Positions 1 through 64,000 of a DNA stretch of 64,000 bases are shown in pieces (position 1 is the first letter of the stretch; every line of letters starts with the position of its first letter). Position numbers and translations under genes: made by a program. Origin of the DNA: Convolutriloba macropyga (lineage: Eukaryota); contig NC_134468.1 in assembly GCF_964194025.1 (NCBI RefSeq), positions 78,678,001 to 78,742,000 on the forward strand, written 5' to 3'. The notes under the pieces are model-generated. The model was given only the letters and a program-made list of their open reading frames with translations, did no database searches and was not told where the DNA came from.

Positions 1-1569
1 GGAAAAGAACCAAATTAATACTGAACATGAATTATTCCCAACACAAAAGCGAATTATAAACTTGAAACTGTACAAAGATAATAATGGTGAAGAAATTTAA
101 ACTGATGAGAACGGTTGAATAAGTAAATATGGACTCTGATAAAGATTATATCATGGATTGAACATCAAAATTCTCACCCACGTAATATTGGATTAGAAAC
201 CCAAATTAGGGGCCTAGGTTTTCAAAGTCATGAATGACCTTCTGAAAACTCTTCCCAAAAAGGTATTTTTTACACAAAGATTCGGAACATTTGGTAAAAA
301 TAGGACTAAACTATCATAACCAAACATAGATAAGCAGTATATATACGGCTCAATTTTAGTCAATTTTTGTAACCAAAAGCAGTCTGAAAATAATTATATT
401 GTCGTAATAATCGAAATTTCGGAGTAAGTTTGATTCGACGGGTGAGTTAACAGATCTCTGTCGTGTTACTGAAAATTGTTTTAATTGTTGGAACTAGTAA
501 ACTCTGGTAACTATACTTTTCGTTAAATTAACTTAGCAAATTTTCCACTACTTTCTCTTTTTAGACATTTTCTTATAACTTAGTAGAGCTTAAACTGGTA
601 TCTAGTGGGTATTTGCTAAACGATTCGATACTTGGCACTCATAGGCATTTGTAACTACTTGTTCTGAAGAAACCGTTAAGATTGGGTAAAACTTAATTGT
701 TTCTTTCGGTTTTCTGTTAATCAACATTGTAATTGTACAACTTTAGTAACTTCACAATACATCTCTAAAGATCTGAAATCATACTCAGTGTAGCTTCAAT
801 TTATTATATATAAATTAGTTTGGCGACTAGTAAAGTAGTGATCAACCAATCAATAATTAGGTTAGGTTAGGTTAACGAGCTGGAGGGCAGCACCGAGTCC
901 AGGACAACATCAAGACAATTGATTTCTGAGAGTATTAATTGGCCAAGCTCCTTCCAGGAGACCGCATAGTGGAGCCACTCTGAGGGTAGGCCTGCTTGCT
1001 CGTAGAAGACTTGGCAAGTTAAGTTAACCCATGTAGTATAGAATGATGAACCAAGTAGACAATTGAAACGGTCTGCAGTAACCTGAAGTACCTGACGGGC
1101 AAGTTCTTAACGTTCTAGCAAGTTGGTTAATACTCGTCTGGTTGGGTTGTGGAGTGAACACCGACGAGCTCTTCACGTCATCTACTATTTGTTTTAAGTA
1201 TATTGGTTGATCGATTGATTAGAAAGTGAATTGAGGACCTGGTATAATTCTCAATCTTAGAGACACCAAATTATTTCATTTGGTAAAACACTTCTTAGAA
1301 GCTAAAATATCATACAACAGAGAGAGGCATTACAAACACATTCTAATATCATCATTATTATTGGCAATTGACTACAGTTCTACAGCGCCTGAAATTATTT
1401 TCTTTAGGACTTGAACGGAGGACCTTGTATAACCCTTTAGTCTGGTTAAGAGTAGTAGGTTTGTGAAGTTACTATCCAGTCCAGTAGTTTTCTCTAAAGA
1501 TAGTTTCTAGGAACAATTGTGGAATTGTGAATAGGGTAAAACCTCCACCCTAAATATTCAGATTCTATA
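1..1569 (+). repeat. 5' LTR (first ~34 bp outside window)
   Basis: Colinear with 9426-11014 (about 10 mismatches counted in the first 240 bp); ends GATTCTATA just before the PBS. Confidence 0.95.
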
Positions 1570-1570
1570 T

Positions 1571-1588
1571 TGGCGACCATAGAGGGAT
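1571..1588 (+). promoter_or_regulatory. Primer-binding site, tRNA-Arg type
   Basis: TGGCGACCATAGAGGGAT 1 nt after the LTR; resembles the complement of the tRNA-Arg(TCG) 3' end (TGGCGACCACGAAGGGAC). Confidence 0.75.
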
Positions 1589-1764
1589 TCTTCTGATTAG
1601 AAGGCAGTTTTGCATTTTACAAAAAAAAAGAAAAAAAACGCAAAATTAGAATTTGAGAGAACCGATAAATTAGGTCTTTGGAATACGTTCCAAAGGTAAA
1701 ACTCATCTATTTATTTTTTCCGGGTCATTTGGTTTTACATCGAAAATGACTTCAATTATCAATA

Positions 1765-2830
1765 ATGAACAACGCACCAAACAACCAGCAACAGCAACAA
1801 CAGAACCAGGCGAGCAATCAGCAACAAATATTCCTGGCACCACTCCTTCTCACCCCTCTCCGATACCCTAGCCGCGACTTCGAGTTTCAAAAGATGGGTT
1901 CGACACTTCGAATCCATGTCAAATGCCAATAATTGGGATAACCAGAAACAACGCGAGGTCCTACCCACGTGTTTGAACAGTTATGCGTTAGATGAGTATT
2001 ACAATCTCCCCAATCATTACTTTCAACAAGTGCAAGGACAACCAGCCCCGACCATAGCGAGAGTTCTGAACGCTCTTAACAACAGAATCGGCGACTTTCC
2101 GAACGCAAGGAGTGCCCGCATCGAATTCAAAAATTTTCAGCAATTGGAATTAGAGTCAATCCAAGAGTTCTCAAGGCGAGTTCGTAGGTTAGGAGAGGCA
2201 GCCAATGCTCGTCTTGATGTTGCGGAACGACAGGGAGCTAACAAAGATGCCTTTATGGACGGACTGTTGGACAGCGAAATCAGATATACACTCCTGAAGG
2301 AAGAACCGGGAAGCTTCAATGCAGCTAAACAACGGGCCATTGCTTTAGACGCCATCAGTAAAGCGGAATCCAGTCGACTGCGAGAACGAGGAAACGGATA
2401 TGTGAGATGGTCAAAGGGTGAAAAAGATCATGATGAGTCAGTAACAGCTGACTTTAGAGCACTCAACACCAGTCTGTCATCGGGTTTCAAACAAATGATC
2501 GAGTTTCAGACCAGAAGCCTCAATAAGATGCTAGAGCAGCAAGAGCGACATACACGGATCATGGAGAAGATTCCTGACACCCACACAAGATTTCTATCCG
2601 AATCAAGTCAACCAAGATTTCAGAGTAGAAGTCCGGGAAGACCGGAAGGCTTTCGACCCATAGCGTCTGCGATGCAGCGCTATAATTGACGCCAGTTTGG
2701 GCACTTGTCAAATCAATGTCCACAGAAAGGAACAATACAACCGGGTATATCCGCAAACTTGGACACCGATATACAACCAATCGTAAAAAGAATTTTACTG
2801 AGAGCGAACTCAGAGCAAGTGAGCAGTACC
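1765..2830 (+). pseudogene. gag: gag (frameshifted), capsid-like region plus degenerate CCHC knuckle
   Basis: ATG 1765 (MNNAPNNQQQQ...), frameshift into ORF 1916-2689 (FKNFQQLELESIQEFSRRVRRL...FMDGL); RYN*RQFGHLSNQC at ~2678-2719 is a mutated Cx2Cx4Hx4C. Confidence 0.85.
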
Positions 2831-5800
2831 AACAAAGTTCAAAGTTTTCAGTCTTTGGACCTACAGTCTACGTGATGGTTGATCTTGACGGACAAAAACA
2901 CAAAACGTTAGTTTTACTCAAAAAAGCTTACTCACAGTACGAACAGCGTTCCAAACTCAGACCTTTCCGAGAACGAGTTCTTTCGGCCACCGTTGATCCT
3001 TTTGAAGTACTTGGCATTTTTACTGGCGAACTAACGTTCGACACCGGGGTTAAAGTGAAAGCCGATCTCTTGGTGACCCCAAACACAGACGTGCTTTTGA
3101 TATTGGAACCCAGGTGATGGAGGAGAATAAAGTATCAATCGACTTCCTTTCTAAGCAGCTGATGATGGAAAAAGAAACCAATGTTGTAAATTTGCAATTT
3201 GCCTATAAACCTGAAGTACCCAGGCACGTACATCTTTGTGAGACGGCAGCAGAATCTGGTCTTGATCAAATCGAAAAAACGGAATAATACAGCACGGGTT
3301 AACCGCAGAAACAAACCCAACTATCATGCGATGAAGAGTTGGAACAGATTTGTTCTTTAGCCATTCCAGACAGAAACGAACAAACAGACGACAGAAGAAG
3401 ACTGCTACGAGAGTTGAGAGATGTGTTTGCAATGAACGACAACGAACTTGGACAGACACACTTGGTTCAGCATGAAATTGACACAGGTGATACGCTGCCC
3501 ATCAAGCTTGCACCCCATAGACTTGCACCTGGAAAGATCACTGTGGTTAAGAAGGAGATTGAGGACATGCTGGTACGAAACATTATCCGACCTTCAAACA
3601 GCCCGTACAGTGCACCAATCGTTCTCGTTACCAAAAAGGATGGGAGCAATCGAACGTGCACAGACTTCAGACGATTAAACGAAGTAACAAAAAAGACGCT
3701 TTTCTACTTCCGCGAATTGACCAGATACTAGATCATCTTCACGGAGCAACGATTTTCTCAAAGGTATTGGCAAGCTCAATTAGCTGAGAGTGCTATACCA
3801 AAAACTGCGTTCGTCACTCCCAATTGTGGAAACTACGAGTACCTCAGACTTCCATTTGGACTTTGCAATGCACCGGCAACCTTCCAACGACTTATGACAA
3901 GCATCTTCAATGAATATCTCTTCTCGTTTGTCCTCATCTTCTTGGACGACGTTCTGATGTTTAGTAGGAATGTGGAGGAACACGAAAAACACATGCGTCT
4001 CGTTTTTCACGCTATTTGCCAGGCCAATCATAAATTCAAACCCAAGAAATGTCGCCTCTTTCAAGAATCCGTAACCTATCTAGGATACAAACTGAGCCCA
4101 GAGGGAGTTGCACCAGATGAAAACAAACTCGTTGCAGTACAGGACTGAAAGCGACCAGAAAACGTTACCGAAGTGAGGTCTTTTTTTGGATTTTGCAGTT
4201 ACTACAGACGTTTCATCAAAGACTTTGCTGGGATAGCGAAACCTCTTCACCAGATAACAAAAAAGAACAGCCGTTTCACTTGGAACCCTGATTGCCATAA
4301 TGCGTTCGAGAAACTGAAAGAGGCTTTGATTGATAACTCAGTGCTCAAGCATCAGGACTACAACTCTCCTTTTATCGTGGACACGGATGCAAGTGACAAC
4401 AGTCTAGGGGCAGTACTCTCGAATATTGTCGATGGAGTAAAATACCCAGTGGCTTTCGCGAGCAGAGTTTTGACGCCAGCAGAATGTCGTTACTCAAAAA
4501 CAAAAAGAGAAGCATAAGCAGTCATTCAAGTGATGAAATGGTTTAAGCCTTACATTTGGGGAACTCAATTTTTGCTCAGAACAGATCATTCATCGCTACA
4601 GTGGTTATTTAGACAAAACAATGACGGATGATATTCAGGATGCTTCAAAGACCGCAAGAATTCGATTTTCAAGTAGTATATAGACCAGGAGACAAGCACG
4701 GGAATGCAGATGGACTGTCAAGACAGTGCAGCATCACACTTGAGCCAACTGAAGCTGAGAGACTGGTTATGTTTGGAAGTTGCCCGTCCGCTAACTCTTT
4801 GGAAGACGCCCTCGGAAGAATTAACTTAGTTACAGCCGAGGACGCGAACGAGCCAATGAGTATCCAATTTCAAGATGACGTAAATTCACTTAGGCTGGCT
4901 CAAAGAAACGATCCCTGCTTACGTCTCTTCTTGCAATGGGCAAACGCTGAGAAACATCCAGACCAAAATTCGCTGAGAGACTTAAAAATCAAGAAGGCAA
5001 ACGCAATAGCACAAGGAGAAGATGCAGTAGCGATGTGGGGCCTCTGTGACCAGATGGAGCTGACTGACGGCGTGCTGTACAGAAAGTGGCATGTGGAAGG
5101 AAGCAATACAACCCAAAAACAACTAGTAGTACCGCAGGGACTCAGAGAGACAGTTTTGGAACAGCTTCACGATTCAAAACTCAATGGAGGCTATTATGCT
5201 ATTCAAAAGACCTCGGACAGGGCAAGACAGAGGTTTTGGTGGCCAAATATGAGAAAAGCCATTGATCGAAAATGTAAGAACTACACCCTTTGTCAAGCAC
5301 GAAGTACCGCTGGAAAGAAAAAAATAGCCCCTCTCCAGACAATCAACAATGGATCCGATTCAGCAAAGTGGCAGCAGATATCCTGGGACCTGCTACCCGA
5401 GCAAGGACAAGCGGTGCAAAATACATGCTCGTATGGACGGACTATTTCACGAAATACGTGGTTTGCGTTCCCTTAGAAAGAACTACGGCCGAAGATGTTG
5501 CTAGAGCAATTGTGGAGAACTGGGTTTTGACATTTGGAGCACCTGATTGCCTTCACACCGATCAAGGACCAAACTTCTGCAGCGAACTACTACTAGAAGT
5601 GTGCAACATTTTTGGAATAGAGAAGACAAGAACATCTCCATATCACCCGCAGGGAAAAGGTAGAACGTCACAACAGAGTTGTTGCGGATGTTACTTCCAA
5701 ATACTGCGCAAACAATCCAAGTAGCTGGGATCAAATGATTCCCTCTCTCAACTTCGTCTATAATACGATTGTACACAAAACAACAGGACAGACTCCATTC

Positions 5801-6700
5801 TCACTTGTGTTTGGACAAGAATGCAAATACCCGATTGACCTTCTTCTCCCGAAAGCACCTGGTCAAGAAATTGACAACTACGAATTCACAAGATGGCTCA
5901 ATGAACAGTTCGGGGAAGCACATATAAATGCCAGAGAGACACTTGGCTACAAACAAAGAAGACAAAAAGAATTGTACAAGAAAAACGTCTTCGGAGAGGA
6001 ACTAAAGCCAGGAGAGAAAGTTTGGCTTTTTGCACCCCAAAAAACAAAATCAAGAAAGTTTTTTCTTCCCTGGATCGGACCATATAACATCATTGAAAGG
6101 ACCTCAGAAGTCAACTATAAAATCTCAAAAGACACAAACTCCAAGAAATGGCAGATAGTCCACTACAATCGATTGAAGACTGTGAAGGAGGAAGACGAGT
6201 TACCCAGAATGGAAACAAGATCATCTCATCAGGAGAAATGGCCCAGCCGCCAAAATACGTATGACCAGGAAGTTCATATTGAAGAAAACATTAAAACTTT
6301 CACCCCAGAAATTACATCAAGACGGCCCAAACAAGAGAGTCCCTTCAAATGGATGGACGAGGATGAAGAATTTTTCTCCGATCTCTTTGCAGAGCGAGAA
6401 CATTCAACTAAAAGGCCCACTAAGACTAACATACCAGCAGAACCGATCACTCCGGAACAAGACAAAACCCAAGCGAACCAGACCCCTTTTGTAACCCCAG
6501 CCAAAGAGACTGACTCTACACCACTGCACCAAAGACCACACAAGCCAAAAAACGTCTTGAGGGACCTCAGTGAAACACAGTCAACACGCGCCAAGAGGCT
6601 CAACATTTGCAGAACTCTTGGGAACCAAAACTGACGAAACAGTAAACTCCATCGCTAAAGCACGAGAAAGACGAGCAGTGAAGTACCCAAAAGGATTCGG
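2830..6700 (+). pseudogene. pol: pol: protease (catalytic DTG apparently deleted), RT, RNase H, integrase, low-complexity tail
   Basis: IRPSNSPYSAPIVLVTKKDG, FGLCNAPATFQ, FLDDVL, YLGY, FFGFCSYYRRFIKDFA, DTDAS, PVAFASR, HGNADGLSR, DYFTKY, HTDQGPNF, TSPYHPQG, WIGPY. Confidence 0.95.
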
Positions 6701-7188
6701 AATCNNNNNNNNNNNNNNNNNNNNNNNNNNNNNNNNNNNNNNNNNNNNNNNNNNNNNNNNNNNNNNNNNNNNNNNNNNNNNNNNNNNNNNNNNNNNNNNN
6801 NNNNNNNNNNNNNNNNNNNNNNNNNNNNNNNNNNNNNNNNNNNNNNNNNNNNNNNNNNNNNNNNNNNNNNNNNNNNNNNNNNNNNNNNNNNNNNNNNNNN
6901 NNNNNNNNNNNNTTCTCTATATAGCATTGCTTAAAAAAATTGTTAAGATCAAAAGATTAGCCGAAATTTTTATTAAAGATGGGGACGATCGTAAAATATA
7001 ATTAAATAGCACCATTAAAAAAAAACTATATTGTAAGATAATATATCACCGGTATTAGGAAAAGAGCTAATTAGCGGAAATAAAATTCAGAGAATTTGGG
7101 GGTAATTATTAGAGAATGTAGCATTCTTTCTAATACAGAAAAAATGCTACCTAGGTTTAGCGCTGTAATTAACCATAATAATGTTTAG

Positions 7189-9340
7189 ATGTACAACTTT
7201 GTGATATTTGTGATATTTATATTAATACTTGCGGTACGAGAGCAAACAGCCGAGATTGCACACACTACTGCGCATGTTCTCTTTCAACCTCAAACTTCAG
7301 TTTCAATAGCCGACTCATATCTGACTGTGGAATCGCAGTCCCACTTCAAAAGCTGTTGAACGTGGATCTCCGATCAATTTATAAATTTTCGTCAACACTT
7401 CAGCAATTGGAACAGAAAACGTGGAAAATCTCCGCGTTTTGCAACAACCCAGCAATAAGCGCACTATTACAGCACCACTTTGACGGAATAATCTCATCTA
7501 TTCAGATAGAATACGAAAGAGCAGAGAAAGAGAGGACAAAGCTCGTCAAAGAAGTAGCATCTTTTGTAAGCCAGACTATCACTCTTCAGCGACAGAGACG
7601 ATCACCACTGCTGTCTGCAATGGGAGTTTCGACGGCGATAACTTTAGAACCCTTACTGGAAAAAAACAGGGTGTAGACTACTCTCAATTTCTGGTCTGTG
7701 CGAAAGTTCTTAGCGAAAGATGGAACAATTGGAAGGACAATTGCACTATTTGGAATTAAGAATTGTTCACCTGCACAACGAAGAAAGAGAGTCTATTCAG
7801 GTCATGGCCAGCAGTAGTTTGAAGCTTCATGAAGACAAACGAAAAGTGCTAAACTACTCAGAGGATAACTTTGAGATTCTGCAAACAAACCTGGTGGTGC
7901 TTCAAAAAACAATGGAAAAAAATATAACAAGCCCAAGCCTGTGATCATCGAAGGTCTGATGTTTTTTATGTATGCCTTTCGCGCCCAAAGTGCATTTAAC
8001 AACAACGTATCATGGACTCTCAATGCTATGCACAGCGAGTTGCATGTACAAACACTATATTTGACGGAACAGAGAAACATATTTATTACAAGCATTGGAG
8101 TGCTATCCAAGGGAATACTGCCAGCCACACTAGTAGCCTACGAGGATTTACGGAAAATAATTACAACCCTGAGGCTTGAAGATAAAAAATTTTCAATTCC
8201 ATACGACCACTCCAGTTTACTTTACAGCCTGCCCTTAGTGAGAAATGTTTCTTCCAATCCACACGGACTGTTAATCACAATGGAGGTGCCAGTATACAGT
8301 GGTGAACCAATTCACGATGCCTACAAAGTAATTCCTCTGCCACAACCAATCAAGAACACAACGACGGCCGCAACTCTAAACTTAGAAAGGAACTATTGCA
8401 TCGTATCAAGGCGAGAAAAAATCTATGCCGAAATGAAGAGTGAGGAATATCTGCCTTGTTTGGGGACACAATTGCTGATACTTTGCACCAAGCCATTAGC
8501 GTTGGTGAGCGCGCAAGAACAACTCTGCTTGACTTCACTCCTATACAATCACAAGGTAGCTGCTTTGAAGACTTAGACACGAGAAGTAACGGAATTGCCA
8601 CAATTTCACTGACAGCAATCTACCTTGGGAACTCTATGTACCTCCTCAAAGCGGCAGACGATCAACAATTTCTTTATAACATAACGTACAGTGGGGGAAG
8701 AAAGTTTTCAAACCCTGTACCAGCCTGTAAAAGTTGCCTAGTACATCCCCCTTGCGATAGAAAACTGGTTCACCCGAAGATTGGACTGGTCATGTTGCCC
8801 GATCCTGCATATTGTCTTCAATACAGTGGGCTAATAAAAACAATCACAATTCTCGAACTACTGGATACCGCTTTCAACATCCCGAGCATTCCAGCGGTCA
8901 CTCCTACAGAAGAGAGTCGGAATTTGATGTTGCATAAGATCAGATCGGCACTCAAGGATGTCCCTACGCTTGATGTCACGCCTGAATTAGTCAGTGAGAT
9001 GGTAGACAAAATCGATCAACAACTCTCTGAGGAAAACAACTTCAAATCCTTTTGCCATGGGTCAACACTGCATACATTTAAAGAGCTGGCGGGTCTGCTA
9101 GGTTTCTCTCTATGGCGTCTTGCATTTGTCCTTTTGGTTGTCTGGGCAGCGAATAAGTGTTACAAGTCCAGAAGCACTACAAAACATATTCACAATTTGT
9201 CCAACGATGATCAACGAGATATCGGAACTGATAAGCAGTTTGAACAGAGACTGAACCTAGTTGAGAGAATGCGAAACGAGGAGACTAACGCTGATTTAAA
9301 AAAACTGATGGTGCATTTATATACTTTTACGTTATACTAA
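7189..9340 (+). pseudogene. env: env-like class I fusion glycoprotein (baculovirus F / errantivirus env-like), fragmented
   Basis: Signal-like MYNFVIFVIFILILAV at 7189; RQRR (7590-7601) followed by hydrophobic SPLLSAMGVSTAITL; heptad-like 7720-7944; LPATL..LYSLPLV..MEVPV..YKVIPLP..C..C..C; TM LAGLLGFSLWRLAFVLLVVWAA ~9085-9150. Confidence 0.8.
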
Positions 9341-9379
9341 TTTCACTGTATTGTACTATTCAGGAGAATAGTTTAGTCC

Positions 9380-9391
9380 GGATGGGTGGGA
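9380..9391 (+). promoter_or_regulatory. Polypurine tract
   Basis: GGATGGGTGGGA immediately before the TG that starts the 3' LTR. Confidence 0.75.
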
Positions 9392-11014
9392 TGTAGGAAT
9401 GGAAAGTTTAACTTAAGCGTTTTTTGGAAAAGAACCAAATTGATACTGAACTTGAATTATTCCCAACACAAAAGCGAATTCTAAATTTGAAACTGTACAA
9501 AGATAATAATGGTGAAGAAATTTAAACTGATGAGAACGGTTGAATAAGTAAATATGGACTCTAATAAAGATTATATCATAGATTGAACATCAAAATTCTC
9601 ACCCACGTAATATTGGATTAGAAACCCAAATTAGGGCCCTAGGTTATCAAAGTCACGAATGAACTTCTGAAAACTTTTCCCAAAAAGGTATTTTTCACAC
9701 AAAGGTTCGGAAAATTTGGTAAAAATAGGACTAAACTATCAAAACCAAACATAGATAAGCAGTATATATACGGCTCAATTTTAGCCAATTTTTGTAACCA
9801 AAAGCAGTCTGAAAATAATTAAATTGTCGTGATAATCGAAATTGCGGAGTAAATTTGATTCGACGAGTGAGTTAACAGATCTCTGTCGTGGTACTGAAAA
9901 TTGTAATGATTTTTGGAACTAGTATACTCTGGTAACTATACTTTTCGTTAAATTAACTTAGCAAATTTTCCACTACTTTCTCTTTTTAGACCTTTTCGTA
10001 TATCTTAGTAGAGCTGAAACTGGTATCTAGTATGTATTTGCATAACGCTTCGATACTTGGCACTCATAGGCGTTTGTAACTAGTTGTTCTGAAGGAACCA
10101 TAGTCTTGTAATAATTAAGATTGGGTAAAAGTTATAGTACTGATAGTTTTTCGGTTTTCTGTTAATCAACAGCGTAATTGTACAACTTTAGTAACTTCAC
10201 AATACATCTCTAAGGATCTGAAATCATACTCAGTCTAGCTTCAATTTATTATTTTTAAATTAGTTTGGTGACTAGTAAAGTAGTGATCAACCAATCAATA
10301 ATTAGGTTAAGTTAAAATAACGAACTAGAGGGCAGCACCGAGTCCAGGACAACATCAAGACGATTGATTTTTGAGAGTATTAATCGGCAAAGCTCCTTCC
10401 AGGAGACCGCATAGTGGAGCCACTCTGAGGGTAGGCCTGCCTGCTCGTAGAAGACTTGGCAGTTTAAGTTAACCCATGTAGTATGGAATGGTGAACCAAG
10501 TAGACAATTAAAACGGTAAGCAGTAACCTGAAGTACCTGATGGGCAATGTCTTAACGTTCTATCAAGTTGGTTAATACTCGTCTGGTTGGGTTGTGGAGT
10601 GAACACCTACGACCTCTTCACGTCATCTACTATTTGTTTTAAGTATATTGGTTGATCGATTAATTAGAAAGTGAATTGTGGACCTGGTATAATTCTCATT
10701 CTTAGAGTCACCAATTTATTTCATTTGGTAAAACACTTCTTAGAAGCTAAAATATCATACAACATAGAGAGGCATTACAAACATATTCTAACATCATCAT
10801 TATTATTGGCAATTGACTACAGTTCTATAGCGCCTGAAAATACTTTCTTTAGGACTTGAACGGAGGGCCTGGTATAACCCTTTAGTCTAGTTAAGAGTAG
10901 TAGTTTTGTGAAATTACTATCCAGGCCAGTAGTTTTCTCTAAAGATAGATTCTAGGAACAATTGTGGAATTGTGAATAGGGTAAAACCTCCAACCTAAAT
11001 ATTTAGATTCTATA
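9392..11014 (+). repeat. 3' LTR (~1623 bp)
   Basis: Starts TGTAGGAAT after the PPT, ends GATTCTATA; matches 1-1569. Confidence 0.95.
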
Positions 11015-11874
11015 TACCTTGTGCCTTTTTTTTGCAAAAGTCTGCACTTTTCTAAAAAATAAACGCAAAGTTCTCCCTAAAAACAAAATCCTATCTTTCC
11101 CAACAAGATAAGTATCATAACAATTTTATGCAGAGAAAAATTTTTCACTCAAGTCGTCGCCATCTCTTTTGTCACTTCTTGCAATTTATGTTAATACAGG
11201 ATACAATTTATGCGTGGACTTTGGTGTAATTGATCCCATTAATTAATTTTTCAACAAAAAGAAAATGTTTTTGTATGCACTATCAACAAACAAAAAATTT
11301 ATCTTCAATTTGAAGAAAACGGGAAGGCAATACACAATACCAATAATAAAAGTGAGGCATCATTTTCATACAAATCGCATACTATTAAATGTGCATGAGG
11401 AATTTTCAAAATTAAGTTATAGATAATAATTTAAAACTCAATTAAAAGCGTCCTGTTTTCTGGAGTGACATCCTTTTTTTTGAGTTTAATCTTCCAGGAT
11501 TGTTTCAGTATTTGGAAGTGAGAATCAGTGGAAAAATGTTGGCACTAAAATTTGGGAAAAAAATTTATTGGTCTTGCATAAAACATTTATCATTCAAAGC
11601 TACTTCAAGAATTCCAGCTATGCCGCAGACGCTCTTCTACAAACCAGATACTTCGCTTCTAGCAAGACTTTTACAAGAACTGTGCGAGGTTATAAAGTTT
11701 TGTAAAGGGGTCTTGCAATAGTTTTTCAGTGAGATAAATCAAGTAGAGAGGTGAAGAGAAATTAACCATGCATTTATCATTTCTCAATTCCCTAAGTAGC
11801 AACCATTGCGATCTTTGATATATATTTTGCTTAATTTCTGCACTGATTGAGGTCACAGAGGTCACAGAAGGCTA

Positions 11875-12405
11875 GCCCAAAATGATTTCTGATAAGACCG
11901 TCTTAGACCGAAAAATGTTTGATTTGAAAAAAACTCAGACTGAAGTGACCTCCTATTAAACTTTGGTGCGCTCAAAAAATTGTGTGCATTCGAATCTCGG
12001 TCAAAACTATCTGTCTAAATCAGTTGTTATATATGAGCAGCATGTTATTGTTTCGCATAAAAGGTTATGATGAACAATTTTTGCGTTATTCGATTGGTCT
12101 AGGGATACATTGATGACTCTTATAAAATGATAATACGCGAGATTTAATGTGATGTCTCAATACAGAGTTCATGAGTTTTCCATCAAAATTGTGAAACCAA
12201 CAATTTTTAATAGAAACAGTAGATGAAAACTTAGAATTTTTTTGCGCTCGTGGTATACTCCGATCAGATTTTGGTTAGTTTGAATCCATCTCTGATTAGA
12301 CCTTCGTGCGCACAATTTTACAGCGTGTGATTAAACATTTTGTGCTGAATTCTACTTCTGCTTAGACCGTCCCAGATCAAAATGAATTCTGATCAGACCT
12401 CGCTA
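11875..12405. repeat. Fragments of the TCTGATCAGAC-motif repeat family
   Basis: Recurrent (T)CTGAT(C/T)AGACC and AGACCG motifs, also seen at 30720-30950, 31908-33025 and 59440-60435. Confidence 0.5.
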
Positions 12406-12824
12406 TGTTTTTCTCTCTATGCAAAAAATATCGAATGGGGAAAGGCAAGTTAACGGAAAGCCATGAATTTTTTGGACAGTATTGTAAAGGGTTGAAAAAT
12501 TTCCTCACAGTCAAATTGCGTACGCGTGGCGGCTGATGAAGTTATACATTGAGAGCGCTGATATAGTTTTCCCACAAAGCATGATTATTGGCTCATTCTT
12601 TGTTTCTTTCCCGTTTTTAATCAATTTTCCAGATAATTCATGCGCCTTTTAATTATCAACTGTTTGATGTTATTGATACACAGTAATTTGAAAAAAAAAT
12701 GTCTCATTTGATAAAGATGATAAAACTTTTCTGCGAGAAAAATTTAGTTATCGATTTCTTAAAAGTAAATTAATAGCCTCAAGATAAAATGTGTTTTATT
12801 GTTTCTAATAAAATGATGTAGATG

Positions 12825-12890
<66 letters not shown>
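12825..12890. repeat. (AT)n microsatellite
   Basis: Interrupted AT dinucleotide run. Confidence 0.95.
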
Positions 12891-12895
<5 letters not shown>

Positions 12896-12941
12896 TTGTG
12901 AATCTTTGGCGAAGAGTTTGTATAACTACCAATTAGTATAA

Positions 12942-15900
12942 TTGTTCAGACCCCTCTTTAGGGGGAAGGAACTATATACTCAAATGGGTTTTTTTTGTTC
13001 AGTCAATTTTGGCCGATCGATATATTCATCGTAGAGAGTTGAGACTGGTATCATTAGAAAGCTTGTCCAGCGTAGAATAATAAATTAAATATATTTTTTT
13101 AATTTTCGTTTTTTACAGGGAGTTATCGAGGTTTAAATTTTGAGAAAATTGAGTGAATTCCGATGCGGTTTTTTCAAATTTTCTGGAATTTTTGTCTAAA
13201 ATTTCGCCAATTTTGCTGAAATTTTTAAATTTTTTTAAGAAGAGTTGTTAATTTTTGTTTGCAAAGACAGAAAAATTTACTGTAGGCTATTGTTATTAAT
13301 TTTTTTGTCAGTAATTCTGGCTACATTTTTCAAAATTAAGAATTTTTCATCAAAAACAGCACGAAATAAGTTTCTTCACACCAGGTTGATTAAATTTACA
13401 GAAAGTACAGACCCAAACACCACTAACACAATCTTTTTAGACTCAAAATGGACCTTTTTTACTTCAAATTCCGTTGAGAGTGGTCTTTAATAAAAACTTT
13501 TTTTATTTTGCTAAATTTTTTGGTCGATTATCAAAAACGCAGCATCTATTTTAGAGTTTTTAACTAACAAAACATCAATATCTAGTACATTCGAAAAATT
13601 GAGTGTTCCTAATTGACAACCATCATTAGCAGGGCTAGTTGTGGACCAATCTAGGACTGGTATAATCCAAAAATAATTTGGATTGTAATCAGTCGGTCTT
13701 TTTTATAAAAAAAATCGATCTTTTCTACATTAATTAAATAACAGAGCATTTTAAACCAAATCTCACTAATGGAAAGTCCAGTTGAATTCCTAAGTAGCTC
13801 CACATTGTTTTATCTAGTGATTACTTGAAAGCTTATGGTTGTTTTGGCTATTAAAATTATCTGATTTTTAAATAAATAATGACTTATTGAATTTTGCTTC
13901 TATTTTTATCTTAATTTGGTCAACTTGTAGCTTACTGTCAGCAATAAAAGAATGCTTCTTATTTCCATTGAAATCAAATTCAATCCTTATTGCGGTTTTA
14001 CGCCTTAGATTGTGGTTTTCTGGCTTTTATATTACTAAATTTCACATTTTAAAAAAAATTTAAGGTATTTTCCCATTTTTCACGTTTTCTAGTTTTGTCA
14101 CATTTTCACGTAAATGACAATTCGTATATCAATTTATTGGCTATCAAAATAAGGCACAATTTATAATATTAAATTCCTTGAAGATGCAGATTATGATTTC
14201 AACGGCTTCGACACTACTTTCTCGAAGAATTTATTTGAATTTTTTAAATTTTGTCTTTACTGTCCTTTTTACTTGGTCTTTGTAGTCGTATGAAAGTTCC
14301 AGTACGATTACCCGGTTTGATTGGATTTTCATGGAAGAATAGTTGATCCAATATTCCGATTTTAGTTTATAGCTGATGGCTTTCATGACCCTGAAAACAA
14401 TTGTTTTATAAGTTAAAAAAATAACACTTTTTAACTTCGCAATTTTGCTATTTTTGTTGTCGGTTTGTTATCTAGTCTCGTTAATTAAAAGCCAAATATG
14501 ACATTATTGTTGTCTAAGGAAGGTTTCAAGAGGGATTGGTGTCACACAATCTAAGGTTTTTAAAGAATTCGTTGACTTTACTGGCTTCGACACGAAAAAA
14601 GGTAAATTAATTTTTGATTTTTGTGATGTTTGACGTTCTGGGATGTAGACAAGAGACATGTTCTGGCTAAATTCAACGACTTCATTGGAAGAAAAAACGA
14701 ACCTACTTAATTATTTCTATTTGTAACTATTGGCGTTCATGTCTTTGGACATATTTTTTTCGAAAAAAAATTAAAGTGTTACTTATTTTTTGTACATTTT
14801 TTCTTTTTATCTACTTGCTACTTAGCTTCATTATTAAGAGGTTACATAATACATTATCGAATATTGCAGAAAGTGCAATCGAACGTATTTTGATGGCCAT
14901 AGTATGGCTTTACGGTTTCGAAAGCGTTTTCTGCCAAGTTTTAATTGATTTTTTGTTTGCTGTTTTCTTGTTGTTCTTTTTGTAACCGCATAAAAAATTG
15001 AAAACCGGCAACTCCTAATTCATTCTATAGAAGCACTGGTACACCCATGAGATATTTTAGTTGATTTCTAATGGTTTTCATTGCTTTGAGATTAATTGTT
15101 TTTTAAAAAATAAGCGAAATTTACAACTTTACTGTTTTTGTTCTTTATTGCATAATTGTTACCAAGCCTTTTTGTTGAGTAGTCCCATATCTTTTTTGTT
15201 GAATTAAAAGTTATTTTGTTTAATGTCAGTTTTATCTGACGCTATTTTGACTTTCTTATTAAAATTTGTTTTTTAAACGGACATATAATTTTTGGTGTAA
15301 TTAATTTTTGTTGTTGTTTGATTTTGTTGTTCGTCTTAACTCGCTTTCTTAATATTGGCGTATCTCAGCAATCTAGTGCACCATCATTCACTCCAGCACT
15401 GAGTTATTTGTTTTGGAGGCTATCTTTTCGTTCATACGCCACTTTTGAAAAAAAAACTTGAGTTTTTGGGTTTTTCTATGTTCCTCATTTGGTAGACAAT
15501 CATGCCAAAATTGTGGATGAGCGGGGTCGGAACCTTATGTGCAATTTGCACATTACCGAGTCGCCTTGTCATTCCTATGTTTGAATACATTTTCGTGAGC
15601 TAAACTTCTTTGTTAAGATGTGTTTTGCGGAATAGAGGGGGCGATGCGGATCAAATGGCTCTCCCAAATAGGCACAGAATCTGGCTTGACATGAGTCTTT
15701 GTGAGATCAATAAATTTAATGGAGTTTATTAGTTCCATTCATTGTTCCAACATTTTTGCAATCGGGGGAATATATAAGCGAGGTCGGTTTTATTCTCATT
15801 CAAGTTTTCATTTTTCGTTGTGGCGTTGTAGAGCGCTGAGAAAGCTTGTTTTGTAGCTATAAAAAGCTATGCTTTTGATTTTTTTTAAGAATTACCAATT

Positions 15901-16310
15901 TTAGTGAGGGACGAAAAAGGGAAATAAACAAATAAATGCATGGAAAAGAAAATTTGAAAATCTCTATTGGGGTGGATGGGGGTCGATTGAGAGCAGGCAT
16001 TTTAGCTTTTTTTTAAATTTATTTCAAAATGATTTATAATATGTTATACAAATTTGGTAATAAAGAAATGTAAGCGATTATTTCATTGAAACTTTGTAAT
16101 CGAGAAGAATTTAGAATTCCTTTTTATTAATTCTATTATGAAAAACTTTCATGGGCCCTCTAGCGTGGCATTATTGTATTCCATTGGTTGTTTATTGAAC
16201 GATATGTATGTTTTTAATCTCTTCATCATTTGGTAGCCAATTAAGTCAAGATTGTGGATGAGCGGGGTCGGAACATCATGTGCGTACGCACATTACCCAG
16301 CCTCCTTGTT
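12942..16310 (+). mobile_element. Helentron-type non-autonomous element (HINE) H1 with two successive 3' ends (~15570 and 16310)
   Basis: 5' TTGTTCAGACCC; 3' GGGTCGGAACA + hairpin ATGTGCGTACGCACAT + CCTCCTTGTT; T-rich interior; 5' ~190 bp matches the reverse complement of 44320-44510. Confidence 0.75.
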
Positions 16311-17549
16311 CAGCTTTAAATTTAAACCAAACAAATAAAGAAAACTGAAAGCAAAAAAATGCACGATAAAATAACTAAAGTTTTGATTGGGAAACCTTTG
16401 AGTTAAGATGCTCATATGTTGGATGTCTGTAACCAAGAATTTATCAGCTGAATGATTAAATTCCTACAATATTGCATGTGAGTTCCGGTCAAGCTTCGCT
16501 TTCTATGGTTCTTTTTTGCGATATCATTTTAAATCCGTAACGTAGAAAAGAAAGTTGGGTATTTGAAGCAATTAATTGGAAAAAACTTTTTTAAGCGCAA
16601 ACTGAAGCTCTAAAAAAAACGCTAAATCAACAGCGTGCATGGTTTCTGATCTCTTTTAACGTTATGTATATCGAATTTTATAGGAAAAAAATCTACCGGT
16701 TTTTTTCTGGTCGAGCTCAAATTTATTTAAATGTCGACCTGTGATTTGTACGCAGAAACATAATGCATTATTCACGCCCAGCTCATGTTTTTTTTTGAGA
16801 ACTGGCAAGTTGAAATCAAAAACCTAAATTTTCCACCAAAAAATTGCTAGAAGAATTTTTTTTGTTCATTGAATGGAGAGTTTGTAGCAATTTGCAAAAA
16901 GAATAGCTTCTAAGAAATAACACATTGAAAAATTAACTATTTGATTTTGCAATTTTTGGCAAATAAAAACATGTAAGACGACGTATTGTCTGATAACAAT
17001 TTGTAATAATCATACAAGATCTTTAAAGATAATCATCCGTACTCATTCAGGGTTAAGTTTTACCCCTGCATCAAACCCTACAAACCTCCCACTTTCAAAC
17101 GTTTCAAATATCAAACAAAATTTATAATGGAAATCAGTTTTAGGGCAAAATTTGTGTTTTATTTTTCTGTGTTTTCTCACAATAATGTATTAGTTCTCTG
17201 AATTGGTAGCAGAATCAAAATCTTTACTAGAACCAATTAACTTAGGTTCCAAAGATATTTTTTGTTCCAATACGTTCGAAAACTTTTTTTGAGCGGGCAA
17301 TTAAAGCCAATCAAAACACCAGCAATTAAAGCTAATCGTCGGCCACTTTAACGGTTTAAAATAAACCCATTTAGTCATGCACACTCTTCTCTTCTGATGT
17401 TCAGTTACAAACCAAGAGCACTAAATTCAACCAAATTTACGTTAGAGAGCAACTCAAATCATAAGCGCATCTTTCTTTCTGTCTATGTGCAACCTGCCAT
17501 TTTTTGCGTTTAAATTTGACCATTTCTGGAGAGGGCAGATTTATGTCTT

Positions 17550-18951
17550 CCCGGGTCAAAATTTTGTCGAAAAAATTATGCAAGAATTGCGGTAAATAGC
17601 GGTGAAGAAAATGTTTTCACCAAGAAAGCGCCAGCTCCTTTTAGCTGTGAATGCGGTGAAAGCGGTAAAACTTTGTAAGATTAGCGGTGAATTTTTGTAA
17701 GGTTTGCGGTTTGTAGTGGTTTCACCGCATTCACTAGAATTCAAACAAAAAAGGAGCTGCCGTGCACGGCTTCGAAACTCGCACCTCCTGCATGTCAACA
17801 ACTTCTTATTTTTTCCGCCATCTGTCATGTACTTCTATATTTCTTGTGAATTTAAATCAGATTCAATAATCGTTATGGAAAACAAATGCGTTGAAAGTTT
17901 TTCAGATTCACGGATTTTAGCGGTAAAATAATTCAACGCTACCAACGGAAACCGGTGAAAAAACAAAATCTCGCCGCTAAAAACCACAAAGCTGCCGAAT
18001 AATCATCGCAAAAAAATTACAATGATTTTCAGCAGTAAACTGTCTTGAGATGTTTTGTTTTTGGGCTGAGTAATTTTCTCGCCATTTTTACAGATGGAAA
18101 ACTTTTTTTTCTAGAGAAACTACTTCAAAAATAATTTATATTTTAGGGGATCATAGGGGATCTCTGATTTTTCTTATGACAATAATGTATTAGTTCTCTC
18201 AATGTTTTCTCACAATAATGTATTAGTTCTCTCACAATGTTTGTATCAAAATCTTTATTAGAACCAATTAACTTAGGTTCCAAAGATATTTTTTGTTCCA
18301 AACGTTCGAAAACTTTTTTTTGTGCTTGACATACATAGGGGATCTCTGAATATGAGTTTGATTTGATTGTGGTACCTCTTTTCCGGTAAAATTACACTAT
18401 ATTGAAAAATTTTATTCGCTTGTATGCAACTAAATACGGACGAATGTCTATCTTTTCTATAGAATTTTTTTGAGTTTAATTTTATTTGAGCTTTGATCTC
18501 ATTTGGCGTAGAAGTTATAACGAAATACCCTTTTGTGAATTAAATACGTTGTTTTACTAAAGGTATTCTGTGAAAAGCTAGAAGCCTTCAACGCATTTTC
18601 CTCAACTATCACATGGTTTCAATTAATTTTGCCTCAATATAAACTTGTGCTCACTTAATGGTTAAATTTTTTCAAGTTTGCGATAATTCGCTGTGGATTA
18701 TTTTTGTCACCACTTTCAACGCATCCACCGCTAATCTTCCATCTTTTTTGCAACATTTTCTGCGGTGAAGATATTCGGTAAATTAAGCGGGGATTTTTTA
18801 AAGATTTGCAATTCTTAGCAGTGAAATCTTTTTTTTTCCACCATATTCACCGCATTCAACGATAACAATCGCAACTCTTACTTCTTTTCACAGAATTCAC
18901 CACAAATATTACATTTTTTGGCGCCTTTTAGCGTTGACAACTCGAACCGGT
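17550..18951. mobile_element. CACTA/CMC-like MITE, GCGGTGAA subfamily, older copy
   Basis: CCCGGGTCAA... to ...CTCGAACCGG; oriented GCGGTGAA/TTCACCGC repeats; degenerate tRNA-like cassette 17750-17805. Confidence 0.65.
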
Positions 18952-20182
18952 CTCCGGGCTCCTAAGTTTTGAGATAACACTCAAGAAATGTTGTAGGATC
19001 TGTTTGGAGTTGGGTGTTTTATTTGCATTCGGTGGAATGTTCAAGAAAATATGGGATGGTTCAACGCTTCCTATCGGCTAAATATTGCTTTGCCTTTTCA
19101 CAGAGTGAAAAAAAGAGTCTACTTGTTTTTTGTTCACTTTCACTTGTTTCCAAACACGTAAACCCCTTTCAACTCAACCACCTGTCATTTTATGACCTTC
19201 GAAATGGATTAAATAATTCTTTTTGGGCTATTTTGTTTATTTACTTCGGCAATTTATTATCATGAAAAAAGGTAAACTTTTGTGAATATTGAATAAACTA
19301 CGGATGTAAAGCCTTGTATATTATTAGGATGAATAAGTCATTACTTATCATTGTTGGGGAGCTCTTTCCGCTCGTAGAAAGAAAAAGGAGCTATAGACAT
19401 GAAATATTCATGTAATTAAAACACCGCGCAACCAAATTTTCCACACTTTTTCGATTGCTTTATTGTAGTTTTGACCTGTTTTACAAATTTGACTTTTATT
19501 GTAATTGCTGAAGGTTTTATGTGTTAGTTACGTTTTGCTGTTGATAAAAGTTTGAAACTCATTTTTAGTTGACTTCTTTTTTCTTTCCCTTGTCCTTCCG
19601 TAATTTTGATGACAGAGTTTAATTAAAACCCAGCAAAGAGCCTTTTCTGTCTCTAAAAAACAAAGTACAATTCAGGTTTGTAAAACATACTTTTTATATT
19701 TTTATTGAGTGACTAAAAAACTCTTGAATTTTATTTTGAAACCCACTCTGCCTCTACAATAAACAGAATTATTTTCACTATTATCGACCTCAAATTAGTA
19801 CACACCAGTTTACCAGTACCGTTTTTCACCGATTTCTAAATAGTAGGTTACTAATTGCATTTCATTGAAAATAAATTATCTGCTCACAACAGCATAATGT
19901 CCAATTTCCAAATTCATTTCTAAGAAAGAAAATGCATTATTATGCAAAACACAATACTTAGAAAACAGCTTTTTAAATTCAGCTAGTGCAATCTGGAAAA
20001 TGTTTATTAACCAAGAGAGTTATTTCTCTCATAATGCGACGTTTACTGTTTCAAGAAATGTCCAAAAAGACATTTCACTACTTTGAAAAAAAAAAGTTTT
20101 ATACGGGAAAGCATACGGAAATTTTAGCAGCCTTAACTCAGCATACTGGAAAGCTTCATGAGATATTTCTAAGCTTCATTAG

Positions 20183-23109
20183 AACAAGGAGGCTCGGTAA
20201 TGTGCGTACGCACATAATGTCCCGACCCCGCTCGTCCACATTCTTGACTTAATTGGCTCCCAAATGATGAAGAGATAGAAAACTTTCAAAACATACATAT
20301 CGTTCAATAAACAACCAATGGAAAACAATAACGCCACGCTAGAGGAACGATGAAGATTTTGATAAAAGCACTGCTAGAAAGGAAAAAAATGAAAATCAAA
20401 CAAAAAACATTATTATTGAACAAAACTCGATGTCTATAATAAAAAAAATCATTACAAAATCAAGCTCGCATTAGATAAAACCTAAACAAAACAATTTAAT
20501 CCATGCTTTAGAAACGGGTTGTGTGCTCAATGCGACCGGTTAACAGGTCGACAGAAAAAGATCAAAGAGGTGCGAAGTTCAAAAATTAGTTCATATTTTT
20601 GAAAACATTCACTTTCACAGTTATTAATGTTAACAAAGATCAACAGAAATCATCAAAATGTTCATTTATATCTCCATAAGATGCAACTGAGACATTTCAT
20701 TATCCAATGTTCAATTGTGCAGAACTTCGAAGCCAATGCAATCTACGATTAGTGTTATAATTGAAAAGGAAAATAAAAATCCGTTAAAATGTAGAAATAT
20801 ATGAACTCTCCAACATTTTATAAAATCTCGTAGTAACAATAGTAACAGAGCCGAGAAAAAAATGTTCGAAGCTGAAAACGTAGAAAAAATTAAAGTAGAG
20901 CTCACTGGAAATGGTTTGTGACCTGTGTTTACAGAGACTGAGCTACAAATCGGCCAAAACTAATTAACAAAATGACGAAGCTCCAAAACCCAAAAATAAT
21001 GTTGAAAACAAACTGTTTCAAAAATCAGAACACACCTAAAATTTCAACAAAAAGCGATGATTCAAAATCCAAAACCTCAGGAAGACAATTGGGAATGTTA
21101 ATAATGAGACTAAATAACCACACTAAAAATAACAACAAATATAGGCAGAAGCCAAAACTTCACAAACAATTTCACGACAACACAGTGTTCAAAGCACTAT
21201 ATTTAAGAGTTAAGAGACATTATCTACAAGAACTGTAAATCATTAATTTCTCCTCGTGTTGACCTCAACGAGGCTTCCTTATAAAAGGACTACGTAGACA
21301 TGATAACAAAAAGAAACCCAAAAATTGTACAGCATAGAAATCTCGAAAACTTTTTACGAAACTAAATAGTCCAAGCCATCAGTCACAATATTTAACCAAG
21401 CGAGAAAAACCGTTTAAGTCAACAAAAGTAGTTGAGTCCTCTGAATAGTGAGACTGCGTTACATGGTGACGAAAGTGTGAGCAAAAAGAGACAGTTGAAA
21501 AAAGGTTCTTTTTTAATTTAATTTTAAAGTCATTAAAACAAACAGCTATAAACTGAAATCTTTAAATAGTTTGAGCTATATATCCGGGAGAAGCAGTTGA
21601 GACCTATCGTTGTCAGGTATATGGCGTAGAACAACGAAAAGAAAAACAAACATTGGCAAAACTAAAAAAAACTTTGAAGTTATGCGAGATAACTGTGTCT
21701 CAGCCCAAAAAGCAGAAACTATTCAACAAAAAGAGCTAACATACCCAGATACGGCTTTTTCCAACATGGAGTTTCTTTGCTACTATCCTTTTCTTCAATT
21801 GTGTTTGCTATGCTAATAATGTGATATTTCGACAAAGAAACAAATTAAACTCATGAAACTATGCAACTTTACTCAATACAAAAAAAATGAAAACTCTTAG
21901 AATCTAAACAAAGAACACATTAGTTGAACATAAAACCGTTACCAACTTTATTTCATAACTCAAAGGAAATCAGTATCCGCCTGTTTTTATTGAGACTGCG
22001 CTCGAATCTAGGAAAAAAGAGATCAAATTTTGGCAAATTAAAAAAATTCGCCAAATCTTTCTTAAAAAAACAATTTTCGAATTCATAACAGACCTTAGAT
22101 AGATTCTTTTATACCTCCTAAAAAGATGAGTGGATCGTTGATAGGGACATTAATTTATTGGCCTACAAGTACAACAAATGAAAGTAAAACTCAAGAGCTC
22201 CAATAAAAAATTACGAAAACAATTGGTCAGAGCCATAAAAACCATGAGCTTAACTCTGAAACCATGATAAAATCTCGTTGGGCTTAGTTTATTGCAAATA
22301 GTTTGTGCCAGTAATTGAGCCCTGATTTAAAATTGTTATCAGTGAATTACATAAAGAACATTAACATAGCGGAAAAATTTTGAAAAAGTTTCTAGAAAAA
22401 AAATCCCAATAAAATCTAGTAATTTTTTCATCGTGAGGATCCATGATGAGATCAAGATCAGCACAAGTTATGCTGCGCGTCTAACAAAACATTCAATTGT
22501 TCAATTGGTGTACAAATTGATCAACTTTAATTAAAATTTTCAGTTTGTCAAAAGTAATTAATCCGTTTTGTAAAATTATAGAGTTTAATTTTGCAAAAAA
22601 CTGGCGAAGTTATAGTTCCAGATTCCAGAAGACTCTTAAAGCCAGCGGGAGCACAATTAACTCTTTTTTGAGCATAAGAAAAAAATGGCCTTGGTCTTAA
22701 CGTCTTTACTTCTAGAAAATTTAAAGCAAGTGGGCTAAAAAAAAGCAAATTTGGTCCCACTTTTGATGAAAAAATCTGAATTTTAAAAAAAATTAGCACA
22801 AAGTCGAGCCAAAACACTCAGATTGAACAATTCATAAGCCCTCCTCTATCTTTAGAGATCAATTTAGAGATAAAATCAAAAACAATATGGTTAACAATTT
22901 CTAGCATATTTTAGAAAAATTGACGAAAATTTGGTCAAAAATACCGAAAATGTGAATTACAGCGTCTAATATTCACAAAACTTCGATAACTCCCTGTAAA
23001 ATCAAAAATTGGAAAAATCTTTTCAGTTCCATATTCTACGCTGGACGGGCTTTCCTATGATACAACACACAACTCTCTATGATGATTAACTGAAGTGGGT
23101 CGGAACAAA
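20183..23109 (-). mobile_element. HINE H2
   Basis: 20183-20345 is a near-identical reverse complement of 16156-16310; 5' subTIR GGGTCGGAACA ends at 23107; A-rich interior. Confidence 0.75.
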
Positions 23110-23565
23110 CAACATCGAGTGAAATACAATTAGAATCAACTAAGCTGATTTGTTTTCATTTTGTATCGTCAAATTTTATGAACTGTTAAATACACCTTCG
23201 TTCGTACTCCTGCTAAATATCTGTTGGAATAGACTTCATAAGTTTTTTCCAAGGCTTAGTTTTCGAGAACTAAGGCGCTTTACATGGCCTTAGTTTTAAT
23301 AAACGGTGACAAAAATTTGTTGAATTTGGCAATTGATTGGGTAAAGTAATCAATTTCCAAAAAATTTAATAAAAACCAAACAAAATTAACAAAAAAGAGA
23401 TTGCTCTCTCGATACTTGATTTAAAACCTTCAATAACAATTATTTGGTACAATTATTTTCCTAAGAGCTACTGCAATTTGTAATTTTAATCCGCATCAAA
23501 GGGGATTGACCGCTACTGCTTTTAGCACAAAAAGTGCTTCAACGTATAAAAAAAAATTGGGAATA

Positions 23566-23837
23566 CTCTGGTCGAGAAATTTTTTGAAAATTATGCAAGA
23601 AAAGCGCTGAAATGCGCTGATTTTTCTAAAAATTCGGCGCAAAAACCTTACATAATAATGCGCTGAAGTGTGCTGAAATGCGCTGAAACTTTGCAAGAAA
23701 TAAGCTTAATTTTCAGCGCATTTCTTGCAAAGTTTCAGCGCATTTCAGCACACTTCAGCGCATTATTATTATGTAAGGTTTTTGCGCTGAATTTTCAGAA
23801 ATTTCAGCGCATTTCAGCGCATTTCTTACAAAGTTTC
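23566..23837. repeat. Fold-back derivative of the GCGCTGAA-subfamily MITE left end
   Basis: CTCTGGTCGAG start; ~110-bp inverted arms (about 23591-23701 and 23720-23837). Confidence 0.75.
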
Positions 23838-24494
23838 ATATGAGGGGAACCGTATGGGTGAAGAATAGATAGATCAGTGAATATTAAATTGATATTTTAG
23901 AGTGTAGATTTGGAAAAAATATACCCTCTACTTCCAATTTCCCAAGCAACGACAAGTTCAAAACTGTTTTATTTCAAACTTTTCTCAAAAACGCCTGATT
24001 TTCTATCTTTGGACAAAAAGTTTTCCGTGAACTTTTAAAGAAACAGTATAAAAAGTTAAACATTTTCCATTTAAATTTTCTGTATACTTAAACCGAATGT
24101 GTTTTTTAAATACAAAAATCCGGGCCGAACAGTCTAAAAGTCTTTGAGATGATCTACTTGACTATATGTTGTGAAACTCAATATTTGACAAAAAAACAAA
24201 TAAAACAAATTTTTTGTTTCATATAAAAATCAACAGTTTGAAAACAGCTTGAGTTCGAACGCGCAAACAGTTGCTTCAATCATCATAACATGAAGGAATT
24301 AGACCAATTTAACGCAAACTATCGATGATTTTCCTAAGAGAGTAAGAAAATAGGAAAAAAACTCAGCTTTTTGAGAACATAGTTGGTCTCACTATCCCCC
24401 ATAATCTGTACAACTTTCGGTCTTAACTTTTCACTTGCTAGGCGGTAGATGTTGCTAAACATCATTTTTGTCCTCGATAAATTTGAGAGCTGAG

Positions 24495-25217
24495 AGAATA
24501 AAATTAAATCTGAGTTTTTCAATTACTATAGCAGGGTACCTTAGCTCATTTAATTTTTAATAAGCCTGTATTTTCATTTGAGCGTAGTTAGGGCACGTTG
24601 TTGTCAACATATAAAATCGTTGAATAAAAATGTGGATAATGGTGACATCAAGCAGTGAAATAAATGCTACAATAATTAACGATGACTATTATCAAATGTT
24701 GCATAGGGCGAGGAATTTTTCTTAAAATATTTCATGCTTATCAAATTTGTCATAAAACTAACAGATATTCCGAGTGTTTTGAATTCGTTTTCCTAACTAT
24801 CATGCGCGCATAACCCTGCAACTCCAATCTTGCCGTTGAACAATCATTGAAATATCACTGAATTTAATTGAGAAGTCTTAATTTTTTGTAACGATTATTT
24901 CAATATTTTCAAAAAAATATAGTTATTTTTTGTCTCAATAAACCAAGGTTGGGCATGTCTAATTGTATGTTTCAAATGTTCGAATTTCATGACCTTCTGA
25001 AACTTGATTTCAAAATGATTTTCAAAAATTAGTTTCTTAAATTGAGTCTACAATAATTTTTTGAATTGTCTATTATAATATCTTTGCATGTGTTTTTGAA
25101 AAAGCGCGTCACTAGATGATCAAATGAAAAGTCATCAAAGAGACACAATGAATAAAAATTAATTGCGTTAGGCTACCTCGCTATAGTAATCGCAAAACTC
25201 AGATTTAATTTTATTCT
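24495..25217. mobile_element. MITE with ~65-bp TIRs
   Basis: AGAATAAAATTAAATCTGAGTTTT..ATTACTATAGC at 24495, reverse complement at 25152-25217; no clear TSD. Confidence 0.65.
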
Positions 25218-25329
25218 ACTAAATAAATTAGATTAGAATTTAATCCCAATTTTATAATCTCCCGAGCGCCTTCACCTAAAAAATTTTTTGTTACAGTATC
25301 TTAAAATTTTGTTTTTAAGAACCATTAAT

Positions 25330-25900
25330 TGACGTAGATGGAAAGAAGCTTAAGCAGTTGAACCCAAAAGTATGTCTTTGAAGATATTAGATCAGATTGG
25401 ATAACATTGACAAAAGACGTTCCAAAGTGAATGATATTAGGTTATCTGCCGTTAAGTGAACGATCTGGCAGCCATTGTACCAAGCGACTGTTTATGTATT
25501 CATTAAACCGATATGCGTTTTTTACATCAGACGCAAACGGAAACCTGTCAAATGATCGTCTAGAAAAAGAATTTCAAAGACATTCTTCGACACTTCTTTT
25601 CCGACATCAATATAGGCCTAGTGAAGCATTTCGTATCGAACATAGTTACTGTATTATATGTTTATTAACTGATAACTGTACAATGAACAAACATATAATA
25701 CAAAATGCTCGATTCAATGATTTGGAAAAGAAAGTGTCATAATCACTTAATTTGAGAAATTTGAAGTTAACAAATGTAGAATCATTGTTACATCTTCAAA
25801 TGTAAGATCATTGAAGAAGTAATGAAATTACTACCTTTAGTAATATGAGGTCGGACACACAATTCCGCACTTTTTGTGGAAGCACTTTCACCAACTACAA
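25330..25900 (+). pseudogene. Highly decayed non-LTR (RTE-like) LINE 3' RT fragment
   Basis: DGKKLKQ...RLEKEFQRHSSTLLFRHQY resembles the post-RT RLE.F.QR.LR.IL region of RTE LINEs; many stops. Confidence 0.35.
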
Positions 25901-28900
25901 AAATTGAAGTTCAGTTCTGTCGTGTCATAAATTCCAGAAAGAGAAGATATTAATACTCTACAAACGTGAATTTTCGGACGCGGAAACGCGGAAAATGGTG
26001 ACAGACAAAAACAACGCTGAATCAGTCGAAAGTTTTCCAGATTCTGTTTTTCTGGATGGATAGTACTCTGTTCACGTCACAATTTACCCTGAATAGTTTT
26101 AATTAACATTTGAGTAAATTTTAGTGCGTGTAAAATTATATGTTCAGTCTAACTCCCGCCAATAGTGTTTGCTTCATATGCTTTTCAAACTTGCGTATGG
26201 GTGCTTGTAACATTTAATTTGCGTGACAATTTTTAACCACTGACATAAGTGGGCTTTGTGGTAGTTACTTTCAACCTGGCATGAGAATAGAGAGCGTGTA
26301 TACTGCTACTACACTAATTACCAGTTTTCAGCAATAAAAGTATGATTTTATGCTGCTCATGGTAAAAATCGGCGCATGAGTAATTTTCAGACTATATAGA
26401 ATAAGTTTAGTTTTGGCGAACGCTTTGAATTCAATATAATAATAACGAAGAAAAACTGCACATAATGGAACTTAAAGTATTCTGGAAGACGCGATGGTTC
26501 AGAGCTGAATTAAATTTTTACTTTTGAAATGTGCTGGTTCAGCACTGAAATGCACTGAGAATCAAAACCTGGAAATTACATTGCCTTTTTGCAGCAAATT
26601 AATTGATCTGTTTTTTCTTTATCTCATTCTATTGCTCCTTTAGTAAAGATCTTCCAGAAAAAAACTTCCTTCAACTTTGCTATTAAAACACCAGCATCCA
26701 TCAGAAATGTTGGTTCTTTTGTCCAATGCCATCATGTCATGGACGCATGGCATTCCAAATCATAGATTCTTATTCCAGAGAGTAAAATGAAGTACAACAC
26801 CAAAAACGTCGCTACATATTTCAAAAAAACATTAGTTAATAGATATGAAAAACTTTTTTATATTCATATCTTATTTTTGCAGTACTGTTACTCATTATTT
26901 TAATTTGACTTGTGCGTAGTTTCCAAAAATCTCTTGTTTTATCATTGTTTAACGCTTTTATTCGCAATAAAAATTTGACACTTGACTACATTATTCCGTA
27001 ACTGTATACTGCCACAAGATTTGCCACCTGTTTTTTTGCCTATTTGTTAATTAAAGGAAAAGAACACATTTTCTATTATAAATATATATAAAATAAGGTG
27101 GTGTTAGCTCAATTGTAAATAAAATGCTGCTCAAATTAAATGAGCATAACTCGAATTCAAACAACTGCATCTGGCTATCGGCTTGACAGAAAACGTAGAA
27201 AATTCGAAAGTTCTCAAACTCAATGGTTGAATTTTATCCTTTAATTTTTTTATTTTGATTGTCGTATTTATTAATAATAATAATTTTCTTATAAGTTTTT
27301 TGAACTCAACGTGTACCTTAGCAAAAAGATTAAATTTTGAGGTATTGCTGCCTCTTGTTTTTGGAGATGGAAATATGCTCAAAACGCATGACTTTTTTTC
27401 ACAAATGTAATTTGATGCCCAAAACAACTGAAATCGTTGACGTCAATCATGCCAGGCGTGGGCGTCATTGTTTGGGAAAATTAAAACAAATAAACTGAAC
27501 TTAAATTTGAAAGATTTTAAAATGGGATAAAATTAAAGTAGATTTCCAGAATCAATACTTTCGATCAATTCCCTGTTCACTACAGCTACTGAAAACCTTT
27601 ACAGTTTTGGTATCAATTTAGTTTTAAGTCATAGCAAATTGGAGTGCTTTTCAAGATGAAACTGTTTCTTTAGCAATCTCTCAATTTTAGTACTCTTTAT
27701 TATATGACTAGGAAATGTTTCTAAGAAGAAAAGGATGTCTTCGGCGTCCCAAAAATCGGAAAGGCTCAACCACAGTCATGCCATTTAGTTCGGTTTTCTA
27801 ACAAGTATGAACTATCAAAGCAAAACTGCGGAAATTTAGGCGCTTGTTTTCAAATTTACAATCCTACCTTTTGAGGAATCCGCCTCTTTTACGCTAGCAC
27901 ATGCGTCCATCAGTCTATGCTAAAATAGACAACAACATCCGCTCTTTGAGGTCTTTTTGCGCCAGCTCCGATCCAAAATGACTGTAAATTTCCAAGACAC
28001 GTGTCTCACTTTGATCACACAGGAAAATGTAAATTTAATGAACACAGAGTTTGAGGGACTAGTACTGAAGCATCTAAATTTAGTTAGTTTTGGTAATTTT
28101 CTTCTATATATTTTGATAAATTTTTCTCTGCTAACTTTTTTGATTCGATTTTGCTTCAGCCGAGGAGACTATAGAGATTCAATTATTAATATTTAAAAGA
28201 TCTAGTGTCTCAAATCAATAATATTCGTCTGCATTTAGTTTTAAACTGAGCTCTCTGTTTCTGTGGTTACTTCATCTGAAACAAAAATAGTATCAGCTTT
28301 TTTAATCGCAATTTAGACAATCAATTCGCACGTAAGTTTTTCGAAATCACGTTTGGCTGCTATCCCTTCTTAGAGCTGCCAATTTTGATTGAAAACACAC
28401 ACATACACACACAAATTATTTATTTTTATTTAGGGCGGCATTTCGGCATGCATTATGTTTGATATAGAAGGTTTGGGCATAAAGCCAGTTTTTCAAGATT
28501 AGATCGAAATTGTTATAAGTCATTATACAGAAACTTTTCAAAAATTACTGATCGGTGACCAATCGGCACTATTCAAGTTTAATGACATTAAGGTGCAAAT
28601 AGTACATTTTATGTAGTGTCATTATCAGTCATCGTTTAAGATAAGAATATAGCGCTTGTGCGGACAAAATTAACAAAAAGCAATAATATTTCATACTTTA
28701 TCGGAATAGGAAAATATCTGAGATGTGTCGACTATTATTGGGCAGACATAGACAACAGTGATATGCCCTTGTCACTGTTTTCCACGCACACCATAAGTGA
28801 TGTTCCCCAAATAAAGTTATCCACGATCAATTTTATTTTATTGTCACAATAGTTTAACATGTCCATTCGATCGAAATGAAAGGCCTAATTTATGACTATT

Positions 28901-30952
28901 TACAAAAAAACTCCTCGCCATACAAAACGCTTTTTGAGAAGAAATTTTTAACTTTGAAACTACTCGGCTAGTATATAATACGGCTCATGGGAACAATTAG
29001 CTCTCCGAATTAGGCTTCAAGTATTTACAATAAAATTTTGAGCAATAACATTTAAGGCAAATTTCAAAATTTTTTTCAAAAAATATCTCAAACTAGCAGA
29101 AAGAGTAGCGTGAACACGAGTTACAATATTAACGATTATTTTAAAGCTCCTGTTTACGGTTCACGTAATTGTTTTTCATAGTCTCTCATTTTCTAGTTCT
29201 CTCATTTTCCCCAAGAACTCAATTGAGTTCCAATTCTCAACTGAGTTTTTGTGAACTAGCGATAATACTGCTTTTAGTGATTATTTGTCAAGAAAATTGT
29301 CAAAGTTTAAGGGAGAGTTTCGAAAAGGGTTTTTGTTTTTATTGAATAACGATCGGAATTTTCCCTTAGCATTTCTCACGCTAGCTTTTTTCTACACTAT
29401 TTTTAGATGAAAAAATAAGAATTCAGTTTTTTATTTGTTCGCGTTTTTCACATAGGTTTTTTGCTGCTTACATTGCCAAAGTTCTTAAGGCTAGGAAAAC
29501 AAAACAATTCACAAGAGTAATGTAAAAAGCCATGAAAAGAGATATTCTTTGATTTCTACCTACAATCTAAAACAATTTTGCAAAAACTCACATTGCAATA
29601 TTAAAATATAGCATGTTTTGCTGGCTTTGAAGTAATTAGTTGTCGCTTAATACTGTTTATCAATTTTCATTAATGTTATTACAGGCTAATAATTTTGATT
29701 TAGCGTCTCCTCTTTTTTGGCTCACAAACTCAATTTTTTCAATTTCATTTTAATTTCATTCAGAACTGATCGTCCTCTGGAGTGATTGAAAACATCTTAG
29801 AAAATTAGGTTTTCTATTAACAATACTTTTGATAAGCATTGCATAGGAACATACAGTGCATCGGTTTGATGAGACCAACGTAAAACTTCTCTTCTAATTG
29901 AGAAAAATTTATATATGGATTAGTCAAGAAATAGTTCTGTGAGAAGTAACTAGCTCAAAAGTATTGTGGCCTTGGTTAATCGTGGAACTGTTGCATCCGA
30001 TTTTGTTTGCATCCAAATTTTTGCGACTATCTACAAAATGAAGGCTTTAATTTTTTATTACGGCGGTATTTTCATGTTTTTAAGGCTTTGAAGTTATTAC
30101 TTGTTGATCACTAATTTTTCGGATTTTGTATGTGATTATACGCTGAAAGTTTGAATTAAGGAGCTCTTCTTTGTGGCTGACATTAAGGTTAAGATGGAGA
30201 TTTGCAATTAGATGTAAGAAGAAAAAAAATATAATTGAACAATAATTGAGTTCATAACCTTGTACACCATACAAATCCAATGACTCTGCAAGAGGTGCCC
30301 AGAAAATCTGCATAAACGTGCAGTGCCTAATAATATAGATCAAACGTCTCTAATATCCAAATTAGAATTAGCAATGTATGTAAAATAATTAAATTTTTAT
30401 TTAGATGGCTTTCTTGGGGGTGCGGGAAATGGAAACCTCGTGTTTACGTCATCTTCGTCTTTCATTTTGAATTCAATGCACTATGATACGCAAATTTTGC
30501 ACTTTTTGTTCCCAATTGATTAATCGCCCGGTGTGCTTACTTTTTCATTACAGGAGATGAACACAACTGCAGCAGTTAAATTTTTCGGTTACGTTTTTTT
30601 CCTATTATATGGTTGCCAAATATTTCACCTTGCTTTTGAGTCAACAAAAACAGTAGTAGACAAGATCACTTGTTGCTCTATGATTAGAGTTTAGTGCAAC
30701 CCTTGTCCAAATTTTCGCTGCGACTTATGATCAGAATACGTTTACAACATGTCCTGTGGTCAAAGTTTTGAAAGATCTATGATCTTACAACATATCGGAC
30801 TTCGTCCGATGATCAAACCGTGCAGACCCGAGCTGCCCACTTCTGACCTTTGTGCAGATTATCTCAGATTATTTTCCGACCATGACACTTTCTGCGGACT
30901 TTCTAACTTGGGTTTCTCTGTTGTAACTTGGGTTGCCCTCGAGCGACCCAAA

Positions 30953-31907
30953 CCCGGGTCGAGAAAAAATAGGAAAATATGTAAGATAAGCGTTGAAAGG
31001 TTAGTTTTTTCACCGCGAATTTCGTACATAACTTTGCGGTGAAATGCGGTGAATGCGGTGAAATTATGTAAGTTCACCGCTAGAGTAAGCGGTGATCTTA
31101 CAAAAATTCACCACAATTCACCGCTAAATTATCTAAATTTACCGCCCGTACAAGGGTTCGAACCTCTCACCTCCTGCAGGTCATCCACTGCGCCATCTCT
31201 CCTCAAAACTTGCTAGTATTTTGTTTTGAATATAAATCAAATTCACTCTACTTTCTGTAAAACACGCGCGGTAAATTTTTGTAAGATTTGCGATTTTTAG
31301 CGGTGCAATTACATATTTTAGCGGTGAAATGTTGTAATTTTTTGTAATTTCAACGCTTACTCTAACGGTAAAATTACATAAATTCACCGCTTAGAAAAAA
31401 GTGTCAGAAAAATGTAAGGTTAAGGGGTAGTTTTAGTTGGAGGGTAATTCTAACAATTCCTCCCTTACTCCCCATTAATTTCATCGCATTCTTTACTGAT
31501 CTCACACAATTTTAGCAATTTTTTCCAAGCGGTGAATTTATGTAAGTTCACCACTAAGTTGAGCGGAGAATTTATGTAATTTCACCGCATTCACCGCTTA
31601 TCTTACATAATTTGGACACTTTTTTCGAAGCGGTGAATTTATATAATTTCACCGCTAAATTCAGCGGTAAAATTATGTAATTTCACCGCTACCAGGTGAT
31701 AAAGGTTTTTTTCACCGCATTCACCGCTTATCTTACATAATCTGGACACTTTTTTCGAAGCGGTGAATTTATATAATTTCAGTGCTAAATTCAGCGGTGA
31801 AATTATTTAGTTTCACCGCTACCAGGCGATAAAGGTTTTTTCTTCACCGCATTCACCGTTTAACTTACATAATTTCGCGTTGAATGGCGGTGACACCTCG
31901 ACCCGGG
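30953..31907. mobile_element. CACTA/CMC-like MITE, GCGGTGAA subfamily, intact (955 bp)
   Basis: Perfect 11-bp TIR CCCGGGTCGAG/CTCGACCCGGG; AA (or AAA) on both flanks; dense GCGGTGAA repeats; internal ~125-bp tandem duplication 31585-31875. Confidence 0.85.
31143..31195 (-). promoter_or_regulatory. Pol III type-2 A/B-box tRNA-like cassette inside the MITE
   Basis: Minus strand TGGCGCAGTGG (31195-31185), 20 nt, GGTTCGAACCC (31164-31154). Confidence 0.6.
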
Positions 31908-32157
31908 AAATGGTCAGACCAGAGGTCACTTGGGTCTGGCACCTCAACCTGTGTAAGTAGGTGATCATTCAACGAAACCTCAACCTTGGTTTTCATCTTC
32001 TATTTCAGGAAATCTTTTTGCAGCCAGTTTTATTTGCTGATTTCTGTCTTTATTTTAACTCCATTTTGTCATAAAGTTCCTGATTTACCAATAACTACAT
32101 TTTATAGTGTCCGTGGTTGTCGCTATTTTACTTCATCTTCTAAAAGTCTGAGAAATA

Positions 32158-32517
32158 ATGAACAAATTTATTCTTATCGCTACTATCGTTCTCATGGGAT
32201 CCCTTTTGGGTGTTCTGATGTTGTTCGAGGTCCTCACAGTTATCTCCAACGTCCAAACAGTTCAGAGCGCTATCGACTTCCACGATTCAAAGGGAATCCA
32301 AGTTCCCGCTCTGGTATTATTTCACCTGGTCGTGGACGGGTACTCGGTTCCATTTGCCCACCTGTGTCAATGTCACGTGGGCCAATACAGGAACCCAAAT
32401 GTTCACATGCCTTGTCAATGGCTCAATTTCAGGCACCTTTTCAACAATATTATGTACAAGACAATAAATCAAAATAGAACTATCACAAAAAATCAGTTTT
32501 CTGAAATCCGTGGTTAA
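32158..32517 (+). CDS. Possible membrane-protein ORF/exon (N-terminal TM; weak DEG/ENaC-like start)
   Basis: MNKFILIATIVLMGSLLGVLMLFEVLTVI TM, then VQSAIDFHDSKGIQVPALVL; canonical 56-bp GTAAGT..TTTCAG intron upstream (31953-32008). Confidence 0.4.
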   Translation: MNKFILIATIVLMGSLLGVLMLFEVLTVISNVQTVQSAIDFHDSKGIQVPALVLFHLVVDGYSVPFAHLCQCHVGQYRNPNVHMPCQWLNFRHLFNNIMYKTINQNRTITKNQFSEIRG

Positions 32518-34357
32518 AACGAGCATAGTTAACCATTTCCAGACTCTGTCCCCTGATCAGACTACGCCAGTCCAAAATGAGCTCTGATCAGACCTTTGTG
32601 CGGTCCAGGAAATATTCCAATCTTTGAGGCAAAATGTTTGCGTACTTTGATCTTTGATTAGACCTTTGTGCAACAATTCTGCAAATTATCGGACCGAAAT
32701 TATCGTGTAAACTGGCAGTCAGATAACTACAAAAGAGAAGTATTCTTCAATTTTTAAATGATAAAACTTCATCTAGTTATTCACAAATTTCTCTTTTATT
32801 CACAACTTTGGTAATATTTCTAGGCACACATTCTTACAGTTTGTCCTCCATAAGAAGAGCGGGCCATTTGGTCAAATATTTTCCACTCGCATATTATAAT
32901 ATGTAAAAAAGATTCGTAAATTTATGGTGCTCGATTGTGACTTGATCAGAGCTCTGATACAGTACTGATCCAAGACCTGCAATTCCACTGAATCAGTACT
33001 GATTTAGATTGACCTTAGGTCCGGGACGAGACAACAATTTTTTATTTGCATTTTATTATTATTCGTTTTCTTTTTGTCCCATTTTTGCCAGTTGTCATGC
33101 ATTTAGTGACTTTTTGTGCGTTGTTCACCTGTGAAAAGATTCATAAAAAAGTTCAGGCAGCTGAAAAATTTGCGTAAATTTGGTATAATAAAAAATTTAA
33201 GTGAAGTTGAAAAAATGCAATGATTCTAGCCAACCCGGCTTTCTCTATCCAGGGGTGAGACCCAACAGAGGTCCACATATTCTGCATAGTGGGGTATTCC
33301 AGGTNNNNNNNNNNNNNNNNNNNNNNNNNNNNNNNNNNNNNNNNNNNNNNNNNNNNNNNNNNNNNNNNNNNNNNNNNNNNNNNNNNNNNNNNNNNNNNNN
33401 NNNNNNNNNNNNNNNNNNNNNNNNNNNNNNNNNNNNNNNNNNNNNNNNNNNNNNNNNNNNNNNNNNNNNNNNNNNNNNNNNNNNNNNNNNNNNNNNNNNN
33501 NNNNCGGAACATTGGCCCGTTGATTAGTAATTTTTACAGTTTCAAACCAATGGCTATCTTATCATCCATAAAAATAAGACGGCTACCTCAGATGTTTTCA
33601 ATTTCTGTCAGAAAACAATAAAAAACGAATATGGTTTGCAGCCTTGACATTCCAATATGACACTACATCGAAAATATTCTTTTATTGAAGTAGTTGAACA
33701 GTAGTAGAATAATAACATCTGTTGAATAGCAAAATGAAACGAAACTCGCCTTTGAAGAATCGAGGAGTAATTTTAAAATCGCAAGCAAGAATGAAAACAA
33801 TCAAAACTGAAAAAAGTACAATCATACAAAAATAAGAACTAATTTATTTGATTCACTTCTTTTAAAAAAATTACTTTTAAGAAAATCTAATTGCTCTTCT
33901 TTTCGAAAGCATAGTTTTCTTGATGAAAGAAATGAACACGATAGCAACGAAAGGAAATGCTAAACAAATTTGATGATATGGGATTAGGAAAAAGAGAAGG
34001 TGAAAAATACGCATTAGAAAAAGGAAAATATCATCTTATGGGAAAAGGAAATTTGTTCAATGCAAATAGCACGGACCACAAATAACAATTATTCAAAGAG
34101 TGAATAGTTAATGAAACTCAGTTGCAGCCGCAAAATAGCTTCATGTATAAATAGTTCAGTTCAGGCATTGCCTGGTTGTGTTCAAGCCTTTGAGCTTATT
34201 TTGACGGGAAATGATATTTGTCCTGAGTAGCGTTGCTAATATATTTTTATAAAATTGGTTTGTATCAAGAGGTAAAATTAATTGGCAATTAGACTTAAAA
34301 TCCAGCTCAAACTGATGAAAAATGAAATTAGTTAAATGATTTGGAATCTTTGCGATA

Positions 34358-35858
34358 AAATGATGGACCATGATACTCAAACAGATATGTCGAAAGAAAC
34401 CGTTTCACCTACAAAGTCTCTCGAGGTCGCAATACAAATGGAAATGGAGGCACAAAACCAGCAGAAAATAAATCAATATTTGAATATAGCCTCCACTTCG
34501 GTTAATGGTGTCAACAATTTCCAAACCCGCAATCGCAACGCCAATTACGAACCAACTCGTAAAGACTTCACTCGGTACCCAACTGTCCTGCAAAACTACC
34601 AGTATACAAGCATTTGTGCCAACGATGGACTCACAACCAGCGTCAAATTTGCCCTGCGAATGGAAAAAGTGCAATAATTGTGGTATAACCGGACATTTTG
34701 CGAAGAAATGCAGAAAACCGAAAAAACCACAAAGACAGTCATCTAAAACTCCGCAAAGGAATGCTAACCAAATCGACAACTCTTCTGAAACAAGTGATGA
34801 CGAAGAATCAGTCAATTATAGCACGAGCTGTCAACAACTCTATGGTCAAGTCTATGATTCCAACAATAATAGCGATTCCGATGATTATGTGGCTGCCATC
34901 TCATGTGATTCGGCAAACTAATTTGAACCTTTAAATGCTAAGATACAGTTTCGAAAACACAAGCAAACGCAATGATTGATTCTGGAAGTGTAGTCAGTCT
35001 CATCACCAAAACGCTGGAAAACAGAATACTACGAACTACACCATCTGCAAAATGTGTCACTACAAAACAAAACAAGGACTTGAAAACTTTTTCAAACGAG
35101 CCAATTAAATTGCTTATATAACTCGCAACAATAGTGAAATACAATGACTGACATGCAATGACGCTCATATAACAGTTGTGAACGACGGACATAAGATCAT
35201 CATCGGAAAAGACTTTTTCAACAGTCTTGGCCTCGCAGTTGTTCAACAACAAGAAGGAAACGGTAAATGTGTGAATAATATTAACAATTCTACATGTAAA
35301 ATTAAAGACACAATCGCGTAACAATTTCCCCATTTCGTTTCAAGAATTGGCCTTTCAAAGACACATGTAGCGAAATCCAAATTCATCAAAACTTACAGCA
35401 AAGCAACAAAAGGTCAACGCGTTCAAAAAGAATTACAACCTCAGGTCACGGCGGAATTAGATCGTTTAAACACTGAAGGTCAAATCGAAAACTTGTCTAA
35501 TTGTTCGGACGAACATTTCATATCTCCAATCGTCGTTACAGTATAGAAAAATCAATCTATAAAAATAGACTCTAAAGTGTTAAATAAAGCAATACACAAA
35601 AAATATCAAATTCCCAACATAGACAAGTTAATAGATTCAATCTCACAACACCTCACTAACTCTCAAAACGGTCAACAAGTATATTTTTCAACAATAGATC
35701 TCTAATATGCTTATAGTCATTTACAATTACACAAAGGTACTGCAAAATATTGTAACTTCAAAATCATTTGTGGAAAATCCACTGGAAATTATAGATTCAA
35801 AACGGGATTCTACGGCCTCACTGACATGCCGGCTGAATTCCAAAAAGCCATGGATTAT
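34358..35858 (+). pseudogene. Second Ty3/gypsy-family relic, gag 3' half-PR-RT 5' (plus-strand copy)
   Basis: CNNCGITGHFAKKC knuckle, AMIDSGS protease, FISPIVVT, YRFKTGFYGLTDMPAEFQKAMDY. Confidence 0.85.
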
Positions 35859-36049
35859 GTTTTTCAGCAATAGATCTCAATTACGCTTATAGTCATTTAC
35901 AATTACACAAAGATACTGCAAAACCTTGTAATTTAGACATACAAGTTTATAATCATACACTTGTATGTCTACATTACAAGGTTTTGCAGTATCTTTGTGT
36001 AATTGTAAATGACTATAAGCGTAATTGAGATCTATTGCTGAAAAACATA
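35856..36049. repeat. Near-perfect palindrome, 95-bp arms, 4-nt loop
   Basis: 35856-35950 is the reverse complement of 35955-36049 with 2 mismatches. Confidence 0.9.
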
Positions 36050-38310
36050 CTTGTTGACCGTTTTGAGTGTTGGCGAGGTGTTGTGAGATTGAATCTATTA
36101 GCATGTCTATATTGGGCATTTGATATTTGCTTTTGTGTATTGCTTAATTTAACACTTTACTTTCTAATGCCAAATTTATAGATTGATACTTCTTTACTGT
36201 AATGACGATTGGAGATATGAAATGTTCTTCCGAATAACGAGACAACTTTTCGATGTGACCTTCAGTCTTTAAACGATCTAATTCCGCCGTGACCTAGGTT
36301 GTAAATTTATTGGAACACGTCGACCTTTTGGTGCTTTGCTGTAAACTTTTGATGGAACTTGGATTTCGCTACATGTGTCTTTGAAAGGCCAATCCTTTGA
36401 ACCAAAATGGGGAAATTGATCCGCGATTGTGTCTTTAATTTTACATGTAGAATTATTAATATTATTTACACATTTACCGTTTCCTTCTTGTTGTTGAACA
36501 ACTGCGAGGCCAAGACTGTTGAAAATATCTCTTCCGATGATGATCTTATGTCCGTCGTCCACAACTGTTAGATGAGCGTCATTGCTTGTCCAGTCATTGT
36601 ATGTCACCATTGTTGCGAGTTGTTCAAGCACTTTAATTGGCTCATTTGAAAAATTTTTCAAGTGCTTGTTTTGTTTTGTAGTGACCCAATTTGCAGATAG
36701 TGTAGTTCGTAGTATTCAGTTTGCCAGCGTTTTGGTGATGAGACTGACTACAATTCCAGAATCAATCATTGCATTTGCTCGTACATTTCCAAACTGTTTT
36801 CAGCATTTAAAGTTTCCAGTTGGTTTGCCGAATCAAGAGATGGCAGCCACATCATCATCTGGCTCGCTATGAAAATTGGAGTCATAGGCTTGATCATAGA
36901 GTTGTTGATAGCTCGTGATATAATTGACTGATTCTTCGTCATCACTTGTTTCAGAAAAGTTGTCGATTTGGTTAGCAATTGTTTGCGGAGTTTTAGATGA
37001 TTGTCCTTGTGGTGTTTTCGGTTTTCTGCATTTCTTCTCAAATGTCCGGTTATACAACAATTATTGCACATTTTCCATTCGCAGGGCAAATTTGACGCTG
37101 GTTGTGAGTCCATTGTTGGCACAAATGCTTGTATACTGGTAGTTTTGCGGGACAGTTGGGTACCGAGTGAAGTCTTTACGAGTTGGTTCGTAATTCGCGT
37201 TGCGATTGCGGGTTTGGAAATTATTGACACCATTAACCGAATTGGAGGCTATATTCAAATTTTGATTTTTTTTCTGCTGGTTTTGTGCCTCCATTTCCAT
37301 TTGTATTGCGACCTCGAGAGACTTTGTAGGTGAAACGGTTTCTTTAGACATATCTGTTTGAGTATCATGGTCCATCATGTTAAGTATAATTTTGTCTCTG
37401 ATGAGAGTAGTTTCCTAGTCCCCGAGACTGCAGTTTTCCCCCTGTTCGATTAAGCGACCGTAAAAACTTTCAACGGATTCGCCTTTTTGTTGCTTAGATG
37501 ACCAGAATATCAAGCGATTATACGTGATATTCCTAAATTTAGTGAAGGAATCATTCATCGCCTGTCAAAGTTCCTTGGATGGTTCTTTCTCGATTTGGAA
37601 GTGGGGATGTTTACTTTCAAAGATACGACGTCCTTCTGTTCCGATGCTTAAGTAAAGTAGCGATGCAGATTTCTGCTCGCAATTACCCCAAGGGTTAGCT
37701 CCGCACAAAATGCCAATTTCATCAATCTTTTCACATCAATTTTGCCTATTTACCTTTAACTGCTGATTGCGAACTCTTCGGTCCCTTTCTGTTGCTTGTG
37801 TATGGTTCTCCACAGAGTCCTCGTATGTCGGTCTGGGCGGGTATGTTACTGTAGAAGGTTGTCCACTCAACAGGAGTTCAAGTTGAATCCTTTCTTTCGC
37901 CAATAATGCCAACTTCCATTGTTGCGTCCATTTGTCCCACGAAAACGTTGGAGTGACGGTTGTTTTCTCCCAGATTGCGTCAAAGTGAGGGGGAGTCTTT
38001 CTAGACTCACTAACTGACTGCACCATGTTGTACTTGATTACTTTTGCACAAGTCAATCGAGTAGCCAATGCTTTCCAAACAAATTAGCAAAAGCAATTGC
38101 GGTGCGTTTGCTTATTAACTTTCGGTTCTTTGACTTCTCAATTCGCGAAACTAGTATTTGAGGTGCGAATTGTTCAATACCAAATGGAGCAGACTTAATT
38201 GAAAAGCGATTGACTAAGGTTAAATTAGAAATGAACAATAGCAGTGCAAATCGGAGAATGAAATTAAGATTAAGGTAAAACCGAGATTAAAAGGAAGTAA
38301 AATTATTTCA
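35972..38310 (-). pseudogene. Second Ty3/gypsy-family relic, leader-gag-PR-RT 5' (minus-strand copy)
   Basis: gag from ~38025 (MVQSVSESRKTPPHF..WDKWTQQWKLALLAKE), AMIDSGI protease, MPNIDMLID..FSAIDLNYAYSHLQL; no LTR or PBS recognised. Confidence 0.85.
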
Positions 38311-38564
38311 CAGGTTAATCACATATAAGGAAGTGCTCAAGAAATGTTTACATGCGTGATCAGACAGTTTCCTATCTAGGATATGAACAGACATTAGAAT
38401 ATGTATGAAGAACTGAAAAAAAAATAACTAAATGGAAGCACCTGTCCTTCAAATGATGAACATGAACTAGAATACGGTAATGGATATTCTGAAAGCAATA
38501 TCCATCCCGTATGACAAAACTCATAGAAATTTTGCTTCTGTTCCCTTGTTCCTCTCAGCCGCCG

Positions 38565-41500
38565 ATGAGTGAAAGTAAACAAAATAACACTGAAGAAGAC
38601 TACAGGAATTTTGTGATGTCACTTAGTAAAACTTTTCCGCCGGCTACTTGGCCGCTCTATACTTTACGGTAACTCTTGAATATTGAAAGGCTTATCGCGG
38701 TAAATTTAACCAGGAGTTCGCGCGCTTTTTGGTCGCAAAGTTTATCACCTAATTCTATTATCACCCCGACACAATTTGTACAAGTGTAAAACATTTTAAG
38801 GATAGGCAGTAAATTTTTAAACTAAGAAAAACAGAGCATAGTGCAGACAAGAGATATGGGTTCCTTGTTTGATTTTTTCTGTTAATATTTAAATGAATTT
38901 GCAATAAATTGCATTAATTCACTTTCATGCAAGAATCTAGCAAGGATCTAGCAAGACTTGGTGTCCCTAATCGGTGCTTTGAAAACCTGTTTAAACACGT
39001 GGGCTTAATTAAATTATTGGGTTAAACTTGAAAGGTTTTGAATTGGGATCTTATTTTTCCTAGCATTTTTTGAACGCTCCCGATACCCTTATCATAGAAT
39101 TAGAACACAATTTTCAATGTGTCCCCGATAGAAATTAGTGATGATGCGTCATTACAACGCAGAGGTATAAACCAAAATTTATGACCCAATAGTAAAACTG
39201 CCCCGAAAATTAGATACATAGAATGAACGAAACTAGGACACATCTTTTGTATCTTAGTTTTCGCAAAAGGGGTTCCACCAATTTTGCGAAATAAAAGAAC
39301 ATTGGGAACGAAAAGTAGGTTAAAAGTTTTGTAGCGTTTTTCCGCTCAATTTAGGTATCTATTATTCGCGCGCATTTTGAGCATGCAATAAGCACTTTAA
39401 TAAAGATTTAATTGAAGCTTTCAAAGCTTTAATGTGCTTTAAACACATGCAACCACAAAAATTAATTTTTTTTGGAAAAATTCCTCGCTTATCAAAGGCT
39501 TTGTATATCAATATGGGACAGGCCGATTTCAATAAGTAGTAATAAATTGTACTAATAAGTAGTAATAAGTAGTAATAAAGTACTATGAGTAGTAATAAAG
39601 TACTACTAGTAGTAATATGTTAGGCTTAATTATATAAGTAGTAATTAAGTTAGGCTTAATTGCGGATTATATGCGAAATCAAGCTTCATTGCGTGCGAAA
39701 AATTGATACATAAATGGAGCAGATGCGTGATACAAGCCGTGCGAAAAATAGGTTTTAAATTTTGTACTTGTTATTCGCGGCTAGGATTAGGACACTTTTG
39801 CAAACACGGGTTGCTAATTTGCCTTCCATTTTGCTGGTTTCTGCTAAAGTAGCTATTTTCCGCAGTAGGGTTCCATTTTCATTGTATTAACGTAGTAAAA
39901 ACGAACACGAGATACACGCATCGGGCTTATCTGCCCGTGACGATTTCGGTATACCTCTGCGTCGTTATGTTGAAAAAATCAACCCAAGCCGGATCATATT
40001 GCAAGATTTCTGCAATATTTGATTCAGCTCATCACTAGATTTAACAGGAAATCAAAACTTTAGTTGCCGATTGATATAATAGCTGATTTGTATTTTCATA
40101 TTTGTCTCGATCTGTCTCTATCTTCTAAGATTTTTCTGAGATTTGAGTTCTCTCCATCACTAGGGTATCATTACTATGTGATCGACTGAACAGCAAGTTT
40201 AGCCTCCATTTCCGGGGGGAACAAGAGTTTTTTTCATAATCTATAAAACTGATGCATTATGTCTGACTTAACAATGGGCCATAATTAACAATTCATTGTC
40301 TGTAATGTATAAAACTAGCTAGCCGTAGCCACAAATCGATACAATATTCAATTTCACATTCTCAATTAGTCATTTAATTGTTTCGTGGAAACATAACTCA
40401 TAAAAAGATCAACATTGAATTCAATTATTAACAATAATTTGGTCTTCAAATTCTATATCGATCTCTCCAGTGCAACTTGATTGAAGTTTAATTCGAATTG
40501 TATTGGAAAAACTCGCGACTGATGTTTTCATTGTTAAAATTTGCCAATTTGATTTATGAGGTTCGTTCATGTATAATTTGGGTAATTTAACCTGATTTGG
40601 ACCAATATCTGGTATGATGTGTAGGAAGGAACTGGATCAGAAGTTGATTTGGCAGAAATATGGCTACCTGTTCAAAGTACCAGCCTACACTGATTCCCAC
40701 CTGAGGAGGAGTGCAATTGACAAGTTCAGAAGAAACGACGAGAAGAGACAGTATGCTAAAGATACCCAAATCTACTCAAATTTAGGTTACTAACTTTCTT
40801 TAAAATTGCTCATCTCACTGAAATTTAAGACTTGCTCAGAATTGGTTATCATCACAATTTCGCCCGTTCAAAATTTGGAGTTGTTTTGAACGCACTTCAC
40901 ACCCCCCCCCCTCCCGTTGCTACAGGTTGCGAACTTTCTTCATTTCCACACTAAAATTTGAAAGCGATCATACTTTGGCTCGTTCAAGATTGGTTAGGAT
41001 CACAGTTGGTTTGAAACATGGTAATAATTTAAATTGATTGAACATTTCTATTCAATATATCACCAAAATTTTTTAACGAAATCTCAATCACCTCGAAACT
41101 GACAAAACATGCTAAAAAATTGTCATTGCGTTATTAAATAAACAAGGCGGCTCGTTAATGTGCGTTCGCACATGATGTTCCGACCCGAGCCCATCTGCAT
41201 GTTTGGCTTAACTGTCAACCAAATGAAGAGATAAAAAAATAGATGTTTGAGTTTTAAAAAATTGTTACAAAACCTAAAAACTAATGGAATTACATAATGC
41301 CCTGCCTTATTACAGCGCTCACGAGATCTGCCAATAAAAAGACTACGGGAAAAAACAACAAACAGCAAAATAAGCAAAAACAAAAATTTCACGGCACAAA
41401 ACCATTATATAAATTTAAAAGCACTCAGTAACAACGTCAAAATGCAATCAGATAAAACCTTAACAACACAAATTTAGTGTTTCCTAACTATACAGCAGAT

Positions 41501-44500
41501 GGATGTTTTCCATAATGAGATTAGGTAAAAAGTCAACATAGAGAAAAAAAATGAGGTTAAACTCAAAGACCAATCATTATTTCTTAATCCAAATAATTTC
41601 AAAAGTCTAAAAAATCTTTAGCTTATAACGAAATAATTCTTGATAAATTTACTAAAAAGTCATTATGAAAAAATGGGACCTGTATTTGCTTAGACTAAGC
41701 CATAGGAACGGACTAAATACGCAGAAAATCTCAAAAAATTACGAACAATTTACACAAAGACGCAGAAAATCTCAAAAACAACGAACAAAAACACAAGTTA
41801 TCGAAGCCATTAAAGTCATTAGCTATTATCTGAATTTTAGGTAATTTTATTTCAGTTTTCATTCATACTAATTCAACTAAAATTATACTGAAAGAGTAAA
41901 AAAGTTCGTTCATTTGGGTCACATTTGCAAATCATTGGGATCTGTTATTACCTGAATAAGCTAAAAGAAGAGAAAAAGAAACACAAATGCACCACTCACA
42001 ATTGTTTTATGAAAACGCATTTTGTCCACAAACAGAACATCAGTTACGACATAAAATCAGTAGGCATGTTATTTTTTGGAATTCAAGGACTTGGATAGAA
42101 CCTCTCAATGACGAGAATAAGTTACAAGTTGACGAAAAGAACAACAAAAACTGAAAAGTTTGAAAAGTATTGAACATTTATAATATCATAATTTTTAGGA
42201 CTATTGGCTATAAACTGACAGTTTCGGGTAACAACATTCATTTAATCATCAATTACAATTTTATGTGACCGGTCAGAATTTTTGGGCTACCTAAAAATAA
42301 AAAAAAAGGCAAAAACAGCAAACTCAAAAAAATTAAGCGAGAAAAGTGTCAACACCATCAGAGAAGGAACTTTTCAGTATGATCTCTTCTATTTTCAATT
42401 AAATTTTCAACAGCATGGTGATTGTTTTTTTTGTTACAAAATGACTTGAAAAACAACAAATATAAACAATTATATTAAAACCAAGAAGTTTTTGAGAAAA
42501 CCCCTGGTATCAAAGACATTAAATTCAATAGTTTTTGACGGAATTAAAAAAACACGCTAAGTTCTGCATCGATGGAATAGCAATCACACGTTTCATTCAT
42601 AGGTCATCAATAACTAATCACAATAAGTCGTATGGCAATGAAAATTATATCAAAACCACGAAATTTTTGAGAAAATCCATAGTATCAACGTCTTAAAACT
42701 CAATAGCTTTCAACGGAAGGCATTTAATACGCTAAATTATGCCTAAATTATGTAACAACAAGGATACTTGTCATTAAAAAGTTATCAATAAGATATAAAA
42801 ACATGTCATTGGCTATGAAAACAACAACAAATACAGGCAAAATTCAAAAATTCAGTAGAAAAGTGCAAGAAGAAAGTGTGGAAGCCATTGAAACCATAAG
42901 CTTTTTTTCTCTGAAAAAATTTTCTGCGATCCATTGAACAGCTTCTGTACGCCAATTGGAGCTGTCAATATTAGGATATTGTAATATGATTTCAAAAGTA
43001 ACCAAAATTACTTAAAAAAATATATACAAAAATTAAAAATAAATTATGAAAACTCGTGCACCGAAGTCAAAAAACCAATAGTTGGAAGACAAAACCGCTA
43101 ACTAGATAAATTGTTGTTAAAATAAAAAGAAAAGGGGTTCTGTCATAACTGAGACCGACTTACAGTTCACGGAAAAAAGTTTAAGATTGATTAGTGTTCA
43201 AAAAAATTTTCTAAAAACCACATTTTAAATACTTAACAACCATTAAATTCAATAGCTTTCAACAGATGTCAATGAATACGCTCAGCTAGGCCACGATGTG
43301 AATACACGGATGTTTTTATGCCTAGGTAATCAATAAGACATCACAATATTTCTTATGACTATGGAAAAACACTAGAGTCAAAAACCAAAAATTCTGTAGA
43401 AAAATACTAGCAGAAAGTGTTGAAGCCATTTAAACAATCCTTTTTTTCTCTGAAAACTTTATCTATGATCCTTTGGACTTCTTCGCTAAAACATTTGTAG
43501 CCATCAATATTAGGATGACGTGATAAGATTTCAAAAGTAACCAAAAAACGAAATGTCCAAGACTTAAAAAAAAATTGAAATCTTGTGACATTGAAATCAT
43601 TTAATCAATAGTTAGTTGCTAAAACCGATAATGAGATTAATTTTGCTTGCAGTAGGAAGGAGTGGGGGTCCTGTTTTTACTGAGACGAACTTACAGTTCA
43701 CAAAAATAGGTTTATAACTTACTAATATAAAAAAAATTCGAAACTTGTTTTCAAAGTCTTAACAGCCATTAGCTCTCCACTCACAGCACTAGATAGGTTC
43801 ACCTAATGCTCAGTACAAAATCTATTGCGCCCTTAGTCAACGAGTTTATGCCATGGAATTCTAAAACTTTAGTAAAACCTCAAAAATAAAATCAAAATTT
43901 CATTTGAAATTACGAAAACTGAGATACGACTCCAAAAAAAAACATGAGCGATCCCTTGGAAACGAAGGTTTTGTTCATTGGGCTTCATTTGATTGTAAAT
44001 AAGGTTTGTAATTAACGGAACCTTTATATTAGAAGTTACTAGTCTCTAGGTGACTTGAAAAGACAAAAAAAATGCAAAATTTTCGAAAAAAAGAGCTCCC
44101 AAATAGAATCCGATTTTTTTCGATATTAAACTTCCCTCTCAGACTAGAACTGGTCTTTTTATCGCCTATCGTCTATTAAGAAGCAAACATTGATTTATTT
44201 TGTCGCGTGAAATCTAATTTTGAATTAAACTTTTCGTAGAAAAAAATGTTAGTTCGAACAAAAATTACGGTAAAAGTGATCAAAATTGAACCAAATATCC
44301 CGTGTTCACACAAAACTTCAATCCTCGATAACTCTTCGAAAAAAATTGAAATTAAAAAATCTTTTTAGTTTTGAATTCTACGCTGGATGAGCTTTTTAAT
44401 GATATCACTCACATTTCTCTACGATGAATATATCGGTCGGCCAAAATTGACTGAACAAAAAAAAACCCATTTGAATATATAGTTCCTCCCCCCACAAATG

Positions 44501-47500
44501 GGTCGGAACAAAAAGTCTTGGGCAAAATCAAGAAATTATCCGCCAAAGAAGACAGGGGACTTACTAACTAGGATGCAGGAACTCCATATTTTAAAATTTT
44601 AACACGGGGATATGAGCACACCAAAACATCAGAGATAAACTCTTCCAACATAAGAGGTTATATAAACTGTCCCATTTTAATTTTAAATAAAACTTTGTCT
44701 TAATTTCGTTTATTTTCTCTCATAATTTGCTTATCTCTCTGTAATACTTGTATGCTTTGTTTCCCTAACTTTAGTTTCGTCCAATAAGTCACTATTCGAC
44801 TCTCTCCACAGTATCAACTCGTGCCCAGAACCCCTCCCCTCCTCGGACCCCATCGCCTCGTCCTCCAACAACAACCAAGACAGCAACACCCACAAAACAG
44901 CTGCTTACAAGAAGACTCTTCTGGCTCCCGAGGAGAGGAGTTGCTACTCGTGTCATGACACTATTTGGGAGAAGGTGTTGGTGGGGAGTGCCAAACACAG
45001 ACACTACGCAATGTTGCAGAAGAAAAGACAAGATGCAATGTTGCAGGGATTGAAATGCAAGGTATGCGATACACTGTGAAATGAAACTTGACACAACTTG
45101 CCTTGTCATGCAAGATCTTGATAATTTTTGCAAAACTTGAAAAATCTTGCAAAGATCTTGTTGCTTCATAGCCATAATAAAAGTTGTGGTTAGAATTTTT
45201 TATTGACAATCAGCGTGACACAGACGGAAATTTCAGGCTCTTTTAAATATGACTAGATTCACACGAACACTCAACTGTGATTTTTGAGCCAAAAGTGGTG
45301 TGATCCAGGAAAATTGCGTGACATTGTGACATTTTATACTGACCACAATTGCATCTCAAACAAACGTTATAACCGAAGAAAACATTTTCAGGCTTGCTCC
45401 AATTTCTGTTCATGCTATTTCTTAGACGTTTTGATCATTTTAGCAAGAGCAGCTGCAGAGGCAACAGACGGACTACTTCAGAAGAATATCAACTCTGATA
45501 CCAGGAGGGGACACAAGTGTTAAGAGCAAGTCCAAAATCAACAGTCTCGGAGATCTTCTCTTTCTCCTTAGTAAGAGTTGTTTGGTATCTTTCCAGTTTT
45601 TATATGCATACAGTATTTTCTGTTATTTCAACTATTACTTTCTAATCTTAGGCGCAACGGATTTTTATATGAAAAAACACAAAAATAACTGTTTTCTTTT
45701 TTTTTGCTTTGTTTTTTTTCTCATGAATTAGCAGCTGCCTAATTTTAGCGTTATTTGTTCAATTATTTCTGTTACCGCAATTACAATAATATCATTTTTT
45801 TGTGATTTCTTGTTGCGCATACAATTACTTATCCTGGGTCGCCACTTCTTAGTAGTCATACAAGGATCATATATGATCTCATATAAATCATAACGTATTT
45901 CCTAGTACGATCCTTGTATGACTACTAAGAAATCATACATGATCCTTGTATGATTACAGTAAATCATATATCATCTTGGTATGATTAGCAAAAATCATAC
46001 ATCTGTTCTTCATAAATCATTTTCCATTTGTGTTTTTCAAAATTGTATTCGGTTAGGCATCACTTTTGTGATTCCCCGGCGTCAGTTTGTGATCCGCCAA
46101 AAGACCCTAACCTACAATATCATTTGCAAAGTTGGGCACTAAAAAAAGAATGAGTCCAAATAAATAACTATATATCTGATACTCTCTGAAGCCAGTTAAT
46201 ACCTATAAATGCTCATTTATAGGAAACATAGACTATAAATGTCCAAATTTTAGCATTAAACATCAAAATCGTTTTGTATATATGTCTAAATGGCAAAGTT
46301 ATTCTTTTAGTGCATAAAAAGTATCAAATGTCGATTGCAATTGCAATATATTCATTTGATATGTCCTCTGACTACATTATAGGGGAATTTTTGGCTCCAG
46401 TCAGTGTTTTATGTGTCATATATGACCTTATATAATTTCAACGAAATTTTTCAACCTCGATAGAAAATGAAAATTAAACAGTTTTCAGGGTTTGAAATTT
46501 TTTGCATGATCCCTGAATGATTACTAGGAAATCATATATGATCCTTGTATGTCTACCAGAGTTCGTACAAATCATATTTGACCTAGTATGACTACAAGAA
46601 TTTTGTACGATGAGCGAACAGGGATTTAGCTTTTGTTTATCCTTCTTAAATTTAACCAGCATCTTTATCCTGAAAGAACTTGCTTTGTAGTCTTCAAACA
46701 GAAATTAAAGAAACTTTGAGAAACAAAACGACCATTTGCGGTATGATGGGATATTTTTCTTAAGTTCCTTAGTCGTCGAATTTGTAAATTGTAAGAGTGG
46801 TTTTCTTGTAAAAAACAGCACGTGAGATTTTACAATTTGATTGGTTAATTTATAAGATATTGCTAGTTAAGATTTGGATAAAAAATCAAAATCTTGCAGT
46901 GGAATGCATCACCTTGTAGAAACTTGCAGAAAACTGCACAATCTCACTTATCAACCATGTGCACTCGCCCCGAAAGTATAAATTAATTGTAACGCCTGGG
47001 CACAAAAAAGCCCTAATTTTACACTATGAACTGACACGTACTCTGTAAGTGTTGGGATCAGTGAAACACATGGGCCAATAGCGGAGATGGTCCGTTTTTT
47101 TGAGAACTTTTCAATCTCCGTTTTCATAAGTTTACGTGAATAATAAAATGTGCGCTTTTGTACTGAGAACAATTTTCATAACCTAATACTGTCGGCAAAC
47201 AAAAATTATTGGTAAGAATTAGCCCTATTTTGAGAGTTGTTACCTATTCATTAAAAATACAACATTCGTGTCCACTTGTTCGAGAGAGCAGGAGACAAAA
47301 GTGGTACACCGGAGGTACGGGACTGTTAGTTCCAGAAGATAATAAGATTTCTCGAAGATAAGATATTTAATTAATATACGAGAAAACCCGATACAAACAC
47401 AGCAATAAATGAAGTGCTCGGAATTTGAGAGAACAACATTTGTTTCTACATAACATATAACACGTGTTATCTATCAAATCCTATAGCATAAGTTTAGCTA

Positions 47501-49330
47501 TAACTTTTAACATATAACATTTTTGTTCTTGTTCTTACAAGATACTTCTTAAGTGAACAAATTTTTGTCTTAAGTTCTCTTAGAAAGCCAATTTCTGTGA
47601 ACAAATTCATCAGGTGCCTTCCTATAGCGTAGCCAGTTGTTGATTACCTGCAAAAAATATGTCTGATATCAAGCCGAAATGAGTCTTGAAAAAGTTATTC
47701 CAAAAGGCGATTCCAAAAGCGTATGCCTTCAATTTACTAGCGGCTCTGAGCTACCGTTCTTCTATTCATACAATCTATCTAGCACCTAAACGAATAGCGT
47801 TTAAAAACAAATTGACCAAGATTTTGCGAAAGAAAAACGCTTGATTAATAGTGTCTTGATTAATTAACCGCGAGGATAATGGTAGCGTGGTTGAGCTGCT
47901 ACAAGAAATTTCTTAGAAGAGATTGATTTTCTATCATATACTCATAATGTGTGTCGGTCAATTCAGCTTTTTTGTTCCTTCAACTCTGCTCGGGCTTCCA
48001 AGTTTTCTAAACCTCGTAACTTTTTTTAACATTAAAATTCTATTAGGCACATTTATTCAATATAACAATAATTGGGATTTGAAGTATTTACCGCTTTAGA
48101 ACCAAACAAACTTTTATATTTTGCTTGACCTTACTCCTTAACAAAAACATATGCAGCATTCAAGTTTCTCTGCTGCTCAGACACCTTCGAAAAAATCACC
48201 GCTATTTAGCGTAAAGAAATATAATTGTGTGGCCTATATTTAAATACCGTTACGCGGGTGTTTACATGGTTGAGTTACAGTGGGCTTCTTCGTACGGCCA
48301 TGTTTCAGTAAATTATTACCTCTAAAAATGGCTAACCAGGATTCCTGAATTTTTGGTTATTTGGAGTTATGTTCTTTTTTGACTAAATATCATTTTCTCA
48401 GAAGTCGCTACTAGTTGTTACTTCATTGGAAATTTATTTCAATGGATTGTAATTTAGATTCTGTCCTGATATTTTTACAACCCATCGAATTTGGATTATT
48501 TTGTTGCTCTGCTTTTTTTGTAAGGCCTGTTCATTTGGTTTCGACTTATTGACGTCAATGAGAAGGCAAAATTTTTCTTGATAATTTTCTTTTTTTAGTG
48601 AAATTTTGTTGAGCTTCCCAGTAGAACAAATTTAGAGTCATTGCAGGTTTTCAGTTAATAGCTGTTTTTATAAATTTTTTGCTTTGTAGTCTCAAAATAA
48701 TAGTGAATTGGTTAGTCTTGCCCCTATTTTTGTTGTTTTCGTTGTCTTATTGCTTTTTCTGGATAACGACAAATCACAATGACCTTCCAATGAGACATCA
48801 ACAGACCTATTCAATGTTTACAGTTGAGAACCTTTAATCTTTATTACTTTATCACTGTGTATTCACCTGAAATAACAATTAATTTTGAGTTTTGTCCGAT
48901 AATATTTTTCTTTTTGATCAGTTCATTTTCAGATCAGATCAACGTCACCTGATACATTCCTGTCCTTCTTTTAGAGTCCATCAAGTTTCAAATTACAAAG
49001 CATGAAATATTCTTTTATAATTTGAATGTTTCCCATTCCTGCCTCGTTTGCTCCACAAGAAAGCTAAAAGTTAGGATGAGCGCGCTTCGAACATTATGTG
49101 TTAACCCACATTAGAAAACCTCCTTATTCGGTGTAAAATAATTTTTAGACTATAAACTCCACGAAGAGAAGGCCAGTTTGGAAAAGAGAGACGAGTGGCA
49201 GGCGAGGTCAACCCAGCCTGGAGTTCACGAGAGAAACACCAAACTGCGCTGGAAAAAAGCTGTCAAGACAATCAAGGTCGACTCTTACAACATCGGCAAA
49301 AGTGAAATTAGAGAGTTTCTGCGAGGATGA
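38565..49330 (+). CDS. Predicted spliced host gene, ~233 aa, unknown function (exons 38559-38668, 40625-40750, 44812-44974, 45444-45570, 49149-49330)
   Basis: All introns GT-AG with matching phases 2,2,0,1; no internal stops; ends REFLRG*; upstream 50-bp intron 38509-38558; start codon uncertain. Confidence 0.65.
39150..39969. mobile_element. MITE-like segment with 20-bp TIRs containing an AATAAGTAGT minisatellite (39530-39660)
   Basis: CATTACAACGCAGAGGTATA vs TATACCTCTGCGTCGTTATG (18/20 complementary); no TSD seen. Confidence 0.5.
41141..44512 (-). mobile_element. HINE H3 (intronic)
   Basis: AACAAGGCGGCTCG..ATGTGCGTTCGCACAT..TGTTCCGACCC at 41141; GGGTCGGAACA at 44500-44510; internal diverged tandem repeats. 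Confidence 0.8.
45833..46623. mobile_element. Possible CCC..GGG-type MITE with ATCATATATGATCC subterminal repeats
   Basis: CCTGGGTCGC.. and ..GCGAACAGGG ends; GATCCTTGTATGA repeats near both ends; 22-bp perfect inverted pair ~45847-45868 and 45909-45930. Confidence 0.45.
49074..49129 (+). mobile_element. Degenerate HINE 3' end (H4)
   Basis: GGATGAGCG..CGAACATTATGTG..CACATTA..CCTCCTTATT, homologous to 16256-16310. Confidence 0.5.
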
Positions 49331-50055
49331 AGCTAATACTATTTCACTTTCCGTTTTCGCTGTTATTGAAAGTAGTTCATAATTCATTTATTTTCTGTAA
49401 CTCAATCTGTAGCTGTTCTTAAAAATAGAAATTTGATTACTCCGTTATTGTTAGCTATGAAGACAAAAATAGAACTGACCTCTGATAGAAATCGATGTTC
49501 CTGCCAGGATTGCTGCGTCCGGAATTACGTGCGTTCCTTATTTTCATGTGATTAGACTTTTGTGTATATCTGAACGGAACGCGGCAGAATGATCCGATTG
49601 CACACTAAATTTTTCTGAACAACTGACTCTTTTTATACGGGTACCAATAGAACAGACCGCATAAATTTGCCATTTCGAGCAAACTTGCTCAATATCATAA
49701 CTGAAATCCATTTTAGGTAATAATTTTGGTTCCTGCGTAATCGCAGCGGAACAGCATTAGGCCACAGCGGCCTGTTCTCAGCTGTCCTTTTTCTTATTAT
49801 TCCCCACATTTCAGACTGATCTTTTTATGAGCAGAATTGCTCTTTTTTGGCGACTATGGCCTCTTTTTTTGCATCTGAAACTTCCACGCGGTACCATAAT
49901 TGCAGTCAACATTGGTCAGGCTATGGTCAACCTGAAGTAAACATGGCTTCTTAACTCTGTTAAAACCCTCATTTTCTTCTAGACTAGTACTGTGAAATTT
50001 ATGGTTCCTGTTCTAATTTGTGACGTATCAGACCATGTAAACCTTGAGGCAGAAT

Positions 50056-50385
50056 CTCGGGTCGAGTTTTTCAGTGAAATAATGTAAGATTTTTGGTGAA
50101 AAAAAATGTTTATTACTCCAAAGCGTCGGCTTTTTTGGCGGCGAATTTTAGTAAGATTTGTGCTTTTCGATGATTAAAGTATGTAAGAATTGCTGCTTTT
50201 AGCGGTGAAAATTGATTTTGTAACAAATTCAGAGCAATTTCTACAAAAATGAACTCCGCGCAACAATTCAAATATTAGCATACCATTTCTTGTTGTAATG
50301 AAAAAAAACTCATTCCAATTCGCGGCGAATCTTTAAGAGTTTAATGTTTGTAAAATTAGCGTTTTTGGTGGTAAAATTTATAGTA
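50056..50385. mobile_element. Degenerate GCGGTGAA-family MITE left part
   Basis: CTCGGGTCGAG followed by (G)CGGTGAA and TGTAAGA motifs. Confidence 0.5.
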
Positions 50386-53300
50386 AACGAGGTAACATAA
50401 ATATTGCATATATCGTTATGACCACACTGCAAACTTGAAGTTTGGCTGATGGATTAAGCATCGGAAAACTAAACAAACTTTTTGAGGACTTTATGCTTAT
50501 GATCAGTTTTTAGTCATTTCAAGCAAAAAAAAACATAAATAGGGTATTTCAAAGATCAATCAATATTCAATTTTTCGTCTCAACTAAGATCTCTGATCTG
50601 CTTTTTTCATGACGACAATCTTGTTAAGTTTTTGCAGCATTGTTGTAGACCATAGCACAAGCAATCCAAAATGAGTTATTTAAGAAGATAATTGTGCAAC
50701 TAAAACCCAGTTTTGGAAATAAATTGTCTGGCAATAGCAAAAATGTGAGTACTCCGCAATCTAATTCATTACTTAATCAGTGTATGTTATTTCTTCTTCC
50801 CGAAATTATGTTTATAACACTTTTTGGAATTTACAGTCTGTGACTGATATGACTCATTCGAGCATGAGTTCTCAATTTGAACGCAAATGAATGTAGTTCA
50901 ACTGGACATAAGTGCTCTCCGACTGCCCTTCAACATAGCTTTGGTTATTACCGAATGCCATTTATCTTTACAGCATCAATTAAACAAAGTGCTTGATCTG
51001 AGCAGAATAGCTCCCTGCTAAATTTTTTCTTCTTTCAATACAAAATCTTGCTAGAAAACTTTGCTAACTTATGCTACATCATGCTGCAAACAAACAAAGA
51101 AATCGTTCAAGAACCCAATTTCATATGGGTTTCAACTGAATAATCAACCAATTAAAGTAATTGAACTTTTTCTGTTTTTTAATTTGAAAGTAGCATGACA
51201 CTTCTGAAATGTAGTTCCACGTACTGTGGTGATGCAGGTGATGCCGCGCTATCTCCCGAGATAATTGCAGCCAAATTCCATCATGGACTAGCCCAACAAT
51301 GTCCATCATTAGTCCAAGTGGAAGTTTTATGCTCATAATTGTTCTTGAAAGGCAGCGACTGTTTCGAAGCGTACATTTGAGCCCTGGCCATGACTTATAT
51401 CCAGACTTTCATAAATTGTGACAATTACTAACAGAAAATCTCATAGAAAACAAAAAGACATAGGAACTGCCAAATTGAATAAGATAAAGAGCTTTTGAGC
51501 TAAAAAAACGTAATGAATACAAAATTAAACAAATGAAGGTACCTAAAAGAGCGTTTCGTAACATTCGCTGCCTTCTGCGAACAATTATGAGCTTATACCG
51601 TCCACAACATGGACTAAAATGAGTGGGCTAGTTCCTGATGGCGGCATATGGCGCTGTATAACCTGCGTCAACTAGGATAATTTTAAAATGCATTGAGGGA
51701 TAGCCACAATAAAGAGGACTTGCCCAATGGCACAATTCCCATTGCCCAAGGCTAAGCTAGCATTCAACTAAATTTTAATAAACTTGACGTTCACAACATG
51801 AACAGGGTGCGAGGTTCTCACAGTAGAATGACTGGGTTTCGAGCTCAATTCAAACGAAAAATCCTGGTTGAGAACTATATCGGTAGACTTATTCGAGTGC
51901 CCGGCCATTTTAATCATGCCATATGAGTATTTCGAATTTTTCTTCTCGCCATTTATGTACACTGTGTACAATTGTTGAAGTGTGTGCAGACAAAGCGCAT
52001 TGATCCAATACTAATGCTCATTGTAATTGCTGTCGGTATTTGTTATGCGGATGATGTGCGGAGAAGCTTTGACTATTTTTATCTTCAGTTAGCCTGGTTC
52101 AGCTGTTTTTGTACGCCAAATTAATGTTCCAGTGCTGTGTTTTTCTGCAACAAAAGTACGGGTAGTAGTTGCTTATAGTACAAGAAGAAACGGTAGTTGT
52201 AAAGAAAATGCATAATTATTTTGCAGGAAAAACTTTGATCTCTTGAATTTTTACTAGAGAAATCTATATGTGAATTTAAACAGTTTCCTCTCTATTTTTG
52301 GTTAGAAACAAAAACAAGACATCCTTTTTTAAATTTAACAGATTGTTACCAATTGGCGTTTTAGTTGATCCCAGGAATTTCTCAATCGTAATTTTTTGTG
52401 CTATAGTGCCACTATTGGCCGCGTTTCAACTCTAGTCAGCTTTCTGGAGAATACTATAGTCCGAGCCATTGTTGCATACTTTTGACATTGTGGGCCGAAT
52501 AAAAATTATTGCATTGAGCCCCCCTTTGTAGCATTTGTTATTAAAACTAAATTCTTAGAAGTCTTCTGTTTGCAGTAATTCAACCTGCGTTTTTTAAGTA
52601 TTTTGCTTGCTTTTACAGCATCACAAAAAAGAACTCTCTAGGGTTAGGACTGATATGATGTTTTCCGCCATTTTTTTCCGAAATAATTAGGGAAATTTTT
52701 TACAGAACAGCATAAGGCCATCTACTGACCATTCAAGGCAAAAACTTTTTTCGCCAACTCATCGAAAAATGCCTAAGTTAATGATAAAATTAGGGGAGTC
52801 TAAGCAGTACCAACTACTGCAAAAACTGACCAGAAAAATTTTTGCGATCTTTGCGGGAGAAAGAATAATCTTTGCAATCAACTATTTTCAGTCATTGCTG
52901 ATTATATTATGATAGTATCTTCTATACTAAGCACGCTTTGAATCAATGATGAATCAAGAGCCAGTGATATTTAAAACAAACAATTTTTGCCATGAAACAC
53001 TAAAACTATTCTTACCTTGTCAAGGTGTTCTCCAGGAGATAGAAATTTGTTTTTGAACAGTTTTTTTTTCTTGAAGCGAAGGAGGGCCTAGTTCTTTTAA
53101 CAAGTCATAGCAATCAAGACGTACTTGTATTTCATTTCTTTTTGCGGCTGTGTAGACAGCATAACTTGCTTGTTTCTCTCGCTCGGAAACCAGAGAATAT
53201 GAAGCAATGGGTTGGAACCATCTCTCTTACATGGAACCCGAGTGCGTTAACCATTACAACAACTGTTTTTCTTAAGCCCGCCCACAATGGGCTTTTGTCA

Positions 53301-53932
53301 TAATTTACTCTCTTGTTCTCTCTTCCAGGCTCTTTTTTCTCTAGCCAAGCATTCGTTGATCAAGTAGAGCTTATCGTGAAGCTATATAGAGCTTAAATTT
53401 TCCCCAATTTTCATCAGATTTTTTTCTCTCAACCTTTAATAGATCAAACAAAGATCACAGAGATGACGCCAAGATTATTTGAACGTACTTTTCTCAGACC
53501 CCGTGTGAGGAGTTTGGCACAGCTAATAGAGTCTATTCTAATGCTCTTAATTTAAACGCCAATTAAGAGAAAAAATTTTGAAATTAAATGATTAATAATG
53601 ACAATATTGCTAAAAATTAATAGTATTAAAAACTCTCACTTGTAGCAACTTATGATTTTTAAGATTATTTGTCATAGCTTATCTCATCATTAGGTTAAAT
53701 CTCCGACATATTTTTGAACGCAAAGCGAAAATTCTGAGAACACACGAGAGGCCAAATGACTTTCGAAATTTTAATATGCTAATTTAAATGTCATTGGTTT
53801 CTTCTTTGTTATACATTTCTATTCAATTTATCTGCATGTTTTAAAATTGAAATTTGGCCTCCAGTATTTTTCCGTTATTTTTAGAACATTTGAAACGGTG
53901 TCAACTTTATAACACGTGTTCTTGCTTGTATA

Positions 53933-54086
53933 TATAGTCAGTCCCATAAAGTTGCAACGCTATCGAACGTTTCAATGGTCAAAGTTCAAATTTAAAACAT
54001 GGTGATATCTAGCAAAACACTGCCCATTTGCATGCCCGAGCTTTTCGAACGTTCGCCTGCGTTGCAACTTTATGGGACTTAGTATA
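53933..54086. mobile_element. Short Tc1/mariner-like MITE
   Basis: 21-bp perfect TIR core AGTCCCATAAAGTTGCAACGC (53940-53960, 54059-54079), TA-flanked. Confidence 0.75.
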
Positions 54087-54307
54087 GTATAAGTGCCCCA
54101 AAAACCACTCAAATCCTGACATCAACCACGTCTTTTTTTATTATAGACCCCCCCCCCCCCCCCAACCCCTACGAAATAATAGCCTGCTCATTAATCTTGT
54201 TATAATGTTATATTTTTACTTCGGAAATTGAGGGGGGCGTCATATGACTATGACCACTATACTGGGGGGGGGGGGAGCTATGATGATAAAGACCCCCTAA
54301 CTGAGTT

Positions 54308-57300
54308 TTAATAAAGAACGTCTTCGGTTGCCCTTCGTCTCTCAACCCTCACAGGGCGCAAATCTTCCTCCCCTCCTGCAACCTCGGGTGACCTCTGCTC
54401 GTAGCGATGTGTTGATGATGATGAAAATGCAGACTCGGGTGTGAACTGGAATGTAGACATTGAAGTGAAGAGAGAGTGGTGTGCATTGATGTATTTGAGG
54501 CAAGATTCAAGCAGAATTTCAGTCATGTCCAGACAATGTTCCAGGGCCTAAAAAGGGTCGAACGGATCTCACAAACCTTGCGAATTAAAACTGAAATTTT
54601 GCAATCTTTAATTGAAAGAATTTCAGGAGTCTAGTGCCATATGCTATAGAAGTTTGTAGAAATAGTTAAATAGTCAGCCCAGAAGGGAACTTTTTAATTT
54701 CCGCCAGCAACGAGAATCTTCCCCGGGTCGAGAAAATTTATGGAAGAAATGCGCTGAAATGCACTGATTTTTCAAAAAGTTCAGCGCAAAAAACACATAA
54801 AAATGCGCTGAAATGTGCTGAAATGCGCTGAAACTTTGCAAGAAACGCGCTGAAAACCGCTGAGTTTTCAAAAATAGCTATAACTGAGAATCGAACCCTG
54901 CTCTCCGGTTCGGCAGCCTTCACCCAATCCACTGCGCCAAAGATTCCTGACCTTCATACTATTTATTTTAATTTTATATTAATAGACAGTTTAAGAAGAA
55001 ATGCGCTGAAATTATGTAAGAAATGCGCAGAAAATTCAGCGCAGTTCTTACATATTTTCAGAGCTTTTCAGCGCTTTTTTAAGAAAAAGTTAATTGTTAT
55101 ATAAGAAAAACTAAATTGTTCGAAATTGAGGAAACGTTGTCAAAAAGCGTTTAAATCCACTAAATAATTTAAAGAAATGCGCTGAAATTTGACTACATTT
55201 CTTATGTAAGATTTTTGCGCTGAAAATTTTGAAAAATCAGCGCGTGTCAGCTCATTTCAGCGCATTCAGCTCATTTCTTACATAATTTTAGCACATTCAG
55301 CGCACTTCTTACAAAATAACGCGCTGAAACGGCGCTGACATCTCGACCCGGGTCCTAAGATTGTTTGAACAAACGATTGCATAANNNNNNNNNNNNNNNN
55401 NNNNNNNNNNNNNNNNNNNNNNNNNNNNNNNNNNNNNNNNNNNNNNNNNNNNNNNNNNNNNNNNNNNNNNNNNNNNNNNNNNNNNNNNNNNNNNNNNNNN
55501 NNNNNNNNNNNNNNNNNNNNNNNNNNNNNNNNNNNNNNNNNNNNNNNNNNNNNNNNNNNNNNNNNNNNNNNNNNNNNNNNNNNNNNNNNNNNNNNNNNNN
55601 NNNNNNNNNNNNNNNNNNNNNNNNNNNNNNNNNNNNNNNNNNNNNNNNNNNNNNNNNNNNNNNNNNNNNNNNNNNNNNNNNTAATTGAAAAGTCCCCTAA
55701 TTGTTGCCTAGGCGAATGAAATCGAATATAACAAGCATAGATGGTGAAATTCTATTGGTGGAAAGGTAGCAGTTACCCAGAAAGAATTAATTCAGACAAT
55801 TCATTTGATTAAATAACATCATGAACAAAACCACCCTTCACCAAACTTACAGGTTCCAGACATCTCTCACGCCATGACTTCATTTTTGTCATTCCTCCTT
55901 CTCTCTTAAGCACATGCTAATACAATAAATTAAAGGCAAACATGCTGGAAACCTTTTGAATTTGTCAATGTACAAACGACAGAACAATTCGAAACATTTT
56001 AAAAACCTTAACATTTTCTTTATAATACAACTAATAGGAAGAATTTTTTAGGTTTTTAATTGTTGCACATTGCTTGTCGTTTTCCTTCAATAATAAATGA
56101 TAAATGCAATATGGGTCCTTTCAACGATTTTTGTAAGTATTTTTGGAGCCGAAAAAATCAGCTTCTTTTTTGACAAAGATGAAGATTTTGCTCTGCTAAA
56201 AAACCGTAATTTATGAAATAATGTTTCTTAAATCCCAAGGCAGAGCCAATCAGCGCTGAGTCAGTCTAGAGATATTTTGTTTTTTAGGATGACCAGTACT
56301 CTGTTCATGTCACAAACCTCCGGGTTATAAATTCTGTGCACATTAAATTTTAAAAAAAAACAGAAGATAGTCTCTATTCTACGCTGAACTTGAGTGCGTG
56401 TGTTTTATTGAACAAAAACGGCAACCTAGTGTTCATACAAAGCTGCATGCCGAGGAGGAGAGGGGTTGAAACACATATAGCTTTCAACAATTGAAACTCT
56501 GGGTACAGAAATTGGGATTCTATGTCAACTTTTTGTCTTTATAATCTCCACCAAAAAGTTTTGGCAAAACTCTTTAACACTTGTTCTTTAAAGGCATATA
56601 TACATTACTAAGACCGATTTTTCGAAATATGTGTGATCGTTTTATTATTAATAGGAAATCAACAGAATCACATGTACGTATTTTTTGCAGACAAAAATCA
56701 ATGCTTTTCAACGATAAACAAATTTCTAAAGACACGTTACCGTTCAGCTATCTAAGGCAGAACTATTAATAGTATTTAGAAATTTTGTCAAGGTCATACA
56801 AGGTCACTGGTATGACCTTGACCCTTCATTTGCGCTTTGATTTAAGCTTAAGACGCAGAACGATTTTATTTTTCAACAAACTATTTGTTTTCATTGTTTT
56901 CAGTACTCCTTCACTTACAGATAAATTGTTTTTGTTGACAGTTTTTTCAAACTGTGTCATGTCGCGTCCACATGCGCACACATATTGTCTTCCCTCGACG
57001 TCTGTTTCTTCCCATGACTCATCGTAAGAGTCGTCGTCATTTCGTCTGGTCACGTGGTGTTCACACATTCTGTGTCTCCCTGCCGAGAAAGGAACTACAT
57101 CCCTCCCCAATGTGGGGCAGAGATCAGATCTGCCTTTGGGTACCACGGGATCTTTAGAAGGACCACTGAAACATTTGGAATCACTGTATAGTTATTATGC
57201 AATATGTTTCAACTAAAGATTAAGAATTGTTGAAAACTAAGAATTAGGAATCCTTGGGCACTAAGAAATGAGAATTGTTCAAAGCAAAGGATTGGGAATT

Positions 57301-57814
57301 GTTGAAAACTGAAGATTAAGAATTTTTGAAAATCGGTGCCCCATTAGTCTTAAGAGATTGGTCCGTCAATTAGCGATCAAAATGATATAAATACTGGACA
57401 TAGATATTTTCTGTCTGGGACAGTCTGGAGATCAACATTTTCCACCTTGGACGGTGCGGAAATGCCGTTTTTCAGTGTAGGACCCGCGCCTGGGTTATTA
57501 AATTGGTTGAGATGATGCAGCCAAATGAAAAGCCATTGGCCTGACAGATTTTGTCGGAGAGTTTTTATATCTTTACCAAACATTAGCAAAAAATAGGGTT
57601 TATTATAAAGTGAACAAATGTTCCAAAACCTCAAAGTGGAGGCACCACTGTGTTCCAAGGACGTTTGCAACGATTCCACACCATCAGCACCACTTGCACC
57701 ATCGTCCGATTCCAGGACCTGCACTTCTATCTCTCTCATCTCAATTGACTCCGAACGTCCGTCATTTTCTTCCTCTTTAGCAGCACCCATTGTAATGAAG
57801 TTTGGAACCACCAT
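54308..57814 (-). CDS. Predicted spliced host gene (exons 57885/57814-57630, 57165-56919, 54547-54308 or 54353), unknown function; weak TRPM N-terminus-like motif
   Basis: TTTCAG/TTTTAG acceptors; donors GTTTTG (weak) and GTAAGT; phases 2 and 0 match; open frame ..STLS|GPSK..CACGR..NNLS|ALEHCLDM.. Confidence 0.55.
54722..55352. mobile_element. CACTA/CMC-like MITE, GCGCTGAA subfamily, intact (631 bp)
   Basis: TIR CCCGGGTCGAGA/TCTCGACCCGGG; 2-bp TSD TC; dense GCGCTGAA/TTCAGCGC repeats. Confidence 0.85.
54870..54939 (-). promoter_or_regulatory. Pol III A/B-box tRNA-like cassette with T5 terminator inside the MITE
   Basis: Minus strand TGGCGCAGTGG, 31 nt, GGTTCGATTCT, then TTTTT. Confidence 0.6.
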
Positions 57815-59439
57815 TGTCAGTAATTTGGGGACCCAGAAGAGAAATTTGCAAGAATTTGAGTTGAAACTGCTGAACTCTTGTGATACTGAAAAATTATAAC
57901 TTTGAATTATGTTTGTCTTCAACAATTTGACAACTCAACTTTAATATTTGAGACAAGTACAAAGAAGCTTAAAATTTCAAATTGGAGAAAAATTTGATTC
58001 CAAATTCAAAGATGAAAATTTGATCGAATACTCCAGAGCTGGTTAAAGCGAGTAACAATAATACAACAATACTAATAATTTTAAAAGTAAAAATTAGGTT
58101 GTGCTGAAACTCGAAAGAGGGTCTGAACTGGTCAAAACTGGTCTGAACAGGAAACGAATTAGCAAGTATTTACACAGTCAACATTATGTTAAAGTGAGAT
58201 GATTAAAGCGTATGCGGAAGGTTTGTGCCGGCGCTGCCATTACTAAAGTTTGCGCGTATTAAAAAGCAATTGTTGGTTCCTGTCTATTCAAATTAATAAA
58301 TATTTTGAAGTTTAGTACATGAATTAGCATATTTCTGGTTATTGAACATACCGCCTTATTTCAAAATTAAGATGTGAATGTGTGAATGTGAATTAAAGAA
58401 TTTTAGTAAGCCTTACACCTAATTAGCATAACCTGGAAACTTATCCCTGGAAAACTTTTCCTACAAACATATTTTGATAAACAAATGGGGAGGGGGTTTT
58501 CAAAAGTGTACCAATTGAACCTGGTCAACATAACTTAGATCGTTTATGCCTTAATAATGCAATACATAGGTTTGAATGAGGGTCAACTCCAATTACAAAT
58601 AATCATATTTCGGGCGAGTGGGGGGGGGGGGGGGGGGCTACTGACTATTTATGTTCTGCAATTATTGATTTTCATATATTCCAACGAAATCAAAACTCAT
58701 TTCATTTTCAACCCACCTTAAAATTGCGTGAATTGTGCGAGAAGTATGAGCGCGATGAGAAATTTGCTCTATATGCTTGGTCAATTATGCTATATAAATC
58801 GCTTTTATAGATGCAAAAACGGAATAAACCAATCTATTCAAATATTTTGAAGCTAAGTATTTGAAACGAGATGTGCTTAGTCGCTCATGTGTAGTTTATA
58901 GTCACATACAATAATCAATTAAACTAAACTTAAGTGAGGACGCCGAACTTTAATGGTTAAATAGTTTGCAACCATAATTATTCAACCACAGGAAGTAAGA
59001 GTTTACACTATTTTGAAAAGAGGCCACATAGCGTAATAGCTGAGAAAATCTGAAATACGGTTGTTATGGAGAGCTCTGAACAAAATTAGGAACCAGAAAC
59101 GTCGTTATTGAATTGATCCATAACGGTTCCCTAGTTCTTTTGCGGCAATCCATATCCGAAAATTGAAAACGTTAAGTTCTTCTTAAAATTTTCTTTAAGA
59201 ATTTCACGCTCGGTAAGATCAAAATCACATCACAAATCATGCTATTTTTTAATCTATGTTCACGTTTACTCTCCATTTCATTGTTTTCGGGCGAATTAAT
59301 ATGGGTGACAAAAACGTAGTTGTCAAACAAATTAAAAAAGGGTGAAAGCATGTACTTTTTAAGGGACCGCAAAATCAAAAATTTATTCTAGCAAAAATAA
59401 TTCGGTTACTCAATGCACTCAGGCGGAGGTGCGCGACCC

Positions 59440-60435
59440 AGCCCAGCCCTGAGACAGACTTGAGTTGCGCCCAGTGCAACAGACCCACCTGTGCCACCTG
59501 TCCCAGGTTGAGATCCAGACCCAAATTTTCCTCTGATGAGACTTTCTAGACCGAAATCACACGTGATCAGACTTTCCAAGCCGAAATTACCTGTGATCGG
59601 ACTTTCAACACTGAAAAGGTCTCCAATCAGACTTTCCAGAGCGAATAAGTTTTGATCAGACCATCTCCATACCATGGTCCAGAATCAAACTCAGACCATT
59701 ACCCAGACCATAATCAGACTATGATCAGACATTTCAGACCCAATTAACCTCTGATCAGACTTAATCTAGACTATTTTGGTCATATCACCAGATAAAATAT
59801 TTAACGTTATAATATATTCATTTCATGAAAATTGAGTTTTCAGTTATATTTTCAACCAAGGCAAAGTCAATTCTAAAAGTAATTCCAATGAAATGAAAAC
59901 CCAAGTGCCAGAAAAATTTTTTGAGTAGGTCGGGGATTCAAGCTTTTGACTGAATAGATGAACTTAGAAAGCTTTGCATAATAACGTCTTTTATCTGCAG
60001 TTATTCCAAATCTTTTCGAAAGTAAACTGACAGTTGCTATCAGCTGGACCCCTTGGTTCCCATGAACGGCATCAGACTCTCGATGATTCTCTGATCAGAA
60101 TGCTGCTGTATTGTTGACTCTTGGCAGAGACATCTTTTAGAAAAAAATTGCAAATATAATTTGCTCAAATCGGCCTATGATACGACTATGCTGCGCTCGA
60201 AGCCGCCTCTGATCAGACTCAAGTGCGCTCGAATTGGCTATTATCACACCCAAGTGCGGTCAAATCTGCCCATGATCAGACCAAATTGACGTCTGATTAG
60301 GCCATGGCCAGACCATGATCCAGACTGTAGTGCACTCGAGCTGCCGTTCAGACCCCGTATTTTCCCTCTGGAAATACACGCTGCACTCGAGTGGTTCTAA
60401 TCAAAGGACAATTTGGGTCTGAACCTCAGCTTGGC
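59440..60435. repeat. TCTGATCAGAC-motif repeat with ~30-bp tandem array (59520-59660)
   Basis: Unit approximately CCGAAATCACACGTGATCAGACTTTCCAAG; many GATCAGAC motifs. Confidence 0.6.
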
Positions 60436-62829
60436 TCGAGTACCAAGCTCATTTGCGTCACACAATGGTGTTAGAGGCCCACCTGCGTTGCCGCTCATGC
60501 AGTAACCACAAAAGATTAAATAATTAAAGCTCTTTTGATATAAGGATATGATGTCTTCTCTTAAAAAAATATATGTTTTTTTCAGTGTACCAATAAAAAG
60601 ATTTATTTTGCATCATACAAATCGTTCCGCTCACCAAAAAATGTTTTATTCTTGGGAAGGATCTTCCCGCACCAAAACGAAAATGTGATTCTTTTAACCT
60701 AATTTTTTAAAAAATAGATATTTAAAGATGTAGCTGAGGTTGAAAAAAGCAAAGTTATGCCTTACAGCCCGTATCATATCATTTTAGCCAAAAAAACTGT
60801 TTAACGATGACTTTTTACGTTTAGGCAAAGTTTGTAAAATACTGCTCCCGAGTTAATGGTTTTGAGGATGTACATATGAAATGAATAAATTATGCTTAAC
60901 TTGAAGAAGTATGTTATTGCAGTTTACCTGACATTGAGAGCGAGAGAATCTCGACCTGAACGCACGAAAAGTTGAACATAAACGAACGAAAGGCTGAACA
61001 AGAGCGAGCAGAATCTTGGGAAGGCCAAAAATTTGATGAACGCTTGAAAGCCTGAACTTGGACGCTCGAAAGTCAGGGAAATGCTCTATTTTCTAAACAT
61101 AAGTTCTCAAAAGTCGGTGAAAGCACGAAAACATGGACATAAGATCTTTCCGACTGTGAGCGGTCTGCACATAATGTTTTTTTGGCACCTCCATCTGGGC
61201 GCTGAACCACTTAAACTTTTGTTTGACAAAGTGTCTTATTTTTTTTCTCGATTTTTTTTGTTTTATGGTCTGGCATCGTTCTCTTTGTGCATTTTGCTAT
61301 CAACTAGCCTCCTTTTCTTTTAGTTTTTATATTTTTATTAAAGTAGCAGAGAATTTTTTGCCCAATATTCGTCAAGTCTGCAGTGGTGTTCCCTTATGTT
61401 CTGTCGTGTCTATATCTTCCTCTTTGCTTTTGTAAACGACAAGTTGTTCAGTGTTATGCTACAGAGCAATGGCTGGGCAGATTATTTCAAAAAAATGGGA
61501 CCTGCACCGTTACAGTTGCGATTGATAATTAGTAACTCTTATGCCTGTCACCGTAAGAAAGAGCAAACTTCGGCCCACAAAAAACTACAATGACATCAAT
61601 ATAGCACAAAATACGCTAGAAACTTATATGAAATGCAAGCCTTCGGCTTGACAGTGTCACAGTTATTTACCTGCTCATCGCTAGCTAAACACTGAGCGCG
61701 TAGGGCCTTGAAAACTGTTTACGTTCTTCATAAAAACGTTTCAGGTTTTACTGTGGTCAGCGACGGCAGCTCACTCTGACTTCCCATCAAAAGTGATCCT
61801 ACCCACTTGAAAAGTTGCAAAAAAGAAGGCTCTAAGTGGATTTTGAGTGGCGAGAGATTGAGTTACAAATCTGTCTGCTGACACTGGAATTGTTTCCGCT
61901 ATCATGATACCAAGAACTGCAAGTGATACTGCCTTTTGCGGAAATTGTGACTGGAAAGCTTGACACGGACTGTGGAAAGTTTGCCACGGTCTCAGAGTCC
62001 GTCTAAAACAGATGTACAGTGACAAGAAACTGCACCTCGACGTACTTTCGACAGAAACAAAATGCTTATATGTTTTTCGGTTTTGAGCACCTTATTTGAC
62101 TAACACTTGCAACAACGTCTTCAGACCTGACATACTACTGAATCAACAGTATGGCAACAAGTGCTCTGGCGGTACACACAGAAAAAATTTTTTTTGCATC
62201 ATAGACAAAACGACATGGGCACTTGGAGACAACTATATGGATGCACCAATTGTTGAAACTTAAGAAAAATTTGATAATGATCTGTGTTAACTGACAGAAG
62301 AACTCATTTTTAGGGGAAAATTGAACTGGTTGGATTTTAGTTCCAAGTTTTTTGTATTATTTTTTAAATATTTCAATTTTGCCTGTGTTGACCCAACTTC
62401 ATCAGTACCTTTAATGTATTTCTCCTTGTTTATCTACATCAGACAACAGATCTGATTGCTTCTATTTTAGATTAGATGCAAAATATACTCTATTTATGAG
62501 AAAATTTTCAAATCTATATTTAAGTATGTCAATATTTTAAATTTTTAGGATTTATTGGAAATTCAGTTGCCTCATAAGACTCTTCATGTCAAGTTTTTTG
62601 CAGCTTATGATTTTTGTAATATGCTGCAAAATTTTTAGTTCAAAAACGTTCACATAATTTTTTTTTGATTTTTAGTTCAAAAAAACTCCAAACTTGGCAT
62701 GACGTATACTATGATGTCTAAATTGAGCTATCTTTTCAGATGATAAAGGGTCAACGTTTGGACAACAAGTTAAATAGCACTGATGGCACAGAGGGACTTG
62801 ACGTCAAAGTAAACGGCTTATGGATCAGT

Positions 62830-63260
62830 TTTTGTCTTATCCAAAACCTTGTTCACTGTTTCTGAGGATTGTTAATCTGGATGTTGCTTTTTGTTCAAGA
62901 GTTTCTTGTTCTTTCACTACCCTTATCGAATGCCAACCAACCAATCGCTGCAATAAAAATGCTCTGACCGTCCCCTGAACTACATTTTATTTACTGAAGT
63001 GTTTCGAAGCTGCAAAAATTCATCATTGATCCTGTGTCAGTGGGTTTCTTGTACCAATGACAGTTAAATTTGTTATCGTTTCTCACATTTACGTCACACA
63101 GAGTTTGAATTGTCACACGTTTTAATTGTTGCTCACATTTACGGGAGTGGAGGTTAAACACGTAAATGGTATTGTATTGTTTCATCCGTATTGAATGGCT
63201 CCTGTAGCGTAGCACGCTGCTTTAGGTTCAACATACAGTAATTGAAGCTCTTGTTTGTCA
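62830..63260 (-). pseudogene. Penelope-like retroelement RT C-terminal relic
   Basis: FNLH..DVNV..WYKKPTDTGSMMNFCS, typical of the PLE RT thumb region (Y.KPT.T..Y/F.S). Confidence 0.7.
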
Positions 63261-63530
63261 AACCAAAAAATTTTCGAAAAACAAAATTTGGAAAACAGCC
63301 CATAGATTAAAAAATGATAATGAATTAGATGTCAGCTCCTCACAGAAAGCCCGAATGATTCCCTTCGTTATCGTTATTTTTTCCAATCTTACTTACCTAT
63401 TCTGTCTATTTTTCTATTCCGAGTGTCGTTTGCCAGTGACTTGCGAATGAAGATAAACATCTTTTAAGTAGAAGAAGGAAGCGACTAATGGTCAAGCAGA
63501 TAGCTCAGAAGATATATATGGCGAGAAGTT

Positions 63531-64000
63531 CTCGGGTCGAGGTGTCAGCGCCATTCAACGCAAAATTATATAAGATAAGCAGTGAATGCGAACATTTTTG
63601 TAAGATAAGCGGTGAATGCAGTGAAAATACATAAATCAAGCGGTGAATGCGGTGAAAAACCTTTATCGCCAGGTAGCGGTGAAACTAAATATATTCACCG
63701 CTTCAATCAAAAAAGTGTCCAAATTATGTAGGATAAGCGGTGAATGCGGTGAACTTACATAAGTTCACCGCTTAGAAAAACTGTTTAATTGTGTGAGATC
63801 AGCAAAGAATGTGGTGAAATTAATGGGGAGTAAGGGAAGAATTGTTATATTTACCTTTCCACTAAATCTACCCCTTAATTTTACATCGCTTTGACACATT
63901 TTTCTAAGCGGTGATTTTATGTAAACTCGCACCAATAGAGTAAGTGATGAACTTCTCGCAAATCTTACAAAAATCCACCGCGCATGTTTTACAGAAAGTA
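63531..64000 (-). mobile_element. GCGGTGAA-subfamily MITE, inverted relative to 30953-31907, runs off the window
   Basis: CTCGGGTCGAGGTGTCA.. is colinear with the reverse complement of ~31250-31907. Confidence 0.85.

Follow-up and report, generated by a model that had tools for sequence, protein, structure and literature searches.

A decayed env gene predicted to encode an F-type fusion protein in a Ty3/gypsy retroelement of an acoel

The DNA analysed here, a stretch of 64,000 nt that we call the window, holds a long and fragmented reading frame between the integrase of a broken retroelement and its polypurine tract. An earlier note, made from the letters alone, took this frame for the envelope gene of an errantivirus-like endogenous retrovirus. 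The locus raises the question of whether the frame belongs to the same element as the neighbouring pol, what its product may have been, and whether that product served entry into cells. In our reading, to which we give a probability of approximately 0.85, the region is the decayed env of an acoel Ty3/gypsy retroelement, and its product is a predicted class I (F-type) fusion protein that likely aided particle entry into other host cells.

Element structure and host

The env relic lies in a Ty3/gypsy element of approximately 11 kb with LTRs of approximately 1.6 kb (Table 1). The TG-start, 1.6-kb LTRs described previously were recovered, with both copies beginning in TGTAGG. The pair is 92.7% identical (a divergence of 0.062 substitutions per site), and each LTR terminates in TTCTATA instead of CA (1563–1569 and 11008–11014). 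This TA ending was seen in all window-family copies with a visible end, while sister families carry the canonical CA. The target-site duplication (TSD) of the window copy matches at four of five positions (TACAT/TACCT), and young sister copies have a perfect 5-bp TSD. The paired LTRs, primer-binding site (PBS), polypurine tract (PPT) and short TSD by which a Ty3/gypsy element is recognised are all present.

Table 1. Features of the element in the window.
Feature	Position	Strand	Basis or remark
5' LTR	1..1569	+	LTR comparison; TGTAGG start lies 34 nt upstream of the window; ends TTCTATA
Non-coding LTR block	910..1267	+	~77-84% kept in sister families with saturated pol synonymous sites
Primer-binding site (PBS)	1571..1588	+	complementary to host tRNA-Arg(TCG)
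gag, broken	1765..2845	+	capsid-like PNMA match (Pfam); zinc knuckle intact only in sister copy
pol, broken by several frameshifts/stops	2848..6704	+	protease region, RT (FLDD), RNase H, mini-domain bridge, integrase
Splice-acceptor-like TTTAG	7184..7188	+	immediately upstream of env start codon
Putative F-type env relic, ~700 codons	7189..9295	+	5 frameshifts, 2 in-frame stops relative to sister Env
Furin-type site RQRR (7590-7601) and fusion-peptide-like stretch	7590..7655	+	alignment of relatives
Predicted transmembrane anchor	9077..9154 (about)	+	sister-copy hydropathy mapped onto window
Polypurine tract (PPT)	9380..9391	+	sequence reading, element-end analysis
3' LTR	9392..11014	+	pairs with 5' LTR; starts TGTAGG, ends TTCTATA
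Target-site duplication, 3' copy	11015..11019	+	5-bp; 4/5 match

The genome contains the PBS pattern 57 times, against 0 in the control, and in two overlapping loci with this pattern that were scanned, all 11 of the 11 gene calls were tRNA-Arg(TCG). These genes, the predicted primer of the window family, form a large tandem cluster on contig C1 (20084000-20144000). The conserved non-coding block, compared across three families, is present in both LTRs of the window (910-1267 and 10355-10717). It displays neither an excess of folding (z 0.18) nor codon periodicity, and an Rfam search of window positions 1-11100 returned 0 matches. Elsewhere in the window, a near-perfect 3-kb palindrome (34356-37382) with nested inverted arms of 87-97% complementarity holds gag/zinc-knuckle-like frames from another retroelement.

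In sister copies of the window family, gag and pol form a single frame. Pfam searches of the window returned a PNMA capsid-like match and then reverse transcriptase (RT), RNase H and integrase, arranged as in Ty3/gypsy elements, with H2C2, rve and p58 C-terminus features in the integrase. A protease DTG motif lies upstream of RT in a sister copy and is missing from the window copy. Among solved structures, RT-RNase H is nearest to Ty3 (E = 2.8e-106, versus 7e-58 for the CaMV type and ≥1e-33 for retroviral RT), and a '412'-like Pol is among the nearest named database matches. The RNase H-bridge region was modelled with a pLDDT of 83 overall and of 51-69 in the linker; the model contains one RNase H domain, in which the motif residues are invariant, then helices and three short strands (model residues 239-242, 245-251 and 258-262). 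Neither the duplicated pseudo-RNase H of the insect errantivirus bridge nor the dual RNase H of Lokiretrovirus/Odin (a tether plus a new RNase H) is present in this model, and the predicted bridge fits the 'mini-domain' type, matching ancient errantiviruses.

An N run of 208 nt (6705-6912) separates pol from env in the window, and it could be argued that the two come from different loci that were artificially joined there, an artefact against which the earlier note had cautioned. However, in 19 of the 19 sister loci examined, the sequences that flank the N run follow each other colinearly at a distance of 40-271 nt, with no N between them. Five of five long copies of the window's family (family A) align over the whole element at ~90% with these flanks joined, and a single LTR pair with its TSD encloses both genes. 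Because sister loci join the flanks colinearly, pol and env belong to one element; the different-loci reading is refuted at the family level, and its probability is negligible. With LTRs, PBS, PPT, TSD, gag-pol domains and an env linked to pol, the envelope-bearing Ty3/gypsy element that had been claimed is upheld, and its backbone is confirmed as Ty3/gypsy (Metaviridae).

The suggestion that the host may not be an insect was also correct. The COX1 of this genome is 92% identical to that of Symsagittifera roscoffensis and 75% to that of another acoel, compared to 65-68% for echinoderms, arthropods and molluscs. The S. roscoffensis spliced-leader sequence, as given in the accessible part of PMC9911081, occurs in 2,173 copies in the assembly (control 0). 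Together, the COX1 identity and the spliced-leader copies place the host as an acoel close to S. roscoffensis. Nuclear COX1-like pieces on contig C13 were left out of this placement, being merely 72% identical to the mitochondrial copy. LTR elements make up approximately half the genome of S. roscoffensis, and a full-text search of two acoel genome papers found no mention of an envelope.

The env relic and its predicted fold

Unbroken env copies, for which the earlier note had suggested a search, were found in the genome, including a natural, unbroken sister Env of 697 aa. Measured against it, the fragmented ~700-codon ORF has frameshifts near 7330, 7655, 7925, 7965 and 8600 and in-frame stops at 7711 and 8574. 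Seven stop-free pieces, 75-100% identical to the sister Env, cover its residues 1-457 and 470-697, minus a few residues at the breaks; the last frame extends to 9340, beyond the end of the sister copies at ~9295. With both gag-pol and env broken, the window copy is dead.

The features attributed previously to the relic were recovered. A hydrophobic N-terminus, assigned as a signal peptide by eye, begins at 7189. RQRR at 7590-7601 is followed by SPLLSAMGVSTAITL, and downstream of this fusion-peptide-like stretch are a long helical region, a Cys-rich part of the ectodomain, a transmembrane (TM) anchor and a tail. The motif R-x-[RK]-R is present in 32 of the 44 aligned rows spanning the furin site, and 11 of the 12 cysteines in the ectodomain are shared by 86-100% of the non-gap rows.

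None of the window's own env fragments matched a fusogen family in Pfam (0/5). Because the window copy is broken, fusogen homology was read from the unbroken sister copy. Baculo_F matched both of the unbroken natural sister copies searched (E = 3.7e-4 and 6.2e-5), with scores of 19.7 and 22.2 bits that lie below the Pfam cut-off of 24.1 bits, and the same two copies matched the PDB entries 9w4c/9w4d, 'fusion protein' (E = 0.005). A representative search gave 329 relatives with E values of 0.001 or below, of which the ten looked up were without names. Within an alignment of 56 natural Env sequences, 11 matched Baculo_F (best E = 4.7e-10), and the profile made from that alignment matched 9w4c/9w4d at E about 1e-10 (6e-11 for 9w4d). 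Profile matches to spike and haemagglutinin proteins (E 1e-4 or weaker) were set aside, as they covered only heptad or TM-like stretches.

An AlphaFold monomer model of the unbroken sister Env had a pLDDT of 79.6 and a pTM of 0.69, with low confidence at residues 132-196, around the fusion peptide. The best 40 PDB matches listed by Foldseek were all pneumo-/paramyxovirus F proteins (best E = 3.7e-8). Alignment to hMPV F gave a Z of 10.1 over 360 residues at a high rmsd of 6.7 Å, and TM-scores were modest (0.2-0.5). A BFVD search with the model returned baculovirus F and other viral glycoproteins, and the matches listed in the structure searches included no gB-type fold. In both its sequence and its predicted fold, the window-family Env is a putative class I, F-type fusogen, in line with the earlier proposal, and by analogy it would have fusion activity.

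Family history, env expression and selection

A search of the genome for env gave at least 151 matches (150 of 1,241 candidates scored), and an exact-pattern count found 74 window-family env starts. The LTR pairs of five long sister copies differ by 0.003-0.022 substitutions per site (5/5), versus 0.062 in the window, so that the window copy is an older member, now dead, of a family with recent activity. Of the earlier description, a formerly infectious lineage, 'formerly' holds for the window copy, but not for the family, which has young copies and several open env frames. In total, at least seven related F-env families were found, namely family A and at least six more, the latter from another search, in which 150 of 1,339 candidates were scored, and from fetched regions. 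Their env frames span ~695-804 codons, and their LTR pairs are 99-99.8% identical in most copies fetched, with two at 95-96%. Two side observations concern the organisation of these families. The D families (L053-L064) have gag and pol in different frames, unlike families A-C, and in the three of them where a primer site was found, it differs from that of families A-C. Furthermore, contig C2 (17258000-17282999) carries a tandem array of at least four near-identical sister-family units (L050-L052) at 11.89-kb spacing and 99.9% identity. In these units, a 2.25-kb internal deletion joins pol (to residue 1006) to env (from residue 277) in one 1,513-codon frame that is without the integrase core, signal peptide, furin site and fusion peptide.

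Env adjoins pol in all seven families examined, and the identities of the two drop jointly: between A and B, pol is 73% and env 34% identical, and between A and D, 52-57% and 26-29%, respectively. Quick IQ-TREE trees with SH-aLRT support only (RT, 59 of 60 rows with P0299 dropped, built without errantivirus reference sequences; env, 34 rows) both split families A/B/C from four D families. They conflict on whether family B groups with A or with C. In the env tree, all eight rows of the host genome fall in one clade of ten (SH-aLRT 99). Two copies (L035 and L036) have family-A-like LTRs and pol (dS 0.13-0.33) together with an env of only 62-69% amino acid identity and saturated synonymous sites, which suggests that env was swapped by recombination.

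In the window and in 21 of 21 family copies, the env ATG is immediately preceded by AG. TTAG occurs 0-18 nt upstream of the env ATG in seven of eight families, which are related yet saturated at synonymous sites, with a chance expectation of 0.07-0.15 each; family A2 has TAAG before its env ATG and was scored as a miss. This conserved acceptor-like TTAG suggests that the env message is spliced. Within the 420 nt that follow the PBS, six of six family-A copies carry a donor-like AAG|GTAAAA and family B has none, and no splice donor common to the families was found there. Searches for retroposed spliced env copies used four junction patterns, three with the spliced leader joined to env (one for each of three families) and one with the leader donor of family A joined to env, and gave 0 matches for each. 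Since trans-splicing affects 30% of the genes in the related S. roscoffensis (PMC9911081, accessible part), spliced-leader trans-splicing of env is conceivable. The spliced-leader matches listed fall on nearly all large contigs; they are scattered (e.g., L069-L071) and followed by varied bases, and they possibly represent retroposed trans-spliced RNAs or a leader-derived repeat.

It might be proposed that env is a passenger, the family copying itself intracellularly as an ordinary retrotransposon and env no longer serving entry. The derivative in the tandem array, which multiplied without an integrase core or env N-terminus, is consistent with this, and the discussion in the accessible part of PMC13524379 gives the transmission mechanism as unknown beyond Drosophila. 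However, within-family env dN/dS is well below 1, at 0.33-0.51 between the window's env pieces and five sister copies and 0.41 over 97 pairs from 15 family frames. Very young env pairs give ~0.5-0.8, as expected of neutral decay after insertion. Env is thus shown to be under purifying selection within the window family. The furin site, the cysteines and the acceptor-like motif are also kept across families with saturated synonymous sites, and env is retained beside pol in every family examined. We therefore hold the passenger explanation to be improbable.

Acoels possess a digestive syncytium. This, along with the open env frames of several copies, might favour a host-domesticated, syncytin-like fusogen for acoel syncytial tissues. 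Against such domestication, the window's env carries seven disruptions, the open frames belong to young, multi-copy elements and lie between LTRs, and a single old locus with open env and decayed pol was not seen among the loci fetched. Domestication is accordingly very unlikely.

Our preferred reading remains that of a retroelement env whose product likely aided particle entry. By analogy with F proteins already known and with the errantiviruses of insects, a spliced subgenomic RNA that uses the TTAG acceptor ahead of the ATG would serve as the env message, and the Env made from it would enter the secretory path, be cleaved at RQRR and trimerise. Env would then refold, fusing the particle membrane with the target cell. 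The likeliest target would be a stem or germ cell, the site of new heritable insertions. On the same analogy, the window family may have been infectious.

Known relatives and significance

The insect errantiviruses (Drosophila gypsy, ZAM and Idefix) share with the acoel family a Ty3/gypsy backbone and a predicted F-type env, and probably also a spliced env RNA, from which gypsy env is expressed. The LTR of Drosophila gypsy is short and begins with AGT. Unlike the acoel bridge, that of the insect elements has a five-strand pseudo-RNase H; moreover, the hosts differ, and infectivity has been demonstrated for the insect elements only. With baculovirus F and pneumo-/paramyxovirus F, the acoel Env shares a predicted class I fold, a hydrophobic peptide after the furin site, Cys-rich beta domains and a C-terminal TM. 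However, identity in structural alignments is just 9-14%, and the acoel env is encoded by a retroelement. Lokiretroviruses likewise bear a mononegavirus-F-like env (PMC9040795, accessible part), but the Loki/Odin elements have a tether and second RNase H, whereas the acoel model has a single RNase H with a mini domain; the acoel RT is Ty3-like.

A 2026 catalogue by Chary & Hayashi (eLife; PMC13524379) already covers env-F Ty3/gypsy elements outside insects; its accessible part reports 1,512 env-bearing elements across most animal phyla. Several traits that it gives for 'ancient errantiviruses' recur here: gag-pol-env order, an F-type env that carries a furin site and a fusion peptide, multiple copies, a 'mini' domain of a helix and three strands after the RNase H, a tRNA-Arg(UCG/UCU) primer (ten table rows, nine annelid and one springtail) and long LTRs (up to ~1.8 kb in one annelid row). 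In the acoel element, the env ORF sits between pol and the 3' LTR and is linked to pol in multiple copies. The predicted F-type ectodomain includes the furin site and the fusion peptide and lies between the signal peptide (by eye) and the TM, and the modelled RNase H is followed by the helix and three-strand mini-domain bridge. By these features, rather than by placement in a POL tree, the window element fits the 'ancient errantivirus' F-type operational group. The TA-ending LTRs of the window family and the host phylum, Xenacoelomorpha, set it apart. Of the earlier label, errantivirus-like, what stands is the fit to ancient errantiviruses through the mini-domain bridge, and not to classical insect errantiviruses.

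Xenacoelomorpha is absent from the surveyed groups in the accessible part of PMC13524379, and acoel names are absent from its main text and seven supplements. The literature searched held no report of env-bearing elements in acoels. The acoel F-env element is a known kind in a phylum outside the earlier survey. A broader proposal, which we consider rather unlikely, is that acoels carry an old radiation of enveloped endogenous retroviruses of their own, still active, with env swapping, an env message made with the host spliced leader and not a viral donor, and infection of neoblasts or germ cells from neighbouring tissue.

Xenacoelomorpha, early-branching bilaterians omitted from the 2026 survey, joins the hosts of F-env Ty3/gypsy elements, and the acoel elements offer a direct test of the claimed pre-Cambrian association of env with pol. 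This local radiation, in which env and pol mostly co-diverge, with one apparent swap, allows env exchange to be investigated in a single species. Furthermore, a regenerating, stem-cell-rich animal provides a fresh setting for the role of env beyond the insect ovary.

What the first reader, a model, noticed from the sequence alone, without database searches (positions are those of the whole stretch)
30953..55352. DNA-transposon MITEs carrying an internal Pol III tRNA-like cassette
Seen: both intact CCCGGGTCGAG MITEs have, ~150-240 bp from the left end on the minus strand, an identical A box (TGGCGCAGTGG) and a B box (GGTTCGA-ACCC/TTCT) with unrelated spacers (20 vs 31 nt). A decayed copy is at 17750-17805, and T-run terminators follow in two copies. 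Inference: box conservation despite spacer turnover suggests a function such as a small Pol III RNA or TFIIIC recruitment as a barrier to silencing, making these MITE-SINE hybrids.
Basis: partly seen in the sequence, partly recalled or inferred. Interest (0 to 1): 0.7.

Follow-up and report, generated by a model that had tools for sequence, protein, structure and literature searches.

The report
Jumping genes carrying a tRNA-type promoter
Two small cut-and-paste transposons of the acoel worm Convolutriloba macropyga each carry an inherited, decayed tRNA-gene remnant. It still has the full layout of an RNA polymerase III promoter, which is odd for elements that need no RNA copy to move, but nothing yet shows that it is used.

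Summary
E1 (30953-31907) and E2 (54722-55352) are MITEs with CCCGGGTCGAG ends and 2-bp target duplications. Both carry TGGCGCAGTGG and GGTTCGA on the minus strand, about 170-240 bp from the left end.

Corrections:
- E1's 20-nt spacer is a private 12-bp deletion. Its family consensus has 32 nt, against 31 in E2's family, and the spacers are distantly homologous.
- No variant scores as a tRNA.
- Nothing marks a nested SINE.

New here:
- The module is an inherited part of at least six MITE families with this end, and also sits in a Helentron-like element.
- There are 946 exact A-to-B matches genome-wide and none in the reversed control.
- Across families a TATA-like hexamer lies exactly 38 nt upstream of the A box. 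TATA, A and B columns are 77-83% identical, against 36-39% for the rest.
- Within families the boxes decay like any other base.
- A young subfamily spread with a non-canonical B box, and a cassette-less derivative also spread.

This pattern suggests the promoter was retained in source elements, not host exaptation. Function (TFIIIC/Pol III recruitment) is inferred; no RNA data exist. The scan noted the same phenomenon before on other DNA of this genome (s1-258992, s1-234623).

The parts
30953..31907 (.). E1: family-1 MITE, 955 bp. Its subterminal motif is GCGGTGAA. It carries an extra tandem duplication of about 120 bp near the right end, which canonical copies of about 894 bp lack.
   Evidence: It is 90% identical to the family consensus. 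Thirty genomic copies were aligned.
30951..30952 (.). E1 target-site duplication AA. The second copy is at 31908-31909.
   Evidence: In family 1, 17 of 17 copies with exact termini have identical 2-bp flanks.
31230..31235 (-). E1 TATA-like hexamer TTATAT. It lies 40 nt upstream of the A box, against 38 in the family consensus; E1 has a 2-nt insertion.
31185..31195 (-). E1 A box TGGCGCAGTGG.
31154..31164 (-). E1 B box GGTTCGAACCC. The A-B spacer is only 20 nt because of a private 12-bp deletion, and no T4+ run follows within 50 nt. This copy's unit is probably dead.
31055..31390 (.). A 91-nt inverted repeat made of subterminal-motif arrays (arms 31055-31145 and 31300-31390) that brackets the E1 cassette.
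   Evidence: I11; cross-matches of query positions 103-193 and 348-438.
54722..55352 (.). E2: family-2 MITE, 631 bp (canonical copies about 665 bp). Its subterminal motif is GCGCTGAA. The target duplication TC lies at 54720-54721 and 55353-55354.
   Evidence: It is 91% identical to the family consensus. In family 2, 19 of 19 copies have 2-bp duplications.
54972..54977 (-). E2 TATA-like hexamer ATAAAA, exactly 38 nt upstream of the A box.
54929..54939 (-). E2 A box TGGCGCAGTGG.
54887..54897 (-). E2 B box GGTTCGATTCT, 31 nt after the A box.
54870..54874 (-). E2 T5 run, 16 nt after GGTTCGA (T6 in the family consensus). It is a candidate Pol III terminator, but T5+ runs occur about once per 80 nt on this strand.
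17551..17990 (.). Decayed copy of a related family ('family 7'). Its left end is CCCGGGTCAAA. The cassette remnant on the minus strand at about 17759-17826 has a broken A box and is followed by T6. The right limit is approximate.
23569..23838 (.). Cassette-less palindromic mini-derivative of the family-2 left arm. It is itself a dispersed family.
   Evidence: One search finds at least 30 near-full-length copies at 81-91% identity on many chromosomes.
63531..64000 (.). Family-1-like copy in reverse orientation, 76% identical to the consensus and cut by the window end before its cassette.
50056..50400 (.). Old one-ended fragment of a related element (its end reads CTCGGGTCGAG). No cassette is visible.

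Best explanation
E1 and E2 are non-autonomous cut-and-paste transposons (MITEs) of two sister families. Both have 11-15-bp CCCGGGTCGAG inverted ends, 2-bp target duplications of any sequence, and arrays of an 8-mer subterminal motif.

Each family consensus holds, at the same place and polarity, a module of about 130 bp that descends from a tRNA gene or tRNA-like Pol III gene. The module no longer folds or scores as a tRNA. It still has the complete layout of a TATA-assisted type-2 Pol III gene:
- a TATA-like hexamer 38 nt before the A box;
- the A box;
- a 31-32 nt spacer;
- the B box;
- a T-run 16-30 nt later.

The module is inherited vertically with the transposon, not inserted copy by copy. 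It is shared by at least six MITE families with this end.

Because the promoter parts stay intact between families while the rest of the module diverges, I infer that source elements with a working promoter left more descendants. The module would then bind TFIIIC/TFIIIB and perhaps make an RNA of about 85-100 nt. That could help the element, for instance by keeping its transposase-binding arrays in open chromatin or by blocking the spread of silencing.

Individual insertions then decay neutrally. E1's unit is already dead (20-nt spacer, no terminator). E2's is largely intact.

Shown: the structure, the inheritance and the conservation pattern. Inferred: factor binding, transcription and any benefit to the element.
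For: - Structure and 2-bp duplications: (17/17 and 19/19 copies).
- The module is present in every sampled family-1 copy and nearly every family-2 copy, at one position.
- There are 946 exact A-box/20-45 nt/B-box matches in the genome and 0 in the reversed control.
- Further carriers in the held loci are families 3, 4 and 5, with GCGGTGAA or GCGTTGAA motifs and the same ends, plus a Helentron-like element.
- In the cross-family alignment, promoter columns have pairwise identity of 0.77 (seven lineages) and 0.83 (four deep lineages), against 0.39 and 0.36 elsewhere.
- The TATA-like hexamer lies exactly at -38 in families 1, 2, 3 and 5 and in the Helentron-like element. The background rate is 0.5% per position, and this motif played no part in finding the copies.
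- Searches anchored outside the boxes show that the majority A box and B box are canonical in further families.
- T5-T7 runs follow the B box in six of seven lineages.
Against: - Within families the boxes are no better kept than other 11-mers, so there is no selection on individual insertions.
- A young family-1 subfamily spread with GGTTCGG in about 93 of 100 listed copies and no T5 run nearby.
- A cassette-less derivative of family 2 also spread. The module is therefore not needed for transposition.
- The single copies of families 3-5 were found through near-intact boxes, which inflates box identity. The TATA result and searches are free of this bias.
- T-runs are common in these elements, about one T5+ per 80 nt, and overlap the elements' own TTTTTGTAAGA repeat unit.
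- No RNA run exists to show a transcript.
- The spacer core GGAGGTCAG is also well conserved, so not only the canonical promoter parts are kept.
Confidence: 0.5

Rival explanations
1. Neutral relic. One ancestral MITE picked up a tRNA gene or SINE head once. All families inherited it, and it does nothing. The better-kept boxes reflect shared ancestry, alignment and ascertainment effects, or some constraint unrelated to Pol III.
For: - Copies decay at the same rate inside and outside the boxes.
- A subfamily with a non-canonical B box and no nearby terminator spread.
- A cassette-less derivative spread.
- Families 1, 3, 4 and 7 are close enough that their whole cassette aligns.
Against: Between the deep lineages (family 2, family 5, Helentron-like, family 3 group) the non-promoter columns are only about 36% identical. 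The A box is 91% and the B box 83% identical, and the TATA-like hexamer keeps its exact -38 position. That contrast is hard to obtain by drift alone.
Confidence: 0.3
2. Repeated capture. Different families independently picked up host tRNA genes with their upstream regions, by gap-repair template switching or transduplication. A and B boxes and TATA spacing look conserved because all host tRNA genes share them, without any selection inside the transposon.
For: - The spacers of family 2, family 5 and the Helentron-like element differ strongly from the family 1/3 group.
- Family 5 still shows a 6/7-paired acceptor-like stem by eye.
Against: - All cassettes share the same 31-32 nt spacer length and the GGAG(G)T.AG core.
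- The cloverleaf stems are gone in every family consensus while the promoter parts are not. That still requires differential decay after capture.
- Repeated capture at the same place would itself need an explanation.
Confidence: 0.1
3. Nested SINE. The cassette is an independent tRNA-derived SINE that retroposed into individual MITE copies or into the founders.
For: There is precedent for SINE pieces inside MITEs (MER6, PMC6887750). tRNA-like cassettes are reported by other first readers in several transposon classes of this genome.
Against: - The unit has no tail, no poly-A and no duplication around it.
- It sits at the same position in all copies of a family.
- No free-standing copy was seen in about 290 kb of held sequence. 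Every real cassette lay inside a CCCGGG-ended MITE or a Helentron-like element.
- The conserved -38 TATA-like element lies upstream of any Pol III start, so RNA cannot carry it.
Confidence: 0.05

Closest known systems
TRIMp3 elements: Cassandra, Helenus, Ajax (PMC10886601)
   Same: [quoted passage not shown] Only the Pol III promoter parts of that sequence are kept, and it no longer encodes a functional tRNA or 5S RNA. Function is argued there too from conservation of the promoter motifs.
   Different: Those are LTR retrotransposons, where the Pol III transcript is the template for reverse transcription. The elements here are cut-and-paste DNA transposons, which need no RNA copy. That paper does not mention DNA transposons.
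MER6/MER6A, a mariner-derived MITE carrying a V-SINE body (PMC6887750)
   Same: A MITE that spread a SINE-derived segment as a passenger.
   Different: MER6 carries the SINE body and tail but lacks the tRNA-related head, so it has no promoter. Here it is the reverse: only the promoter-bearing part is present, with no SINE body or tail.
tRNA-derived SINE heads (SINE2)
   Same: A and B boxes at tRNA-like spacing in a decayed tRNA-like sequence present in many copies.
   Different: There is no LINE-derived tail and no retroposition-type duplication. Mobility is by inverted ends with a 2-bp duplication. The unit also includes a conserved upstream TATA-like element that a retroposed RNA could not carry.
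CMC (Chapaev-Mirage-CACTA) MITEs with 2-bp duplications (PMC6004678, PMC4079192)
   Same: Short inverted ends, a 2-bp duplication and arrays of subterminal motifs. CACTA-type transposase genes (PF02992) with open frames up to 1073 aa are present in this genome.
   Different: The termini are CCC...GGG, not the CAC...GTG described as invariable for Chapaev and CACTA. The link to a transposase was not tested here. From my own knowledge, ISL2EU is another superfamily with 2-bp duplications.
Extra-TFIIIC sites and insulator SINEs such as mouse B2 and MIR (from my own knowledge; not checked in papers here)
   Same: B-box-bearing repeats that bind TFIIIC and act as chromatin boundaries. This is the mechanism proposed for the module.
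   Different: In those cases the host exploits retroposon copies. Here the pattern points to a benefit for the transposon lineage itself, and no binding data exist.

Membership tests
MITE (non-autonomous cut-and-paste transposon) | Terminal inverted repeats | tested here: met
   CCCGGGTCGAG at both ends of E1, E2 and about 58 genomic copies.
MITE (non-autonomous cut-and-paste transposon) | Target-site duplication of fixed length | tested here: met
   The 2-bp flanks are identical in 17/17 and 19/19 copies. The 3-bp flanks are identical in 1/17 and 0/19.
MITE (non-autonomous cut-and-paste transposon) | Small, non-coding, many copies | tested here: met
   Sizes are 631-955 bp, with no ORF of 180 aa or more inside. 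There are hundreds to thousands of first-look candidates. k-mer depth in the element is 10^3-10^4 times that of the flanks.
CMC / Mirage-CACTA-like superfamily | 2-4 bp duplication (2 bp in Mirage and some CACTA) | tested here: met
   PMC6004678.
CMC / Mirage-CACTA-like superfamily | 5'-CAC...GTG-3' termini | tested here: not met
   The termini are CCC...GGG. The hallmark is quoted from PMC4079192.
CMC / Mirage-CACTA-like superfamily | Autonomous partner with a CMC DDE transposase and the same ends | not tested
   PF02992 genes exist in the genome. The link rests only on an earlier unverified note (s1-229323).
tRNA gene | Cloverleaf that scores with a tRNA model | tested here: not met
   ARAGORN finds 0 genes in the window and in 9 loci. 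Rfam gives no tRNA match at E up to 10 on E1 or E2, or at E up to 0.05 on four other carriers.
SINE | [quoted passage not shown] | tested here: met
   A and B boxes at 31-32 nt spacing in the family consensuses.
SINE | LINE-related or A-rich tail, and its own duplication from retroposition | tested here: not met
   The unit is bounded directly by transposon subterminal repeats, with no tail and no flanking duplication.
Type-2 Pol III transcription unit | A box, B box about 30-60 nt apart, then a T-run | tested here: met
   Met for E2 and for the consensus of families 2, 3, 4 and 5. Not met for E1 (20-nt spacer, no T4+ within 50 nt). It is weakened in the young family-1 subfamily (GGTTCGG).
Type-2 Pol III transcription unit | Transcribed by Pol III and bound by TFIIIC | not testable with these tools
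   No RNA run is on record. All four holders are DNA contig sets.

The most novel reading that the evidence does not exclude
In this acoel, cut-and-paste DNA transposons, and apparently Helentron-like elements too, keep a complete, portable tRNA-type Pol III promoter under selection at the level of the transposon lineage. The promoter consists of a TATA at -38, an A box, a B box and a terminator. It would be a self-carried TFIIIC/TFIIIB landing pad that keeps the element accessible or shields it from silencing, or it would make a small RNA. That would be a strategy not described for DNA transposons.
Probability: 0.4. Interest if true: 0.8.

Novelty: new variant of a known kind. Interest (0 to 1): 0.6.

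Why it matters
Pol III promoters are known in mobile elements that move through RNA (SINEs, Cassandra/Helenus-type TRIMs), where the transcript is the thing that transposes. A cut-and-paste transposon gains nothing obvious from making a small RNA.

A promoter kept intact across diverged MITE families therefore points to another use. The likeliest is chromatin: TFIIIC sites act as boundaries and nucleosome-free regions. If that is confirmed, transposons here would carry their own anti-silencing device, and the idea would be testable in a genome with thousands of natural replicates. Some of those replicates have broken promoters, namely E1, the GGTTCGG subfamily and the cassette-less derivative.

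The finding also matters for annotation. These units will be miscalled as SINEs or tRNA pseudogenes.

Tried and rejected
1. I converted its stated distance into C1:17478001-17517000 and fetched 39 kb. The stretch has no CCCGGGTC end, no GCGGTGAA-type motifs and no long inverted ends. It encodes pPolB, an A32-like ATPase and an rve integrase, so it is Polinton/Maverick-like. The coordinates were wrong for my purpose. I did not try another route.
2. RNA evidence: no RNA run holds the elements. The one read-laying run shows only that E1's left junction is present in all four DNA runs (two samples) and that the element is highly repeated. No empty-site joint was listed.
3. The tRNA and Rfam scans were all negative. 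The microRNA-family hits are hairpins formed by the subterminal repeats and lie far below the gathering scores.
4. Within-family conservation of the boxes shows no excess.
5. I rejected the T-run as strong evidence on its own, because T5+ runs are frequent and are part of the TTTTTGTAAGA repeat unit.
6. My first reading that E1's GGTTCGA was a private change was wrong. It is shared by an older subfamily (L003, L009, L018, L025) and by about 7% of strict family-1 copies, so it is probably the ancestral state.
7. ORFs in the held loci include no transposase-sized frame next to the MITEs.
Full report
**Organism.** The window is C1:78678001-78742000 of a 1,175,981,408-base assembly. That length equals the 1,175.98 Mb reported for the chromosomal assembly of the acoel Convolutriloba macropyga (PMC13650328). 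Window G+C is 35%.

**The observation.** CCCGGGTCGAG occurs 6 times at up to 1 mismatch, against 0.07 expected. It delimits E1 (30953-31907) and E2 (54722-55352). TGGCGCAGTGG lies on the minus strand at 31185-31195 and 54929-54939. GGTTCGAACCC lies at 31154-31164 and GGTTCGATTCT at 54887-54897, giving spacers of 20 and 31 nt.

The copy at 17.7 kb is a decayed element of a related family. It starts at 17551 and its A box is broken. T-runs follow the B box in E2 (T5) and in the 17.7-kb copy (T6), but not in E1.

The assembly gaps at 33305-33504 and 55385-55681 lie outside both elements and their duplications. Nothing here depends on them, and I did not look up their letters.

**What the elements are.** Whole-genome DNA searches returned hundreds of matches for each element. 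I aligned 30 and 28 copies.
- Every copy with exact termini has identical 2-bp flanks of varied sequence: 17/17 and 19/19. The 3-bp flanks agree in only 1/17 and 0/19.
- The bodies are arrays of an 8-mer, GCGGTGAA in family 1 and GCGCTGAA in family 2, each next to a TTACAT/ATGTAAG unit. A third variant, GCGTTGAA, occurs in another family.
- Canonical copies are about 894 and 665 bp. E1 has an extra tandem duplication of about 120 bp near its right end.
- E1 and E2 are each about 90-91% identical to their consensus.
- In short-read contig sets of two samples, E1's left junction is present in all four runs. k-mer depth inside the element is 10^3-10^4 times that of the flanks.

A 2-bp duplication with subterminal repeats fits the Mirage/CACTA side of the CMC superfamily (PMC6004678). 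CACTA-type transposase genes with open frames up to 1073 aa exist in the genome. However, the ends are CCC...GGG, not the CAC...GTG hallmark, and I could not link them to a transposase.

**The cassette is part of the families, and it is not a tRNA.** All 30 family-1 copies and nearly all 28 family-2 copies carry it at one position and polarity. ARAGORN finds no tRNA in the window or in nine loci. Rfam gives no tRNA match even at E up to 10. Transposon repeats bound the unit directly, with no tail and no duplication of its own.

- E1's 20-nt spacer comes from a 12-bp deletion that the other 29 copies lack, so the family spacer is 32 nt.
- The spacers of the families are distantly homologous. 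They have the same length and share a GGAG(G)T.AG core before the B box.
- The young family-1 subfamily has GGTTCGG in about 93 of 100 listed copies. E1 keeps GGTTCGA together with an older subfamily.

**How widespread the module is.** The pattern A box, 20-45 nt, GGTTCGA has 946 exact matches in the genome and none in the reversed control. In the roughly 290 kb I held, every real cassette outside families 1 and 2 lay in one of two contexts:
- another MITE with the same kind of end: family 3 in L026 and L034, family 4 in L039, family 5 in L024 and L047;
- a Helentron-like element: L030 and L062.

No free SINE-like copy appeared.

**Conservation tests.** Within families, the boxes are no better kept than other 11-mers (40th-68th percentile).

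Between families the picture differs:

| Columns | Seven lineages | Four deep lineages |
|---|---|---|
| TATA, A box and B box | 0.77 | 0.83 |
| Rest of the module | 0.39 | 0.36 |

A TATA-like hexamer ([AT]TA[AT]A[AT]) sits exactly 38 nt before the A box in families 1, 2, 3 and 5 and in the Helentron-like element. Its background frequency in these elements is 0.5% per position. This motif played no part in finding the copies.

The single copies of families 3-5 were found through near-intact boxes, which biases the box figures. Two searches anchored outside the boxes show that canonical A and B boxes are the majority state in further families. T5-T7 runs follow the B box in six of seven lineages. 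However, T-runs are common here and overlap the elements' own TTTTTGTAAGA unit.

From established knowledge of Pol III genes, which I did not check in papers here, a TATA about 20-30 nt before the start site, an A box, a B box 30-60 nt later and a T-run form a complete TATA-assisted type-2 unit. The upstream TATA cannot be carried by a retroposed RNA. That argues against a SINE origin for each family.

**Interpretation.** The contrast between neutral decay in copies and retention of promoter parts between lineages is what one expects if source elements with an intact promoter leave more descendants. I therefore favour a functional TFIIIC/TFIIIB/Pol III module that benefits the transposon (confidence about 0.5).

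The benefit is not essential. The GGTTCGG subfamily spread, and so did a cassette-less palindromic derivative of the family-2 arm, seen at 23569-23838 with at least 30 dispersed near-full-length copies.

The rivals are a neutral relic (0.3), repeated capture of host tRNA genes (0.1) and a nested SINE (0.05). No RNA data exist.

**Known relatives.**
- The nearest described analogues are TRIMp3 elements (Cassandra, Helenus, Ajax; PMC10886601). There a Pol III promoter makes the RNA template of an LTR retroelement.
- MER6 is a MITE carrying a SINE body without its head (PMC6887750).
- My full-text searches found no description of cut-and-paste transposons that keep a Pol III promoter. That is not proof of absence.
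- The scan had already flagged the same phenomenon elsewhere in this genome (s1-258992, s1-234623, and Helentron and LTR cases). I treated those notes as leads and re-derived the points above from sequence.

**Limits.**
- The parent-element test failed.
- The family consensuses rest on the 28-30 best-scoring copies.
- The lineages in the cross-family test are not phylogenetically independent.

Noticed in passing
window 1769-9337: Pieces of an LTR retrotransposon: a PNMA-like gag ORF (1769-2686), integrase zinc-binding and C-terminal domains (4625-5473, 5621-6631), and two ORFs without Pfam hits (7875-9337). It is interrupted by the N gap at 6705-6912.
   Followed up: partly
window 34356-37382: A large near-perfect palindrome of about 3 kb. 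The outer arms of 343 nt are 97% complementary, with nested arms down to a 4-nt centre near 35952. It looks like a foldback-type element or an assembly of inverted copies.
   Followed up: no
L061-L064 (G000:C1:17478001-17517000): Fetched by mistake. It encodes a protein-primed type-B DNA polymerase with an endonuclease VII-like part, a poxvirus A32-like packaging ATPase and an rve integrase, so it is a Polinton/Maverick-like element. I only observed it.
   Followed up: partly
window 23569-23838; G000:C8:36626857-36630018: A 270-bp palindromic mini-MITE made of two family-2 left arms, without the cassette, is itself a dispersed family. On chromosome 8 its arm forms a tandem, satellite-like array of about 3 kb with a period of roughly 98 bp.
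   Followed up: partly
L024:330-1010 and L047:330-1110: A further MITE family with the same kind of end (…CCTCGGCCCGGG) uses a third subterminal motif, GCGTTGAA. The families therefore differ by one base at the same motif position (G, C or T).
   Followed up: partly
L030:2086-3336 and L062:2525-3775: A non-TIR, Helentron-like repeat with short palindromes carries a related cassette: TAGCGCAGTGG, 33 nt, GGTTCGAATCC, then T5-T7. Its TATA-like hexamer sits at the same -38 position.
   Followed up: partly
window 31055-31145 and 31300-31390: The E1 cassette sits in the 154-nt loop between two 91-nt inverted arrays of subterminal motifs. The same arrangement is seen in all family-1 copies, as cross-matches of positions 103-193 and 348-438.
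   Followed up: no
G000, many chromosomes: At least 73 matches to the CACTA-type transposase domain PF02992, many inside uninterrupted frames of 900-1073 aa. This suggests recently active autonomous CMC elements.
   Followed up: no
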